Source: Pyrinomonadaceae bacterium (GTDB taxonomy: Bacteria > Acidobacteriota > Blastocatellia > Pyrinomonadales > Pyrinomonadaceae). From it: 63,346 nucleotides of DNA. The translations under genes were made by a program, and so were the position numbers. Where the stretch lies: assembly GCA_036265575.1 (NCBI GenBank), contig DATAOU010000222.1, forward strand, positions 1-63,346. Direction: 5' to 3'. Below are positions 1 to 63,346 of this stretch, one piece after another (positions within the stretch are counted from its first letter, which is position 1; each line of letters opens with the position of its first letter). The notes beneath the pieces were generated by a model. That model was not told the origin of the DNA, ran no database searches, and worked only from the letters and a program-made list of their open reading frames with translations.

Positions 1-3000
1 TTAAAGCGGAAGAGATAACCGCCGGAAAGAAAAGGTCGCCCCGCGCCGACGAGCATGTCGCCTTCAAACTGCGGGCCGAGTTCCCTGCCCTGCACAAACC
101 CCAACCCGGCGGGAGCCAGGGCATACTTCCAACTGAATTCCGGATCGTTGTAGTGCGCACCGGGCAGCATGTAGAGCTGCGCGAGCGCCCCGGCAGGTGT
201 GTTGGCAATCAACGATGGTGGCCAACGCAACTGTTGCAGGTTGCCGGCGCCGTAAGCTGACTCAATAGATTTGAATTCAGCAACCCGACTAAGCGGGCCC
301 ATTGTTTCAACCCAACCATTATTCGACCCGGCGGTTATGCGATTCATTTCATCAAAGGCATCATCACCGTTTTCCTGGTCCCAAAGATTTCCCGATAGCG
401 GATCGAACGCCAATCCAAAACCATTGCGAACGCCGTATGCGTAAAGCTTCTTGATGTTTGCGGCAGCCTTACCGGTAAGACTTGTGGACGCGTTGTAGAA
501 AGGATTGTCGCTGGGCGTAGATCCGTCGTCATTGAGACGAAGCACAAAGCCGGTGAGGTGCGCATCGTCAGGCTCTGGTCCGCCATATTGATCGTCAGGC
601 ACTGGGCCAAACTGATTATTCTGCAAAAAGCCACGGCGGCCATTGTCGCCCATCAGAATGTATAGCTTGCCATCCGGACCGAAACGCAATATTCCCCCGT
701 TGTGATTGCCACGGAGTGGTTGGGTGGCGTCAGCCTGATAAGCGCGCAGCTTGATGAGGTTACGATCAAAGACGAGCGTGGAACCATTCCAAATGTAGCG
801 ATCGACGCGATTACCGAGCAACGCAACGTCGGCAAGATTTGTGGAATCCGATCCAGTGCTGCTCTCGGTCCAGTAGAGGTAGACGAAGTGATTAAACGCA
901 AAATTCGGATGCAGGGCGATTCCCAATAAACCGCGTTCGGAAGCGCTATTCACTGCAAGATCCAGCGGAATGCCCTGAATCGCTCCGTTCATAACAAACT
1001 TGACCTTGCCCGTGTCTTTCTCAGTTACAAAAAATGCGTTGCCGAAAAGCGCGATACTGGTTGGTTGCGAAAGGCCGCTAATGACTGTTTGTACTGACAA
1101 ATTCGGATCCAGCATCGTTGGTCCACTAGAGGGAGCATCAACGATTGTCTGTATCGTCACCGAGTTGTCATTCAAGTCTGGATCGTTTTCCGCGCCGGCT
1201 ACGCTTGCAGTGTTAGTGAGCTGACCAACTGTTTGCGGCGTTACCGTGATGCTTACGATTGCAGTCGAAGCGTTCGCGATCGCCCCCAGGTTGCAAGTCA
1301 AAGGAGTGCCACCGCACGAGCCCTGGCTCGGGATCGCTGAAACAAAGGACGGACCTGACGGCAACTGGTCAGTCATCGTCACATTGGTCGCGGGAGATGG
1401 ACCATTATTCGTAACCACAATGCGATAGGTGAGAGCGGCAAGGGAAATCGCTGGATTAGGCGACGCGGTTTTTGTGATTGCCAGGTTCGCGCTCGGGGTT
1501 CCTGAAACGACTAATTGAGCTGCTGCAGTGTGCTGCAAGCTTCCGCTGGTCGCCGTGACATTCAGCGAGTAGTTACCCGGAGGTGTTCCGGCGGTCGTCG
1601 CAATGGTCATTGTTGAGGACTGGGGTGACGTGCTGTCGATCACGATGCTCGCGGGATTGAAAGTCGCGGTGGCATCATTTGAAAAGCCCGAGGCGCTCAA
1701 TGAAATCGTGCCGGTAAATCCCCCAACCGCAGTTGCCGTTACTGTGTAGCCGGTGGTGCCTCCTGGAAGTACTGTTCGCGACGCGGGCGCGACCGAGAGA
1801 GAAAAGTCGGCGGGCGGCGTGGCGTCGGCAATCTTTACGAGGAAAGAATCCTGGCCACCAGCTTTGCTTGACTGCAACGGGTTCGCGGTGGGGAAATTCG
1901 TGGACGAACTAAAACCGGTGATGTAAGCGTTGCCGAAAGAATCGAGCGCGATCGGGTTCGTTGAAGTGCCGGTGGTAGCGTTGCTCTCGTTCGCGCTACC
2001 GCCGAGATAGGTCGAATACAGTAATGCGTTCCCCGCCGGGTTCAGCTTTGCGACGAATGCATCAAAGCCGCCACCGTTAGCAAGCTGTAACGGGCTTACC
2101 GTCGGAAAGTTTGTGGATGAAGTTGCACCCGTAACGTAAGCTGCCCCGGCGGCATTCACCGCCACACCACTACCGCGATCGTCGCCGCTTCCACCCAGGT
2201 AAGTCGCGTAGACCTTTGTTCCGGCGCTCGAAATCTTCGCCACGAACGCGTCGAACGATCCACCGAACGCCGGTTGTGCAGGCGCCAGTAACGGAAAGTT
2301 GTTCGAAGACGTTTGACCACTGACGTACATATTATTCCCGCCGGCATCGATCGCGATTCCATAGGCTTTATCATCACCCGCGCCGCCGAGATACGAACAG
2401 AAGACCAGTGAACTCGCGCCGCTGCTATTCGTATCGAACTTTGCAACGAAAGCATCAAAGCTGCCGCCAAAGCTATTTTGAAAAGCATTTTCGGTGGGAA
2501 AATCACTCGCGCTGGTAAAGCCGGACACATACGCGTTGCCATTGGTGTCGATAGCGATGCCGCTGCCGCGATCGCTGCCCGAACCGCCAAGGAAAGTCGA
2601 GTAAACCAATCCTGAGCCCGCCGAATTTATTTTCGTCAGGTAGGCATCAGTGTCGCCGGCGCGCGTTCCCTGGTAAGCGCTGGTGGTCGTGGGAAAGGCA
2701 CTCGACTTGGTGCCGCCAGTTACGTAGGCATTTCCCGCAGCATCGATCGCGACGCCTTCGGTTGAATCGTTCTCTTCCCCACCAAGAAAGCCTGAATAAA
2801 CCAGAGCATTGCCCTGTCCATTTAGTTTGAAAACAACGCCATCAAAATCACCGCCGCGATAGTTAGGTGCGAAAGAACCGAGCGTGGTGGGAAAATTTGT
2901 TGATGAGGAATCAACTCGCCCCACCACGTAGGCATTCCCATTAGCATCGATTGCGATACCGTCGCCGCGATCCTGACCGCTGCCACCGATATAAGTTGAG

Positions 3001-4004
3001 TAAAGAATGTTTGCGCCGGTCGCATCAATCTTTGTCACAAAGATGTCGGCCAATCCTGAGTTGGAGCCGTACGCTGCGCTTTGAAGTGGAAAGTTGGTTG
3101 AGCTGGTCGTTCCCGCGATGTAAATGTTGTTATTGCTATCGACGGCGATGCTGCTGCCAAGGTCATCGCCGCTGCCGCCGAGATAGGTTGAGAAAACTAA
3201 GGTAGGGTCGATGATCAATTCCCTTGTGTTGTCATATGGGCCAACTTCGAAACCAATAGTTTGTTTAGCGACCACTGTAAAGCGTCCAGCAACTAGACGG
3301 CGCTGTCCATAGATCTCCTGGTAGACCACTGGCTTGCGTTGTCGAAGCTCACCAAGTGGCGTGCGCAGCACCAGGTCACCGTCTGCATCAATACGCGGTC
3401 GAGCTGACTGATTGAACCTCAATCGAATCGTCTGCGGATTGGCACCGGGAGCGACGATGAAGTCGTATTCAAGCTCCTGCCGGTTGCCGTAGTAGCCAAG
3501 ACTGATTCCGGGATAGATATCTTCATAGCGCACAGCGCGAAACGTCGGGACGTTGGTGCGCCATTTAGACGGATCATTACCAAGGAAATAATTCCCATGG
3601 CCGGGCAGCTGCTCGACACCGGTGGCGGTCGCCCGGGCATTAGCGCCCAACAGGTTCATTGCCAGTGACGATGACGAGGCTGACTTAGTGCGGCCGTGAG
3701 CTTTTAAGTTTCGGGAGGTATTCTGCCTCAGCTCGACCAAGGCCCCCGTCGAAGTAAGAAATACAGTGTAGTCGCTACCACGCGCGGAAAACTTTGCCCG
3801 GGTATCCAGTTGGCCCATGTTTTGTTCAAAGCTGAGCGGTAGTTGGGCGGCAAGGTTGCTCAGTTGCCCTCGGTCGAGGAGTCCCGGCTGGGGTGTAGCA
3901 CTAGCTCGAGTGGCATTAACGTGCGTCGCAAAATCCGACCAGCACAGTGAGACGACCACAACGCCGCAAACAATACCCAGAATTGCTTTCTGTTTTAAGT
4001 TCAT
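1..4004 (-). CDS. Large secreted SBBP (beta-propeller) repeat protein with a C-terminal glucose/sorbosone-dehydrogenase-like propeller; the 3' end lies beyond the window edge
   Basis: The minus-strand frame is open from the ATG at 4004 towards position 1. It is absent from the ORF track because no stop lies in the window. I spot-checked the frame at 3-80, 301-440, 1500-1541 and roughly 2500-4004, but not every codon. My translation starts MNLKQKAILGIVCGVVVVSL (signal-like). It then shows repeated 'YSTYLGGSG.D.G..IA.D..GNAYV.G.T.S..FP' units (SBBP repeat signature) across about 1900-3250. Near 300-440 it reads 'RNGFGLAFDPLSGNLWDQENGDDAFDEMNRITAGSNNGW', typical of the PQQ-type sugar dehydrogenase (GSDH) fold. 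Confidence 0.75.
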   Translation of the reverse strand, partial: MNLKQKAILGIVCGVVVVSLCWSDFATHVNATRASATPQPGLLDRGQLSNLAAQLPLSFEQNMGQLDTRAKFSARGSDYTVFLTSTGALVELRQNTSRNLKAHGRTKSASSSSLAMNLLGANARATATGVEQLPGHGNYFLGNDPSKWRTNVPTFRAVRYEDIYPGISLGYYGNRQELEYDFIVAPGANPQTIRLRFNQSARPRIDADGDLVLRTPLGELRQRKPVVYQEIYGQRRLVAGRFTVVAKQTIGFEVGPYDNTRELIIDPTLVFSTYLGGSGDDLGSSIAVDSNNNIYIAGTTSSTNFPLQSAAYGSNSGLADIFVTKIDATGANILYSTYIGGSGQDRGDGIAIDANGNAYVVGRVDSSSTNFPTTLGSFAPNYRGGDFDGVVFKLNGQGNALVYSGFLGGEENDSTEGVAIDAAGNAYVTGGTKSSAFPTTTSAYQGTRAGDTDAYLTKINSAGSGLVYSTFLGGSGSDRGSGIAIDTNGNAYVSGFTSASDFPTENAFQNSFGGSFDAFVAKFDTNSSGASSLVFCSYLGGAGDDKAYGIAIDAGGNNMYVSGQTSSNNFPLLAPAQPAFGGSFDAFVAKISSAGTKVYATYLGGSGDDRGSGVAVNAAGAAYVTGATSSTNFPTVSPLQLANGGGFDAFVAKLNPAGNALLYSTYLGGSANESNATTGTSTNPIALDSFGNAYITGFSSSTNFPTANPLQSSKAGGQDSFLVKIADATPPADFSLSVAPASRTVLPGGTTGYTVTATAVGGFTGTISLSASGFSNDATATFNPASIVIDSTSPQSSTMTIATTAGTPPGNYSLNVTATSGSLQHTAAAQLVVSGTPSANLAITKTASPNPAISLAALTYRIVVTNNGPSPATNVTMTDQLPSGPSFVSAIPSQGSCGGTPLTCNLGAIANASTAIVSITVTPQTVGQLTNTASVAGAENDPDLNDNSVTIQTIVDAPSSGPTMLDPNLSVQTVISGLSQPTSIALFGNAFFVTEKDTGKVKFVMNGAIQGIPLDLAVNSASERGLLGIALHPNFAFNHFVYLYWTESSTGSDSTNLADVALLGNRVDRYIWNGSTLVFDRNLIKLRAYQADATQPLRGNHNGGILRFGPDGKLYILMGDNGRRGFLQNNQFGPVPDDQYGGPEPDDAHLTGFVLRLNDDGSTPSDNPFYNASTSLTGKAAANIKKLYAYGVRNGFGLAFDPLSGNLWDQENGDDAFDEMNRITAGSNNGWVETMGPLSRVAEFKSIESAYGAGNLQQLRWPPSLIANTPAGALAQLYMLPGAHYNDPEFSWKYALAPAGLGFVQGRELGPQFEGDMLVGAGRPFLSGGYLFRF

Positions 4005-4171
4005 TAAGAAATTTCAATGCGCCAACGGAACCCGCGGAGCGGGCTGCGCTAAGCAGACTAACAGTGTGTTTTCCGCTCCTCAATAAAAGAACCGAGCGCG
4101 CCTGAACACCGAACAACTTTCTTGTGTTCAATCGCCTCGGTCCTCAACTTCCGCTCGTTAAGTAATTCTTA

Positions 4172-5701
4172 TCAACTTAGAAACGGTAACGTTGGCGTCG
4201 CAAAGGTAGCCAGGTTCGGAAATACCGATGCCCGGTCACTTGCCGGCAGGCCATACCAGTTGGCAAGTGTCGCCGCGTATTGATCGATTGAAGTTGTGGG
4301 AATCCATTGACCACGATTGCTGGTGGTGTCGTCTGGTCCTGCAAGCTGCAATGCCGGATAACCGTAAGGCAAGCCGCTTCCATCAGGGCGCGTCGATCCA
4401 TAGAAAGCGCCGCCCAGCACTGAGCCCCCCATAATAAATGCGTGACCACCCCACGCGTGATCTGTGCCGACAGTGCCGGCGCCCGAGCCAGATGGCTGCA
4501 ACGTACGTCCAAAATCGGAAAGCGTAAAAGTCGTCACGCTATTATTCAGGCCCTGTGCCACCATTTCATCATAGAACGCCTTCATCGCCTGACTGAGTTG
4601 AGCAAGCAGTAAACCCTGAGTTCCTGATTGAGTTCCTTGTCCGCCCGGATTGGCTGGGTCACTGCCGGTTTCGTTAGTGTGTGTATCGAATCCGCCGAGT
4701 GAGCAAAAGAAAATTTGACGCTTCATTGTGATGCCCGCGGCGTCCTTAATCTTGATCAGCTTGGCGATCTGTTTGAGTTGATTGCCCAGCGAAGTCGTTG
4801 GGAAAGTAGTGGCCAAAACCGGATCAGGTTGGTTCAATGCCTGGTCGGCCGACAGCGCCTGGTTCGTGGTATCGCTTGCACCCTTCACCAGATAGGAGCT
4901 TGTATCAAATCCAAGTAACGTCCGGTAGCTACTGCCAGCCGTGTTTGGATTCGCGCCGCCTACTCCATTCCAATTCAGCACCAGCAGATTTGCCAGCGTT
5001 GTCGGGGCGGCCGCGATTGCCAGTTGGCGTGAGTTAACACCGGTGGAGAAAAGACTGGTGCCTGCCAGAGAAATATTCATCGGCAGCGCTACGGTACCGT
5101 TTAGCGAATTCGTTTTGTCGGCAATCCGTCCGCCCCAACCCGTCTGACCGACGGTGTTCGCCACCGATGTCATTTGCTGACTGACTTGATCTGAATGCGA
5201 GAAGAGTTGATAAGGACGTCCAATACCGGCCCCATACTGCGCGCGAGTGATTGGACGGACGAGTGATCCAACATTGCAAAGCACAGCGAGTTTGCCGGCG
5301 GTCCAAATGTCCATCAGGCCTTTTGCCTGGCCGGCAACGGAACCAAACTCCGGCGAGAGATTTGGATGGAATCCATAAGACACTCCGCTCGTGTTGGCTG
5401 GAGTAATTTTTAAGAGTGAAGATTTCGGCACGGCCAGCCCTGACGGAGTGCGCACATTGTCATAGCCGTTGGTGGTCCCACCGGTTGCATTGGTGTAGTC
5501 GTCGTACGGAATCACCATGTTGTTACCGTCAGAGCCGCCGTTCAGAAAAATGCAGACTAGCGCTTTGTAATCCGTAGCGGTCGCGGTTTGTTCCTGGACC
5601 ATGGCATTCACCAGATTGAGTTTGTCCAGACTCGCGAGCATCGCAGCTCCAGTCAAACCGCAAACCGATGTTTTGAGAAATTTGCGCCGTGAGTCACTCA
5701 T
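4172..5701 (-). CDS. DUF1501 domain protein (sulfatase-fold, Tat signal)
   Basis: 509-aa ORF. N-terminal twin-arginine motif 'SRRKFLKTS'. Motifs 'GGFDTH', 'DFGRT' and 'DHAWGG' are typical of DUF1501. It lies immediately downstream of a DUF1800 gene, which is the classical pairing. Confidence 0.85.
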   Translation of the reverse strand: MSDSRRKFLKTSVCGLTGAAMLASLDKLNLVNAMVQEQTATATDYKALVCIFLNGGSDGNNMVIPYDDYTNATGGTTNGYDNVRTPSGLAVPKSSLLKITPANTSGVSYGFHPNLSPEFGSVAGQAKGLMDIWTAGKLAVLCNVGSLVRPITRAQYGAGIGRPYQLFSHSDQVSQQMTSVANTVGQTGWGGRIADKTNSLNGTVALPMNISLAGTSLFSTGVNSRQLAIAAAPTTLANLLVLNWNGVGGANPNTAGSSYRTLLGFDTSSYLVKGASDTTNQALSADQALNQPDPVLATTFPTTSLGNQLKQIAKLIKIKDAAGITMKRQIFFCSLGGFDTHTNETGSDPANPGGQGTQSGTQGLLLAQLSQAMKAFYDEMVAQGLNNSVTTFTLSDFGRTLQPSGSGAGTVGTDHAWGGHAFIMGGSVLGGAFYGSTRPDGSGLPYGYPALQLAGPDDTTSNRGQWIPTTSIDQYAATLANWYGLPASDRASVFPNLATFATPTLPFLS

Positions 5702-5705
5702 TGTT

Positions 5706-8015
5706 CTATTTCTCCACCTGATACTGCGATGAGGTCGCTATTAAATAGATTGCCGTCTGCGTACGCTGTTGGGCCTGCGTCGTCGCGTTCGAATTGGTTA
5801 TGGCAGTGATCGTGGCAACGATATTGGCGTTCATCGCCGGCGACATCGTGCCGTGCATCAACCGCGCGTTTAATGCGTCAACCAGTTGCTGCGGATTAGC
5901 CGCCAGTGCTTGATACGCAGACGTATTCACTTGCGTGCCCTGGGGGCGATTCGGACTGCTGACCGGAATGCCATTACCGCTATTCGCAAGGAACAGGGTG
6001 TTCACAAAGTTGGCACGCTTATAGGTTGTAGAGGTATCGAGCAAGCCAAACTCGGGACCGAAGAGGTTCGTGCCCGGCAAGCCATAGTCAGCCGGGTAAT
6101 AGCTGAACACGGTTGGTGGATTGAATAAATTCTGACCAAGATCGTTGGTGAAACTAAAAGGAGTGCTGGCCAAAACTCCATCGCTGGTTGCGTTGAAAGT
6201 GCGAAGCAGGTGCGTCATCAGCAAGACCGGTTCGCGCAGGTGTCCATAATCAGGTGCGTTTTTCACGTCGCCGCGCGCCTCAATGTCCAGCAGGATGGCC
6301 GTAATCACGGCCTTCATGTCGCCGCGGGTCCCGGATCCGTTGTTAGCAAAGGCGGCGGCGCAACGCCCGACATAGGCGGGTGTCGGATTGCTGGTTACCA
6401 ACTGGTGGATCAGTTGGGTGCAAACGTATGGCCCGGTGTTGGGATGATTAAATAAGTTATCGATCGCAGTATTGAGCGAGGAGATCGCATAGGCCTTAGT
6501 GTTTGCCAGGTTCACCGCTGAAGAATTCCCGGTGCAATTGCTGCAGGCCGGCACAACAACAGGACTCGCGTGGGCGATGTCGGAAAGCAGCGTCTTCTGC
6601 GCAATGTCGTAACGGTTTACGTTACCGTTGGGAACCATCGGATCGAGGTAGTTAGGAACTGAAATGGTGGCGTCGCCAACCCACGGTTTATTCACGTCAA
6701 GATCCCAACCAGTAAACACGCGCGCCAGGTTTGCAATCGTATTCTGATCGTAACTGGGAACGCGGTTACCCTGGCTATCCAGCACTGGCGTTCCGTCCTG
6801 GTTCAAAGTGTCTACGCCGATCGAGAATAACTGCATGATCTCTCTCGCGTAGTTCTCATTCGGCGTTGGGTTCGCCCGGTTCACAACCGAGTTGCCGCGC
6901 ATGTTCAAGTACTCGCCCATCCCCGGGTTGAGCGTGACCTCGTACAACAACGTGCGGAAGTTGCCAAACGCATTTCGATCGATGGTTTGCAAGTAGGGTG
7001 CATACCAACTTGTCTCGTTGCCGTTAAGTTGAACGCCACCAACGACAATGAACTGATGCAGCGCAAAAGCAACTCGCTGTCGCAATTGATCGGGCTGACT
7101 CAAAGCGTTGGTAAAGAATTGTTTTTGTAACGGGTAGAGCGTGTAGTTATCCCTAAAGCAAGTAGTCGTCGAATCACAGGGTGGCGCCGGTGCCGCGGGA
7201 TAAAACTGCGGATACAACGAAAACGGAGGATAGTCAGACTGCGTAGCGCTGAATTGCGGCGCGGTATTGAACTGCTCGTTGAGCCAGGCCGCATAACCTA
7301 CGCTGCGAACGTGCGCGAGATCAGTATCGGAAGGTCCCCAGGTTGCCTGTTCGAGAAATCTAATGCCATCGGGACCCGAGGCAAACGCCGGATCGGCGTA
7401 ACTGTTCGGCGTCGTTGGCGGAACCGGAATTGTTGGATCGCCCGTAATTGGAGTCGCAACTGCTCCGGCATCGTCAGCTGGTCCTCCACCGAGATGTCCA
7501 ATCGCCACCCGCACCCGATTGCTCGACACGCCATGAAGATTAACCCGCAGTAAAACGTCGCCGGTGTCGCCAAGGTCATCAGAGAGGCGCAACACCAGCA
7601 TGCTAACTCCAGGGAAACCTGCCACCGGAGCTTCATATTCAACCTTCAACGAATAGAGTTTTCCCGTAGCGTCCTGGACGTCGGCAGTGAATGCAGTTGC
7701 TCCCTCGCCCGCGAGCAGTTCCAGGTTTTGTGCGAAGATGCAAATGCGCGTGCGCGTGTCGCTGCCGAACTTTACAGTTGAGGTCAAGGGAAACGGCTCG
7801 GCCTTAAGTGTGATCGACTCCAAAGCGATGGCACGAGTAGAAGCCGAGTCACTGATCAGGACTGGAGCCTGGTTTGGATTTGCTGCGTACGCCGAGCTGG
7901 CAGTAAGGAGGAGTCCCAAAAGCAGTGAGCTTAGTATTGGGGGAAAACGATGCGAAGTACGGAGCGGGAGACTGCATGTCATAGGATGGCTCTCCAACAC
8001 AAGTTTCTGCAACAA
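5706..8015 (-). CDS. DUF1800 domain protein with an N-terminal extension
   Basis: 769-aa ORF. 'FLEQATWGPS', 'MGEYLNMRGN' and 'NENYAREIMQLFSIG' match my memory of DUF1800. A signal-like peptide follows the internal Met at 7982, so the start may be 7982 rather than 8015. Confidence 0.85.
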   Translation of the reverse strand: MLQKLVLESHPMTCSLPLRTSHRFPPILSSLLLGLLLTASSAYAANPNQAPVLISDSASTRAIALESITLKAEPFPLTSTVKFGSDTRTRICIFAQNLELLAGEGATAFTADVQDATGKLYSLKVEYEAPVAGFPGVSMLVLRLSDDLGDTGDVLLRVNLHGVSSNRVRVAIGHLGGGPADDAGAVATPITGDPTIPVPPTTPNSYADPAFASGPDGIRFLEQATWGPSDTDLAHVRSVGYAAWLNEQFNTAPQFSATQSDYPPFSLYPQFYPAAPAPPCDSTTTCFRDNYTLYPLQKQFFTNALSQPDQLRQRVAFALHQFIVVGGVQLNGNETSWYAPYLQTIDRNAFGNFRTLLYEVTLNPGMGEYLNMRGNSVVNRANPTPNENYAREIMQLFSIGVDTLNQDGTPVLDSQGNRVPSYDQNTIANLARVFTGWDLDVNKPWVGDATISVPNYLDPMVPNGNVNRYDIAQKTLLSDIAHASPVVVPACSNCTGNSSAVNLANTKAYAISSLNTAIDNLFNHPNTGPYVCTQLIHQLVTSNPTPAYVGRCAAAFANNGSGTRGDMKAVITAILLDIEARGDVKNAPDYGHLREPVLLMTHLLRTFNATSDGVLASTPFSFTNDLGQNLFNPPTVFSYYPADYGLPGTNLFGPEFGLLDTSTTYKRANFVNTLFLANSGNGIPVSSPNRPQGTQVNTSAYQALAANPQQLVDALNARLMHGTMSPAMNANIVATITAITNSNATTQAQQRTQTAIYLIATSSQYQVEK

Positions 8016-8394
8016 AACCTACTACCGTAAACGGTAATTTGATGAGGCTGATCCAATTGGATTGGTGGAGGGGCCACCCGGCCAATACCCCAGGCGTAGG
8101 CCAACTATATCATTCTCGCCGGTCCCAGGGTCAACAATTTAGACGAGCGAAACCCTACGATAGTCGATACAAATTGAGAGGTATCTTGCAAAATGCCGGA
8201 AGGATCGCCGGCGCTATTCTTGATTCGCAAGTCATGCGAGAAGTCCGATCTGAAATTGCATAGACTTTAGCTAGTGCCTTAATGAGCTCACATTCAAAGA
8301 AACTAATACTCGCACTGCCCCGGACTTAGGAGTGCAAGACAGAAGTGTCAGGTTTGACAGCGCGTCGCCGCATCCCTATCATCAATTCACTTCG

Positions 8395-8472
<78 letters not shown>

Positions 8473-8490
8473 ACCATATCAAAACTTTCA

Positions 8491-8520
8491 CGGCCGCCAA
8501 TGCTGGCGGCCGTTCTGTTT
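8491..8520 (+). terminator. Rho-independent terminator after tRNA-Pro
   Basis: Perfect 9-bp GC-rich stem cggccgcca/tggcggccg with loop atgc, followed by ttctgttt. Confidence 0.55.
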
Positions 8521-8669
8521 GATTGCGAGCCTTTGACCAAAGTTCTGAGAGCGCACCTTTCTCGGCAGTTGCACGACCCGAAGGTATCGCATCGGAGTTT
8601 TCGGGGCCCGGGTCGCCCTCAGAGTCATTGTTGTCTAAAGTAAGTATTCGGCTAGCGTTATCCGCTTCG

Positions 8670-8939
8670 CTAAATTCCCATGAAGGCCAGTTGATCAATC
8701 ACTTGTCTCATCCGCAACGTCGCTTCGGGGTGGGCAGCTTCCAGTTGCGCCACCGCCTCTTTTAATCTCTCACCCAGATCACGATAGTGTTCCGCCCCTT
8801 CTTCTTGTCGCTCCAGCAGATTTTGAATGTCGCTCGCTACTTTCCGAAGGATGGCTTGTTGGTCCGTGTCAGCGCCTTCCACTTGATCGAGTTCAGCGTG
8901 TAACTGCGCGAGTTTCTCATGAAGCTGTTGTTTATCCAT
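8670..8939 (-). CDS. Small helical/coiled-coil protein, DUF4404-like
   Basis: 89-aa ORF 'MDKQQLHEKLAQLHAELDQVE...QVIDQLAFMGI'. The size, heptad-like Leu/Glu pattern and C-terminal '..MGI' resemble DUF4404 as I remember it. Not verified. Confidence 0.45.
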   Translation of the reverse strand: MDKQQLHEKLAQLHAELDQVEGADTDQQAILRKVASDIQNLLERQEEGAEHYRDLGERLKEAVAQLEAAHPEATLRMRQVIDQLAFMGI

Positions 8940-9024
8940 CGTCCTATTCCTTAACTCGAGGAATCGAAATTATGCTGCCCGTCTTTGAAAAGTCGATCGT
9001 CGTCCTTAGTACAGCAGGCGCTGC

Positions 9025-9927
9025 TTAGCTGAGAACAGGTCGCGTTGCGGCTCGATCGCCAGCCTCCGCGAGCGGCATAGAGTTCTGATCGACCGGTAGC
9101 GCTTGCTTAGGCGCAGAACGAGAATCGTGTAATTTGAAATACTCCTCTTCCCTAATCTGCTCTTTGGGAAAGCGGGCTCGTGCGAGTATACCCTTCACAT
9201 TCTCAACCATGCCGGGATGACCACACGCATATGCTGCGGTGTTGGTGTAACCGAAGCCCAGCCGATCAGCGTGCTTGCGCACGACGTCCTCAAGGCGCCC
9301 AGTCTCACCCTTCCAGTCTGGTTCTTTCCAGGGACGGCTGATAGTTGGCACATAATTCAACCATCCTGAGCGCGACAATTCGTCAAGCTCTCCAAGGTAT
9401 GGTCCAAAGTCACAAGAACGACTTGCGCCGTGAATTACCAAAAACCGATCATCGAGTCTTGCTCCACGTGCCCGCTCAGTTTGCTGAGTTCTCAGTATGC
9501 TAATGAACGGCGCCACGCCGGTGACGGTAGCCAGCATCAGGTGACGATTGAAATGAGTGTTCACACTGAATTGGCCCACAACGCGCCGTCGAACCAGGAT
9601 GGAAGATCCCAATTTTAATTCCCAAAGCTTTGGAGTCAGCACGCCGCCAGGTACCAACTCAACAAAGAACTCCAAAAACGGCTCGTAAGGCGAAGAGACA
9701 ATCGAGTAGGGGCGTTCGATAACACCGCCATTGATGGCAACGCCAATGGTTGAATACTGACCAGCAGCAAAAGAAAGTTGCACCTCAGGACGAAAGCGGA
9801 ATACTGCAAGATTTGCTGAGACGTCTATTCTCTCAATCAATTCCGCCGCGTAATAGTTCGATTGGCTCATACTCATCCACAGGCCAGCGTGTGCATACCG
9901 TGGGGAATTCATTGCGCCTACGCTCAT
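9025..9927 (-). CDS. Ferredoxin-NADP(+) reductase-type oxidoreductase (FAD/NAD(P)-binding)
   Basis: 300-aa ORF with the 'RPYSIVSSP' (RxYS FAD-binding) motif and 'GTGVAPF'-like 'VTGVAPFISIL'. The start may be an internal Met. Confidence 0.75.
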   Translation of the reverse strand: MSVGAMNSPRYAHAGLWMSMSQSNYYAAELIERIDVSANLAVFRFRPEVQLSFAAGQYSTIGVAINGGVIERPYSIVSSPYEPFLEFFVELVPGGVLTPKLWELKLGSSILVRRRVVGQFSVNTHFNRHLMLATVTGVAPFISILRTQQTERARGARLDDRFLVIHGASRSCDFGPYLGELDELSRSGWLNYVPTISRPWKEPDWKGETGRLEDVVRKHADRLGFGYTNTAAYACGHPGMVENVKGILARARFPKEQIREEEYFKLHDSRSAPKQALPVDQNSMPLAEAGDRAATRPVLS

Positions 9928-10163
9928 GGTCCCGGTTATGCCGATGCAATGAACATACCGAGCCCCTGATCTCCGTTTGTCCCATCTTTTCGGGCATCAA
10001 TCAGGTACACGTGCGCATAGTTTCATCGCCCTGCGGGAAAACTCGCTACTGCCCAGGAGCCGGCCCTACCGAAAGTCTCGTGGCCGCAACTCTTTGCCAG
10101 AACGTGTCAGCAGGCACAGGAAGGACGACGTACGCTTAGGTCGAGAGGTGTTGTGAGTACTCG

Positions 10164-10805
10164 TTAGGCTTGCGCGTCTTCTCTACGCAAGTGGCCCACG
10201 TGGCGCCAAATCCACCAGGCGGCAAGCATTACACCGACAATGCCGATGAGGAAATCAAAACGGTGGAACCACGTCTTTAAAGTGTCGTCTTGATTCCATT
10301 TCTCACCGAGCTTTTGGCCGACATAGGCGAGGCCTATACACCAGGGAAATGATCCCGCGAAAGTGTAGATCACAAATCGTTTCAGATTCATGCGGGCCAC
10401 ACCCGCAGGAAACGCGATGAAGGTTCGGATCGCCGGCAGCATACGGCTGACAAAAACAATAATCTCACCGCGCTTCTCAAACCAGCGGTCCGCCATATCC
10501 AGGTCATGCTTGGATATTAGAAGGTAGCGCCCATATTTCTCGATCAATGGACGGCCGCCTTTCATGCCGACCCAATACGCGACCAGCGACCCCAGCACAC
10601 ACCCAAGCGCACCGGCTAAACCGACCAGCCAAATGTTCATCTGCCCGGTTGAAACCAGGTAGCCGGAAAACGGCATGATGATTTCGGAAGGCAGCGGAAT
10701 GCATGCCGACTCGATGGCCATCAACAATAAAATTCCCGAATAACCAAGCGTCGATATGATGGCGACGATGATAGCGGAAAGAAATTCAAGTATGCGTGCA
10801 ATCAT
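10164..10805 (-). CDS. DedA family inner-membrane protein
   Basis: 213-aa multi-TM ORF. 'LLLMAIESACIPLPSEIIMPFSGYLV' and 'RMLPAIRTFIAFPAGVARM' are DedA/SNARE-associated signatures. Confidence 0.85.
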   Translation of the reverse strand: MIARILEFLSAIIVAIISTLGYSGILLLMAIESACIPLPSEIIMPFSGYLVSTGQMNIWLVGLAGALGCVLGSLVAYWVGMKGGRPLIEKYGRYLLISKHDLDMADRWFEKRGEIIVFVSRMLPAIRTFIAFPAGVARMNLKRFVIYTFAGSFPWCIGLAYVGQKLGEKWNQDDTLKTWFHRFDFLIGIVGVMLAAWWIWRHVGHLRREDAQA

Positions 10806-10813
10806 TGATTATT

Positions 10814-10935
10814 GGTTTCGGAGTTTCGAGTTTCGAGTTTCTTTTGCTGGTTTTGGTTTTCGCGTTTTGAGAGTTTCCCGAGCGACTCGCGAGTTCTGAC
10901 AATATCTGAACTCGAAACTCGAAACTCGAAACTTC
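10814..10935. repeat. Heptamer-repeat hairpin (GAGTTTC x3-4 / GAAACTC x3-4)
   Basis: Left arm ggtttcggagtttcgagtttcgagtttc (10814-10841). Right arm gaactcgaaactcgaaactcgaaacttc (10908-10935). The arms are reverse complements, with a spacer of about 66 nt. The element lies between the pcm stop and the dedA start. Confidence 0.85.
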
Positions 10936-11614
10936 ATGTTGCCCAGCCGTGCTGTCCGATGAGCGGAACAAAAGCACAAGCGCCGTGGTCCTCGTGCGTC
11001 GATCCGGTCGCTGTTTTGATCACTCGAATCAGCCGCTGCGATTCGCGCGTATTTCCGATAGGTACGACTAGCCGGCCACCGACCTTTAACTGCGCAACCA
11101 GCGGTTCCGGAACATTAGGACCACCCGCTGCAACCAGTATCCCGTCATAAGGCGCGTGCGTGGCCCACCCCAACGTGCCGTCAAAACATTTCACGGTAGC
11201 GTTATAGATTCCCAACTGTCGAATACGCGCCTGTGCCTGCCGTGCAAGATCTGCGATGCGCTCGATCGAGTAGACCTGGCCCGCGATTTTTGCGAGCACG
11301 GCAGTCTGATACCCAGAACCAGCGCCAATTTCGAGCACCCGGCTTTCCGGCTTTAACTCCAGCAGCTCCGTCATGCGCGCAACAATATACGGTTGCGAAA
11401 TAGTCTGGCTGCCGCTAATCGGCAACGCGTGATCCCCGTAAGCGCGCGATTGCAGAGCTTCCGGGACGAACGAGTGCCGCGGCACTGCTCGCATTGCTTC
11501 CAGCACTTTCAGATCTTTGATGTGGTAATGGTCGCGAAGTCTTTCGACCATGCGATCGCGAGGGATAGCGTAGTCCTGATTTCGATGGGAAGGCTGTTGA
11601 CCGGTAGTTTGCAC
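10934..11614 (-). CDS. pcm: Protein-L-isoaspartate O-methyltransferase
   Basis: 226-aa ORF. 'AMRAVPRHSFVP', 'QTISQPYIVARMTELL', 'VLEIGAGSGYQTAVLA'. The surE-pcm gene pair is conserved. Confidence 0.9.
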   Translation of the reverse strand: MQTTGQQPSHRNQDYAIPRDRMVERLRDHYHIKDLKVLEAMRAVPRHSFVPEALQSRAYGDHALPISGSQTISQPYIVARMTELLELKPESRVLEIGAGSGYQTAVLAKIAGQVYSIERIADLARQAQARIRQLGIYNATVKCFDGTLGWATHAPYDGILVAAGGPNVPEPLVAQLKVGGRLVVPIGNTRESQRLIRVIKTATGSTHEDHGACAFVPLIGQHGWAT

Positions 11615-11647
11615 AAAGCTTCCGAACTATAAAACTCGAAACCGCGC

Positions 11648-12418
11648 CTAGCTTTTCTGCATGAGTTCGGCGTCGTTCAAATAATTCCACGTCTCAAGAG
11701 CGGTTAGCGCATTGTGGTCCGTCATGTCACTCTTCAAAGGCGTAACCGAAATGTAACCCTGTTCGATGGCATTGTAGTCGGTGCCATCGGCTGCATTGGT
11801 GTTAAAATACTCTTCGCCGATCCAAAAATAAGGCTTGCCGCGCGGATCGATATGCTCGCTAATTACAGGCCGCGCATTCTTTATTCCCTGCCGCGTAACC
11901 TTGACTCCCTTAAACGCGCGTGCCGGAAAATTGATGTTCAGCAAAGTTCCTTCGGGCAATCCTTCAGTTAACACTTTTTGCACCGCCGTTTGAGCAAACC
12001 GTGCTGCTTCTCGGAAATCAAAATTCTCACGCGCAACGAGGCTGAAAGCGAGTCCGGGTACGCCGAGGATAGTGGCCTCGAGGGCGCCGGCAACGGTGCC
12101 CGAATAAGTGGCATCGTCACCCAAATTGCCGCCGTGATTTATTCCCGACGCACAGATGTTTGGCATCTCCTCAGCAGAAAGTATTTTATTCAGCGCGAGC
12201 GTAACGCAGTCAGTTGGTGTGCCATCGACGGTCCAATGTCTTGAATCAATTTTGCGAATTCGCAATGGTCGCGCCAGCGTGAGACTGTGCGACGCACCAC
12301 TCATTTCCGATGCAGGCGCAACCACGAAGACGTCACCGATCTCACTAAGTGCCTCTTCAAGCTTGATGAGGCCTTTAGAATGTATGCCGTCGTCGTTCGT
12401 GAGTAGAATTCTTGTCAT
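11648..12418 (-). CDS. surE: 5'/3'-nucleotidase SurE
   Basis: The ORF 11648..12457 contains 'MTRILLTNDDGIHSKGL', the canonical SurE N-terminus. I place the start at that Met (12418). Confidence 0.9.
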   Translation of the reverse strand: MTRILLTNDDGIHSKGLIKLEEALSEIGDVFVVAPASEMSGASHSLTLARPLRIRKIDSRHWTVDGTPTDCVTLALNKILSAEEMPNICASGINHGGNLGDDATYSGTVAGALEATILGVPGLAFSLVARENFDFREAARFAQTAVQKVLTEGLPEGTLLNINFPARAFKGVKVTRQGIKNARPVISEHIDPRGKPYFWIGEEYFNTNAADGTDYNAIEQGYISVTPLKSDMTDHNALTALETWNYLNDAELMQKS

Positions 12419-12535
12419 AGGAAACCCACTGGGCGCCCAACCTTCTCCTCGCTCCACGATCGCCTGCGGCTCTCGCCGGGCGCTTCGGATTGCATGAGAT
12501 TTCGATAATGCGCGTGGGTATACCGGCTGGGCAAA

Positions 12536-12742
12536 CTAGTCGCGAGGGGTTGTGCGCATGCGGCCTTTCTTCTTGTTCCGTTTGCGCGCCAATGCGGACT
12601 TTAGTTTTGCCTTCTGGCCTGGAGGGATAAAGAACGCGTGCTTTTTCGCATCCTTGATGATCTCTTCCGTCATTACTTTCCGCTTGAAACGGCGTAAAGC
12701 GCTTTCAATCGATTCGCCCTGATTAACAGTAACTATTGCCAT
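12536..12742 (-). CDS. rpsU: 30S ribosomal protein S21
   Basis: 68-aa ORF 'MAIVTVNQGESIESALRRFKRKV...KKHAFFIPPGQKAKLKSALARKR', a typical S21. Confidence 0.9.
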   Translation of the reverse strand: MAIVTVNQGESIESALRRFKRKVMTEEIIKDAKKHAFFIPPGQKAKLKSALARKRNKKKGRMRTTPRD

Positions 12743-12833
12743 TCACTTCTCATCTTTCTGAAAGAATTTCGTCTGCTGTTTTGCAACCCCGCTATTTAAC
12801 ACGCCCAAAACCATTGCGGTCAAGTTCGGAGGG

Positions 12834-12940
12834 CGTAAATCGTGATTCGTTAATCGTAAATCGTGCGTGAAATCGCGGTCCGAAAACCTTGTCTGCCGCG
12901 CCTTTTCAACCACTATTCACGATTTACGATTTACGAATAC
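12834..12940. repeat. Heptamer-repeat hairpin (CGTAAAT/CGTGAAT family)
   Basis: Left arm cgtaaatcgtgattcgttaatcgtaaatcgtgcgtgaaatcg (12834-12875). Right arm cactattcacgatttacgatttacgaatac (12911-12940), which is the reverse complement of the same 7-mers. Confidence 0.8.
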
Positions 12941-13000
12941 ATAGTGAACCCCGCGAACATTGCTATTCGCGGGGTTCCTGACCTTCCCGGAAAAGCGAAC

Positions 13001-15040
13001 CTAAACGAGAACTGCTTCAGGTGCTTCCTGCTTCTTGCGGCTCAAGCTTTGAATTTGGACCGGCTTGTCGGCTTCCTTCACGTCGAGCTGCTTCTTCAGG
13101 ACCATTTCCTGGTACAGCTTGCGCATCATCACTGCCTCTTCATGCGCGGTCTTGGGCCCTTCCATCTCCGGCTTGTTGGGCCGCGTCAGGTCGATCGGAT
13201 TCAAGACCATATTGTGAGCCTTGTCGGCGAGTTCGACTTCTTTGCCGCGAGCAAAGATTTCGTGACGGCCATTCTCTTCGTACCATTTTGCTACCGTCGC
13301 ATTCTGGTGCATGTTCTCGATGATGTTTCTCCAGCCAATGCCTGTGTTGTAGGCGCAGAATGAAATCTCACCTTCCTGCGTTCCATAAGGAATGATGCAC
13401 ATCTCGGTGCGACGGAAATCGTAGTTGAACAGATCCTGGAACCACATGCCGGCGATGAACAGGAAGTTCCAACGATCGGCACGTCGCTTCTCGATATCAT
13501 CTTTCGAGCGATCGCCGCTGACCTTACCGTAATCTTTACCGGTCAAGCCAAAAGACTTGTCAAACTTCTTGAAAAGCTCATACAGCGTGAACTGCGACGG
13601 CGATTTGTACGGGTTGTAGTGCTTGAGCAGCGCCAGGCCCATCATCAAATTCGACATCCACTTGCCGCGCGCGGCGTCAGTGATCTTCTGCATGTCCTTA
13701 ACCAGCCCGGGAATATTCAGGAACTCCGGTACCGGTCGCATTTCGCGCGTTTCTTTGTCGACCATCACTGCCGTTCCCACACCGCAGTTCGGATGGCAGC
13801 CACAGGAAACCTGACCCCATTCGGCTTGTGGTCCATGGACCAAATCCGCGAAGTCAGCAAAAGCACCCATCAGCGACAGCGGAAACCAATCACGCGTGGG
13901 CTCAGTAATACCAACCTGATCCTTCACATCGTGCGCCAAATGCGAAAGCGTGTAGCGCTGTTGCAGGCGACGCTGCGGCGTAATTTCTTCGTCGCGTCCG
14001 GTGAATGAAACTGGCTGAAACGAAAGAAACGCGATCTTCTTGGGGTTATCGAGAGCGAAACGAACAATCGACCCAACCTGATCGTTGTTGATGCCGTTAA
14101 CTAGAGTGGTAACCAACACGATCTCAACACCGGCTTCATGCAGGTTGTTGATGGCCCGCATCTTCACATCGAACAAGTTGCCCACCTGACGATGACTATT
14201 GGCGTCGTTGCCGATGCCGTCAAATTGCAGATAGACATAGCGCAAACCGGCGGCAGCAGCTTCACGGCAGAATTCTTTGCTCTTGGCAAACTCAATTCCG
14301 TTCGTCGCAGCCTGCACGCTGTTGTAACCAACCTTGCGCGAATATTTAATCGATTCAATAAAGTGCGGCGAAATAGAAGGCTCACCACCGGAAAATTGAA
14401 CGGACATCTGACGCCGCGGTTTAATCGAAATCGCGTTGTCCAGAATTTCTTTGATCTCGTCCATGCTTAACTCGTGAACGAAACCAACTTGGTTAGCGTC
14501 CATGAAGCAGGGGTCGCACATCATGTTGCAGCGATTAGTAAGATCGACTGTCAAGACGGCGCCACGCCCATACTTGATGGTGCTGCTTCCGTGGTTATGC
14601 AACTTCTCGTCGTTGTGCGCGTCGATATCGCGGCCTGGAAACATCTTTTCGATGTGCGTCAAAAACTTGACGTCGATGGCCATCATGTCTTCGAAGTGCC
14701 CATGGATCGGACAGTCCTTGACCATCCAAACCTCGCCGTCGCGCTCAATAATCTGCGCTTTAATTTCGCCAACCTTCTCATTGATAAGAACACTGACGTC
14801 TTGCTTGCCGCTGAGAATCGACTCCCGGGCTTCGATTACGCAGTTGGGACAAAGCGAATCCGTCGTACGCGGCCAGCCTAACGTTGGCTTGCTCTTCTGC
14901 CATGATTTCAACAGTGGCTTGTCCGACCACTTTGGGGTAAATGACGGGTTCGGTTTGTACTTATTCACAGACTGAATAACGTCGTGAAGGCCGCCGGCTG
15001 CCATTGTCAGGCCCTTTTCGGCGCGCTTAATTAGTCGCAT
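13001..15040 (-). CDS. Large radical-SAM enzyme with an N-terminal Cys-rich (zinc-ribbon/rubredoxin-like) segment; possible Tes/GDGT-MAS-like lipid synthase
   Basis: 679-aa ORF. Radical-SAM cluster motif 'LTNRCNMMCDPCF' (CX3CX2C). N-terminal 'SLCPNC...VKDCPIHGH'. Additional Cys sites 'VSCGCHPNCG' and 'EMCIIPYGTQEGEISFCAYN'. The radical-SAM call is confident; the Tes-like assignment is inference only. Confidence 0.8.
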   Translation of the reverse strand: MRLIKRAEKGLTMAAGGLHDVIQSVNKYKPNPSFTPKWSDKPLLKSWQKSKPTLGWPRTTDSLCPNCVIEARESILSGKQDVSVLINEKVGEIKAQIIERDGEVWMVKDCPIHGHFEDMMAIDVKFLTHIEKMFPGRDIDAHNDEKLHNHGSSTIKYGRGAVLTVDLTNRCNMMCDPCFMDANQVGFVHELSMDEIKEILDNAISIKPRRQMSVQFSGGEPSISPHFIESIKYSRKVGYNSVQAATNGIEFAKSKEFCREAAAAGLRYVYLQFDGIGNDANSHRQVGNLFDVKMRAINNLHEAGVEIVLVTTLVNGINNDQVGSIVRFALDNPKKIAFLSFQPVSFTGRDEEITPQRRLQQRYTLSHLAHDVKDQVGITEPTRDWFPLSLMGAFADFADLVHGPQAEWGQVSCGCHPNCGVGTAVMVDKETREMRPVPEFLNIPGLVKDMQKITDAARGKWMSNLMMGLALLKHYNPYKSPSQFTLYELFKKFDKSFGLTGKDYGKVSGDRSKDDIEKRRADRWNFLFIAGMWFQDLFNYDFRRTEMCIIPYGTQEGEISFCAYNTGIGWRNIIENMHQNATVAKWYEENGRHEIFARGKEVELADKAHNMVLNPIDLTRPNKPEMEGPKTAHEEAVMMRKLYQEMVLKKQLDVKEADKPVQIQSLSRKKQEAPEAVLV

Positions 15041-15346
15041 CTTTTCTCCTCAGAACTCTCTACTGTTTGATTAAAATTGCTTGTTTGCGATAAGAGGGAA
15101 AGCACACGTTGCCTCGCAAACTCCCGAACTTCTTCGCAATGACCATGCCGCCATATCCTGGCGCCACGGAACTGTTAACCTATATAGACTTATCGCCGAA
15201 ACCGCTGAAATTACCATGCGTAATTCGGCCTTCACCGTGTATCACAGCGACGCGCGTTGGCGCGACGGGCGCACAGCGTAGCATTTTGGCCGCCGTTCGC
15301 CAAGCGCGAATTATGGGAATTTCTTAGTGGTTGAGCGGGCGGGGTT

Positions 15347-16408
15347 CTAACGTTTTCCCGAGAAGTAGCCGATGCGTGCGGTTACCTGGTGATTAGGATT
15401 CGAGGTTTCGACGCGGACACGCCTGAACTGGCCGTCCTTTTTCGCATTCAGCGGCGCATAATAGAGAGCATACTGATGTCTCAGTTCGTCAGCGACTTCT
15501 GCATAGGTTTTTTCCAAATCTCTAAAACTCGCCGGTTTGTACAGTCTGCCACCGGTTGCCGCTGTTAACTGTTCCAGATTCTGTTCGCTCGCATCGAGCG
15601 CGGCCAGACCCAGTTGCAGGTCATCAATCCGAAGTTGGTTGAACTTGCGGACGGAATCGCTGCCCGACTGCAAGAGCAAGAGCTCTTCCTGCTTAGTACC
15701 ACGCTCGATTCGGGTGTTGCTAACCACATAGACTGCAGTCTGAGATTTAAGAGCCGCGCGCAGGGCCGCATCAAACGTTGAGCCGCGACCACTGTCTATG
15801 CCATCAGTTAAGACGATAACTGCGTGCCGCGCAGTTGGTCGAGCCAACTGATCGCGAGACGCCAGCAACACTGCATCATGAAATCGCGTGAACATACCTG
15901 GTGCGACTCTCTTTAAGGCGCGATGCAACTGCACCTGACTTCGTGTCCAATCCTGAAGTAACGCAACGCGGTCATCAAACTGAATCAGGCTGACGCGATC
16001 ATCGGCATCCAGGTGCGCCGCAAAGCCTTCAGCAGCAACACGAAAGTCATCAAGATTTTTCGCTGCGGATGACGAAGCATCGATCATCAATACGACGTCG
16101 ACCGGCACCTGGCGCAGACTGAGGTCGCTAAGCGTCTGTTGAACTCCGTCTTCAAATACCCGGAAGTCTTTACGCGTTAGATCGTTCACCAGCTTGCCTG
16201 AGCGATCTCGCACCGTCACCGGTAACAACACTTCGGTCGTGCTAACCGAAATCACATCATCCGGATCTATTTCCTGTTCATTTTGGGGTGGAGTTGCCTT
16301 GGGAGCCGGTGGGATTGGTGACTGCGCTACGGCCGTGAGGACGCCGCCGGTGACAATAAAAACCAGCACCGATGCGCAAAACCAGCTGCGTGTTTTGCTC
16401 AGCCACAT
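15347..16408 (-). CDS. VWA domain protein (VWFA-related acidobacterial type, TIGR03436-like)
   Basis: 353-aa ORF with a signal peptide. 'LLPVTVRDRSGKLVNDLTRKDFRVFEDGVQQ' is followed by the MIDAS-like 'VVLMIDASSSA'. Confidence 0.8.
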   Translation of the reverse strand: MWLSKTRSWFCASVLVFIVTGGVLTAVAQSPIPPAPKATPPQNEQEIDPDDVISVSTTEVLLPVTVRDRSGKLVNDLTRKDFRVFEDGVQQTLSDLSLRQVPVDVVLMIDASSSAAKNLDDFRVAAEGFAAHLDADDRVSLIQFDDRVALLQDWTRSQVQLHRALKRVAPGMFTRFHDAVLLASRDQLARPTARHAVIVLTDGIDSGRGSTFDAALRAALKSQTAVYVVSNTRIERGTKQEELLLLQSGSDSVRKFNQLRIDDLQLGLAALDASEQNLEQLTAATGGRLYKPASFRDLEKTYAEVADELRHQYALYYAPLNAKKDGQFRRVRVETSNPNHQVTARIGYFSGKR

Positions 16409-16413
16409 TATTG

Positions 16414-17172
16414 CTAATTGGATCGCGTGCGAGTGGGATTAGCGGGATTAGCATCGGAGTCATCACGCATTGCGCTTTTCATTGCGAGGATTACTGGCTC
16501 TGTAACCCGGTGCCGTCGCAGTTCCTCTAGCTTTGAAGCAGAAAGATCGAAATCGACCGGCGATCCTTCAATGCGCTTGATGATTGTGCCCTCAGAAAAT
16601 CCGGCATCGATTAGCTGGATGATCGAGTCATTATTTATTGTCGGCGTTTTCTCCATTTTGACGCCGGCGCCGTCTGCCTCAGAAGGGGGCCTGAGGATTC
16701 TCACAGTTGCGCTCCCCGTGGTCGTACGAGAATCCTCATTTGATCCGCTCATACCTCTGCCCCGATTTTCCCCGCTCGTTCCACTGCGATCACCAAAAAT
16801 ATCGCCGCCACCAGAATCACCTGTTGATTTCCTATTACCTGGTTCGGAGTTTGCGAAGCTGAAATCGTCGTCTGCAAAGAGCGGATCACCTTGAGACAGC
16901 ATCGCCAGAATAATGTTTTCACTAACGCCGTTGCGTTTCAGCTCAATCAACCGATCGGGCTCAAGCTCAAACCGATTCGGACGGGTGTGAATTATTGCGA
17001 TAACGGTTTTATCTTTAAAGCCGGCACGCACCAATTTGATAACCGCGCTGTTAGTCATCGCAGTCGACGACGACTGTGCAATTGCAATGGAGCCTGACGA
17101 GAGAAAGAGCGCCAGGACGAGGAGCTTGCAGAAACGATTCATTGGTTGTCCTAGTAACGGAAAAAATCTCAA
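16414..17172 (-). CDS. Secreted protein with two copies of a ~50-aa domain separated by a Gly/Ser-rich linker
   Basis: 252-aa ORF; the signal peptide starts at 'MNRFCKLLVLALFL'. Internal duplication: 'SAVIKLVRAGFKDKTVIAIIHTRPNRFELEPDRLIELKRNGVSENIILAML' versus 'DSIIQLIDAGFSEGTIIKRIEGSPVDFDLSASKLEELRRHRVTEPVILAMK'. Its start has a 4-nt overlap (17169-17172) with the end of the upstream SLT gene. Confidence 0.5.
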   Translation of the reverse strand: MRFFPLLGQPMNRFCKLLVLALFLSSGSIAIAQSSSTAMTNSAVIKLVRAGFKDKTVIAIIHTRPNRFELEPDRLIELKRNGVSENIILAMLSQGDPLFADDDFSFANSEPGNRKSTGDSGGGDIFGDRSGTSGENRGRGMSGSNEDSRTTTGSATVRILRPPSEADGAGVKMEKTPTINNDSIIQLIDAGFSEGTIIKRIEGSPVDFDLSASKLEELRRHRVTEPVILAMKSAMRDDSDANPANPTRTRSN

Positions 17173-18158
17173 TTGCCGCCGTAAGCGGTTGAGATGGCAA
17201 CAGCCGGCGCTGTCGCAACCGATTTTGAACGCCGATAGCGATAGCTGATTCTCTTCACGTAGTCGCGGGTTTCGCGATAGGGTGGCACCCGGCCACCGAA
17301 TTTCATGACGGCGCCTTCGCCTGCGTTGTAACTGGCCAACACCAAATCGATGCGCCCGCTAAACTGGTCCAGCAATTGGCGCAAGTAGCGCGTGCCCCCA
17401 GCAATGTTTTGTGCCGGATCTGAGGGACGCCTGACGCCCAAGCGCGCGCTCGTTCCGGGCATCAGCTGCATCAAGCCGCGCGCGCCCTTTGGCGATAAGG
17501 CCCGCGGATTGAAATGAGATTCTTGTTCCATCACACAAAAAATTAGATACGGGTCGACGCCATAGCGCGCGCCACTCTGTCTAATCAAGCTATCGATACC
17601 AGGTCTCCCGGTGGTCCAGCCCCGCTCTTTCTTATGAGCGTCGGATGCAGCCAAGCTTTCGAGCGCCTCGCGTTCAATATGATCAACCCGGGCGCGTTCG
17701 ACAAAGACCGAGAGCGAACCGCGCCTGTACCAAACACCCGCCACTGATTCGGTAGCGTTATCGGCCTCAACGCGCGCACCGCCGACGAGATAAATCCATG
17801 CTGGTCCATCGCTGGGATCGGTGTCCGGTTTTTCAGGTGTTGGAAGTTTAACTACCGCACCAGGAGTATCGGGCTTTAGGTTCGCGCCACGCTCGATTGC
17901 CTTAACTCGTTCGCGAGCGATCAAGTGACTTACACCGCCGCGCTGGTACCATACTCCCTGCGCGCTCTCCCACGCTTCGTCCACCGGGAAACTGGTACCA
18001 TCAATTAACTTCAGATGAATCCCGGGCGCCGGTTCAACCAGGGGAGGCGCTGCTTTTCGGTGGCGTCCTTTTGTTTTCCTGGCGTCAGCCAGAGAGAAAC
18101 AACACGCCATTAGCGCGCAGAGGCTAAGAATCTGAACTGTGCGGAATTGAAATCTCAT
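17169..18158 (-). CDS. Lytic transglycosylase (SLT domain) with a duplicated N-terminal module
   Basis: 329-aa ORF. The SLT catalytic region is 'CVMEQESHFNPRALSPKGARGLMQLMPGT...YNAGEGAV'. The N-terminal repeat is 'QGVWYQRGGVSHLIARERVKAIER' / 'AGVWYRRGSLSVFVERARVDHIER'. Confidence 0.8.
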   Translation of the reverse strand: MRFQFRTVQILSLCALMACCFSLADARKTKGRHRKAAPPLVEPAPGIHLKLIDGTSFPVDEAWESAQGVWYQRGGVSHLIARERVKAIERGANLKPDTPGAVVKLPTPEKPDTDPSDGPAWIYLVGGARVEADNATESVAGVWYRRGSLSVFVERARVDHIEREALESLAASDAHKKERGWTTGRPGIDSLIRQSGARYGVDPYLIFCVMEQESHFNPRALSPKGARGLMQLMPGTSARLGVRRPSDPAQNIAGGTRYLRQLLDQFSGRIDLVLASYNAGEGAVMKFGGRVPPYRETRDYVKRISYRYRRSKSVATAPAVAISTAYGGN

Positions 18159-18177
18159 TTCTGGTTAGAAGCCGAAA

Positions 18178-19527
18178 TTACAGTTCGAGGGGATCCGCTG
18201 ACGTCCTTTCAATCATTGTTTCCTGAGTGGCGACTGCGGCGAAGGAGTGCGACGCCCCAAAGTAGTTTCGCCATGCCACGTCAATGACCGCAGGACTCAG
18301 CGCCAGCGAATTTCCATCGAACAAGCACAGATCGGTAATGCGGTCCAGGAGATCACGCGGTTCGCAACCCTTCATCTGACGATGCTCAATGCGGTACTTA
18401 TTGAGCACATGGTCGAGGGCCGCGTCGTCACATTGAATTCCGCGGTTGTAAGCCTGACGCTTGAAGATTTCGACATACGCTCGGGGCGTGGGCGGCTCAA
18501 CGCGCGCGCGATAGCCCATGCGACGAAGAAAAGCCTGATCGGCCAGGTCCTTCTCATCAAGGTTCGTTGAGAACACCACAAGTTGTTCAAAAGGAACTTC
18601 GATCTTCTTGCCTGTGTGCAAGGCCAGATAGTCGACTCGACGCTCGAGCGGAACGATCCAGCGATTGAGCAAGTCTTGTGGCGCTACGCGCTGCCTGCCA
18701 AAGTCGTCAATCACAAGCGTGCCGCCGTTCGATTTCATCTGAAACGGAGCTTCATAAAACTTAGCTGAGTCGCTCCAGGTGAGATCGGCATTCTCCAATG
18801 TCAATTCCCCGCCCACGACAACGAGAGGGCGATCAATCAGCACCCAACGCCGATCATATTCAACCGGGGTCACATCCGCCGCTGCAACGCTGTGGCAGTG
18901 CGAATCAAACACACGAATGATCTGACCATCGATCTCAACCGCGTAAGGGATCCAGATAGCGCCGGGCAGCGCATTGTTTATGCGTTCGGCGACTGCCGTT
19001 TTTCCGGTGCCAGGTAAGCCAGTTAAAAACAGTGACCTTCTTGAGTTGATGACACAGCCCAGGGTTTGCAAGAGCGAATCCGGCAAAATCAAATCGTGAA
19101 ATGCCTGACGCACTGTATCCATTGAAGCCGTATGCGACGGGATGGATTGCAAGCGCATCATGTGCGCGTAGTCGTTAAGCGAGACGGGCGCAGCACCGCT
19201 GTATCCGCAAACGGCCAGCAATCGAATTAGCCGATCCCAGCCATGGTCCAACATTGCATACCGCGTCGAGCCGACAGTCGTTTGCAGCCGCACCTCTATC
19301 AACTTTTCGCGATAGAGCTTTTGCAGAATTTCTTCGGTCAGCGAGCGCGGCAAATGCAACCGCTCGGCGACGGCGGACGTCGTCGGTTCTGGAAGCATCG
19401 CAATATGTTTGAGTGCCAGTTCGCAAAGAAAGCCTTCGCCGACTCCCAGGTCCGCCAATTCTTCCGGAACGGGCGGGCCCATTGCTTCCACTTCCGCGCG
19501 CGATAGCATAGTTGTCGGCGACATCAT
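18178..19527 (-). CDS. AAA+ ATPase (MoxR/ChlI-like core) with an N-terminal winged-helix-like domain
   Basis: 449-aa ORF. Walker A 'LTGLPGTGKTAVAE'. Walker B 'TLVIDDFGRQ'. 'LLNRWIVPLERRVDYLAL' and 'FLRRMGY' resemble the AAA_5/MoxR sensor regions. The N-terminal ~100 aa look like a DNA-binding wHTH ('SAVAERLHLPRSLTEEILQKLYREKLI'). Confidence 0.7.
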   Translation of the reverse strand: MMSPTTMLSRAEVEAMGPPVPEELADLGVGEGFLCELALKHIAMLPEPTTSAVAERLHLPRSLTEEILQKLYREKLIEVRLQTTVGSTRYAMLDHGWDRLIRLLAVCGYSGAAPVSLNDYAHMMRLQSIPSHTASMDTVRQAFHDLILPDSLLQTLGCVINSRRSLFLTGLPGTGKTAVAERINNALPGAIWIPYAVEIDGQIIRVFDSHCHSVAAADVTPVEYDRRWVLIDRPLVVVGGELTLENADLTWSDSAKFYEAPFQMKSNGGTLVIDDFGRQRVAPQDLLNRWIVPLERRVDYLALHTGKKIEVPFEQLVVFSTNLDEKDLADQAFLRRMGYRARVEPPTPRAYVEIFKRQAYNRGIQCDDAALDHVLNKYRIEHRQMKGCEPRDLLDRITDLCLFDGNSLALSPAVIDVAWRNYFGASHSFAAVATQETMIERTSADPLEL

Positions 19528-19562
19528 CAGTGTTCACCTTCCTAAAGACTTGTTAAGTCGAG

Positions 19563-20531
19563 CTATTGTCCGGCCGCAGCGACAGTCATTGGGATTCCGG
19601 CCAAGGCGTTCTTCGCAGCTTCTGCCTGTTCATGTTTGCCAAGCCGGTTGTAAAGATCGGCCAACCGCCTAAGCGCAAAACTTGAATTCGGATCGACGCG
19701 TCGCGCGTCTTCGTAGTACCTAATGGCATCCTCTTCACGGCCAAATCTTTCCAGCATTCGCGCAGTGTTCAAATTCCCGGTCAATGGCCCAGCGGCGCGC
19801 GCGAAGTGGCGGAAGGCCTCCTGGAACTTGCCCAGCCGGCACAACGCTAAGCCGAGATTGTTAAGGATGCGCTCGTTTGTTGGTTCTAACTTCACGGCGC
19901 GTTTGAGACGATCGACTGCAGCCCGATAATTTCCATTTTGATAAAGTGAGAAACCGAGATTGTTCAGAGTCTCAGCGTCCTCGGGTTCGACTTTCACGGC
20001 GCGCTCGTAAGAATCGCGGGCCCGCTCAGCCAAACCTTTCTTATCGTAGGCAACGCCAAGCAGGTTGTGCGCCTCAGTCAGCTTTGGATCGAGTGAAGCT
20101 GCAGTGGACAGTTCAGTGATGGCTGCGTTGAGCTGCCCTTCAAGAAGGTAGGTTCGGCCGGTTTCAAGGTGTTCTTTCGCTGAAGCCGTTGCGCTTATTT
20201 TCGCCGGCGAGGGATTGTTGACGTCCTCAACTCTCTCCATGCCCACGCTTGCAAACTTGTCAGCGTCCTTCTCTGACATGCGGCGCAATTTATGATCGTC
20301 ACCGTGTCCGAAAAGTCTTCCAAATGCCCTGAATGGGGCAGTCAGCACCTTGACGACCTTATTGCCGCCTTTCTTTTGTTCCTTAACGGTTCCGGCGTCT
20401 GAACCCGAGTCTTCAATAACATTCACGTCCGGATCACCGTCGCGTTCGGTTGTCGTAGCACTCCACATCGCACTCGCGGTGATGGTCAATACGAACGCAA
20501 TCAGAATGGCTATCAAGGTGCGCTTATTCAT
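19563..20531 (-). CDS. TPR-repeat protein (TadD-like position)
   Basis: 322-aa ORF with an N-terminal TM segment. Repeated 'A...LG.AY...G....A...YE.A....P' TPR units. It lies directly downstream of tadC. Confidence 0.7.
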   Translation of the reverse strand: MNKRTLIAILIAFVLTITASAMWSATTTERDGDPDVNVIEDSGSDAGTVKEQKKGGNKVVKVLTAPFRAFGRLFGHGDDHKLRRMSEKDADKFASVGMERVEDVNNPSPAKISATASAKEHLETGRTYLLEGQLNAAITELSTAASLDPKLTEAHNLLGVAYDKKGLAERARDSYERAVKVEPEDAETLNNLGFSLYQNGNYRAAVDRLKRAVKLEPTNERILNNLGLALCRLGKFQEAFRHFARAAGPLTGNLNTARMLERFGREEDAIRYYEDARRVDPNSSFALRRLADLYNRLGKHEQAEAAKNALAGIPMTVAAAGQ

Positions 20532-20544
20532 TGACTTAACTCCT

Positions 20545-21477
20545 TTACATCCGGCTGAAAGTGTCCATTAGTTGAAGGATAGCGGGGCCAAGAATAGCTA
20601 TGAACAGCGTCGGGAATAGAAAGCAAGCGAGCGGGAATAAGAGTTTCACCGCAGCTTTCTGTGCTGCCTGTTCCGCCCGCTGACGCCTCTTAGTGCGCAG
20701 TGAATCTGAAAAAGAGCGAATAGCCTTGGCGATCGACGTGCCAAATCGATCGGTCTGAATCAGCATGGCGACAAGGCTGCGCAGATCGTCAACTCCGGTC
20801 CGCTCGGCCAAATTTCGCAGCGCCTCGTCGCGGTCGCGCCCCACCCTGATTTCGAGGTTTGCCATTTCAAACTCTTCACTAATATCTGGATGTACCTCTT
20901 TGAGCTCGCTGCTTACCTTCAACATAGCGGCGTTCAAACCGAGTCCCGCCTCAATCGAAATGACCATCAGATCAAGCGCGTCCGCTAGTCCCCAGCGCAC
21001 ACGCAATTGTCGTGAGCGAATCAAACGACCAAGTACGTAGCGCGGCAGAAAGAAGCCCGCTACGAAGCCCAGCAGTACAAAGATAAATGCGGTGTTGAGC
21101 GGCTTTGCGAGAATTGCGCAAGTCAACGCAACTGCTGCCGGCAATGCAGCCATCGTTATCAGCTGGATTGTCCGATAGATAATTGGAGCATTTTTGGAAC
21201 GAAAGCCGGCCTGCATTAATTTCTTTTGCAGTTTCTGAACTTCGGCGGCCGAGGCCGGCACTAGTTTGTTCAGCGGCGTAGCGATTCGTTCAGTAAACTT
21301 CTCGCCCGAATGTTGCTCGACGATCGAGACGGGGACTGAGCTGGTGCCCGCGGAAGTCTCGCGCAATTTTTTTAGCCGTTCCGTGGCAGCGCTCTGTGGG
21401 CGATACAAAATCCAGTACACGCCAAGCATTCCGAGCGAGATGCAAATGAAAGTGGAGATGCTGATGATTAGTAGCAT
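20545..21477 (-). CDS. tadC: Type II secretion system F family protein, TadC
   Basis: 310-aa polytopic ORF with the GspF-like region 'LADALDLMVISIEAGLGLNAAM'. It is the second of two paralogous platform genes after cpaF. Confidence 0.8.
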   Translation of the reverse strand: MLLIISISTFICISLGMLGVYWILYRPQSAATERLKKLRETSAGTSSVPVSIVEQHSGEKFTERIATPLNKLVPASAAEVQKLQKKLMQAGFRSKNAPIIYRTIQLITMAALPAAVALTCAILAKPLNTAFIFVLLGFVAGFFLPRYVLGRLIRSRQLRVRWGLADALDLMVISIEAGLGLNAAMLKVSSELKEVHPDISEEFEMANLEIRVGRDRDEALRNLAERTGVDDLRSLVAMLIQTDRFGTSIAKAIRSFSDSLRTKRRQRAEQAAQKAAVKLLFPLACFLFPTLFIAILGPAILQLMDTFSRM

Positions 21478-21486
21478 GGTCGTTAT

Positions 21487-21616
21487 TTGTCAGTGGTCAA
21501 TGGTCCGTTGATGACTTTAGTCTTCATGTTTGGTTGGGGGTTCAGGAAATCAGTAGGTTTGTTTGGCGGGTCAGCTCGGTCGGATTCCTACAACCGGACC
21601 ACTGACCACTGACAGC
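21487..21616. repeat. Heptamer-repeat hairpin (GGTCAGT type) in the tadB-tadC spacer
   Basis: Left arm ttgtcagtggtcaatggtccg (21487-21507). Right arm cggaccactgaccactgacagc (21595-21616), whose reverse complement is gctgtcagtggtcagtggtccg. Confidence 0.8.
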
Positions 21617-21623
21617 TACAGTT

Positions 21624-22589
21624 TCAAATTTTTATCCTCAGGATCTTGCGCACAATCAACATGCCGGTAATTTGCATGAACACTGCGGCGGCGATTAAGT
21701 TGTGCCCGCGCGGGTCTTTCCAAAGAATGCTCATGTAATCCGGGTTCATAAGTGTTACAGCCACCGCGACAAAAATCGGTAGACCACATAAGAGCCAGGC
21801 AGATAGACGAGAACTTGTGGTCAATGTTTTCAAGTCGCCCAGGATGCGGAACCGTTCGCGAATCGTGTAGGCCACCTTCTCCAATACTTCGGCGAGGTTG
21901 CCGCCGGTTTCTCTTTGAATAAGAACCGCTGTGACGCACATGCGCAGGTCGAGCAGCGGTACTCGTTGCACCAGATTTTCAAGCGCAAGCTTTAAAGACA
22001 GGCCAAGATTCTGTTCTTCGTAGGTCTTGCGAAACTCGCCCGCGATTGGTTCGGGCATCTCCTGTGAAACCATCTGGAGGGATTCAGAAAACGCGTGACC
22101 TGCCGCCAGCGCCCTGCTTATCAACTCCAGCGCATCCGGAAGGTGCTCAAGAAATCGGTCAAAGCGCTGCTTGCGCTTCCACCAAACGTGAACGAAGGGC
22201 AACGCCGCGGCGAGCAACGCACCACCAACGATCAAGATGAGCGAGACGCTGATGACCGATACCGCCAGGGCAGCTAGTATGCCGGCCATCGCTGAAAACA
22301 TGACTAAGCGCGAGGGCGTGATGTGAAGGTCGGCCTGATCCAGCATTCGCTTGAGGTGCAATGCCGTTTGAATGCGCAATAGCGCGCGATTCAACGCCGG
22401 AATTTCACTCATCAACTCCGAGCGCGCCAGCACAACCTCAACATCATCCGTATGCGCCGAATGAAGCAACGCGTCTTCAAGCCGTTTCTGTAAACGTTTG
22501 CGCTTTGCGTCTGAACCGTGCGTGGCCAGCAAGTACGTGCCCAGCACGAGAAACAATGCAAACAGAAATACCAGGAAGGCTATGAACAT
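21624..22589 (-). CDS. tadB: Type II secretion system F family protein, TadB
   Basis: 321-aa polytopic ORF. 'LPDALELISRALAAGHAFSESL' is a GspF-domain signature. It lies immediately downstream of cpaF. Confidence 0.8.
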   Translation of the reverse strand: MFIAFLVFLFALFLVLGTYLLATHGSDAKRKRLQKRLEDALLHSAHTDDVEVVLARSELMSEIPALNRALLRIQTALHLKRMLDQADLHITPSRLVMFSAMAGILAALAVSVISVSLILIVGGALLAAALPFVHVWWKRKQRFDRFLEHLPDALELISRALAAGHAFSESLQMVSQEMPEPIAGEFRKTYEEQNLGLSLKLALENLVQRVPLLDLRMCVTAVLIQRETGGNLAEVLEKVAYTIRERFRILGDLKTLTTSSRLSAWLLCGLPIFVAVAVTLMNPDYMSILWKDPRGHNLIAAAVFMQITGMLIVRKILRIKI

Positions 22590-22594
22590 GGCGA

Positions 22595-23926
22595 TTACAT
22601 TTCCTCGAAGAATATGCGCGGCAACTGCATGCCGCAGGCCTTTAGTTTGTCGGCAAAGCGGGGGCGTATTCCCGTAGGACGGAAACGGCCGATTACTTCA
22701 CCCTGGGCAGTCACGCCGGTGCGCTCGTACTGGAAAATTTCCTGCATCGTAATAGTGTCGCCTTCCATTCCCGTGATTTCAGAGATGGAAGTTACCCGCC
22801 GAGAACCGTCGGACAAGCGGGCCACTTGCAACACCAAATCAACTGCGGCGGCGATTTGCTGTCTCATAGCACGTTCAGAAAGCCGCATCCCCGTCATTTG
22901 AATCATCGTCTCAAGGCGCGACAGTGCGTCTCGCGGTGTGTTCGCATGCACGGTCGTCAGACTGCCGTCGTGGCCAGTGTTCATTGCCTGCAACATGTCA
23001 ATTGCTTCGCCGCCACGAACCTCGCCAATGACAATGCGATCGGGACGCATGCGCAATGCGTTTCTTACTAAATCGCGCTGGGTTACTTCTCCCCTGCCTT
23101 CAATATTGGGTGGACGAGTTTCCAGTCGCACCACATGAGGCTGTTGCAGCTGCAACTCGGCCGAATCTTCGATCGTTACAATGCGTTCGTCGTCCGGAAT
23201 GGAGGCCGACAAGGCATTCAAGAGTGTGGTTTTGCCGGCGCCGGTGCCGCCCGAAATCATCGTGTTCAGACGCGCCGAAACACACATGTGCAGCATGTCC
23301 GCAATGTCTTTAGTAATTGCCTTCTTTTCGATTAGCCCATCCATTGTCAGTGGCGTGGTTCCGAAGCGCCGAATGGAAAGGATCGCGCCATCAATCGAAA
23401 GCGGTGGAATAATCGCGTTCACGCGTGAGCCATCTTTTAGGCGGGCGTCGACCATGGGCGATGATTCGTCTATGCGCCGGCCCACGGTCGAAACAATGCG
23501 CTCAATAACGCGCATTAGGTGCTCGTCGTCCTTGAAAGCGACGTCAGTGATTTCCAGCTTGCCGTTTCTTTCAATGTAGATTGTTCGGGGTGAGTTCACG
23601 AGAATGTCGGAAATAGTTGGGTCGGCTAACAACGGCTCGAGCGGGCCAAGGCCGAACAGCTCGTGCTGAACGTCGTTTACCAGACGTTCCTTCTCGTTTG
23701 TGGAAAGCGGCATCGACTCCTGAGCCAGAACACTTTCCGCCAAACGGCAAACTTCAGCGTGAACCTGCTCGGGTGTAAGCGAAGCCAGTTTCGAAAGGTC
23801 CATCCGGTTAATCAGGACCCGGTGAAGCCGAGACTTCATCTCCTGGAAAGTATGAGGTGCGTTTTCCGATCCATTTCCCGATCCGAAAACCGGGGGCTCT
23901 CTTATTAGTCTTTCGCGCAGTGCCAT
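22595..23926 (-). CDS. cpaF: Tad pilus secretion ATPase CpaF/TadA
   Basis: 443-aa ORF. Walker A '[16 protein letters not shown]', '[10 protein letters not shown]' and '[17 protein letters not shown]', typical of the CpaF/VirB11 family. Confidence 0.92.
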
Positions 23927-23953
23927 ATTAGTTAGCAGCTTTCCTTGGATTCC

Positions 23954-25183
23954 TTAGATCTTTTCTACTGAAGTCTGAAGTGTCAGCGGGCGAGTCGAGG
24001 CATCACGTTTCAGAAACGAATTCCAAAGACTGCGGCGTGGCTTTGCCTGTTCGACTGGCGACTCCACGTTTTGTTGGATCTTTTCCGCGATGCTTCTGAG
24101 CTCATGTGCAATCTTCGAGTTTGGATCTGACTTAACCAACGGCGTCCCCAGGTTGATTGAATTTACGGTCGTCTGATAATCGCTGGGCACGAATCCGATG
24201 ACTGGCTCGCCGAGAAACTTTTCAACCTGGCGCAGATCGAGATCGATCTGTTTGCTAAAGCGGTTCACAACGATCCGGATTTTCTTGCGCGGGTAACCAA
24301 GTCGATCAAAGATTTCCAGCGCGCGCTGCGTGCTGCGAATGGCGGGTATGTCCAGAGTCAGAACGAGAACGATTTCGTCAGACTGGTCAAGCGCGGCAAG
24401 AGTGATAGCGTCAAAAGTGTGCTGGGGATCGAGCACCACATAATCAAAGGACTCGCGTAACCTTTGCAGTACTTGAAATACGTGCTCCGGCTCGATCTCA
24501 TCTGCCGAATCGGCCTGCTTTGGCGCCGCCAGCAATGACAAGGTTGTGGAGTAAGGTGCGACGAAACTCGAGATCAACGAATCATCCAGGCGCTCGCGAT
24601 TCTCGACAGCTTCAGCTATCGAATATCGGGGATCCAAACCGAGAAAGAGTGGCAAGTCGCCGGCTTGCAGATTCAGATCTACCAGAACGGTTGGCACGGC
24701 GCTGGCTGCTGCGAGATTCGTGGCCAGGAAAGATGTGCCACATCCTCCCTTGCTGGAAAACACCGCAACCATTTTTCCTTTTTTCTTGGGCGCTTCTACT
24801 TGCCCCACGGCAAACTCCGTAATGCGGTCGAGAACGGTCTTCAATTCGTCGGCGGCTACGGGAACGTTGAGAAATTCGCGGGCGCCCGCGCGCAGGCTCT
24901 GCAGCAATAAGTCTCCGGATCCCTTCGGTGCGGCTGAGATTATTGCGGTCTTTGGGCACTCCACATTCAGCTTTTGTATGAGTTGAAGCGATGCCTCCGG
25001 GTTAGACCCAAGCGAAATGATCGCTGCGGCCGGCTTCAGGCGCACGATTTCGCCGTGCACCTGTTCGGCGTCATTGCCGCCTGCCAGTAACTGGGCGCGA
25101 CCGTCCGCGGCGAGTGCAGCGCGGATTTCCTTGAAGTTATCAAGGCCTGAACTGAGGACAACGAATGTTAGCGGTTGTGTCAT
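23954..25183 (-). CDS. cpaE: CpaE/TadZ: receiver-like N-domain plus ParA/MinD-type ATPase
   Basis: 409-aa ORF. Deviant Walker A 'VAVFSSKGGCGTSFLATNLA'. It sits upstream of cpaF, as in Tad loci. Confidence 0.8.
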   Translation of the reverse strand: MTQPLTFVVLSSGLDNFKEIRAALAADGRAQLLAGGNDAEQVHGEIVRLKPAAAIISLGSNPEASLQLIQKLNVECPKTAIISAAPKGSGDLLLQSLRAGAREFLNVPVAADELKTVLDRITEFAVGQVEAPKKKGKMVAVFSSKGGCGTSFLATNLAAASAVPTVLVDLNLQAGDLPLFLGLDPRYSIAEAVENRERLDDSLISSFVAPYSTTLSLLAAPKQADSADEIEPEHVFQVLQRLRESFDYVVLDPQHTFDAITLAALDQSDEIVLVLTLDIPAIRSTQRALEIFDRLGYPRKKIRIVVNRFSKQIDLDLRQVEKFLGEPVIGFVPSDYQTTVNSINLGTPLVKSDPNSKIAHELRSIAEKIQQNVESPVEQAKPRRSLWNSFLKRDASTRPLTLQTSVEKI

Positions 25184-25204
25184 TGTTTTCTTGTTCCGTG
25201 AAGT

Positions 25205-25681
25205 TTATGAATTCGGCGGCACCCAGCCCGCGTTCTCTGCTGTCAATGTCGTCGTGTAGTTAGGCATGTCGATAGACTTAACGATTAAGGGAAGCACGAC
25301 GTTGAACTTGTAATTCTGAATGCCTACCGTGACTGTGCCGGCGTCGAGTGCAAAGGCGGAGTAGTTAACCGTCACATTGCTTTCGGTTAGATTCTCGAGC
25401 AAGGGCTGCGTGCCACCTGCCGGATCCCCGTACACCACAACTTTTTTTATCCGGTCGACTGAAGTTCCGGAGTTCGGACAACTCGCAGCGTTGGGATTAC
25501 ATTGAAAGACGGCGTAACGAGCACCACGACGCGCAGCATCGGTCAGTGCGTTATGCACCCACAGCGCCCGACCGAATTCGAGAACTGCGAACATCACCGT
25601 AAGAAAGACCGTAGCGGCAATGGCAAACTCCACCAGTGCGGCCCCGCGTTCTCTTTTCTTATTTGTGATTAATTGAGTCAT
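25205..25681 (-). CDS. TadE-like pseudopilin
   Basis: 158-aa ORF. The N-terminal 'RGAALVEFAIAATVFLTVMFAVLEFG' matches the TadE motif. Confidence 0.75.
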   Translation of the reverse strand: MTQLITNKKRERGAALVEFAIAATVFLTVMFAVLEFGRALWVHNALTDAARRGARYAVFQCNPNAASCPNSGTSVDRIKKVVVYGDPAGGTQPLLENLTESNVTVNYSAFALDAGTVTVGIQNYKFNVVLPLIVKSIDMPNYTTTLTAENAGWVPPNS

Positions 25682-25691
25682 CGAAAAACTC

Positions 25692-26240
25692 TCAGACTAA
25701 CGGTGTCGTTAACAGATAGCGCATGGTGACGCTGGGCCTCACATTAATGTTCAGCGAATAGTTAGTGTTGTTCAGCAGGCCTGCCATATTAAAAATCGAC
25801 TTGTGCTGAAAACCGGTGATCTCAACTTTGACGGTCGCAGGAACTCCCTGGGGAACACCTAAGCAATCGGCGTCATTCGGAGTAACAGTGACCTGGGACG
25901 TCGCCAATCCGTCCAACAATGGACTTCCTGTCCCCGCGGTATTGCCATAGACAACCAAATTTTTCGCGTCCTTCCCTGAGTTGCAATCGACTTTTGCGGT
26001 AGCCAGATAGCGGGCTCCGTTGCGCGCTGCTTTTGCGAGCGTTGTGTACTCGTAAAAGTATCTTCCGAATTCAGCCGTAGCCGCGAAGAGCATTATGAAG
26101 ATCGGCAACACAATCGCGAGTTCCGCCAATTGCACGCCGCGTTCATTGCGAACGAGGGTCAACAGCTGGATGCGCCGCAGTCTTCGTAGTAAACGAATCT
26201 TGCGAATGCGCGAGTAGGTGTTGGAATGTTTCCGTATCAT
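25692..26240 (-). CDS. TadE-like pseudopilin
   Basis: 182-aa ORF containing 'ERGVQLAELAIVLPIFIMLFAATAEFG'. The true start is probably downstream of 26240. Confidence 0.7.
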   Translation of the reverse strand: MIRKHSNTYSRIRKIRLLRRLRRIQLLTLVRNERGVQLAELAIVLPIFIMLFAATAEFGRYFYEYTTLAKAARNGARYLATAKVDCNSGKDAKNLVVYGNTAGTGSPLLDGLATSQVTVTPNDADCLGVPQGVPATVKVEITGFQHKSIFNMAGLLNNTNYSLNINVRPSVTMRYLLTTPLV

Positions 26241-27430
26241 TTGTACAGCACCGGCACTGCCAATAATGGATCACCAACTGGGCCATTTGGGTCATACGTA
26301 CCTTTGCCTACGGCCAGCCGGTCTTCGATGTACTCTGCCTGCAGGTCGCCCCCGCTGCCGTTTGAAGGTTTTGTTCTTAGAAAGAACGCGCCAAAACGTG
26401 TGAACTTAACTTCGCAACGCCCTTGATCAAATTCGCTAACTTTGACAAGCGGAATCAGGACGACGCGTCTCATATCTACGCCGGGATGAGAAGGTGCTTG
26501 CACGTAGCGCGGGTCGCATGGGATTGCCCCGGGCCGGCCGCAACCGAGATATTTGCTATAGCTCGGATCTGCTGGCGTTGCTCCCTTCCAGGGAAGTCCT
26601 TCTTTGATATTCGTGTCGGGCGGCTCAGCTGTAGGATCAAGCTGACTGCCGCCATAATCGTCGAAGCGGGAGTTGAGGCCGGTGCGAACCTTGCCGGCAG
26701 TCAAACCAGGTTTACAGTCTGTGGTGTAGGTGGCGCCTACCTGTGCACATGCATCTACACCGGCTCCGATACCGAAGCCCACGTCAACACCACCTGGACC
26801 AGCGACGGCTAAAATCTGATAGTCGCCTGGCGAAACCATGCTGCCGCTTCCCGCCCGAATTGTGTAAACCTGTCCGGGAACCAACTTTGTCAGGTCGTTG
26901 TCGATCAGTACGGCAAGCGGAATGAAATTACAGAAGGTATTAATGGGCACTGACAAACCTGCAGTCGCCGTGGCAGCCAGGTTCTTGCTTCCACCCAAAA
27001 CCATCGAGGCAAAAGAAACGCCGACTGGACTGTCAGGTGTCGTGACTTTAACGAAACGGATCGTGGGCGCTACTGCCGGGGTCGTCGCCGCGCCTTCGTT
27101 CAGATATGGTCCATCGAGGTTAGCGGCCCAGACCAGGTTGTCCGCAGTGAACGTTACATTGTTCTTATTGAACTCGTAATTGTTCATCGCGGCGACTGCC
27201 CGGTTTCGCCCAAGTATGATCCCACTGGGGTTTGAGTTGAGTCCTGATGCCGCGGCGAGTGCGGCGGCATCAGCTGCGTTTTGCAACTCGGCCTTTGCCA
27301 GGTAGAAATGGCTGATATCGATACCGAGTCCGACCGCCAGTAACACCGCCAGCATAGAGACCGTGGACAAAACCAGAACTGAACCGCGTTCTTGTCTTTT
27401 TGCTGCTACCGATTTGTTTTCGTTTTTCAT
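26237..27430 (-). CDS. TadG-like pilus assembly protein (Tad N-terminal domain)
   Basis: 397-aa ORF. 'ERGSVLVLSTVSMLAVLLAVGLGIDISHFYLAKAELQNAADAAALAAA' is typical of the TadG/Flp pilus-assembly N-terminus. Confidence 0.7.
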   Translation of the reverse strand: MKNENKSVAAKRQERGSVLVLSTVSMLAVLLAVGLGIDISHFYLAKAELQNAADAAALAAASGLNSNPSGIILGRNRAVAAMNNYEFNKNNVTFTADNLVWAANLDGPYLNEGAATTPAVAPTIRFVKVTTPDSPVGVSFASMVLGGSKNLAATATAGLSVPINTFCNFIPLAVLIDNDLTKLVPGQVYTIRAGSGSMVSPGDYQILAVAGPGGVDVGFGIGAGVDACAQVGATYTTDCKPGLTAGKVRTGLNSRFDDYGGSQLDPTAEPPDTNIKEGLPWKGATPADPSYSKYLGCGRPGAIPCDPRYVQAPSHPGVDMRRVVLIPLVKVSEFDQGRCEVKFTRFGAFFLRTKPSNGSGGDLQAEYIEDRLAVGKGTYDPNGPVGDPLLAVPVLYK

Positions 27431-27464
27431 GATCGGTCCACTCCGCAGTCATCCCTCAAACGCG

Positions 27465-29036
27465 TTATTTCGGTTGCGGCTGCAACAGGGTTAGTCGCGG
27501 TTCTGGAAGCGCTCGATTAATAACGCGAGCGGTCGTTGCCGGCGCTGCTTCAGCTGTCGAAGTCGTCGACGATTCAACTGTGGTCGTCGCCTTGGGTTCA
27601 GCAACCTTTGGTGACTCAACGGGCTTGGACGTGGTCGGGACTGCCGCCGGGGCATTTTGCCCAGTGATCGTATGGCCGGTCGGTCCTTCGATGCCTTCGC
27701 CTTTAGGTTCCACACCGAGAGGCGAGCCGGTCTTCAAACCATCGATGCCGCGCAATTGCGGAACGTCATCGCGATTCATGGGCTTCACCACCTGGGCCGT
27801 AACGATGAAGATCAATTCAGTTTCACTCTTCTGAAATGACTTGGACTTGAACAACGATCCCAGGACAGGTATGTCGCCCAACACCGGCACCTTCGAAAGC
27901 GTACGGGATTCGTTGTTGTCCAACAGACCTGCCAGTGCAAACGACTGTCCATCGCGCAACTCGACGCCCGTCTTCGCGCGCCTGGTGCGCAGTGCCGGAA
28001 TCAAAAAGCCGTCAAACTTCACGCCGTTGCCAAAATCGATGGTAGAAACTTCCGGCTCCAATTCGAGGCGAATGTGATCTTCGTCGATGATGGTGGGTTT
28101 GAAGTTCAAACGCACGCCATACTCTTTGAACACGATCGAAACCGAATTCGAACCAGAACCCGACTGCACGATCGGTACGGGAAACTCGCCGCCAGCCAGG
28201 AAGCTGGCCTGCTGGCCATCCATCGCGATCAGATTTGGTTCCGCTAACTCGCGCAGTGCGCCTTGAGTTTGCAATGCTCTAATCATGTTGAGTGTGTTGC
28301 CACCCATTACGAATAAGTTGAGTGCGCTCGAGAGTGTCCCACTCATTACTCCGTTCGCTACGCTCGCGAGCGAGCTTGGTCCGCCTCCGGAGTTCGCATA
28401 AACACCTGAGCTGCCGCCTTGGTATGCGAAGGAAGCGCCCAAATCCCTCACTCTATTTCGGCTCACTTCTGCAACTCGCACCTGAAGCTGGACCTGCGTC
28501 ATGCTCTTGACCGGTGAATTGAGCATGTTCACAGTCTTGAAGCCGGCGGCTTCGACGACGGTTTGCGCCTGAACGGCGGTTTTGGGATCCGCAACACTTC
28601 CGGAAAGCACCACCGAGCCGTTAGCCTGACTCAGGCGAATGTCATCCTTCGGAAAGAGCGCGCGCATTTGCGAATCGATGAGTGACAGGTTGGCCCTCAC
28701 ATAAACATCGAAGATCAGATACTGACTTCCCGATTGCTCCCATGCGATGAAATTCACCTGCCCAAAGGCTTTGCCATTCACCAACACCTGATCGGGCGTC
28801 ACCAGTACCGCTTCTGCTACTTCCGGATTGGAAACTGAGAAGCGACCGACAGGTCTATCAAAATTGATCACGCGTGATTGGCCGACCAGGACATTCACCG
28901 CAACCGCTTCCTTGTTCTGTTTGAACGAAGCCGTATACGAGGTGTCCTGGGCATATGCCACCGAGTGAATCAACACCAGAACCAACGACGCCAGTGTCAA
29001 ACTGATCCGGCGCGTTACCGAGGAAGTGCTTTGCAT
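27465..29036 (-). CDS. cpaC: Secretin CpaC/RcpA
   Basis: 523-aa ORF with a signal peptide and a BON-like N-domain. Secretin C-domain 'PVLGDIPVLGSLFKSKSFQKSETELIFIVTAQVV'. Confidence 0.85.
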   Translation of the reverse strand: MQSTSSVTRRISLTLASLVLVLIHSVAYAQDTSYTASFKQNKEAVAVNVLVGQSRVINFDRPVGRFSVSNPEVAEAVLVTPDQVLVNGKAFGQVNFIAWEQSGSQYLIFDVYVRANLSLIDSQMRALFPKDDIRLSQANGSVVLSGSVADPKTAVQAQTVVEAAGFKTVNMLNSPVKSMTQVQLQVRVAEVSRNRVRDLGASFAYQGGSSGVYANSGGGPSSLASVANGVMSGTLSSALNLFVMGGNTLNMIRALQTQGALRELAEPNLIAMDGQQASFLAGGEFPVPIVQSGSGSNSVSIVFKEYGVRLNFKPTIIDEDHIRLELEPEVSTIDFGNGVKFDGFLIPALRTRRAKTGVELRDGQSFALAGLLDNNESRTLSKVPVLGDIPVLGSLFKSKSFQKSETELIFIVTAQVVKPMNRDDVPQLRGIDGLKTGSPLGVEPKGEGIEGPTGHTITGQNAPAAVPTTSKPVESPKVAEPKATTTVESSTTSTAEAAPATTARVINRALPEPRLTLLQPQPK

Positions 29037-29114
29037 GATCTGTTGCTCCTTTTGCGAACTTACAAACAGGTGAATGGAATTCTTTGTGTCGTGAATTGCG
29101 TTCCGTCTGTCCTT

Positions 29115-30026
29115 TTACGGAAAGTCGACGCTTCGTTTTTTTGCACCTTCGATCATTTCCACAGTCGCCTTTGGCGCCGGTGGAGTCGCAGGTTTAGCTT
29201 CAGCTGGTGCCTGCATAACTCGCCGTGTCACCGGACGCGACTCGGATTTCGGTTGCTCGCTTTTGAGGGAACCAGGCTCAGGCGCCGGCGTGGCGTGGTC
29301 GCCGCCGAGCAAACTTCGTTTATTGATACCCGTTGTTTGCTCGTCTCCCTGATCGATCGAGTTCCGCATCACAAGCTGCAGCCGGCCTTCGGACGAAGCC
29401 AAAGCCAACTTCTCTGCTTGTTCCGGGGTCACTTGCAGTGTGACTGCCTTAACCGTATTTGCATCGCGTTGGTTCTCCGGCTGGTCGATGTTCTGACCGT
29501 TTGCGAGCACCTTAATGTTCTGCAAAACGATCTTCGAAATCGGACCCTGGGCCGCGCTGTTGTCGTCGGGATGAATGACCACGACTACGTCGACGAGTGT
29601 GCCGGGCATGATGAATCCTGAAATTCCAACGACGTCATCTACCTTCACGGTCATCGCCCGGTAACCTTCTGGGATGACGGCTGAAAGCCCGCCGGCGGTG
29701 CCTTCGGCGGCCAGCCTCGCCTCAGTGATCGGCTCGCGTGCCGCGATATTCACTACCGCGACGCGCCCGGCCAGCTTGTCCGGCGAATTGAACGCCCCAT
29801 CAGGCGTCGATTCTTTCGAGAATTGGACCATCATTACCTGCTCGGGAATGATCTTGGTGCCAATCGGTATGGCTACTTTGGCCACGGCAACTGTAGTCAT
29901 GTCTCGCGAAAACGCCTGGGCGTTTGACAAGTAACGACTAACCGAAACAGCCGCCAGCAAACCAAAAATCAAAGCTCCGGTCAGAACGACAAAAAATCTT
30001 TTGTTGCGCATCGATTTACTCTCCAT
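29115..30026 (-). CDS. cpaB: Flp pilus assembly protein CpaB/RcpC
   Basis: 303-aa ORF with an N-terminal TM segment. SAF-like 'VAVAKVAIPIGTKIIPEQV' and 'PGTLVDVVVV'. It lies between cpaA and cpaC. Confidence 0.85.
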   Translation of the reverse strand: MESKSMRNKRFFVVLTGALIFGLLAAVSVSRYLSNAQAFSRDMTTVAVAKVAIPIGTKIIPEQVMMVQFSKESTPDGAFNSPDKLAGRVAVVNIAAREPITEARLAAEGTAGGLSAVIPEGYRAMTVKVDDVVGISGFIMPGTLVDVVVVIHPDDNSAAQGPISKIVLQNIKVLANGQNIDQPENQRDANTVKAVTLQVTPEQAEKLALASSEGRLQLVMRNSIDQGDEQTTGINKRSLLGGDHATPAPEPGSLKSEQPKSESRPVTRRVMQAPAEAKPATPPAPKATVEMIEGAKKRSVDFP

Positions 30027-30065
30027 TTCGCGCCGGATTGATCCGGCTTCGTGATTGCGCTTCGG

Positions 30066-30593
30066 CTAAGCGCGAAAAATAACTACAGAGACGAGACTGC
30101 CAAACATAATGGCGACGCCGTAGGGAATGGTGTGACGACGATCAACCGGCACGGCGAAACGAGGCATCGTCTGACCCGGCAACAGGCCAACCAGAATGTA
30201 AAAGACTCTCTTCATCGTTTCTTTCAACTGGCCCGCACGTATCATTGAGACAACTCCAAGCACGCCGCCGATTAGTGCAACAACAACAAAGGTGGGAACC
30301 ACGAGCGCCGCTCCTGTTAACGAACCGACGGCCGCAAACAGCTTTACATCGCCCGCCCCCATCGCGCCGAAGACATGCATTACAAACATCAAAGAAAACC
30401 CAATCAGGCATCCCCCCAGACTGGTTACTGCGCCTTCGAAGCCGCCGAAGAAGCCGTTAACGAGAACCCCCACCGTCAATGTCGCCAGAACAAAAGGATT
30501 TGGGATGCGGCGATAGCAGACGTCGTAGTAAGAGATGATGACGCTCAATGGAACCAGAAATACCGCAACAATAAGACTCATCTGGGGGGACAT
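30066..30593 (-). CDS. cpaA: A24-family prepilin peptidase CpaA/TadV
   Basis: I trimmed the ORF 30066..30719 to the Met of 'MSPQMSLIVAVFLVPLSVIISYYDVCYRRIPN'. The longer form would overlap flp. Two Asp motifs are present: 'YYDVCYRRIPN' and 'GAMGAGDVKLFA'. Confidence 0.8.
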   Translation of the reverse strand: MSPQMSLIVAVFLVPLSVIISYYDVCYRRIPNPFVLATLTVGVLVNGFFGGFEGAVTSLGGCLIGFSLMFVMHVFGAMGAGDVKLFAAVGSLTGAALVVPTFVVVALIGGVLGVVSMIRAGQLKETMKRVFYILVGLLPGQTMPRFAVPVDRRHTIPYGVAIMFGSLVSVVIFRA

Positions 30594-30651
30594 TGTCGTC
30601 TCCAATTCCGGACTATTGATAACTGGATAACAGCGGGGCGGCTTTGAGTGA

Positions 30652-30813
30652 CTAGTTGACTTTGATCTTGTCAGCCAGGTTTTGAATGACCGTATTGATG
30701 TTGCTGCCAAGAGTTCCAAAGGTAGCGATTACAGCCAGCGTAATGAGCGCGGCAGCTACCGCGTATTCTGAAAGTTCAAGGCCGGTTTCGTCGGTAAGAA
30801 ATCTTCTCATCAT
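30652..30813 (-). CDS. flp: Flp family type IVb pilin (53 aa)
   Basis: Not in the ORF track because it is under 60 aa. My translation is MMRRFLTDETGLELSEYAVAAALITLAVIATFGTLGSNINTVIQNLADKIKVN. It carries a Flp motif, with a G/xxxxEY processing site followed by a hydrophobic helix. Confidence 0.8.
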   Translation of the reverse strand: MMRRFLTDETGLELSEYAVAAALITLAVIATFGTLGSNINTVIQNLADKIKVN

Positions 30814-30875
30814 TGGTTTTTCTCGCTTGCTAAAGATGAACCACAGATGGACGGGCGAGCGCGCCCGCTGAATTG

Positions 30876-31037
30876 CTAGTTGACCTTAATCTTGTCCGCG
30901 AGGTTTTGAATGACTGTGCCGATATTGGTGCCGAGCGTGCCAAACACACCCACTACGGCAATGGCGATCAACGCGGCCGCAACCGCATATTCGGAAAGCT
31001 CCAGGCCGTTTTCGTCTTTGAGAAACTTTTTGATCAT
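30876..31037 (-). CDS. flp: Flp family type IVb pilin (53 aa)
   Basis: An internal Met of track ORF 30876..31097 gives MIKKFLKDENGLELSEYAVAAALIAIAVVGVFGTLGTNIGTVIQNLADKIKVN. The length and C-terminus match the two flanking copies. Confidence 0.8.
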   Translation of the reverse strand: MIKKFLKDENGLELSEYAVAAALIAIAVVGVFGTLGTNIGTVIQNLADKIKVN

Positions 31038-31118
31038 TGATGCTCCTTCATTAAGGGAAAACGATGCGCGCCGCCTGCTTAGCATTAGGACGCGCACCTT
31101 TTCTCCGTATCGGACGTG

Positions 31119-31280
31119 CTAGTTCACTTTGATCTTGTCGGCCAGGTTTTTGATAACCGTGTTGATGTTGGAACCCAGCGTACCGAAGACACCGACGACC
31201 GCGATGGCGATTAAAGCCGCGGCAACCGCGTACTCGGAAAGTTCAAGGCCCGTTTCATCCCGAAGAAAATTCTTGATCAT
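31119..31280 (-). CDS. flp: Flp family type IVb pilin (53 aa)
   Basis: Not in the ORF track. My translation is MIKNFLRDETGLELSEYAVAAALIAIAVVGVFGTLGSNINTVIKNLADKIKVN. An AAGGAG Shine-Dalgarno lies 8 nt upstream of the ATG. Confidence 0.8.
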   Translation of the reverse strand: MIKNFLRDETGLELSEYAVAAALIAIAVVGVFGTLGSNINTVIKNLADKIKVN

Positions 31281-31377
31281 TTTTTTGCTCCTTAGGTTTG
31301 GGTTAAGAGTTTTTTCAGCTTGCGCCCTTACCCACCACGCATCTTCGAGCTTGGCGGAAGGACCAACTTTGCGAGCA

Positions 31378-31653
31378 TCAGTAGCCAGCGGTTATGGATG
31401 CCCTTCGCAGATCATTGTTAACCTCTGGCTCTACATCACCCTGACTCTGTTTCTTGCTTGCCAGACGGAAGCGGCCATCAGTTACTCGCACTGCCGCGCT
31501 CGCTAATACGATAAGCAGGAAGAAAACTTCCGGCCTGACATCGTTCGCCAGCGTGACCGCGTAGGTACCAACGATCGATCCGATCAGGAGGAATGGCGCT
31601 GCGAGCACCACACCTAGAAGGGCCATGAGAACTTTTCGGTTTCCAATTTTCAT
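31378..31653 (-). CDS. Hypothetical small two-TM membrane protein upstream of the flp genes
   Basis: Track ORF 31378..31719 read from the internal Met: 'MKIGNRKVLMALLGVVLAAPFLLIGSIVGTYAV...FFLLIVLASAAV'. I recognise no motif and see no clear RBS. Confidence 0.3.
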   Translation of the reverse strand: MKIGNRKVLMALLGVVLAAPFLLIGSIVGTYAVTLANDVRPEVFFLLIVLASAAVRVTDGRFRLASKKQSQGDVEPEVNNDLRRASITAGY

Positions 31654-32110
31654 TGTCTTGTTTGCAACCCGCGCTGTGATTTTCAGAAATTGAATTCGCG
31701 GGCAGTGCTCTCTTAACAAGACTCATGCCGCTGGCATCACGGGAATTTCCGCTTGTTTCGTAAGGTTGGTTCGGAATTTGTCGCCTGAAGTTAACAACCG
31801 GGAATCAAGATCAGCGTGGGCCGATCGCTTTGACCAGGAATTAGGCGAGCTTTGCTGTGGTTGCGTTGTTGTCGCTCTGGGTTGACAGGCCTCAGGGAAG
31901 GATTCAACTGCAAGGAACTCGGAGCGACACTCAAGGATTTGCGCCGCTTAGGTCTCGCAGGCACACGTCAAGGACGATTTCCAGGGAAAATCTATTGCTA
32001 AATGTGCAGTGCTAAAAAAGGAGGAGTAATGGAAAAGGAGGGAATGCGTTTCAGCAATTTAACGACACGTGCACGGATTGCGCCGAGACCGAGTGCACAG
32101 CCTATCGTTA

Positions 32111-33700
32111 CTAGCGAACAAAGATGACTGCTTGTTTATCTTCAAAAACGTTGCGCCACTCACGATCCTCGCGCAGTAGGCTGGCTAATGGGACATCAGG
32201 CTTTACAAGGACTGTGCGAATTCCGCGCTGATTGAGTTTCTGTCGCCAGACCGGACTGCCCTCATGGATATCGAGAAACTCATCAATCATGCTGTCGCCG
32301 TAGACGTCCGCTCGTCCATCAATGTAAACCTTGTAATCCGGATAGAGCCGCCAGATTAAATAGCCTCCCCATGCGTATTCATTGTAAATAGGCTGCGCGA
32401 GTTTATTTGCCCGAAGAAACTCAACGGCCACAGACGGGTAATCTTTTAGCTCAGCATCGGGTTGGCTTGCCACTGTGTTTTGTACGCGCAAAGTCACCAG
32501 ACACAGCGGAGCAATTACTAGCAACAGAACATTAAGCACCAGCTTCAATCTAAGTTTGGTTTCGGCTGCGAGCGTCTCGGGCTTTTCGAGCCACTGTCCC
32601 CACCGGTGACTGGTTATCCAGCTCCACGAGTGCTTGGCCAGAAGCGGTATCGCAACTAGGACGAAAAACGGCATGTTCCGGCTTGATCTCAAGGTCAGCC
32701 AGCCGGTAGCGATCAGCAATAAGATCTCACTTGGACGGGCACGTTTCTTCGATAAGGCAAGCGCGCCAAATGTGAGCAGAATCATCAAGCTCAACGCCTG
32801 GAACATCGGTTCGTGGAAATCCGGCGAACGCCATTCCTGGATGTACTGCATCATGGTGCGCGAGGTCAGCGTTTCAAATGGATATGAAAACAATCGGACA
32901 CCATTCGGATTTACACAGACTGCGGCAATGCAAGCCAGCAATACCAAACCGATAGGACGCAATGCCTGGACGATATCGCGGGCTGCCTGCCCGCGCAATA
33001 ACAAACCGTCGAGGACAATGCCAAACATCGTGAGCATGACAAAAGCAATACCAACTGCAAATCCGGCATGCATGTTGGTCCAGACAACCAGTAACGGCAC
33101 CAGCCACCAGATAGCTCGAGACTTCTGGTTATTAGAATAGTGATCAAGGATGCCTAGGAAGATGCTCGCGAAAAGGATTGAAAATATCTGCGGCCGCACG
33201 CCCCAGGTCGGAAGGGTAGCGATAGCGCCAAGTATCACCGCGAAACCGGCGACGTATGGATGCGGAGCATGCTTATGGCAGCGCCGGTAGGCAATCCAAA
33301 AAGCGATTGCTATTAGCATTGCAAAGGCGATTATCAAACCGCCGTAACCCAGCGCGCGGTAAATCGAGTAGATGAAAACCTCAGTTCCCCACTCGTGCGC
33401 AATCCATTCGCTCCCCAACCGCACCGTGGAAAAAATATCCGTATGTGGAATGCTTCTCGTCTCGACAATATATTGGCCTGTCTTGAGGTGCCACCAGAAA
33501 TCCGGGTCGGTGATGGGCCGGGCAGCAATCGTAAAGATTACAAGCATAAAGACAAAGACGAGCAGTCGCCGGCTCGAAAGAACTACGCCCATGGGCCAGG
33601 CTATCGCGGGCTTTCGTGAAGCCAAAGACTTCCGTTCACTGCTAAACGGTGGAAACTTGGTTTTTAGGGATTCACTCATATTGCCTGTTTGCCAACTCAA
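32111..33700 (-). CDS. Polytopic membrane protein, putative GT-C-fold glycosyltransferase-like
   Basis: 529-aa ORF with at least 10 predicted TM helices and a soluble C-terminal domain. The first loop carries the acidic motif 'ITDPDFWWHLKTGQYI'. The family assignment is inference. Confidence 0.55.
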   Translation of the reverse strand: MSWQTGNMSESLKTKFPPFSSERKSLASRKPAIAWPMGVVLSSRRLLVFVFMLVIFTIAARPITDPDFWWHLKTGQYIVETRSIPHTDIFSTVRLGSEWIAHEWGTEVFIYSIYRALGYGGLIIAFAMLIAIAFWIAYRRCHKHAPHPYVAGFAVILGAIATLPTWGVRPQIFSILFASIFLGILDHYSNNQKSRAIWWLVPLLVVWTNMHAGFAVGIAFVMLTMFGIVLDGLLLRGQAARDIVQALRPIGLVLLACIAAVCVNPNGVRLFSYPFETLTSRTMMQYIQEWRSPDFHEPMFQALSLMILLTFGALALSKKRARPSEILLLIATGWLTLRSSRNMPFFVLVAIPLLAKHSWSWITSHRWGQWLEKPETLAAETKLRLKLVLNVLLLVIAPLCLVTLRVQNTVASQPDAELKDYPSVAVEFLRANKLAQPIYNEYAWGGYLIWRLYPDYKVYIDGRADVYGDSMIDEFLDIHEGSPVWRQKLNQRGIRTVLVKPDVPLASLLREDREWRNVFEDKQAVIFVR

Positions 33701-35646
33701 AAAGTCCCGTCAGCACCCCTCTTAGCGGAGAGGTCATTGGCCGCCGAGTTCCGTTGTGCCAATCGTTGATCGCGCAAGCCGACGCGGCACACGTTGAAGG
33801 CGCCAACGACCTCGCAGCTTTCGCGTTCATACCATCTGTCGAAGTTTGAAAAGTCAGACTGTTCAGCGGTTTTGGTAACGAGGTACGAAACGAGCGGTTG
33901 GGCGGCCCGCTTTTCGTCAAAGGTGGAAATGTATTGCTGGTACTGTGCTAGTTCATGCCGTATTTCCTCGGCGGTAACAGGCCGTGCATTGGGATTGAGG
34001 CCATCAACCAAACGGTCAAAGCCGAAAATGCCCACCGCTACGCCGTAGTAAACATTTCGTCCATAGAAATAATCTTCCAGGTCTTTTACACCTACGCCGG
34101 TGTAGTACAGATGCCTGTATAGACGCTCTTTACTTTCCGTGCTGCTACTTCCGGAATAGACCACCATGTGAGGCGCCCAGAGCACCGCGTGTGGCGTCGC
34201 CGCAGGGCTAGCGTCGGCCATACTTAGGTCATTGAACAAAACCACTCCCTTGGGAGGGTCGCTGGCTGTTTCCGTCTGCTGGTTTAGACGAGTAAAGGCA
34301 ACCATTTCTTCCGCTGTCTCGTTGTTTGCCTGAAGACTTCTCTTCGCGGCCTGATTCGTCTCAATCATTCCCCAATCCAACGCCGCCAGCGCCACCCAGA
34401 AGACTACTCGCTGGGAAATGGCCCAGGCTTGGCCTCTTCGGATTCGCCATGGCAAAGCCGCCGTTAGGACGATTCCAATCAGGACCGAGTAACCCGTTAC
34501 GAAACCCTTGTAATGAATTGGCTGCATCACGCGGCCCGTAATCAGTTGTTGGTTCAAGACAAGGAAAGGTAAAGCAACGAATGAGGCCGCAAAAATGACG
34601 CGGCGATCACGCCAATCGATCTTGCGGTAAATGCTTCCCAGAATCAGGACCAGCAGGACCAGAGTGCCAATTAGCTGTGACGGTGAAAAAACGTCCGGAA
34701 CGCGCGATGATACAAGTGCCTGCACACTCTCGGTGGTTTCAGCCCGGTGTGAGAGCAAGATGAGATACGGAACCAGAGCAGTTACGAAAATCCCACCGAT
34801 TATGCCTGCGCCGCTTAAAACGACTGCGCGGTCGTTTGGTCGCGCTATGGCCCAGCTCGACGTTAACAGCACTAGCCAGGCAAGTGCAGCCGTCCAAAGA
34901 TAGAAATAGGAAAAAACCAGTAAGCTTAAGACGATACCGGCCACCGTCGATACTAATAACCATCGCTTCGCTTCGCCACTGAACACCCGCCACACAAGTC
35001 CGAAGAATAAAACGAGCAGCGGAAATGATGCCGCCGGCTGATAACGGCGCAGGAACGGAAAGTAATCGAAGTGTATTGTCTTCCCTGCCCACATTCCGAT
35101 TGTTCCCTCACCGGAAACCAGCGTGCCGAGGCAGAGCACCACGAACACACCTGAAACCGCCAGGCGATTGTTCCCTGTCACCAGAGCAAGCAACCAAAAC
35201 AATGCAAGCCCAGACAAAAATGCAGCGAGCGGAGTTAACAGCATGAAAGCCTGGGTACTCGACAAACCGAAAGCACGTGCGGTTAGTGCAATTGTGTACG
35301 CAGGAACAAATTGAATAGAAAATAATGACTCACCCTGTGATCCATCGCGCCCCGTGTATGGATCGTTAAGGCGGGGCCTGCCGGCAATTAGTGAGTTGAC
35401 GTAAGCAGCATACGCGACCTCATCACCCAGACCGTAGTTATAGGCTAACGCTTGAGTGGAGACAGATTGACGCGCCACCCAAAGCTGTAATTGCGGGTAA
35501 AGACTTAATAGCGTAAGGATGCATGCCGCGAAGATAGCGCACAGCCAGCGCACTCTTGTATCGCTCTTCGCGACAGGCCAAGGCGCTCGTTGATTATTGC
35601 TGAGCAATAGACCCGCCATGGAATTTGAATCCAACTGCGCACCCAC
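33697..35646 (-). CDS. Polytopic membrane protein, putative GT-C-fold-like, with a ~200-aa soluble C-terminal domain
   Basis: 649-aa ORF with many TM helices. The early loop reads 'YNYGLGDEVAYAAYVNS'. Its 3' end overlaps the start of the downstream gene by 4 nt (33697-33700), which suggests translational coupling. Confidence 0.55.
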   Translation of the reverse strand: MGAQLDSNSMAGLLLSNNQRAPWPVAKSDTRVRWLCAIFAACILTLLSLYPQLQLWVARQSVSTQALAYNYGLGDEVAYAAYVNSLIAGRPRLNDPYTGRDGSQGESLFSIQFVPAYTIALTARAFGLSSTQAFMLLTPLAAFLSGLALFWLLALVTGNNRLAVSGVFVVLCLGTLVSGEGTIGMWAGKTIHFDYFPFLRRYQPAASFPLLVLFFGLVWRVFSGEAKRWLLVSTVAGIVLSLLVFSYFYLWTAALAWLVLLTSSWAIARPNDRAVVLSGAGIIGGIFVTALVPYLILLSHRAETTESVQALVSSRVPDVFSPSQLIGTLVLLVLILGSIYRKIDWRDRRVIFAASFVALPFLVLNQQLITGRVMQPIHYKGFVTGYSVLIGIVLTAALPWRIRRGQAWAISQRVVFWVALAALDWGMIETNQAAKRSLQANNETAEEMVAFTRLNQQTETASDPPKGVVLFNDLSMADASPAATPHAVLWAPHMVVYSGSSSTESKERLYRHLYYTGVGVKDLEDYFYGRNVYYGVAVGIFGFDRLVDGLNPNARPVTAEEIRHELAQYQQYISTFDEKRAAQPLVSYLVTKTAEQSDFSNFDRWYERESCEVVGAFNVCRVGLRDQRLAQRNSAANDLSAKRGADGTF

Positions 35647-35649
35647 CCT

Positions 35650-36153
35650 TCAAGAACTACGCCGGCGAAATAATTCGGCAACTATGACGGCCAAACTCAG
35701 CACACTCCCGGCAATTGTGAAAGTCCATTCCACCAGTGCGCTTTTGCGTTGCAAGGTACCGCGAAGCATTACCATTCCACACTTCCAACCGTCTTGCTGA
35801 TAAAGCGGCAGAATATTTGTCGCCGCCAGAAGAAAATTCATCCGGCTGAATGTTGTTCCGGCTGTGAGAGTCGCCGCAATCAGATTGGCAATGATTCCCG
35901 CCAGAAAAACCAACACCTGCTGACTTAGCCTGCGACGCTGTAACTGGGCCAGGTCAAAGCGAACGTAAGCACCGAAAGGGAGCAACCTCATCACGTAATC
36001 GATGTTCCGAATGCGAAACCCATAAATCCGGCGGCCCCAGCCCAGACCCATCTCATTTATTGTGACTCCGCATGCGTGGGCGGCGACACAATGTGCCGCC
36101 TCGTGCAGCAGCAGCGCGAGGACAAACGCAGGCAAGTAACTAGTCAGCATCAA
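35650..36153 (-). CDS. Minimal M50-like (site-2 protease family) membrane metalloprotease
   Basis: 167-aa ORF. HExxH sits in TM1 ('LLLHEAAHCVAAH'). A later TM carries an 'NILPLYQQDG' motif resembling the S2P NxxPxxxLDG. There is no PDZ domain. Confidence 0.6.
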   Translation of the reverse strand: MMLTSYLPAFVLALLLHEAAHCVAAHACGVTINEMGLGWGRRIYGFRIRNIDYVMRLLPFGAYVRFDLAQLQRRRLSQQVLVFLAGIIANLIAATLTAGTTFSRMNFLLAATNILPLYQQDGWKCGMVMLRGTLQRKSALVEWTFTIAGSVLSLAVIVAELFRRRSS

Positions 36154-36215
36154 GGGTCTCCGAAATGGCCGTGCGAAAGTCGGGTTTGAAAAAGAAGGGG
36201 AGTAAGCAAGCGTGA

Positions 36216-37715
36216 CTACTGCTGCGGGGCGCGAAACTGTAGCCCGGGCTCAGTATCTTCCTGAAGAAAATCCGTGACATCGATGGCGAGCCGCTTTAAC
36301 TTCTTATAAAGCGTTTGCCGCGAGCCAAGACCTAACGCTTCGCTGGTGCGTGCGACATTGCAGTGATTGCGCTTGAGCGTTTCGGTTATGACCCGACGTT
36401 CGTATTCCTCCAATAATTCCTCGAGGCGTTCAGGCGATTGCCTTTCGTTCTTATCGTGAAACTGAGCTGGCCAGATGTGTGGGCTGAGATTATTTGGCTT
36501 TATGTATTCGTCTTCTTCGGCGTAAAGAACCAGGCGTTCAATCTCGCCTGCCAGTTCTCGAACGTTGCCCGGCCAGGGGTAAGCTTCCAAAATTCGAACG
36601 GCGTCCCAGGTAATGCCCGCAACTGCGCGGTCGTTTCGACGAGCAAAATGAGAGAGGTAATGTGAAATCAGAGCGGATACATCTTCCGGTCGCTCCCTAA
36701 GCGGCGGAACTTTTACGGTGAGTGCTGCGATGCGGTAATAAAGATCTTCCCGGAAGAGTCGCTCGCGCACCAACTGCTCGAGGTCTTTATGCGTGGCCGC
36801 AATAACTCGAACATTCACTTTTCGTGGTGACTGTTCGCCGAGAGGATGAATCTCGCCTTCCTGCAGGAACCGCAGCAGTTTTGGCTGCAAAGCCAGTGGC
36901 AGATCGCCAATTTCATCCAGGAACAACGTACCGTTCTCTGCGGCGCGGACCAATCCTTCACTGTCCCGAAGCGCGCCGGTGAAACTTCCGCGGCGATGAC
37001 CAAATAACATGCTCTCGATCAAATCGGGCGGAGCCGCCGAGCAATTGAATGGAATAAACGCTTTCTCCGCGCGCTTGCTCAGCCGATGAATTGCGTGGGC
37101 TACCAACTCCTTGCCCGTTCCCGACTCGCCAGTAATTAAAACCGTGGAGTTCGAATCCTTGATACGAGCCACGACCCGGGCAACCTCGTCCATCGCTCGG
37201 CTGGCGAAAATCATTCCCGGCAGAATTGCTTTGTCGTCTCGTTCCTCTGTCGTCTTCAGTGCGCGAGTTGGTCGATGGAGCGCGACGTGAGAATGCGCGA
37301 GCCGAGTCGCATCAACAATTCCACCGAGATCTTTTGCCTGTGCGTCGGAGATTGGACGCACGCACTGACCGTACAAAGCCGCGCCCTCGCGCTGCGCTTG
37401 CGAGCTGCTCAAAACGAACCACACGCAGGTGTCGCCGGCTTTAACCTTGGGCCAGTCGGCATCACCACTCAACACTTTGATCAAATCCGCCTCGGCTCGA
37501 GAGAGTTCCGTCTCCTGCAAGCCTTCGACCCATTGCAAGTGTGGCGTTGAGCCGGGTCCGAAACTCCAGATTGAGAGGCCGTACATGGGTGCGGTCGCTT
37601 CAACCACGAGGCTGAGCTTGAGCATAACTTCATAGAGAAGTTCCGGACCGGACTCCGCCGCCTGGCACAGAGCCCGCAGGATTGCACTCATTGGTAATTG
37701 ATTGCTATGGGTCAA
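36216..37715 (-). CDS. Sigma-54-dependent transcriptional activator (sensor domain + AAA+ + Fis-type HTH)
   Basis: 499-aa ORF. 'ITGESGTGKELVAHAIH', 'GSFTGA' (a GAFTGA variant), 'LFLDEIGDL', and the C-terminal 'CNVARTSEALGLGSRQTLYKKLKR'. Confidence 0.88.
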   Translation of the reverse strand: MTHSNQLPMSAILRALCQAAESGPELLYEVMLKLSLVVEATAPMYGLSIWSFGPGSTPHLQWVEGLQETELSRAEADLIKVLSGDADWPKVKAGDTCVWFVLSSSQAQREGAALYGQCVRPISDAQAKDLGGIVDATRLAHSHVALHRPTRALKTTEERDDKAILPGMIFASRAMDEVARVVARIKDSNSTVLITGESGTGKELVAHAIHRLSKRAEKAFIPFNCSAAPPDLIESMLFGHRRGSFTGALRDSEGLVRAAENGTLFLDEIGDLPLALQPKLLRFLQEGEIHPLGEQSPRKVNVRVIAATHKDLEQLVRERLFREDLYYRIAALTVKVPPLRERPEDVSALISHYLSHFARRNDRAVAGITWDAVRILEAYPWPGNVRELAGEIERLVLYAEEDEYIKPNNLSPHIWPAQFHDKNERQSPERLEELLEEYERRVITETLKRNHCNVARTSEALGLGSRQTLYKKLKRLAIDVTDFLQEDTEPGLQFRAPQQ

Positions 37716-38221
37716 AGTCTTGACGCGATCCTGGTGGTGTACTCGGACTCAAACACGGTACTTCGGCAAAATTGCAGCAAGCAATTTCTGAAAGAGCTGA
37801 GCGGAATCAACTGTTGAGGGCAAGGTCGCGAAACGCGCTGTCAGGTTACCCGTAGTTATGCTCGGGACGGGTTTCGTGTTGGAGTCTAGTCGCGCTGGCG
37901 AGGAGTGTCAACATTTTTAAACGCAGAGGCGAGCGGCTCCGGGGCACTTCTGAATTGTGTTCGCCAGCCGTACGCCCTTTTGGTCCATTAAGCGCTGTTA
38001 GTTCATGTAACCGTTGAACTTACGTTACGAAACCGTTGCAAAGAAATTGCTTTACACCCTTAAGCACCGATGCTACATTCCGCCAACCTTGACCCTAAAC
38101 CGTTGACTGGCAACGGATTGAACTGAGTTTTTAGCGCAGCCTGTTGTGGTAAACATAGCGAAAACACCCGCTATCTTGTGCATAAACAATTCGGTCTAGT
38201 TAAGCAGACTCTTAAAAAAAC

Positions 38222-39622
38222 ATGGCTATTCATTTTGGAACCTCCGGATGGCGAGCCGTAATTGCCGACGAATTCACGTTCGCTGGTGTGCGGTCAGTCA
38301 CGGGAGCGATTTGCTCTCACTTCGGTTCCAAAAAAACGGCAAACGACGTGATGGTTGTTGGCTATGACACACGTTTTCTCGGGGAACAGTTCGCCCGCGA
38401 ATGCGCCGACATTGTGACCGCAAACGAGTTTCAAGTGTTGCTGTGCGATGGACCGGTGCCAACTCCGACTCTGGCGCATGCGATCCGTGCGCGCAAGGCG
38501 GTGTGCGGAATCAATTTTACGGCGTCGCATAATCCCCCCGAGTACAACGGTATGAAGCTGTCCACGGCCGATGGTGCTCCTGCTCTGCCGGAAATCACAC
38601 GCAACGTCGAACAACTCATCAAGGATGTCGCCCGGGGCGAAAGCAAAACGCCATCCGATAAGTCGTCGCTGCAGACATTTTCAGCGCGCCCGGATTATCT
38701 AGCCGATCTTGGAACAAAGATTAAGTTTGACGTTATCAAACGCGCCGGTGGGCGTTATGCCTACGATCCAATCTGGGGAACTGGCCGCGGCTATCTTGAT
38801 GAAGCCTTGCGCATGCATGGTTTGGAAGTTGAAACAATTCACGATTGGCGCGATGTGCTTTTCGGCGGCAGGGCGCCAGAGCCTGAGGAGAGTCATCTAA
38901 GCGAACTGCGTGAACTGGTGTTGTCCAGAAAATGCGTGCTCGGCCTGGCAACTGACGGCGATGCCGATCGCTTCGGCGTTATAGATGCAAATGGTTCTTT
39001 CATCTCCCCCAATCAATTGATTGCTCTGCTCTTCGATTATTTGGTGGAGTCAAGACACTGGAGTGGTGGTGCTGCCCGCTCAGTTGCAACCTCCCACCTG
39101 GTCGATCGCGTTGCGAAGGCGCGTGGTTTGCCAATTTACGAAACCCCCGTGGGTTTCAAGTACATCGGAGAATTGATCAATGAAAACAAGATTGTCCTCG
39201 GCGGTGAAGAGTCGGCGGGACTGTCCATCCAAGGTCACTATCCGGAGAAAGATGGCATCCTTGCGTGTTTGCTCGCAGCGGAGGCAGTTGCGGCGCGCGG
39301 CGCGAGTCTGACGGAGCAGCTAAATGAGTTATACGCTCGGGTTGGCAAGCTCGAATCCGGTCGCACCGGAATTCGGCTGACTCCCGAAATCATGAAGGCG
39401 CTCCCCGACAAACTTACGCAGGACCCAAAAGAGATTGGCGGCCGTCGCATTGACCGCACCAATCGTCTCGATGGTGTGAAGTTCATTTTTGCCGACGGCT
39501 CCTGGCTTTTAATGCGTCCATCAGGAACCGAACCGGTTGTTCGTATTTACGCAGAATCAGAATCAGCAAAAGACGTGGAGGTGCTCCTTGAGCAGGGTCA
39601 TAGATACTTATTGGGTGGATGA
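38222..39622 (+). CDS. Phosphoglucomutase/phosphomannomutase family protein
   Basis: 466-aa ORF. Active-site 'FTASHNPPEYNGMK', Mg-binding 'ATDGDADRFG', 'GGEESAG' and 'RPSGTEP'. Confidence 0.88.
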   Translation: MAIHFGTSGWRAVIADEFTFAGVRSVTGAICSHFGSKKTANDVMVVGYDTRFLGEQFARECADIVTANEFQVLLCDGPVPTPTLAHAIRARKAVCGINFTASHNPPEYNGMKLSTADGAPALPEITRNVEQLIKDVARGESKTPSDKSSLQTFSARPDYLADLGTKIKFDVIKRAGGRYAYDPIWGTGRGYLDEALRMHGLEVETIHDWRDVLFGGRAPEPEESHLSELRELVLSRKCVLGLATDGDADRFGVIDANGSFISPNQLIALLFDYLVESRHWSGGAARSVATSHLVDRVAKARGLPIYETPVGFKYIGELINENKIVLGGEESAGLSIQGHYPEKDGILACLLAAEAVAARGASLTEQLNELYARVGKLESGRTGIRLTPEIMKALPDKLTQDPKEIGGRRIDRTNRLDGVKFIFADGSWLLMRPSGTEPVVRIYAESESAKDVEVLLEQGHRYLLGG

Positions 39623-40004
39623 ACGGATTCGGGCGCAACGCGTAGCGCCTCGAGTAGCTTCTCCGTTGGCATCAGTCAAAGAGATTTCTCTGGATATTAT
39701 TGGCACACGCGCGGAAGTTCGACGTCGCGGTGGATTAATACCAGCATGGGTAATCTTTGGGATGATTATCCTGGGTACGTTTGCTATCTGCGTCGGCGTC
39801 ACGATGCGGACACGCACCAGGATGTCTTTGGCTTCGGATCAATATGTTCGCATGCAAACGGATGTTGAGGGATTGCGTACAACTAACCAGTCGTTGCGAA
39901 TGGAAATTGAGAAGTTGCGCTCCGACCCGCGCACCATAGAAGTCGCTGCTCGCAGCCGGCTGAATATGGTACGGCCAAACGAGATTGTAGTGCCCGTTGA
40001 ATGA
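39615..40004 (+). CDS. Septum formation initiator family protein (FtsB/DivIC-like); start uncertain
   Basis: The track ORF starts at TTG 39537, which would overlap the pgm-like gene by 86 nt. I prefer GTG 39615, but this is unverified. One TM segment ('IPAWVIFGMIILGTFAICVGV') is followed by a coiled coil and 'DPRTIEVAARSRLNMVRPNEIVV', typical of FtsB/DivIC. Confidence 0.6.
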   Translation: MDERIRAQRVAPRVASPLASVKEISLDIIGTRAEVRRRGGLIPAWVIFGMIILGTFAICVGVTMRTRTRMSLASDQYVRMQTDVEGLRTTNQSLRMEIEKLRSDPRTIEVAARSRLNMVRPNEIVVPVE

Positions 40005-40188
40005 GCCATTGGGGAAGCTCCTTCGCAACGGCGAACACTAGATCGATTTTTACCTGCCGGTTGCCCGCTAGTTCCCCTTCTTGAACGCCACGCATCGCGA
40101 GTGCCTGCCGAGAACGCGCGGTTGTGACTGCCATCACAGCCGCGCTCCCCTCTTAAAGAAGCCACATCAAACTTCTTGGATAGTCGCG

Positions 40189-40217
40189 TTGACACGTCTA
40201 CACGTGTAAACTAATAT
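40189..40217 (+). promoter_or_regulatory. Near-consensus sigma70-type promoter with an embedded palindrome upstream of the mutase operon
   Basis: TTGACA (40189-40194), a 17-nt spacer, then TAATAT (40212-40217), which ends 35 nt upstream of the ATG at 40252. The spacer contains the perfect palindrome TACACGTGTA (40199-40208) and the direct repeat ACACGT. Confidence 0.4.
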
Positions 40218-40251
40218 CGAATTCCAACTAGCAACTGTTCAGTAAAGTCCT

Positions 40252-41931
40252 ATGTCTGAAACCAAGATCACTTCACCAGCACAGGAAGCGTTCGAGGAAT
40301 GGGAGCGCGAAACCCTCGAACCGGTCCTGGCAAAACATCCCGAACGAAAATCGAATTTTCAGACCGTCTCTCTCGAGGAGACAAACAGACTCTACACGCC
40401 GGCGGATGTTGAGCCGCTCGATTTCGAGCGCGACATTTCATTCCCCGGAAATTTTCCCTACACCCGCGGGATACATCCAACCGGCTATCGTGGCAAGCTT
40501 TGGACCATGCGCCAGTTTGCCGGATTTAGCACGCCCGAAGAGACCAATGCGCGCTTCAAGTACCTCTTGGCCCAGGGGCAAAACGGTCTTTCAGTCGCGT
40601 ACGACTTGCCGACGTTAATGGGTTATGACGCCGATTCTCCGCTCTCAGAAGGCGAGGTCGGAAAATGTGGTGTGGCTGTTTCATCATTGGCTGACATGGA
40701 AGTGTTGTTCGACGAAATACCGCTTGAGCAAGTCACCGTGTCGCAAACCATCAACGCGCCGGCCTCTGTCCTGCTAGCGATGTATTTGGTAGTTGCCGAG
40801 AAGCAGGGCGCCGACTGGAAAAAGATTTCCGGCACGCTGCAAAACGACATCCTTAAGGAATACATCGCACAGAAGGAATGGATCTATCCGATTCGTCCGG
40901 CGATGAAGCTGGTGGTAGATACTTTTGAATTCTGTACGCAGCACGTGCCCCGCTACAATCCGGTTTCTGTCAGCGGCTACCACATCCGCGAAGCCGGAGC
41001 CACGGCCGTGCAGGAACTCGCGTTCACGCTGCGTGATGGTCTTGAATATGTGGAATGGGGCATTCGCGCGGGCCTGGAGTTGGATGCATTCGTACCGCGA
41101 ATTTCTTTCTTCTTCAATGCGCACAATGATTTTTTTGAAGAGATTGCGAAGTATCGCGCTGCGCGTCGTATCTGGGCGCGCGAAATGCGCGATCGCTTTG
41201 GCTCAACTAACGAGCGCACGCTAAAACTGCGGTTCCATACCCAGACGGCAGGCGTTTCTTTGACGGTCCAACAACCGCTGAACAATATTGTGCGGGTTGC
41301 TATCCAAGCGCTCGCAGGCGTGCTGGGCGGCACTCAAAGTTTGCACACCGATGCTTACGACGAAGCCCTTGCCCTGCCAACCGATCGCGCTGCTCTAATT
41401 GCGTTGCGCACTCAGCAAATCATCGCCGAAGAAACGGGCGTGGCGAATACGGTAGATCCGCTCGGCGGTTCTTACTACCTTGAGTCGCTAACCCAAAAAA
41501 TGGAAGAAGGAGCGTTGGATTATTTCCGCCGCATCGACGCCATGGGTGGAATGGTTGACGCGATTGAGAAGGGCTTTCCGCAACGCGAGCTGCAGGATTC
41601 CGCCTATCAATATCAAAAGGCGGTTGAGCGCGGTGAGCAAGTTATCGTCGGCGTCAATAAATACGCAATGGAAGACGAACCTTCGGAAGTTCCCACGCTG
41701 GTAATCGATGAATCGGTTCGCGAGCATCAGGTCAATCGGCTGCAGGAAACGCGCGATCGGCGCGACAAGGGCGCGGTCAGCAACGCCCTTGAAAAACTTC
41801 GCCGCGCCGCGCAGAACAACGAGAACACCATGCCCGCAACGATTGAGGCGGTGCGCGCTTATGCCACGCTTGGTGAGATTTGCTCAGCGCTGCGCGATGT
41901 TTACGGCATCTACGAAGAACCCGCGTTCTAA
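40252..41931 (+). CDS. Methylmalonyl-CoA mutase family, large (substrate-binding TIM barrel) subunit
   Basis: 559-aa ORF. '[25 protein letters not shown]', '[13 protein letters not shown]' and '[10 protein letters not shown]' are hallmark acyl-CoA mutase motifs. It has no B12 domain, so this is the split form. Confidence 0.9.
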
Positions 41932-41940
41932 CCTCGCAAA

Positions 41941-42744
41941 TTGATCCAGTTTCAAAACATTAATATGCGCCTGCCGTGGTTGCTCGTTCTCTTCCTCCTG
42001 CTTTTCGCTCCCAGTAGCTTTTCATTTCCTGCGATTCAAGCAACGCCAGTCCAAAACGATCGAGTGGTCGTGAGGCCACGCACGATTGTGATCGTGCGTA
42101 GGGGCAAAATCGTAAAAGAGTTTCCCGAAAAGAAACGAGCAACCATTAAGCTGCCCGTGATCAGCGGATTGAGTGACGCGCGCGTTTTGCGAAAGGTGCA
42201 ATCGATCCTGGAAATCAAAAACGTGTTTGATACTTCGGTGGCCGAGTATCGCGAGGACAATTGGTTGGAAGAGCTCGACTACAAAGTGAACTACAACCAG
42301 AACCATATTCTGGACATCACTTTTAGCCAGAGTGGAGTAGGAGCTTATCCCGACAGTCAAACTAAACACTTTGCAATTAATCTTAAGAACGGACAGGTCA
42401 TTAAGGCGACTGATGCGTTCATTCCCAACAAACTCGATACGCTTGCTGCCCTGGTGAAAACAAAGTTCGACGCTGAACTGGCTCAGATCCTCAGAGAGCT
42501 AACGGAATCAAAGAGCGATCCCGAGGACATACGAATCGCAAAGGAAGCGCAGGAGGCGCTTGAATTTAAACTTTCGGATATTGATGATTTCTCCATCGGC
42601 GATAAAGGAGTGACTTTCCTTTACGACGCGGGTTATCCACATGCAATACAAGCATTCGAACCCAACGGCAAATATTTCTTTTCGTACTCAGAACTAAAGC
42701 CACTCATCCGACGCGACGGTCCGCTGGGGCAATTCATCCGCTAA
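41941..42744 (+). CDS. Hypothetical secreted protein inserted between the two mutase subunit genes
   Basis: 267-aa ORF with a TTG start in the track; ATG 41965 is an alternative. The signal peptide is 'MRLPWLLVLFLLLFAPSSFSFPA'. I cannot assign a family confidently; it may resemble DUF3298/RsiV. Confidence 0.5.
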   Translation: MIQFQNINMRLPWLLVLFLLLFAPSSFSFPAIQATPVQNDRVVVRPRTIVIVRRGKIVKEFPEKKRATIKLPVISGLSDARVLRKVQSILEIKNVFDTSVAEYREDNWLEELDYKVNYNQNHILDITFSQSGVGAYPDSQTKHFAINLKNGQVIKATDAFIPNKLDTLAALVKTKFDAELAQILRELTESKSDPEDIRIAKEAQEALEFKLSDIDDFSIGDKGVTFLYDAGYPHAIQAFEPNGKYFFSYSELKPLIRRDGPLGQFIR

Positions 42745-42759
42745 GGCTACAATAGGGTC

Positions 42760-43164
42760 ATGAACGAGAGAAAAATCCGCGTGCTGGTTGCGAAGCCAGG
42801 TCTGGACGGCCACGATCGTGGCGCGAAAGTTATTGCGCGTGCCTTGCGCGATGCCGGCATGGAAGTTATTTACACTGGTCTGCGCCAAACTCCCGAAATG
42901 ATCGCTGCGGCAGCGTTGCAGGAAGATGTCGACGCCGTCGGCGTTTCGATTCTGAGTGGCGCCCACAACACGCTTTGCCCGCGCATCGTGCAACTGCTTC
43001 ACGATCAGGGAATGAACGACTGTCTGGTCTTACTCGGCGGCATTGTTCCCCAGGACGATATCGCGAAACTGAAGCAGCAAGGCGTCGCGGAAATCTTCCT
43101 GCCCGGCACATCCACTGAAAACATCGTCAAGTTCTTGCGCGAGAATGTGAAGCCGCGCGAATAA
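42760..43164 (+). CDS. Methylmalonyl-CoA mutase family, small cobalamin-binding subunit
   Basis: 134-aa ORF. '[31 protein letters not shown]' carries the DxHxxG B12-binding motif, and 'GVSILSGAH' is present. Confidence 0.9.
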
Positions 43165-43167
43165 CGG

Positions 43168-43785
43168 ATGCCACCGACGTCAGCAATCGTGACCGACGTC
43201 AGCGGCTCGACGGCCGTCATTCGCTTAAACGAACCTGCCAAACGCAATCCCCTTTCGGGATCAACTCTAAACAGACTTAGAGACGTAGTCTCTTCCTTAA
43301 CTGCTCGTGAAGACCTGAGGGTGATCATCTTCACCGGTTCGGAAGACGTGTTTGCTTCGGGCGCCGATATTCGCGAACTCACCCAACTCGATCCGGAACG
43401 GGCCCTTGAGTTTTCGCAATTCGGTCAGAATCTCTTCAAGACTATTGCGAATGCCAGGCAGGTCACGATTGCCGCGATCAATGGCTATTGCATGGGTGGC
43501 GGGCTCGATTTGGCGCTGGCCTGCGACCTTCGCATCGCCTCGCCGCAAGCCGTCTTCCGGCATCCTGGCGCAGGGCTCGGGATAATCACCGGCTGGGGCG
43601 GAACACAAAGATTGCCACGACTGATTGGCCGTGCCCGTTCACTTGAATTTCTTCTTACAACACGTTGGCTGAAGAGCACAGAAGCGCTGCGAATGGGATT
43701 AGTGAGCAGTATCGCGGATGACGTCTTAGCCACGGCGCTGGCAGCTGCTCGAGACATTCAAAAGACAAGCGGCGCCAAACCCTAA
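43168..43785 (+). CDS. Enoyl-CoA hydratase/isomerase (crotonase) family protein, short form; possibly methylmalonyl-CoA decarboxylase-like
   Basis: 205-aa ORF. 'IFTGSEDVFASGADIRE' and 'AAINGYCMGGGLDLALACDLRIA' are crotonase oxyanion-hole motifs. Its position after the mutase recalls E. coli scpA-scpB (inference). Confidence 0.8.
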   Translation: MPPTSAIVTDVSGSTAVIRLNEPAKRNPLSGSTLNRLRDVVSSLTAREDLRVIIFTGSEDVFASGADIRELTQLDPERALEFSQFGQNLFKTIANARQVTIAAINGYCMGGGLDLALACDLRIASPQAVFRHPGAGLGIITGWGGTQRLPRLIGRARSLEFLLTTRWLKSTEALRMGLVSSIADDVLATALAAARDIQKTSGAKP

Positions 43786-43824
43786 GGACTTGGCGCCGCC
43801 AGCGAAATAGTTTGAGTCTCGATC

Positions 43825-46800
43825 TTAGAACTCGACTCGTCCTCCGAGTTGAATGGTGAATGGCAAGCCGACTGGCGGACCGAATCCCGGACCGTAAAGC
43901 GAAGACGGCTGCGCAAATGTTCCCGCCGAGGATAAATTGCTAAGTCCAAGGCGGTCGCCAAAGGAAAGATTCTCACGATTGAAAATGTTGAAGAAATTAA
44001 TGTAGGCCTTTACTTTGACCCTTTCGCCAATGGCGAAGGTCTTGGTAACGCGCGTATCCACATTAAAGAAGTTACCACTTCGTTCTTCGATAGCTGTGCC
44101 GTTGACTACAAAACCTTTGCGTTGGCTGTTAACCGATGTCTGTCTACATCCGGGCGCTATCGCTCCAGCCGGCACCGCACCTGCTATTACCGCCTGCAGC
44201 AATGTGCGGGCGTCAAAGCCAGTGCAGACTCGGTCAACTGTGGAACGTCCATCACCGTCGATGTCCGATCCAGCGTTAAGAGAGTAAGGCCGCGCGGTTG
44301 CAAACTGCACAATCGGAGCAATCTGGAAGCCGTAGGGTAACTCGAACAATCCGCTCGCCACGATCCGGTGTCGCTCATCAATTCGAGTCGGACCAAACTC
44401 TCCGGGCGCAAACTGCTGCTCTGGCGTGATGGCAATGCCGTTGCCGCTGTAGGACGCAGTTGGTTGTCCGCCCCAGCCACGTGAACTGGAAAGAATGTAG
44501 CTCAGTGAAAAGAAAGCGTGGGTTGTGCGGCGGCGCAGCGTGGTGGCCCAGCTGTCGTAAAGTGATCGATTTGTTGAGCCGAACATATTGATTTGCTCGA
44601 GCCGGCCCGCACCCAGTCCCGCGGCTACGAACGCGGCGTCGAAGTAACGCGTATTTCCGCCCCGCGGACAGGTTGCACTAATTGCTGATCCGGTCGGGCA
44701 AATGCCACGGATTCGCGGGTTGACGTTTTGTACCCGGTTTTCGTGTAGACCGAGGGTATGAACGTAATCACTGGAGAGGACGTAGTTCTCTCCAAGTTTA
44801 GTTTCAACGCCGATGGACCACTTTTGCACGTACGGATCTCGAAGAGTGGGATCGTTGATGCGACCAAATCCGCCGACCTCAAGATTCGCAGTAGAAAAGC
44901 CCGGCGGCGGTGCTGGTAGCGGATCAACACCAAATCTAAAAGCTGCTGTTTGCCCGGTGCCCACCTGCCCGCCTGAGTTCAGATCGAGTACTGTTTGATA
45001 GATCGTCGGATTTCCTTGTTGTTTTGAAAACAACGTTAGATTCTGGAAGACTTGGTCGTAGAAAATTCCGTAACCACCGCGAATTACCGTTTGTCCTGTT
45101 CCATAAATATCCCAGGCAAATCCCACGCGCGGTTGAAACTCCTTGTAGCTGCTGGTTGTCCTGCTAAGCGCAGCTGGGTTTCCAGCAATCGCCTGAGCCC
45201 GGCCATTGTTGAGCTGTCTGAGAATCTGCATCGTGCGGTTATTAGTCTGATCGACCAGCAGCTTGATGTTTGCATCCCAGCGCAGTCCAAGGTTAAGAGT
45301 TAAGCGTGGCGTCACCTTAAAGTCATCCTGTGCATAAAACGCCAACTGGTGAAATGGTGGCTGACTGGTGTCCCCGGCACCGGTACTGAAGGTTATTTCG
45401 TTAACAGCTCCGGGAGTCGCGAACCCTGCCGGATAACAGCGATCGTCTGCCAATCCATTGCCATTTAGATCCTGACAATTAGCAGACACCAGATTGTTCC
45501 GAATCGTTAGCGGATCGTCGAAGAAAAATATCTGATAACCGTTAGCGCCGAAGAAGAAAAACCCGTTGAGTTCGGTATGAATGTAGTTCATGCCAAACTT
45601 CAGGCTATGGTTGCCGCGCAATACCGAAATATCGTCACGGAACTGGAACTTTCGCTCTTTCGTCTGCTGCGGTACGTTGACGTTGGCGCCGCTCTGCACT
45701 GAGGGGAATACCAGATTGGGATCGGTTGTGACTCCCAGAATATTGTTTTCGAAATTCTGATACTGGAACGAAAACTGATTCAGCACGCGCGGGCTAAACG
45801 TGTAGGTGTGATTCACAACAAAGCTGGTCAGCTTGTTGGTGTTGGTGTTTCCGTTAGCCAGATCGCCAGGCTGACCGGGATCAAACTGATCGTTTGGTGA
45901 ATCATTTTTCTGGAAAGCATAGCGATAAAACATGTTCTGTTTATCGCTGATGTGATGATCAATCTTGATGGTCAGGAGAGTATCGTTGTACGGCAGCGGA
46001 ATCGTCGGCGATGCGGTTACGTTCGGAATCGCAGCAATCTGCGATAGCAGCGCCGGGTTCACCAGGAGATTCTGCCGTTCGCGGAATCTTTCGACAGCGC
46101 CAAAGAAGAAGAGCTTGTCCTTAACTATTCGACCCCCGATTGAACCGCCAAACTCCTCCCGGTTGTACTTTGGTTTTGGATCGGTCGACTGCTTTTCAAA
46201 GAAATCCCGGGCGCGCAGTGACTGATTGCGGAAGTTGAAAAACGCTGAACCATGAAGGTCGTTGCTTCCGGATTTCGAGATGACGTTTACGACGCCGCCT
46301 ACCGACCTGCCACTCTCTGCTGTCCAGCGATGCTGCAGCACTTGAAACTCCTGAATTGATTCATAAGCAAAATTCTGGAGCATGCTGCCGACCACGTTGT
46401 CTTTGTTATCGCCGCCATCGACGTTGACATCGACTTGACGGCCGTCGCCGCCGCTGAAAGAAACGGTGCCAACGTGCGTCTTGGTCGGATCAAAGGTGCC
46501 GACGGGACGCGCTTCGGGCGCGATGATCGAGAGATTCGCGAACGTGCGGTTGAGCAAAGGAAGATTTTGAACTTCCGCGGGCGTGATGTTTCGGCCCAGC
46601 TCGGAAGTGGTCGTTTCGATGGGAGTACCAGCTGACGTAACTTCAACGGTAGCGGTGAGGGCCCCAGGCTTCAGCTCAAAGTTTTGAGAAACATTGGCCC
46701 CCACATTCAATTCAAAGTCCCGAGCCAGGGCCTTGCTAAAATTCGCAGCCTCGACAGTTATGTCGTATCTGCCCGGTTCCAGATTCGTGAGCGTGTATTC

Positions 46801-47013
46801 GCCTGAATCGTCTGTCGTTGCTGATCGGGGCGCGCCAGTGGCCTTATTGGTGGCGGTAACTGTGGCGCCCGCCACCACCCGCCCTTGCTCATCTACGACT
46901 TTGCCGGAAATGTCTCCGCGCGTCTGTTGTGCGTAACTGGGAACTGCCAGGAAGATTGTCAACGCTAAAACAAGGAAGAAAAATCGGGTTGCAACTTGAA
47001 AAGAACTTCTCAT
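43825..47013 (-). CDS. TonB-dependent outer-membrane receptor with an N-terminal carboxypeptidase-regulatory-like domain
   Basis: 1062-aa ORF with a signal peptide. 'GKVVDEQGRVVAGATVTATNKATGAPRSATTDDSGEYTLTNLEPGRYDITVEA' is a CarboxypepD_reg-like domain. The plug and barrel follow, and the protein ends in 'LGGRVEF' (terminal aromatic residue). Confidence 0.85.
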   Translation of the reverse strand: MRSSFQVATRFFFLVLALTIFLAVPSYAQQTRGDISGKVVDEQGRVVAGATVTATNKATGAPRSATTDDSGEYTLTNLEPGRYDITVEAANFSKALARDFELNVGANVSQNFELKPGALTATVEVTSAGTPIETTTSELGRNITPAEVQNLPLLNRTFANLSIIAPEARPVGTFDPTKTHVGTVSFSGGDGRQVDVNVDGGDNKDNVVGSMLQNFAYESIQEFQVLQHRWTAESGRSVGGVVNVISKSGSNDLHGSAFFNFRNQSLRARDFFEKQSTDPKPKYNREEFGGSIGGRIVKDKLFFFGAVERFRERQNLLVNPALLSQIAAIPNVTASPTIPLPYNDTLLTIKIDHHISDKQNMFYRYAFQKNDSPNDQFDPGQPGDLANGNTNTNKLTSFVVNHTYTFSPRVLNQFSFQYQNFENNILGVTTDPNLVFPSVQSGANVNVPQQTKERKFQFRDDISVLRGNHSLKFGMNYIHTELNGFFFFGANGYQIFFFDDPLTIRNNLVSANCQDLNGNGLADDRCYPAGFATPGAVNEITFSTGAGDTSQPPFHQLAFYAQDDFKVTPRLTLNLGLRWDANIKLLVDQTNNRTMQILRQLNNGRAQAIAGNPAALSRTTSSYKEFQPRVGFAWDIYGTGQTVIRGGYGIFYDQVFQNLTLFSKQQGNPTIYQTVLDLNSGGQVGTGQTAAFRFGVDPLPAPPPGFSTANLEVGGFGRINDPTLRDPYVQKWSIGVETKLGENYVLSSDYVHTLGLHENRVQNVNPRIRGICPTGSAISATCPRGGNTRYFDAAFVAAGLGAGRLEQINMFGSTNRSLYDSWATTLRRRTTHAFFSLSYILSSSRGWGGQPTASYSGNGIAITPEQQFAPGEFGPTRIDERHRIVASGLFELPYGFQIAPIVQFATARPYSLNAGSDIDGDGRSTVDRVCTGFDARTLLQAVIAGAVPAGAIAPGCRQTSVNSQRKGFVVNGTAIEERSGNFFNVDTRVTKTFAIGERVKVKAYINFFNIFNRENLSFGDRLGLSNLSSAGTFAQPSSLYGPGFGPPVGLPFTIQLGGRVEF

Positions 47014-47212
47014 GGGTGTCTCCTTTTAAAGAGCTCGTGAGTTTCCTCTTGTTGGACCATGTGGGCGACGCTTTTCGTGAATGCAAGTCACATTCTACAG
47101 CCGTGACGTTCATTTATGTCAACTTTTATTCGGAAAAGTTCAGCAAAGAGCTTGGCCCAATGTTGCAAATTCAAAATTCTGGTTGCTGACGTCTAGTTTT
47201 CTGGAGGGCCAA

Positions 47213-47995
47213 CTATTGCGGGCCGGTTCGCCTGCTAAGGAACCGGTTGATTCCTGCGCGGCAATCGTCCGTGAGGCGAGCGATGACGTTCGTATCCGCG
47301 CCAGCGGACAGCGCGTCAGGAAAGGCCATACCGTCAGTTTGATATAGGAGCATCTTGGTGAGGCTGACCGCCGACCGGCTGAGCTTTTCAAACTGAGCGG
47401 CATAAGTCCGAACGTCATCAGCAAAAGTCGCGTCAGCAAAAATTTGATTCACGAGTCCGAATTCCTGAGCTGTCCTGGCATCGATTTCGGAACCGCTGGT
47501 CAATAACTCGAAGGCGCGTTTTTCGGAGACGTTGCGTCGAAGAATCGCCGTCACCATCGCCGGCACGAAGCCTATCTTCACTTCCGGATACCCGAAACGC
47601 GCGTCGACCGAAGCCAAAACAAGATCGCACGCGCTCGCTAATCCGCAGCCACCGGCAAGTGCCTTACCCCGAACCGCGGCAATAACCGGAACGGATACCG
47701 ATCGGATCAAAGTGAACAGCTCGAGCAACGAACCTGCGTCTGCAGCGTTTTCAGCCACAGAGCCGTCGGCAATTTTTTGCAATGCCGAAAGATCAGCGCC
47801 TGAGCAAAAATCTTTACCGGCGCCGGTTAGAATGATTGCATTGATCGATGAGTCGTCGTTTGCCTTGCGCAACGAGACCTTCAACTGCTCGATCAGTGCA
47901 TCGTTAAGTGCGTTTCGTTTCTCTGGACGATTGAGCGTGAGCGTAGCGATCGCGCCTGCGACGTTGTAAAGAACGACTGGAGTTTCGTTGGTCAT
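47213..47995 (-). CDS. Enoyl-CoA hydratase/isomerase family protein
   Basis: 260-aa ORF. 'ILTGAGKDFCSGADL' and 'AAVRGKALAGGCGLASACDLVLAS'. Confidence 0.85.
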   Translation of the reverse strand: MTNETPVVLYNVAGAIATLTLNRPEKRNALNDALIEQLKVSLRKANDDSSINAIILTGAGKDFCSGADLSALQKIADGSVAENAADAGSLLELFTLIRSVSVPVIAAVRGKALAGGCGLASACDLVLASVDARFGYPEVKIGFVPAMVTAILRRNVSEKRAFELLTSGSEIDARTAQEFGLVNQIFADATFADDVRTYAAQFEKLSRSAVSLTKMLLYQTDGMAFPDALSAGADTNVIARLTDDCRAGINRFLSRRTGPQ

Positions 47996-48012
47996 TGCGG
48001 AAAGTTGGTTTG

Positions 48013-48363
48013 TCAGGGCATGAGTTCAAGCGACTGCGCTTCTTCATCGGACAGTTCGATCATCATTCGCAGCAGTGCAGTCGAAAATGTTTTGCCCTGC
48101 GCGTCAGTCATCAGCGACAAGGTACCGCCCCCGCCGAGGCTGTGATGCAGAAGGAAGTTCAACGCGCCAAGATTAGGCAGCTCAAACCTCTCTACGTCGC
48201 CTTTGCAAATGCCCTTGAAGTGTTCCTTAACTCGTTCCGCGGTCACTTCGCGAACGAGTAATGGATAAATCTCGGCGCTGAAAGCAATCAAACCGACATT
48301 CGCCGTGTCGCCTTTATCGCCGGAACGCGCGTGCGCAAGTTTTACCAGTTGGATCTTCATCAA
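48013..48363 (-). CDS. Small AtuA-associated protein (equivalent to the C-terminal domain of fused AtuA proteins)
   Basis: 116-aa ORF 'LAHARSGDKGDTANVGLIA...LPNLGALNFLL'. Adjacent to DUF1446. I recall this pairing, but it is not verified. Confidence 0.6.
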   Translation of the reverse strand: MMKIQLVKLAHARSGDKGDTANVGLIAFSAEIYPLLVREVTAERVKEHFKGICKGDVERFELPNLGALNFLLHHSLGGGGTLSLMTDAQGKTFSTALLRMMIELSDEEAQSLELMP

Positions 48364-48418
48364 AATCTAAGCGTGGTATTCCCAACTCTAATTTTACTCA
48401 CCGTTCGGTTCGAAGCCT

Positions 48419-48490
48419 GCAGTTCAGAGTACAACCTTTAGGTTGCTTCTACGCGAGCACGCGGCAAGCTAAGCTTGGACTCTGAACTAC
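48419..48490. repeat. Nested palindromic element (AGTTCAGAGT...ACTCTGAACT type)
   Basis: Left arm gcagttcagagtacaacctttaggttgc (48419-48446). Right arm gcaagctaagcttggactctgaactac (48464-48490). Each arm carries its own mini-palindrome (CAACCTttAGGTTG and CAAGCTtAGCTTG). A second family member lies at 53578-53644. Confidence 0.75.
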
Positions 48491-48517
48491 CTGACCTTCG
48501 CCCCAAAACGTCCAAAG

Positions 48518-49885
48518 CTAAACCTCGATTATTTCCACCTTCGGCTGAATCTCGCTCTTGGGAATCAGTGCCGGCCAGTAAGCAACAATTTCTTCAACTT
48601 TCGGACGGCCACCGGCAAACCCTGTAACCCCCGGTGGCCCAGTTAACACCAGAGGAGCAATCTCTTTCGTAAACCTCTCAACGTCCGACCGGTTTGGGCT
48701 CCGAACACCTATCCGCAATTGAACCTCGGGAAGATCGGGCGATGGATTTCCTACAAGCGGACCATGAGTGGCATTTGCGCCGACAAATTCGGTGAGCACC
48801 TCGTCAAACTTTAACCCAAGCCGGTCGAGACGCTCTCTTAAGATTCGGTCGGCAGCTTGGGCCTTGTCATAGGCGTCGGGCCAGGAGTAGACCAGTGTGC
48901 CAACCGCTTTGTAACCGGCAGAGTAGCTGATTGAAACTTTGAAAGTCTCGGTAGCCGGACGACCTTTGATTCCAAAGACTCGGACACGATCGCGGCCCTC
49001 GTATTCAAGCTGCACGGTCGTGAAGTCCGCCACGCAATCCGGCGTGATGTAATCGTGCGGGTCGCCCATCTCATAAACCAGTTGCTCTTTGACTGAGGGA
49101 ATGATCACCCAGCCGCCCGTGCGTTCATGTTTTGTAATCACAAAACTGCCATCAGGCGATGCTTCAACAATAGGAAACCCGACATTCGCCAGGTTAGGAA
49201 TGCTGCGCCACTCGTACTGGCAATTTCCTCCAGAGCATTGCGCGCCGCATTCAATAATGTGGCCGGCAATAGTGCCTGCTGCCAACCTGTCCCAGTCGTC
49301 GTTCGCCCAACCAAACTCATGAATCAGCGGTGCGAGCGTCAATCCCGTATCGGTCGCGCGCCCTGTAATGACGATGCGCGCGTCACGATTAAGCGCTTCA
49401 ACCAACGGCGCCGCGCCGAGGTAGACATTCGCGCTTTGGATCTGATCGCGAACAGTGTCGAGTGTCGCGCCATTGTCCATATTGCGCATTTCCACACCGC
49501 GCGCGAGCAACTCGTCGAGCTGCGGCATGATGTCATCGCCAGTGACAATTCCAATCTTAAGTTTTCCGCTAAGACCAAGCTCGCGCGCAACTTCTCTAAC
49601 GGCAGCCGCGCAGCCTGCGACATTCACCCCACCCGCATTCGCAGTGACGCGAATGTCGCGCTCGACACACGCGGGCAGTATCTGCTTCATTAAGGGCACG
49701 AAATCTTTCGCATAACCGGCAGCTGGATCCCGCGAGCGCTGCTTCTGCATGATCGACATGGTGACTTCCGCCAGATAGTCGAGCATCAGGTAGTCGATTG
49801 GACCACCTTCAACCTGACGAACCGGCGCTTCGGGCAAGTCGCCCCAGAAGCCTTGTCCGGCTGCAATGCGAATCTGTTGTTTCAT
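48518..49885 (-). CDS. DUF1446 / acyclic terpene utilisation AtuA family protein
   Basis: 455-aa ORF. '[12 protein letters not shown]', '[16 protein letters not shown]' and '[22 protein letters not shown]' match my memory of AtuA/DUF1446. Confidence 0.8.
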
Positions 49886-49910
49886 GAAAAGTTAAGAACC
49901 CAAACTAGCA

Positions 49911-51614
49911 TTAGACCAGAGACGGAGGTAGCACAAACTGGCCGATGTGTGGTCCGTCATTGTTCAGACTGGTGCGCAGGCTTAACTCGAGCGCATCACG
50001 CGTCTGTTCCGGCGTGATGACAGCATCAACAAAACCGCGCGCGGCAGCATACTTGGCATCGAGATCGCGCTCGTAGGTTTCGCGCACGCTGTTCATTTGT
50101 TGTTCGAGGTCTGCTCCCGGCTCTTCGCCCTTCGCCCTTAGCTTTTCCAGTTGGCTGCCGAAAACTGCTTGTACTGCCGAGTCGCCTTCCATCACACCCA
50201 TTCGCCCGGTGGGCAGACTGAAGATGAAGTCAGGATCGAATCCCTGGCCAGCCATTGCATAATAACCAGCGCCCGATGCGTGATTTACGGTCAGCACAAC
50301 TTTGGGAACCAGGGCCGTGGCCATTGCTTCCACGAATTGCGCGCCGGCGCGAATGATTCCGGAATGCTCGGCCGCGGACCCAACCATAAAACCGGAAACG
50401 TCTTGAACAAAAAGCAGCGGCGTTTTGTGGCGGTTGCAGGTCTCAATGAAGTAAGCGACCTTCTCAGCCGATTCAGTGTAGATAATGCCGCCAAATCGCG
50501 GTGGTCCACCGGCCGGCGACTTCACCATGCCGCGATGGTTGGCAATAACACCAACCTGAATGCCGCGAATGCGCGCGTGCCCGGTGATAATTTCTTTGGC
50601 ATAGTCAGCCTGGAACTCATCCAACAAGCCATCGTCAAGCAAACAATTCAACAGCTCGCGCATGTTGTAAGGCTGGCGATGATCTTCCGGAACTATTTCG
50701 TAGATGCTTTCGGCTGGCGTCTTCGCTTTACCAAATGGCACAGTTCGCACCGCAGCATCCACCTTAAACGGCAGCTCTGAAACAAACTCGCGAATTTTTA
50801 CGATGCAAGCCTCGTCGTTCTTCACGCGGTAATGGGCCACACCCGACAACTCATTGTGCGCGCGGGCGCCGCCGAGAGTTTCGTTGTCGATCGTTTGGCC
50901 GGTCGCACCTTTCACCAGGTTCGCTCCGCCAAGTCCCATGAACGAAGTGCCTTCAACCATGATGATTACATCGGAAAGCGCCGGCAGATACGCGCCTCCG
51001 GCAATGCACGGTCCCATCACCGCCGAAATCTGCGGAACCTTTAAGTAGCGCCGCATAATCGAGTTGTAATAGAAGATTCGCGACGCGCCGTACTGTCCCG
51101 GAAAGACGCCGCCTTGATAAGGAAGATTCACGCCCGCTGAATCAACCAGATAAATGATCGGCACGTGGCACCGCATCGCAATTTCCTGCGCGCGCAGAAT
51201 TTTCTTGATTGTCTCCGGCCACCATGAACCGGCCTTAACCGTCGCGTCGTTAGCGACTATCACCACTTCCCTGCCTTCGACCATACCTACGACAGTCACC
51301 ACTCCTGCGGCCGGCGCCGCGCCAATCGATTCCTGCTGCTTGCTGTTTGCTGTTTGCTGTTTGCCGTCCTGATATTGATCGTACGCAACCAACAAACCTA
51401 TTTCCTGCGAATAGGTGTTCTTGTCAAGCAGTAGATCGATACGTTCTCGCGCCGTTAGTTTGCCTTGCTTGTGCTGCTTCTCAATTTTGTCCGGCCCGCC
51501 CCCGAGACGCAGTTTCGCCTCAAGCTGCTGCAGCTCGGCCGTCAGTTCCTTTAAGCGGGAATTTTTTTGTCTGGGTTTGGCGTCAGTTATTTTCATCAAC
51601 AGACCGCATTGCAA
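49911..51614 (-). CDS. Acyl-CoA carboxylase carboxyltransferase (beta) subunit, MccB/AtuC-like
   Basis: 567-aa ORF. 'VVIVANDATVKAGSWWP', 'PIIYLVDSAGVNLP', 'ISAVMGPCIAGGAYLP' and 'FVQDVSGFMVG'. The start may be the Met at 51596. Confidence 0.88.
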   Translation of the reverse strand: MQCGLLMKITDAKPRQKNSRLKELTAELQQLEAKLRLGGGPDKIEKQHKQGKLTARERIDLLLDKNTYSQEIGLLVAYDQYQDGKQQTANSKQQESIGAAPAAGVVTVVGMVEGREVVIVANDATVKAGSWWPETIKKILRAQEIAMRCHVPIIYLVDSAGVNLPYQGGVFPGQYGASRIFYYNSIMRRYLKVPQISAVMGPCIAGGAYLPALSDVIIMVEGTSFMGLGGANLVKGATGQTIDNETLGGARAHNELSGVAHYRVKNDEACIVKIREFVSELPFKVDAAVRTVPFGKAKTPAESIYEIVPEDHRQPYNMRELLNCLLDDGLLDEFQADYAKEIITGHARIRGIQVGVIANHRGMVKSPAGGPPRFGGIIYTESAEKVAYFIETCNRHKTPLLFVQDVSGFMVGSAAEHSGIIRAGAQFVEAMATALVPKVVLTVNHASGAGYYAMAGQGFDPDFIFSLPTGRMGVMEGDSAVQAVFGSQLEKLRAKGEEPGADLEQQMNSVRETYERDLDAKYAAARGFVDAVITPEQTRDALELSLRTSLNNDGPHIGQFVLPPSLV

Positions 51615-51624
51615 TCAATATCTA

Positions 51625-52980
51625 TTAGGATCTAAGCACCTTTAAAAAATTGGTTGCATCAAGCTGCTGCGATAAACCTTCAACGATTGTGACCCGCAGC
51701 CCGCGCAATTCCATGACAACTTGTCCTTCATTTGTTTGCCACGTTTTCAAAGTGTCGGACGTTGGGTGTTGGCTGTCGGTCAGGAGTTTCAAATTGGGAT
51801 AGCGCAATTGGGTTCGCTTTACGTATGCATCAAAAAACTCGCGCGCGTCCGTTTCGGTGTCCCAGGCTGAAATTTGCGCAATGCACGCCTGCCCCTCAGG
51901 GCCTTCATAAACGTCGTAACGATCGCCGGCCCAACCAGCCGCAGCCCGGCGCGATTCGGCCGGTGAGTTTAGGAACTGATCGAGCACTAGATAATAGCCC
52001 CACTCTCCGTTGACATCAGAATCGATGCGGCGCCAGGCGGGCGAAGTGCTGAGTGCTGAGTTCTGAGTGCTGAGCGCCTTATTGAGCAAACTGCTCATGT
52101 CAGGCAGCGTAATTTTTAGCGGCTTCTCGTACGCAAAGTATTTTTCCGGATGCAGAATTTGTTCGGTGGACAGCGGCAGGTTCGTAAAAGCTTTTGATAA
52201 CCCGCCAAAGCCGTCGCGCTTGTAGACGCTAGTGGCCCATTGGCTTCCCTGCAGGTAAGGGAAAATGAGCGACTCGCGCAGGGCGCGCGGCGCCTGATTA
52301 AACTGTTCGGTCGAAACGCCGGTGTTTACCGAACGCGTGAATGCCAGGGCCACCAGCGGATTCTTCGCCATATAAACCATCATGGCCAGCGTCGCATCGC
52401 CTTCAATCAGCGAATGAGCCGCCAGTTGCGCGTCGGAATCGCCATGCGGCCACTTCTGAAATCTACGAAGGTTAAAGTGCTGGTCCTGCAGCGCGTGGGT
52501 TAGTTCGTGCGCCATCACCGGTTTTTGAGTTTCCAACTCCAACCAGTCGGCCAAATAAAATTCGCGTGTAACCGGGTCGTAGTATCCGGCAATCTGTTCC
52601 AACAGCAACTTGATAATGAACGGGCGATATTCAAAAGTCGCCGGCGCTAAACCCAACTTGCGATAGGCTACTTCCGTCGCGTGCATTTCTGCAGTCGTCA
52701 TCTGCTCGTAAAGATTCTTAACGAGCATATTCTCAATCTGAGCACGCGACTGGGCCCCGCTCTTCACCGGCTGGAGAATTGGTAACTCGCGAATCTTGCT
52801 GGTCTCTTCCAGGACATTGGAAGTGGCTTCAACAATCGCGGCTTCGCGTGCAGCATGACTGGAAATGGCCGGGCGCTGCTGGGCGCGCAGTGTAAGCCGG
52901 GGAGAATTTACAAGGGCGCCGCTGGTGAGCACCGCAAGGACGGCCGTTAGGGCCAGGAATCTACTAATAATCTTTGACAT
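51625..52980 (-). CDS. Secreted HExxH protein (putative zinc metalloprotease, MA-clan-like)
   Basis: 451-aa ORF with a signal peptide. 'KPVMAHELTHALQDQHF' carries the HExxH motif. I cannot name the family. Confidence 0.5.
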   Translation of the reverse strand: MSKIISRFLALTAVLAVLTSGALVNSPRLTLRAQQRPAISSHAAREAAIVEATSNVLEETSKIRELPILQPVKSGAQSRAQIENMLVKNLYEQMTTAEMHATEVAYRKLGLAPATFEYRPFIIKLLLEQIAGYYDPVTREFYLADWLELETQKPVMAHELTHALQDQHFNLRRFQKWPHGDSDAQLAAHSLIEGDATLAMMVYMAKNPLVALAFTRSVNTGVSTEQFNQAPRALRESLIFPYLQGSQWATSVYKRDGFGGLSKAFTNLPLSTEQILHPEKYFAYEKPLKITLPDMSSLLNKALSTQNSALSTSPAWRRIDSDVNGEWGYYLVLDQFLNSPAESRRAAAGWAGDRYDVYEGPEGQACIAQISAWDTETDAREFFDAYVKRTQLRYPNLKLLTDSQHPTSDTLKTWQTNEGQVVMELRGLRVTIVEGLSQQLDATNFLKVLRS

Positions 52981-53069
52981 CTTCAGGCTTTCGCTCTTAT
53001 AGTCCGCTAAACGTCAAAACAATCGCAGCCGGCAAATCCTAAGACAAAGTTTGAGGGTATAACGCTCAG

Positions 53070-53561
53070 ATGACAAGTCCTGCACCTGAAAATGTTTTCG
53101 GCGACTGGCACGAGTCAGTGATTCGCGTGCGCTATGCCGAAACGGACAAGATGGGAATTGTCTATTATGCCAATTACCTAATCTGGTTCGAAATTGGCCG
53201 CACCGACTTTTGCCGCGCTCGCGGCTTTGCGTACCGCGACATGGAAGAGAACGACGACGCCTTCCTGGTGGTGGCCGAAAGCTACTGCCGTTATAAAGCG
53301 CCTGCTTACTACGATGACGAATTGCTGGTTCGCACTCACATCACCGAATTAAGGCGCCGCTCGCTGCGATTTGGTTACGAGATCGTGCGTGCCAGCGACG
53401 GTCAAGTCATAGCTGAAGGCGAAACTGGACACGTAATCACGGATTCAACCGGCCGGGTCCGTTCGATTCCAGAGTCGTATGCTCAACGACTGCTGGCTCC
53501 TCCGACTTTGAAATCCGCCAGCAATGGCGAGAAGGTGCCCAGCGAAGAAGGTCCTGCCTGA
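53070..53561 (+). CDS. Acyl-CoA thioesterase, YbgC/FadM (4HBT hotdog) family
   Basis: 163-aa ORF. 'VRYAETDKMGIVYYANYLIWFEIGRTDF' carries the catalytic Asp in its typical context. Confidence 0.85.
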   Translation: MTSPAPENVFGDWHESVIRVRYAETDKMGIVYYANYLIWFEIGRTDFCRARGFAYRDMEENDDAFLVVAESYCRYKAPAYYDDELLVRTHITELRRRSLRFGYEIVRASDGQVIAEGETGHVITDSTGRVRSIPESYAQRLLAPPTLKSASNGEKVPSEEGPA

Positions 53562-53577
53562 TCTCCAGCAGTGCGCA

Positions 53578-53644
53578 TGAAGTTCAGAGTCCAGCCTTCA
53601 GGCTGCTGCTTCGATAACGCAAACTAAAATTTGTACTCTAAACT
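53578..53644. repeat. Nested palindromic element, second copy of the 48419-type family
   Basis: Left arm gaagttcagagtccagccttcaggctgc. Right arm gcaaactaaaatttgtactctaaact. It lies between the convergent stops of the thioesterase and ymdB-like genes. Confidence 0.7.
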
Positions 53645-53651
53645 CCTTGCT

Positions 53652-54431
53652 TTAGTCATGCGCCAGGTTAAGTCTCGTAATCTCCCGCGCCCGTCCCGTT
53701 ACTTCATCAATATCCAAGACAGCGCCGCAAATCCTCACGGTTCCGGTCGAATGCTCTGCCCGTCGCCCAGTTGCCGAAGTGAAACGGGTGATGACGTCCT
53801 TCTTCTCCATTCCAATGACGCCTGAATAGCTTCCCGTCATTCCTAAATCCGTTAGGTAACCGGTGCCGTTGGGAAAAATTCTCTCGTCAGCAGTCTGCAC
53901 ATGAGTGTGCGTGCCCACCACCGCGGAAACGCGCCCATCCAGGTACCAACCCATCGCTACCTTTTCAGACGTGGCTTCGGCGTGCATATCAACAATGCGA
54001 ACGCGGGTGTCTTCGGGTAATTCCGCGAGCAGTTGATCAATCGCTCGAAACGGATCATCAGAAGGCGGCATAAAAACCCGGCCCATTAGGTTGATGACGG
54101 CTACCTTGCTGCCGTTGACAGACCCGGTCCACATGCCACTGCCCGGCGTATTTGGTGGATAATTCGCCGGTCTGAGAAGTCGCGGCTGTTTGACGATGTA
54201 TGGCGCAGCTTCCTTTTTGTCGAAGATGTGATTGCCGGACGTCATTACGTCGATTCCGCTGGCAAACAACTGCTCGCAAAGCGACGGTGTAACTGAGAAG
54301 CCGCCCGCCAGGTTTTCAGCATTCATTATTGCCAGGTCAATAGCGTGCTGTTCGCGCAGATCCTGAATGCGCTCAAGTACGGCCACACGGCCGGGCTTCG
54401 CAACCACATCCCCAATGATGAGAACTTTCAT
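53652..54431 (-). CDS. YmdB-like metallophosphoesterase (TIGR00282 family)
   Basis: I trimmed the track ORF 53652..54536 to the Met of '[15 protein letters not shown]', the canonical metallophosphoesterase motif I. 'NAENLAGG' and 'GNHIFD' follow. The discarded 35 aa are a translation of the heptamer repeats. Confidence 0.85.
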
Positions 54432-54437
54432 AAGTTT

Positions 54438-54783
54438 CGTAAATCGTGAATCGTAAATAAGGTAAAGGGCGGTAAATAGTAAATGGTAAATCGTAAATAG
54501 GAAAACGGACGCCCCGCAGCGTCCCAAGTACCGCACGCAAGTGACGAAAAGAAAACCGCAAGAAAAATTGGCAACCGAAAATAGCTCTTAACGGCTATTT
54601 ACGATTCCCGATTTACGGCTCTTAAGTGAATCGTGAATAGACAAAAGCCGCAAACCGGAAGGCGTCAATCGAGATAGCTCAGCCACTATTTACGATTCAC
54701 GATTTACGATTTACGGCTCTTAATCGTCAACCGAGAATAGCTCTCAACCGCTATTTACGATTCACGATTTACTATTTACGGCT
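54438..54783. repeat. Composite heptamer-repeat array (CGTAAAT family): one forward block plus three ~50-65-nt units carrying the inverted block
   Basis: Forward block cgtaaatcgtgaatcgtaaataaggtaaagggcggtaaatagtaaatggtaaatcgtaaatag (54438-54500). Inverted blocks: ctatttacgattcccgatttacggctc (~54595-54621), ctatttacgattcacgatttacgatttacggctc (~54686-54719) and ctatttacgattcacgatttactatttacggct (~54751-54783). Each is preceded by an 'atagctc..' motif. Confidence 0.85.
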
Positions 54784-54787
54784 TTGT

Positions 54788-54992
54788 TGGCAGGAGGGAC
54801 ATCCGCGATGGTCGTTCCGGAGCCGTAATTGAACCTGCATGTACAGGTGGGTGACCTTTAAGAGCCGCAGCCTCTGGCAATTCTTAACGCTGAAGAAGTG
54901 CACTGGCAAACGGCATCGGTCTCCCATTTTAACGGCGTTGGCTCAATCATCGTAACTCGGTGACGAGCCCCGCAGAATATTTCCCTCCGCCG
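54788..54992 (-). ncRNA. ssrS: Candidate 6S RNA (ssrS-like): a ~205-nt rod with a central bubble; strand inferred from zapA synteny
   Basis: Hand fold. Closing stem GGAGGGA(54793-99)/TCCCTCC(54982-88), continued by GCG/CGC, GG/CC, TCGT/ACGA and TAATTGA/TCAATCA. Central internal loop of about 12 nt (tgcatgtacagg) opposite about 13 nt (ttttaacggcgtt). Distal stem TGGGtGACC/GGTCtCCCA, GAGCCG/CGGCaTC and GCAATTCTT/AAGAAGTGC, with apical loop aacgctg centred at ~54890. It lies downstream of zapA, as ssrS does in E. coli. Confidence 0.45.
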
Positions 54993-55088
54993 CGCGCGAT
55001 ACTAACACAGCCGGGCGGAACTCAGGTAATTGTGTTAGGACGCGTTGGACGTTTCGAGGGTCGTATGGCACTGCAAGCAAACATTCAG

Positions 55089-55237
55089 CCGCGGATCGCG
55101 CGAATGAACGCGAATCTGCAAACGAATTAGGCGCAGGTGTCGTAAACCAGAAAAAGAATTAAGTCGGAAAGCAGAAAGGACTTGAAGCTCTTAGATTGTT
55201 CTTTTGCAGATTCGCGCTCATCCGCGCCAATCCGCGG
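55089..55237. repeat. Long imperfect inverted repeat just downstream of zapA
   Basis: Left arm ccgcggatcgcgcgaatgaacgcgaatctgcaaa (55089-55122). Right arm ttttgcagattcgcgctcatccgcgccaatccgcgg (55202-55237), whose reverse complement is ccgcggattggcgcggatgagcgcgaatctgcaaaa. The arms are ~34 nt with a few mismatches, and the spacer is ~79 nt. Confidence 0.75.
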
Positions 55238-55273
55238 CTGTGTTCCGTCTGTTTGTTCGAAATTCTTCTGGAA

Positions 55274-55660
55274 TCAACCGAGCGAGATGTTTTCCGGGCC
55301 GCCTTTTTCCTGTGCGATATTGCTGCGCACCTTTAAGAGGCGGTCGAGCATTTCGGCGCATTCCGCGCTGCGGGTAGCAAGCTGGGCATCGGCCTGTTCG
55401 TGAGTTTGTTGCAGGCGGTGCAGCTCGTCGGCAATATGCAAAGCAGCAAGAATAGCGACCTTTAGCGAATCCACCGTTAGCGTGCCGGAAGAAATCTCCC
55501 GCATGCGGCTATCGACAAAATCCGCCAGTTTTGTGAGGTATTCCGAGTCGCCGTCAGAACGAATATTGTAGGTTTGATTGTAGATTTCAACGCGGATAAT
55601 AGGCGGCGCTGAAGTTTCGACACTTTTCTTGCCCGGCATTTCAGCAATCCCCGTTGTCAT
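55274..55660 (-). CDS. zapA: Cell division protein ZapA
   Basis: 128-aa ORF. 'IRVEIYNQTYNIRSDGDSEYLTKLADFVDSRMREI...LKVAILAALHIADEL' is typical of ZapA. Confidence 0.8.
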   Translation of the reverse strand: MTTGIAEMPGKKSVETSAPPIIRVEIYNQTYNIRSDGDSEYLTKLADFVDSRMREISSGTLTVDSLKVAILAALHIADELHRLQQTHEQADAQLATRSAECAEMLDRLLKVRSNIAQEKGGPENISLG

Positions 55661-55935
55661 CTGAGTTCCTCCGCCAGCTCGGGATCCAGCGCGGCCACGG
55701 CGTCGAGCATCGCCTCTACCTTCATGCGGATAATGTCGCGTTCGGCCAGCAGCGCTTCCACTTGTTTTTCCAGGCGTTCCTGCTCGCGCGGTACGCTGCC
55801 CCGGTTGCGGCGCATGTTGGAAAGCTCTTTTTCAAGGCTCTCCTTCTCTAAGCGAAGCGTCTTGGTGAGTTCAATGGTCCGGTAGATCTTATCTTCGAGA
55901 TGAGAAAACTTTTCGAGTCCTGAGAGTGCGATCAT
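55657..55935 (-). CDS. Small coiled-coil protein upstream of zapA (ZapB-like)
   Basis: 92-aa ORF with heptad Leu/Glu-rich sequence throughout. It has an ATGA overlap with the zapA start. Function is inferred from context only. Confidence 0.4.
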   Translation of the reverse strand: MIALSGLEKFSHLEDKIYRTIELTKTLRLEKESLEKELSNMRRNRGSVPREQERLEKQVEALLAERDIIRMKVEAMLDAVAALDPELAEELR

Positions 55936-56042
55936 CTAACTAATCTTTCTGAGTTCGTGTTGCTATCCGCGTCGGCGAGGCGATTATGCGACTTCACGCT
56001 GTCAAGCGCAAGACTATCGGCACCGGTAAAGGCGATTTATTT

Positions 56043-58139
56043 TTAATGAAGCTCGGCATTAAATTTTTTCAGCAGCGAATCTAACAGACGCCGGTGACGT
56101 TCTTCGACTTCTTCGTCGCGCAACGTCCCCTGCTGGGAACGATACTCGACGCGCAAGGTGACCGATCGCTTGTCAGCGGGAATACTTTGCCCTTCGTAAG
56201 TGCCCACCAGTTGAACGCGCTGGTAGTCTTCGATTTCCTGCGACTGAATCGCCGCGACCAGTTCGCTGAAACCAACATTGCGACCAACGAGTAGCGTCAC
56301 GTCTCGCATTACTGATGGATAGCGCGGCAAAGGTCTGTACTTGATTTCATGTTCCGCAAGTTCAAGTACCGGCGTCAGGTTAAGTTCAGCCACGAACACT
56401 CGTTGCCGAAATTTGTAATCAGCGGAAATTGTTTCGGACAAAGCGCCGGCATTACCAATCACCGTTCCGTCGGCGAGCAGAATGTACGCTGACTGGCCCG
56501 CGCGCAAATGTTTCACTTCAGCTGCGGCAAAAACCAAAGGCGATAGATTCAACGACGCGATCGCCGCCTGTAATGCGCCCTTAAGATCGTAGAAATCGAG
56601 CTCGCGGCTCGCCTGCGCCCGGTCCTGTTCGCTGGCCCCGCCGCTGGCGATCAGCCCCAGCGACTCCGATTCATGCGGGAGCTCCCCATTCTCGGAACCC
56701 GCGAAAATACGGCCCATTTCGAACAAACGGACATCCTTAGTGCCCTGGTTAAAGTTGTGACGAAGCGACTGCAATAGCCCCGGCATCAGGCTCGGCCGCA
56801 TCCTGGTGGCGTCTTCCAGAATGGGATTGCTCAAGGTGACGAACGACTCTTGATTGTCGTGTGGAGTCGCTGAAGCCAAAGCGAAAACTGCGTCGTGTGC
56901 CGGGTCGATGAAACTGAGGTTAATTGCTTCGTCGAAGCCGAGGCTGGTCAACGCGCGACGTATATTGCGGCGTTTGAGTTCCGCCGGTTGGTATTCACCC
57001 GCCATGGAGGACGGGGGCAACTCTGAACCGATATGCTCGTAACCTACGTGTCGCGCTATCTCTTCAACCAAATCTTCTTCGAGACTGACGTCAACGCGCC
57101 AACTGGGAACAACAAATGTTTTTGCATTGTCCTTTGCCCCGGGACTGCCGGCAAAGCCAAGCGCGGTCAGAATACGATCCATCTCTGCCACATCCACGCG
57201 CAGGGAGGTCAGACTCTCGACCTTTTCGGGACGAAAGTTTATTGAGCGCGCTACGAAGGGTCGCGGATAGACATCGATAACATCTACGGTTGCCGTGCCG
57301 CCGGCAATTTCGCAAATTAGCTCAACGCATCTCGTCTGTGCGTTGACCAGGTTCTCGCAATCGGCACCGCGCTCAAAGCGTTTCGATGCCTCAGTGTCCA
57401 TGCCCAGCTTGCGTGCCGTCCGTCTGACTGAATCAGGATCGAAGTAAGCACTTTCGATCAGCACGTCAACGGTCGCCGCTGAGATTTCTGAATCCAGACC
57501 GCCCATGATTCCGGCAAGCGCGACTGGCCGCTCGGCATCAGCAATGACCAGCATCTCGTTATCCAAGTTGCGTTCAACGCCATCAAGCGTTTGCAGTTTC
57601 TCGCCGGCGCGGGCCCGGCGCACAATAATTTTGCGGCCGTCGAGTTTTGTCAGATCAAAAGCGTGCAATGGCTGGCCCAACTCATGAAGCACATAGTTGG
57701 TGATGTCAGCAACATTATTGATTGGGCGCTGACCGATCTCGTTGAGGCGTTTCGCCAGCCACTCGGGTGATGGGCCAATCTTCACGCCGCGCACGATGCG
57801 AGCAGCGTAACGCGGGCAAAGATCCGGATCGGCAATTTCTACCGAGGCGTAATCGCTCGCTTTTCCTTCGGTTTTTATGCCTTTGGAGCTGAGATCTGAG
57901 ATCTGAGATCTCAAATTTGAGAGGTTGGACCTTTCTATGACCGCAACTTCGCGCGCGATGCCCACGTGCGACAGACAATCGGGCCGGTTTGACGGCACCT
58001 CGACGTCCAACAACGAGTCCCCGTCGTTTTCTTCAACTGAATCGATGGCAAGTCCGACCATAGTAAGCCGCTCCCGCAGTTCCAGCGGGGTCAGCTTTGT
58101 GCCGGTAAGCTCGCGCAGCCAGTTGTAACTAATTAACAT
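56043..58139 (-). CDS. pheT: Phenylalanine--tRNA ligase beta subunit (short form without the EMAP-type tRNA-binding domain)
   Basis: 698-aa ORF. N-terminus '[13 protein letters not shown]', '[20 protein letters not shown]', B5 and FDX-ACB regions, and C-terminal '[21 protein letters not shown]'. It lies downstream of pheS. Confidence 0.92.
57888..57925. repeat. GAGATCT heptamer/hairpin element embedded in frame in pheT
   Basis: gctgagatctgagatctgagatctcaaatttgagagg. It shares the core gagatctcaaatttgaga with the intergenic unit at 60370-60389. It is translated as '..[14 protein letters not shown]..'. Confidence 0.8.
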
Positions 58140-58150
58140 TATGAATTCTT

Positions 58151-58350
58151 AGAACTTTGAACTTGGAACTTAGTACTTTGATCTTAGGTCTTTGGCCCTT
58201 GGCCTTTGGCCTTTGAACTTAGTGCTTTGGACTTTGGCCTTTGAACCTGGCGCTTGTACTTTGGACTTTGGTCAGCAAAAGTGAATCAGAAAAAGAAAAA
58301 CACAAAGTACAAAGAACGAAGATCAAAGATCAAAGACCAAAGCCCCAAGA
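58151..58350. repeat. Largest heptamer-repeat hairpin (about 17 x CTTTGGN versus about 8 x NCCAAAG), filling the pheS-pheT spacer
   Basis: The left arm (58151-58273) is a run of actttga/acttgga/tctttgg/cctttgg/gctttgg 7-mers. The right arm (58301-58350) reads acaaagt/acaaaga/tcaaaga/ccaaagc/ccaaagg. The loop is A-rich (58274-58300). Confidence 0.85.
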
Positions 58351-58365
58351 CCAAAGGCCCTTGTT

Positions 58366-59466
58366 TCAATCAAACTGTTCCAAAAACCTCAAATCATTTT
58401 CGAAAAGCAGACGAATATCATCCAGCTCGTACATCAAAGCGCACATGCGGTCGATTCCCAGTCCAAAAGCAAAGCCCGAATAGATTTCCGGATCGACGCC
58501 CGCAGTCCGCAGGACGTTCGGATGGACCATGCCGGAACCGCCGAGCTCAATCCAGCCCGACTGCTTGCAGATGCGACAGCCCGAACCACCGCATTTGAAA
58601 CAACTGAAGTCAAACTCCGCGCTCGGCTCTGTAAAGGGAAAGTACGACGGGCGGAAGCGCGTCACGGTCTGCGCCCCAAACATGCGTCGCAGAAACTCGG
58701 CAACAGTCCCTTTCAAGTGGGCCATCGTGATTCCGCGATCAACGCATAGACCTTCAACCTGAAAGAACATTGGATTGTGCGTGGGGTCGGGCGTGTCGCG
58801 ACGAAAGACGCGGCCGGGAGCAATCATTCGCAGCGGCGCGCCGCGTCGTTGCATAGCGTGAATCTGCACCGTCGAAGTTTGCGACCGAAGCGCAAAGCCC
58901 TCGGTCGTATAAAAAGTGTCTTGCGGCGCGCGTGCCGGATGATTTGCAGGAATGTTCAGGGCGTCGAAATTGTAGAAGTCGGTTTCAATTTCCCGGTCGT
59001 CTTCAATTGCATATCCCAGCGAGACAAAAATGTCTTCAATGCGCTCTCGCATTCTCGTTATCGGATGAATATGTCCCTGACGTGGGCGCCGGCCCGGCAA
59101 CGTCACATCGATGCGGTCGCGCTCCCTACGTGCCGCTTGCAGCAAACCAGCAAGCGTCTCGTCAGCGGTTGTAATTCGCTCGGTAATCTCAGCTTCGGCC
59201 TGTTGCACTAACTGGCCGAAAGCTGCGCGCTCATCGGCGGCAACTTTGCCGATAAGCTTTTTGCAGGCAGCAAGGGCGCTTTTCTTGCCCATATGCCGAG
59301 TTCGCAAATCAGCCAGAGCTTTTTGTTCAGCCTCGGCGTCAGCCAAACTTAGGGACGGGGCAGAAGTATCCGTTAAGCGGACAAAGCGTTCGAACTCCTG
59401 CTCGAACGCTTTGCGTGCCGCCTGAACCTGGTGCTTTGGATCTTCCTGATTCGTGCTCTCGGTCAT
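58366..59466 (-). CDS. pheS: Phenylalanine--tRNA ligase alpha subunit
   Basis: 366-aa ORF. '[19 protein letters not shown]', '[22 protein letters not shown]' and '[16 protein letters not shown]' are the class II motifs. Confidence 0.93.
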
Positions 59467-59514
59467 TGGTTATCGTCAACCATCTAATCCCGTCTTGCTT
59501 CCAAGAGGGGTGCC

Positions 59515-59895
59515 TTAAGCCGCAGCCTGCTCTTTCTTGTTCTCAATTGCGTTCTTAGCCTGCAGCGCGACTTCCGTAAAGGCCTCGGGCTGATTGACCG
59601 CGAGATCGGCGAGGACCTTGCGATCCAACTCAATTTCCGCAAGCTTCAAGCCGTGCATCAACTGCGAATAGTTCATTCCATTCAGGCGTGCCGCCGCGCC
59701 AATGCGCACAATCCAAAGACTGCGAAAATCGCGTTTCTTTAGTTTGCGGCCGGTGTACGCGAAATTTAATCCGCGCTCAACCGACTCTTTTGCAGAACGA
59801 TACAGTTTCGACTTGGTGCCGCGATAACCCTTCGCCAGCTTTAAAATTTTCTTGCGTCGTTCGAGACGCTTATTTCCACGTTTAGCTCTTGGCAT
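59515..59895 (-). CDS. rplT: 50S ribosomal protein L20
   Basis: 126-aa ORF '[26 protein letters not shown]...[11 protein letters not shown]'. Confidence 0.95.
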
Positions 59896-59914
59896 AACTT
59901 CTCCTTAACTTTGT

Positions 59915-60030
59915 GCGACAAACTTTGGCTTGTCGCTACTTAACTCTGTCCGACAAACTTAGTTTGTCGCTACCTATCGCCGGATTCCGATGTGTTGAGA
60001 ATCACAAAGTCGACAAACTAAAGTTTGTCG
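59915..60030. repeat. Three copies of a ~20-nt perfect hairpin (CGACAAACT-n-AGTTTGTCG) in the rpmI-rplT spacer
   Basis: gcgacaaactttggcttgtcgc (59915-59936), cgacaaacttagtttgtcg (59951-59969) and cgacaaactaaagtttgtcg (60011-60030). The first two are flanked by TTAACT(T/C)TG. Confidence 0.85.
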
Positions 60031-60040
60031 GACATTTCAT

Positions 60041-60244
60041 CTAGTCTCTTCCGTAGGGCAGCATGGCTGCGACACGCCCGAGGTCGGATTTTGAAACCAG
60101 CCCGTCAATGTCGAGCAGCCGTTTTCGCTTGTTGGTTTTCTTTGTCAGGATATGGCGCGCGTGCGAGTGACCGCGTTTTACTTTTCCGCTGGCGGTCAAA
60201 CGAAAACGCTTTGCTGCACCCTTGTGCGTTTTTAGTTTTGGCAT
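60041..60244 (-). CDS. rpmI: 50S ribosomal protein L35
   Basis: 67-aa ORF '[36 protein letters not shown]'. Confidence 0.93.
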
Positions 60245-60255
60245 AATTTCCTCTC

Positions 60256-60400
60256 TTAACTCTGAAACTCTGAGATCTCATTGTTGAGATCTGATATCGA
60301 AAAACCTTCTCTTTAACTCTGGGATCTCATAATTGAGACCTGGATCGAAAAATCTCGTCTTTAACTCTGAGATCTCAAATTTGAGATCTGAAATCGAACT
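60256..60400. repeat. Three tandem ~50-nt units, each TTAACTCTG plus a GAGATCTCA-nnn-TGAGATCT hairpin, in the infC-rpmI spacer
   Basis: The TTAACTCTG motif occurs at 60256, 60313 and 60361. The hairpins are agatctca-ttgt-tgagatct, ggatctca-taat-tgagacc and agatctca-aatt-tgagatct. Confidence 0.85.
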
Positions 60401-60410
60401 CTCTTCGCGC

Positions 60411-61097
60411 TCAGCCAGCATCTGCCGGCTTGTCCGCTTCTACTTTCGGCTCCAGGTTATTTTCCACCTTGGGCGCTTCTGCTTTTGGTGCCGGCCTATT
60501 AGTCGCTGCAGCGGCCGCCGGAGGCTGATGTGTGGTTCCCTTATGCTTCTTCGGGCCCAGAATGATGAACATCTGGTTTCCTTCCATGCGGGGCCGCGCT
60601 TCTACTTCACCAACGTCAATCAGGTCTTTTTCCAGCCGTTCCAGGATGCGCGCGCCCAATTCACGATGCGTCATCTCGCGGCCGCGGAACCAGATCGTGG
60701 CTTTAACTTTGTCGCCTTCTTCCAGCCATTCGCGCGCATGCTTCATGCGATAACTGTAATCATGATCATCGGTGCCCGGCCGAAACTTAACTTCCTTGAC
60801 GGTGATCGTGACCTGCTTTTTCTTCGCCTCATTTGCCTTTTTCTTCGCTTCGTATTGAAACTTCCCGAAGTCGATGATGCGGCAAACCGGCGGATCCGCA
60901 GTTGCTGCCACTTCCACCAGGTCCAAACCTTTTTCCCGGGCGGCGCGAATTGCATCGCGAATATCCATTACACCAAGCTGTTCGCCCTCGTCCCCGATAA
61001 CGCGTACCTGGGGAACACGAATTCGTTCATTAATGCGGGCAATGGGCATGCGCCGGTTGTCCGGGCGCGAGCCGCGACCTCGAAAGCCTGTAGCTAT
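60411..61097 (-). CDS. infC: Translation initiation factor IF-3, proposed AUA start
   Basis: The track ORF (60411..61049) starts at '[27 protein letters not shown]'. The frame stays open upstream to an ATA at 61095-61097, which is preceded by AGGAGGTG with a 4-nt gap. The ATA start adds (M)[17 protein letters not shown]-3 genes classically use non-AUG starts. Confidence 0.85.
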
Positions 61098-61116
61098 ACC
61101 TCACCTCCTAAAGTTA

Positions 61117-61186
61117 GAGTTTCGAGTTTCGAGTTCCGAGTTCCGAGTTCAAGCCAACTCGAAACTAGAAACTAGAAACCCGAAAC
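61117..61186. repeat. Heptamer-repeat hairpin (GAGTTTC/GAGTTCC versus GAAACTC/GAAACTA) in the thrS-infC spacer
   Basis: Left arm gagtttcgagtttcgagttccgagttccgagttc (61117-61150). Right arm aactcgaaactagaaactagaaacccgaaac (61156-61186). The 7-mer family is the same as at 10814-10935. Confidence 0.85.
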
Positions 61187-63159
61187 TATGTATTAGTCAA
61201 CGCACGCAGCTCGACAAGCTGCCGCGCCATCTCAACAAAGTCATTGAGCGACATCACACCGATGTCGCCTTTGGTGCGCTCGCGAACCGCAACCATTCCC
61301 TGCTCCATTTCGCGATCTCCGAGCACGAGCATGAACGGAGTCTTCTGCATTTGGGCGTTGCGGATTTTTGCGCCGATCTTTTCACTCTTTAGGTTGGCCT
61401 CAACCCGCAACCCGGCAGCACGCAGTTCGGCTGAAACTTTTGCTGCATACTCGTTAACGCGATCGGTAATCGGCAGGATTGCAACCTGTACCGGCGCCAG
61501 CCACATAGGAAATGCGCCGGCGTAGTGCTCAATCAAAACGCCAAAGAAGCGCTCAATCGAACCGAACAACGCGCGATGGACCATGACCGGGCGGTGCGGT
61601 TTATTATCTTCGCCGATGTACTCAAGCTGAAAACGTTCGGGCAGGTTGAAATCCCACTGCACGGTGCCGAGCTGCCAAAGCCGGCCGATGGCGTCTTCAA
61701 CCTTGAAATCAATCTTCGGGCCGTAGAAAGCGGCTTCACCTTCGATGCGCTCATACTCGATGTTGCGCGCTTGCAGAGCGTCCGCCAGCGCAAGCTCCGC
61801 GTTTTGCCATTCGTCGTCTGAACCGAGCCATTCCTTCGAACGATCGTTACCCTTAACTGACAATTCAAACTTTATCTTCTCAAAGCCGAACGTCTTGAGT
61901 ACTGCATAGGCAAAGTCGACGCAATCGTCAATCTCTTTCCGCACCTGTTCGGGAGTGCAAAACAAATGCGCGTCATCGACCGTAAAACCGCGAACTCGCA
62001 TCAGCCCATGCAACGTCCCTGAGAGTTCCGCGCGATAAACGGTGCCCATCTCTGCGTATCGCTGCGGCAGGTCGCGATAGGAACGCTGTTGCGATTTGTA
62101 GATGCCGATATGAAACGGGCAATTCATCGGCTTAAGCCGAAACTCGGTCTCTTCAATCGTGGTCGGCGCAAACATTGAATCGCCGTAACTCTGTTCATGT
62201 CCGCTAATCCGCCAGAGTTCGCGCTTAGCGATGTGCGGCGTATAGACAAAACTATAATCTCGTTTGATCAATTCGCCGCGCAGATAGTCTTCCATTTGCT
62301 GGCGAATGATGCCGCCCTTGGGATGCCAGAAAATTAAGCCCTGGCCGTACTCTTCCTGAATTGAGAACAGATCGAGTTCCCTTCCCAACCGCCGATGGTC
62401 TCGTTTCTCGGCTTCCTCGCGCTGTTTCAGCCAGGCGTCCAACTCTTCCTGCGAGAAGAAAGCCGTGCCGTAGATGCGCTGCATCTGGGTATTGGCAGCG
62501 TCGCCTTTCCAATAGGCACCGGCCAGCGACAGCAACTTAAACGCGCGCAACTTGTTGGTGTTCGGCACGTGCGGCCCGAGACAAAAGTCGATGAACGGCG
62601 AACTATCGATGTAGTAAACACTGACGACCTCGCCGGCCTTCTCATCAATCAATTCGCACTTCAAGGGTTCGTCGCGCTCTTTAAAGATCTCGAGTGCTTT
62701 CGCCTTGGAAATCTCTTCGCGCCGGTAAGCAAGGTTGCGGCTGGCAATTTGCCGCATGCGCTTTTCGATAAGCGGCAGATCAGCTTCAGTTAAAGGCTGC
62801 GGCGCGATCACGTCATAGAAAAATCCGTAGCGCGGATCTTCCAACAGTGCCGGCCCTATGCCCAGCTTGGTGCCGGGAAACAAATCCAGAACCGCGGCCG
62901 CCAGCAAATGCGCAGTCGAATGACGCAGCACGTCTAAACCTTCGAGCGTTTGCGGCAGTACCGGCTCGATTTCGAGCGCCTCGTCGTTTTGCTGCACATC
63001 GAGCGTGAAGGCGAGATCAACTTCGCGGCCATTGACGCGCGCGGCCAAAGCCTGCTTCGCCGCTTCGCGGTCCAGCTTCTTCAGTGCTTCGCCGACAGTG
63101 ACCGGCGCAGGCATCTGCGTCGCTGGTCCCTGGCCAAGTTGTACGTTGATCTCACTCAT
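61186..63159 (-). CDS. thrS: Threonine--tRNA ligase
   Basis: 657-aa ORF with a TGS N-domain. '[11 protein letters not shown]', '[11 protein letters not shown]', '[14 protein letters not shown]' and an anticodon-binding C-terminus. It heads the thrS-infC-rpmI-rplT-pheST block. Confidence 0.95.
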
Positions 63160-63167
63160 CTCTTGTT

Positions 63168-63195
63168 AGTAAATCGTGAATCGTGAATCGTAACC
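63168..63195. repeat. CGTGAAT/CGTAAAT heptamer run directly upstream of the thrS start
   Basis: agtaaatcgtgaatcgtgaatcgtaacc. I found no complementary arm before the window ends. Confidence 0.7.
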
Positions 63196-63346
63196 GAAGA
63201 TGACGGCTCGGTCGCTCAACACGGCGGCTCTGCCGCGATCCGTGCGGTAAGGCTTTGCCTTACCGGGCGTCAATTATCAATTCCTGAGGCTATGCCTCCG
63301 TAAGAGGCGCAACCTGAACCTGATTGCCAGGTTACGGAAAGCCATA

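Follow-up and report, generated by a model that had tools for sequence, protein, structure and literature searches.

Among the closest known counterparts of the repeats analysed here are the heptamer repeats of Xanthomonas, in which each genome carries 70-75 convergent inverted pairs of GGGAATC arrays, and the Nostoc repeats with the unit GGGGA(T/C)T (Rehm et al. 2015, PMC4692102). Both share several features with the repeats of Pyrinomonadaceae: tandem heptanucleotides in which about four units are preferred, a location mostly between co-directional and rarely between divergent genes, a G-rich run on the sense strand no more than 50 bp away from the stop codon or overlapping it, a C-rich strand immediately upstream of the next start, and a repeat type that is kept while its length varies between species. 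The convergent pairs of Xanthomonas also have the same G-first polarity. The paired-arm form, which an earlier note on this DNA did not recognise as described, was thus already known, as were its polarity, position and size of roughly four units. However, Xanthomonas uses a single unit in each genome, which is interpreted as forming G-quadruplexes, whereas we found at least 60 unrelated units; most of these have no G-tracts, and G-quadruplexes therefore cannot be the common denominator of the acidobacterial hairpins. New with respect to this precedent are the diversity of units, the predominance of the paired form (148 hairpins versus 93 solo arrays) and the different phylum; the acidobacterial hairpins are a many-sequence version of the repeat type described in Xanthomonas and cyanobacteria.

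The STRR repeats of heterocystous cyanobacteria are likewise dispersed intergenic tandem heptanucleotides with several unit types per genome, although they belong to another phylum, have other unit sequences and are described as direct arrays (Mazel et al. 1990). TAACTGA direct repeats occur in marine Beggiatoaceae, cyanobacteria and Bacteroidetes (MacGregor 2015, PMC4679880). In Beggiatoa they form intergenic arrays of 2-6 units that stop a few nucleotides short of start codons, and some 3' arms in our material are similar to them (CAACTGA or CTACTGA, ending 1 nt ahead of the pheT start), but they consist of a single unit, are almost always direct (one inverted set in 170) and show no stop-codon anchoring. 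The proteobacterial REP, BIME and REPIN elements may be alike in their mode of working, as transcribed extragenic palindromes within operons and past stop codons; they possess a genome-specific conserved consensus and are tied to RAYT transposases, whereas the hairpins described here lack a consensus, a tandem-free core and a link to a transposase. In E. coli, REP sequences of this kind, lying in operons downstream of stop codons, stabilise the 3' ends of mRNA.

Heptamer arrays in the window and in related loci

The window, i.e., the whole 63,346-nt stretch of DNA that was analysed, was scanned for periods 4 to 12, with a run counted at a score of at least 12. The scan revealed 12 period-7 runs and none at any other period; dinucleotide-preserving shuffles (n = 100) contained 0.01 period-7 runs on average. 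Tandem Repeats Finder detected period-7 arrays at all named sites of the window, where the sequences agreed with the earlier note apart from the departures given below. In the comparison set of 80 related loci (1.15 Mb), 248 period-7 runs were found, versus no more than seven for any other period, and the two-arm heptamer hairpins numbered 148. An inverted partner lay no more than 400 nt away for 165 of 260 arrays, compared with 5 of 260 in the reversed-sequence control. Period-7 runs thus far exceed the shuffled level, and their inverted pairing that of the reversed-sequence control; the suggestion that the genome is acidobacterial was also correct (a soil bacterium of the Pyrinomonadaceae/Blastocatellia). 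Heptamer hairpins in spacers are real and occur across Pyrinomonadaceae.

The characteristics of the individual elements are presented in Table 1. The earlier note had assigned one architecture to at least nine loci; six of the nine that it named are indeed two-arm heptamer hairpins, while the others are a single arm, an in-frame array in pheT and a 48-nt repeat. Its description of the loci as intergenic fails for 57888-57925, the pheT insertion, and the recurrence of GAGTTTC at unlinked sites was observed as claimed (10815 and 61117). For 60256-60400, the interpretation as a run of 7-mers was rejected: a 48-nt unit with a small GAGATCTC hairpin in every copy is repeated there 2.7 times. No inverted partner of the array at 63168-63195 was found within the window. 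Folded singly as RNA, the hairpins at 10815-10935, 12834-12940, 21487-21616 and 61117-61188 had energies between -38 and -56 kcal/mol and z values between -2.75 and -7.6.

Table 1 Repeat elements of the window, with their position relative to genes and RNA folding
Coordinates	Strand	Element	Location and remarks	RNA fold
10815-10935	-	heptamer hairpin (GAGTTTC)n...(GAAACTC)n	fills spacer bounded by pcm (stop codon at 10934-10936) and VTT-domain gene (start 10805)	minus: -44 kcal/mol, z -5.9; plus: -50 kcal/mol, z -4.5
12834-12940	-	heptamer hairpin (CGTAAAT/CGTGATT)n...(ATTTACG)n	downstream of radical-SAM gene, upstream of surE	-38 kcal/mol; z -2.8 to -3.5
21487-21616	-	heptamer hairpin (GGTCAGT)~2.4...(ACTGACC)~2.4 with long loop	fills 146-nt spacer separating two T2SSF (tad-like) genes	z -5.7
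51334-51364	-	solo period-7 array, AACAGCA x4.4 (sense strand)	inside carboxyl-transferase gene	
52045-52074	-	solo period-7 array, CTCAGCA x4.3 (sense strand)	coding; encodes 7-aa repeat ALSTQNS-ALSTS	
54437-54783	-	composite: several CGTAAAT/ATTTACG arrays and a 65-nt duplicated module	between 6S RNA gene and ymdB start (54431)	
57889-57922 (57888-57925 in the earlier note)	-	in-frame (GAGATCT)3 array, self-complementary unit	inside pheT; +7 amino acids in linker	
58151-58356	-	largest heptamer hairpin, ~17 units CTTTGGN facing ~5 units CCAAAGN	fills 226-nt pheS|pheT spacer	whole spacer: -72.6 kcal/mol; z -7.5
59904-60040	-	'type B' cassette, 3 copies of self-complementary 24-mer GTCCGACAAACTnnAGTTTGTCGGAC, non-heptameric	rpmI|rplT spacer	
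60256-60400	-	48-nt unit x2.7, each with GAGATCTC-nnn-GAGATCT hairpin and SD-like AAGAGA(A/G)G	infC|rpmI spacer	
61117-61188	-	heptamer hairpin (GAGTTTC/GAGTTCC)5...(GAAACTN)5	thrS|infC spacer; thrS stop codon TAG (61186-61188) lies in the first unit, TAGTTTC	sense strand: -40.6 kcal/mol; z -7.6
63168-63195	-	single heptamer array (AATCGTG)~3	ends ~10 nt upstream of thrS start	

Some unit families of the window recur at the same junctions elsewhere: CGTAAAT between 6S RNA and ymdB in L001-L003, L011, L017, L050, L059 and L072, and CTTTGG between pheS and pheT in L003, L007, L013, L015, L018 and L022. The two coding arrays at 51334-51364 and 52045-52074 had been overlooked in the earlier note.

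Position, polarity and turnover of the hairpins

A typical hairpin has a median length of ~80 nt, ~30 paired bases and a mean folding energy of ~-44 kcal/mol, and each arm consists of ~4 tandem heptanucleotides, the 5' arm being G-rich and the 3' arm C-rich. G outnumbered C in the 5' arm of 128 of 133 hairpins, and the same G-first polarity was found in an unrelated metagenome sample (45 versus 12). The order of a G-rich 5' arm and a C-rich 3' arm is identical whichever strand is read.

The proposed intergenic enrichment was confirmed, since 93 of the 148 hairpins are clearly intergenic, while non-coding DNA makes up only 14.5% (p = 4e-41). The hairpins occupy presumably transcribed spacers separating co-directional genes. 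The median distance from the upstream stop codon to the beginning of the stem is 6 nt (10-90%: -1 to +15), with overlap in some cases, and that from the end of the stem to the next start is 19 nt (1-14 nt at pheS|pheT); the gap from the stem end to the next start codon or SD is 1-20 nt. Where genes have been inserted between pheS and pheT (L052, L054, L058), the hairpin remains with the pheS stop codon. Divergent (promoter-only) spacers contained 13 hairpins versus ~18 expected by count, a mild depletion based on crude gene calls. Sense and antisense strands folded equally well (sense better in 30 cases, antisense in 24; G.U pairs 139 versus 130, p = 0.2), which gives no sign of selection on the sense RNA.

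The sequence of the units is highly variable within this constant architecture, as the earlier note had stated: at least 60 different 5'-arm units were present among 133 hairpins. The trinucleotide AGT occurred in 24 of 60 units (11.3 expected), and the STRR units are presumably also of an AGT/CAGT flavour, which would be common to both groups. The consensus units of the two arms were perfectly complementary in 49 of 73 cases and had one mismatch in 20 more. Orthologous operon junctions keep their hairpins family-wide while the 7-mer turns over jointly in both arms, and such different units at orthologous sites agree with the claim that the family is not a single transposing sequence.

Of 73 family members, 51 have a hairpin at the stop codon of the thrS|infC junction, some of them without heptamers. 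In the thrS|infC stem, 82% of cells are paired, versus 51-53% when the partner is slid by one column; double changes affect 23 of 32 pairs, and the doubly changed cells number 103, compared with 45.8 +/- 7.1 in shuffles, none of 500 shuffles reaching 103. Close relatives differ by compensated swaps of whole arrays, e.g., AGTTTCG/AACTCGA versus AGTTTCA/AACTTGA. In a heptamer-poor clade, a non-periodic hairpin, a candidate for the ancestral form, is still present at the thrS stop codon, and the pheS-pheT gap measures 2-6 nt and is devoid of a hairpin. The hairpins are thus dispensable at some junctions, such as pheS|pheT in this clade.

Origin of the arrays

Is a generating mechanism behind these arrays, as the earlier note had argued? 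Slippage, one of its candidates, is supported by the de novo in-frame insertion of 3 x 7 nt in pheT, by 7-aa coding repeats and by the 19% of variant bases that are common to the neighbouring unit. This 21-nt pheT insertion is missing from 29 relatives, and the independent contig L082 carries it as well. Template switching, in the sense of arm-to-arm templating or compensation, is supported by the 28% of variant columns with the same variant on both arms and by the doubly changed pairs of the thrS|infC stem. A structure-specific enzyme as the generator is neither needed nor shown. The numbers of units in the two arms are uncorrelated.

These patterns make it possible to suggest a lineage-specific mutational process in which replication slippage would amplify DNA in 7-nt steps. 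Such slippage may act everywhere and be tolerated chiefly in spacers and, as multiples of 21 nt, in coding DNA. Quasi-palindrome template switching between the arms, selection for pairing, or the two combined could uphold the complementarity of the arms; with the arms kept complementary, the 7-mer would therefore turn over while the hairpin persists. Quasi-palindrome template switching, known from the work of Ripley and of the Lovett laboratory in E. coli, corrects imperfect inverted repeats towards perfect complementarity with no selection involved. It is thus a known route to arm correction that could yield 'covariation' without any RNA selection. However, its known action is that of a hotspot mechanism of mutation at single sites, and we know of no description of template switching as a genome-wide builder of periodic hairpins. 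Gradual slippage is also insufficient to account for everything, since at the rpmI|rplT junction an entire cassette has been replaced between strains that are 99.7% identical, a GGATGAA-type heptamer hairpin in strain L081 taking the place of the 'type B' cassette.

Role of the hairpins and alternative explanations

On balance, we favour, with a probability of roughly 0.55, intercistronic stem-loops that would be built and remodelled by 7-nt slippage and arm-to-arm correction and that likely play a REP-like role in mRNA. With no promoter room and no U-tract, the hairpins would therefore be transcribed within polycistronic mRNAs. A REP-like intercistronic RNA structure is, judging from sequence, their most likely role: they could shield the 3' ends of mRNA, serve as processing sites for a double-strand RNase, or place the stop codon beside the start codon that follows and thereby lead to coupled translation.

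It is conceivable, though rather doubtful, that the hairpins are a neutral or selfish by-product, in which heptamer slippage and quasi-palindrome correction would create self-perpetuating functionless palindromic arrays that expand until they meet a stop codon at one end and a ribosome-binding site at the other. This would agree with a sense strand unbiased in folding and G.U pairs, with arrays that occupy the spacer from end to end and often have the stop codon as their first unit, with the absence of the pheS|pheT hairpin where the genes abut in the heptamer-poor clade, with the presence of arrays in coding DNA and with the uncorrelated unit numbers of the arms. However, the stop-codon hairpin of thrS|infC is kept in 51 of 73 genomes, heptamer-free ones included, a symmetric mutational process does not predict the G-first polarity (128/133), and no indels separate the hairpins of strains that are 99.7-99.96% identical.

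A function at the DNA level, with cruciforms or single-stranded-DNA hairpins as protein binding or cleavage sites in nucleoid organisation, replication or recombination, is improbable: the 60 or more unit sequences speak against a sequence-specific binder, a position tied so closely to stop and start codons speaks for the transcript or for translation rather than for chromosome structure, and no associated gene was identified, even though both strands fold equally well, the polarity belongs to the DNA palindrome itself and the cassette replacement at rpmI|rplT has sharp borders.

Being dispersed, intergenic and palindromic, with units such as GAGTTTC recurring at unlinked sites and with other small palindromic families in the relatives, the hairpins recall MITE-, REP- or REPIN-like mobile elements that are non-autonomous and owe their spread to a transposase. 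Such an origin is very unlikely given the 60 unit types without a common consensus, the orthologous positions across the family, the in-place origin of the array inside pheT and the fact that two elements share a unit barely more often within one locus (9.8%) than across different genomes (7.3%); neither terminal inverted repeats nor target duplications were observed. Rho-independent termination, a role listed in the earlier note, is hardly credible in its classical sense: the stable stem-loops directly past stop codons are followed by a U-tract in only 7 of 80 cases, a consensus scan found 15 terminator-like sites versus 13.5 expected, i.e., no excess, the ~30-bp stems far exceed the length of terminator stems, and the next gene begins after 1-20 nt, which leaves no space for a promoter, within essential operons such as thrS-infC-rpmI-rplT-pheST.

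Finally, apart from the general risk that low-complexity repeats carry, nothing speaks for an assembly artefact, the chance of which is negligible, as the same architecture and junctions recur in ~60 independently assembled genomes, including complete-chromosome records, and three independent JGI metagenome contigs, obtained from two samples, agree with the window across the arrays with no gaps, L082 reproducing the 58151-58356 and pheT (57889) elements without indels and L083 and L084 carrying an identical, indel-free 21487-21616 element.

Period-7 arrays and paired arms in the window and its relatives

Tandem Repeats Finder detected period-7 arrays at each of the loci named in the earlier note, and the arrays are also plain in the raw sequence. 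An autocorrelation scan of the window returned 12 period-7 runs and none for the remaining periods between 4 and 12; 100 dinucleotide-preserving shuffles of the window contained a mean of 0.01 period-7 runs, confirming the proposed excess over shuffled background. The accompanying claim of a shared two-arm hairpin architecture, in which the 3' arm is the reverse complement of the 5' arm, was upheld for six of the named loci but failed for 63168-63195, 57888-57925 and 60256-60400. The features are listed in the table below. Five of the six hairpins were folded as RNA. Four (10815-10935, 12834-12940, 21487-21616 and 61117-61188), folded singly, gave energies between -38 and -56 kcal/mol, their lowest z-score being -7.6; the fifth, at 58151-58356, was folded within the whole pheS-pheT spacer (-72.6 kcal/mol, z -7.5). 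The 48-nt repeat copies both a small hairpin and the Shine-Dalgarno-like AAGAGA(A/G)G stretch preceding rpmI, so that the infC-rpmI junction contains three hairpin-plus-SD-like modules.

Heptamer arrays, hairpins and related repeats in the window
Position	Strand	Feature	Detail
10815-10935		Heptamer hairpin	Two heptamer arms
12834-12940		Heptamer hairpin	Two heptamer arms
21487-21616		Heptamer hairpin	Two heptamer arms
51334-51364		Heptamer array	In coding DNA
52045-52074		Heptamer array	In coding DNA; encodes a 7-aa repeat
54437-54783		Heptamer hairpin, composite	Two-arm heptamer architecture
57888-57925		(GAGATCT)3 array	In frame inside pheT
58151-58356		Heptamer hairpin	Inside the pheS-pheT spacer
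60256-60400	-	48-nt tandem repeat	Of a small GAGATCTC hairpin
61117-61188		Heptamer hairpin	Two heptamer arms
63168-63195		Single heptamer arm	One arm alone

When species-representative genomes were searched with the L20 protein, 80 loci emerged (L001 and following; 1.15 Mb; best match 97% identical), mostly labelled Pyrinomonadaceae, the others being Blastocatellia, Chloracidobacterium, Acidobacteriota or unclassified bacterium, and all 80 have a common gene order. These loci contain 248 period-7 runs and at most 7 of any other period. An inverted partner within 400 nt was found for 165 of 260 arrays (window included), in comparison with 5 in a reversed-sequence control, and merging of the arrays gave 148 hairpins with a median length of 79 nt and 93 solo arrays. 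The finding is real, family-wide and statistically overwhelming. The arms have a median of 3.6-3.9 units, and the consensus units of the two arms show perfect complementarity in 49 of 73 hairpins compared, with a single mismatch in 20 more. As 133 hairpins possess 60 different 5'-arm units, the suggestion that the architecture is conserved and the sequence variable proved correct. The triplet AGT is enriched among the units (24 of 60, 11.3 expected). Moreover, 128 of 133 hairpins have a G-rich 5' arm and a C-rich 3' arm (G 1270 vs C 471), and since a hairpin reads alike on both strands, this polarity belongs to the palindrome and not to the chosen strand. Fold-back priming through G.T wobble was considered as its cause and rejected, the isolated arms of either strand barely folding on themselves (-1.4 vs -1.1 kcal/mol). 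We also rejected a genome-specific unit "vocabulary", which would imply intragenomic spread: unit sharing amounts to 9.8% within 20-kb loci, compared with 7.3% between loci, which is no clear signal at that scale.

A clade of seven loci (L019, L021, L025, L027, L028, L041 and L053) is poor in heptamers, with 2 runs in ~100 kb vs 2-7 runs per 10 kb in its neighbors. In this clade, an insertion of ~0.7-1.1 kb separates rplT from pheS, and pheS and pheT abut. It offers a natural control group for tracing the factor behind the 7-nt step.

The phenomenon extends outside Pyrinomonadaceae. A metagenome scan with a pattern that prefers neither polarity returned 120 contigs (GC 0.42-0.64); the degenerate pattern also matched AATTCGA-type units, and the general pipeline was re-run on the returned loci. 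They contain 170 period-7 runs, compared with at most 15 of any other period, and 69 hairpins, with G-first order again prevailing (45 vs 12, p = 1e-5). Explicit G-first and C-first patterns had no match of either kind in viral contigs. Some contigs classed as "viral" harbor up to eight different heptamer arrays within 12 kb; on one of them, the IMG/VR contig L086 (GC 0.62), eight arrays with different units (TGGTCAG, CAGTGAT, CGAGTTT, TTACTGA, CGTTTTC, AGGGATT and others) lie at 123-10324 within 11.8 kb, representing a multi-unit system on an unrelated, higher-GC contig with units that recall those of Xanthomonas and Beggiatoa.

Another question is whether the arrays could be an artefact of assembly. 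Contigs of two JGI metagenomes encode the window's proteins without any difference. One of them (L082) differs from the window by 2 substitutions over 1,768 nt spanning the 226-nt pheS-pheT element and the pheT array, and two others, L083 (5,662 nt, 15 mismatches) and L084 (2,329 nt, 1 mismatch), have no gaps through the element at 21487-21616. The arrays are therefore not assembly artefacts and are stable at 99.7-99.96% identity; the earlier note had named artefactual assembly as grounds for rejecting them, and these independent contigs, gap-free through the arrays, settle the matter. Exact-protein look-ups with thrS, IF3, YmdB and the VTT protein gave no match.

Position in the operon and exchange of a spacer cassette

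In the window, the genes near the elements are nearly all on the minus strand, and the elements are densest in the conserved operon thrS-infC-rpmI-rplT-pheS-pheT-zapA-6S RNA-ymdB, whose spacers they fill. The thrS stop codon TAG doubles as part of the first hairpin unit, TAGTTTC, and at ymdB, pheT, the T2SSF gene and the VTT gene the 3' arms stop 6-14 nt short of the following ATG. Across the family, the distance from the upstream stop codon to the beginning of the stem has a median of 6 nt (10-90%: -1 to +15), and that from the end of the stem to the following start a median of 19 nt, or 1-14 nt at pheS-pheT; in relatives where extra genes separate pheS from pheT, the hairpin remains at the pheS stop codon. 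The intergenic enrichment that had been suggested is borne out by 93 of 148 clearly intergenic hairpins in family loci where non-coding DNA makes up 14.5% of the total. Of the solo arrays, about half lie in coding DNA. Divergent spacers hold 13 hairpins, with ~18 expected, which is a weak effect.

The JGI contig L081, from another strain, agrees with the window at every base of rpmI, rplT, the spacer after rplT and pheS (~850 flanking bases), while its rpmI-rplT spacer is wholly different (L081 138-242 vs window 59896-60054). The two versions part precisely at the rpmI stop codon (TAA in L081, TAG in the window) and rejoin at the rplT Shine-Dalgarno sequence. At this junction L081 has a GGATGAA/TTCATCC heptamer hairpin of the type usual in the family, and the window has a self-complementary 24-mer in three copies; this 24-mer also occurs there in L002, L004, L014, L033 and L040. 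Both spacer types are patchy across the family, and the exchange of this cassette is beyond gradual slippage.

The GGATGAA-type hairpin keeps an odd 3'-arm unit, TCCGCCC, at a fixed place among TCATCCC units in the rpmI-rplT spacers of ten loci (L001, L005, L008-L010, L015, L016, L046, L060 and L064), which amounts to a conserved internal mismatch right upstream of the rplT Shine-Dalgarno sequence. It could be a candidate ribosomal-protein (L20) operator.

Turnover of the units and possible mechanisms

Orthologous junctions bear hairpins throughout the family, with differing units. At thrS-infC, 51 of 73 genomes have a hairpin, 55 nt or longer, that begins at the stop codon; among its units are AGTTTCG, AGTTTCA, GTCCAAT, AGTCTGG, GAGGTCG, GGTCAGT and AGTACTG, with the complement of each in the 3' arm. 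RNAalifold applied to a MAFFT alignment of these hairpins recovered just 9 pairs because of register ambiguity; therefore, 24 hairpins were aligned and the stem was specified by hand for pair counting. In this alignment, 82% of cells are paired, in comparison with 51-53% after a one-column shift of the partner, and both sides have changed in 23 of 32 pairs. Doubly changed cells number 103 vs 45.8 ± 7.1 in shuffles, none of 500 shuffles reaching 103.

Within elements, the same variant is present on both arms in 28% of variant columns, where we estimate a few per cent for independently varying arms, and 19% of variant bases are common with the adjacent unit; both arm-to-arm correlation and local slippage are therefore traceable. 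The unit numbers of the 5' and 3' arms are uncorrelated. The pheT gene of the window contains a unique 7-aa insertion of three GAGATCT units that is missing from 29 relatives, a recent amplification in 7-nt steps captured within coding DNA. Slippage, which had been put forward earlier, is supported by this insertion and by the bases common to neighboring units. In the heptamer-poor clade, a non-periodic hairpin is present at the thrS stop codon and pheS and pheT lack any spacer, which indicates that the hairpin is old at some junctions and was added at others.

The most likely mechanism is 7-nt slippage combined with arm-to-arm correction on intercistronic stem-loops. Do the stem-loops also function in the transcript? 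They probably act in mRNA like REP elements, and the anchoring to stop and start codons, together with the persistence of the thrS-infC hairpin in the absence of heptamers, favors an mRNA role. Alternatively, the hairpins might be a neutral by-product of slippage and quasi-palindrome correction, which we consider unlikely while still giving it appreciable weight. Template switching inside a quasi-palindrome, a well-established source of mutation, can bring inverted repeats closer to perfection without selection, so that the covariation does not prove a functional RNA; in practice, covariation in a DNA palindrome should not be taken alone as such proof. Of 57 hairpins that lie between co-directional genes, 30 fold better on the sense strand and 24 on the antisense strand, with 139 and 130 G.U pairs, respectively (p = 0.2). 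With no strand asymmetry, a wobble tolerance specific to the transcript is not evident, and we therefore do not claim selection at the RNA level.

A broader and quite improbable reading is that the heptamer hairpins are the visible product of a widespread, unrecognised bacterial operon punctuation, in which an activity encoded by the lineage writes, lengthens and swaps whole cassettes. This activity would be a property of polymerase or repair, or a structure-specific enzyme; it would place cassettes between a stop codon and the next ribosome-binding site according to fixed rules (a 7-nt step, ~4 units, the G-rich arm first) common to Acidobacteria, Xanthomonas and cyanobacteria. If true, how strongly neighboring genes are expressed relative to each other would be determined by the hairpins via RNA processing or translational coupling. 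A natural comparative series is available in ~60 genomes that have one essential operon and its junctions in common, with differing units and one heptamer-poor clade; it could serve both to identify what sets the 7-nt step and to test whether hairpins tune operon expression.

Relation to known repeats and other features of the operon

Several known classes could be set aside. An intrinsic (Rho-independent) terminator role, one of those proposed in the earlier note, is contradicted by the presence of a U-tract (5 or more T within 8 nt past the stem) after just 7 of 80 stems and by the lack of any excess of terminator- or promoter-like sites in a consensus scan. MITEs do not fit positions that are orthologous with diverging sequence, and no flanking duplications are visible at the element boundaries. 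REP/REPIN elements share a genome-wide palindromic consensus, in contrast to the 60 unit types in 133 elements here, and a RAYT (TnpA-REP) gene was not noticed among the subset of window ORFs scanned. No Rfam family matches the elements, tRNA-Pro and 6S alone exceeding gathering thresholds in the window; at E ≤ 1, the elements match eukaryotic miRNA-precursor models alone, far below threshold, as generic long hairpins would.

The elements are not cyanobacterial STRRs proper, their host being Pyrinomonadaceae and not heterocystous cyanobacteria. Compared by eye, none of the 60 units seems to be a rotation of an STRR1-3 unit. Among the long simple-sequence repeats of bacteria, heptanucleotides are known to be the most frequent (see PMC4679880, PMC4692102), and both the tandem 7-nt excess and the non-coding preference of this STRR-like class (Mrazek 2007) are found here. 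Cyanobacterial STRRs and the TAACTGA repeats of Beggiatoaceae are direct arrays (PMC4679880, PMC4692102). The closest precedent is Xanthomonas, in which GGGAATC repeats, preferably of 4 units, lie between aligned genes and form 70-75 convergent inverted pairs per genome (Rehm et al. 2015, PMC4692102). The acidobacterial elements have the same convergent G-first architecture (165 of 260 arrays paired, 128 of 133 G-first) and comparable size and position (3.6-3.9 units per arm, stem 6 nt past the stop codon). Rehm et al. (2015, PMC4692102) interpret the GGGAATC repeats as G-quadruplex motifs; however, dozens of units here cannot form a G-quadruplex, and most (GAGTTTC, CGTAAAT, CTTTGGN, AGTGACA and others) lack a GGG run. 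As the same architecture occurs with dozens of unrelated 7-mers, G-quadruplex formation falls as an explanation, and the hairpin and its polarity remain. The elements are thus best filed as a sequence-diverse form of paired heptanucleotide repeats already known, and the paired-arm form, which the earlier note did not recognise as described, is not new, the Xanthomonas convergent pairs having been published (Rehm et al. 2015, PMC4692102). A description of heptamer hairpins in Acidobacteria was not found in the literature searched, which is weak evidence as subscription journals fell mostly outside it.

Other arrangements were also observed in the relatives. Long ACTGCCC and GGGCAGT arrays lie ~500 nt apart 3' of ymdB, in some cases in C-first order (L008 8484-8523 and 8999-9042; L012 15851-15922 and 16461-16490), and may be flanks of a small gene or a long-range pair. 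The rplT-pheS spacer, just 48 nt in the window, contains another palindromic family in some relatives, with CCCCTCCCCTTGGGAGGGG- and GGGGAGAGGGG-type hairpins (L001 10380-10500; L004 8660-8760).

In the window, a 6S RNA gene is located at 54796-54981 (-) between zapA and ymdB (Rfam, 53.2 bits); the zapA-ssrS neighborhood matches that of E. coli. A very long hairpin that lacks periodicity lies at 55090-55238 (-), on the stretch from zapA to the 6S gene, with a ~36-bp stem and a ~75-nt loop (-64 kcal/mol, z -6.5). The infC gene typically has a non-AUG start, and here it probably starts at an in-frame ATA (61095-61097, -), 48 nt 5' of the first ATG and 5 nt past GGAGGTGAGGT. The ATAGCTACAGGCTTTCG stretch is kept at the nucleotide level in most relatives.
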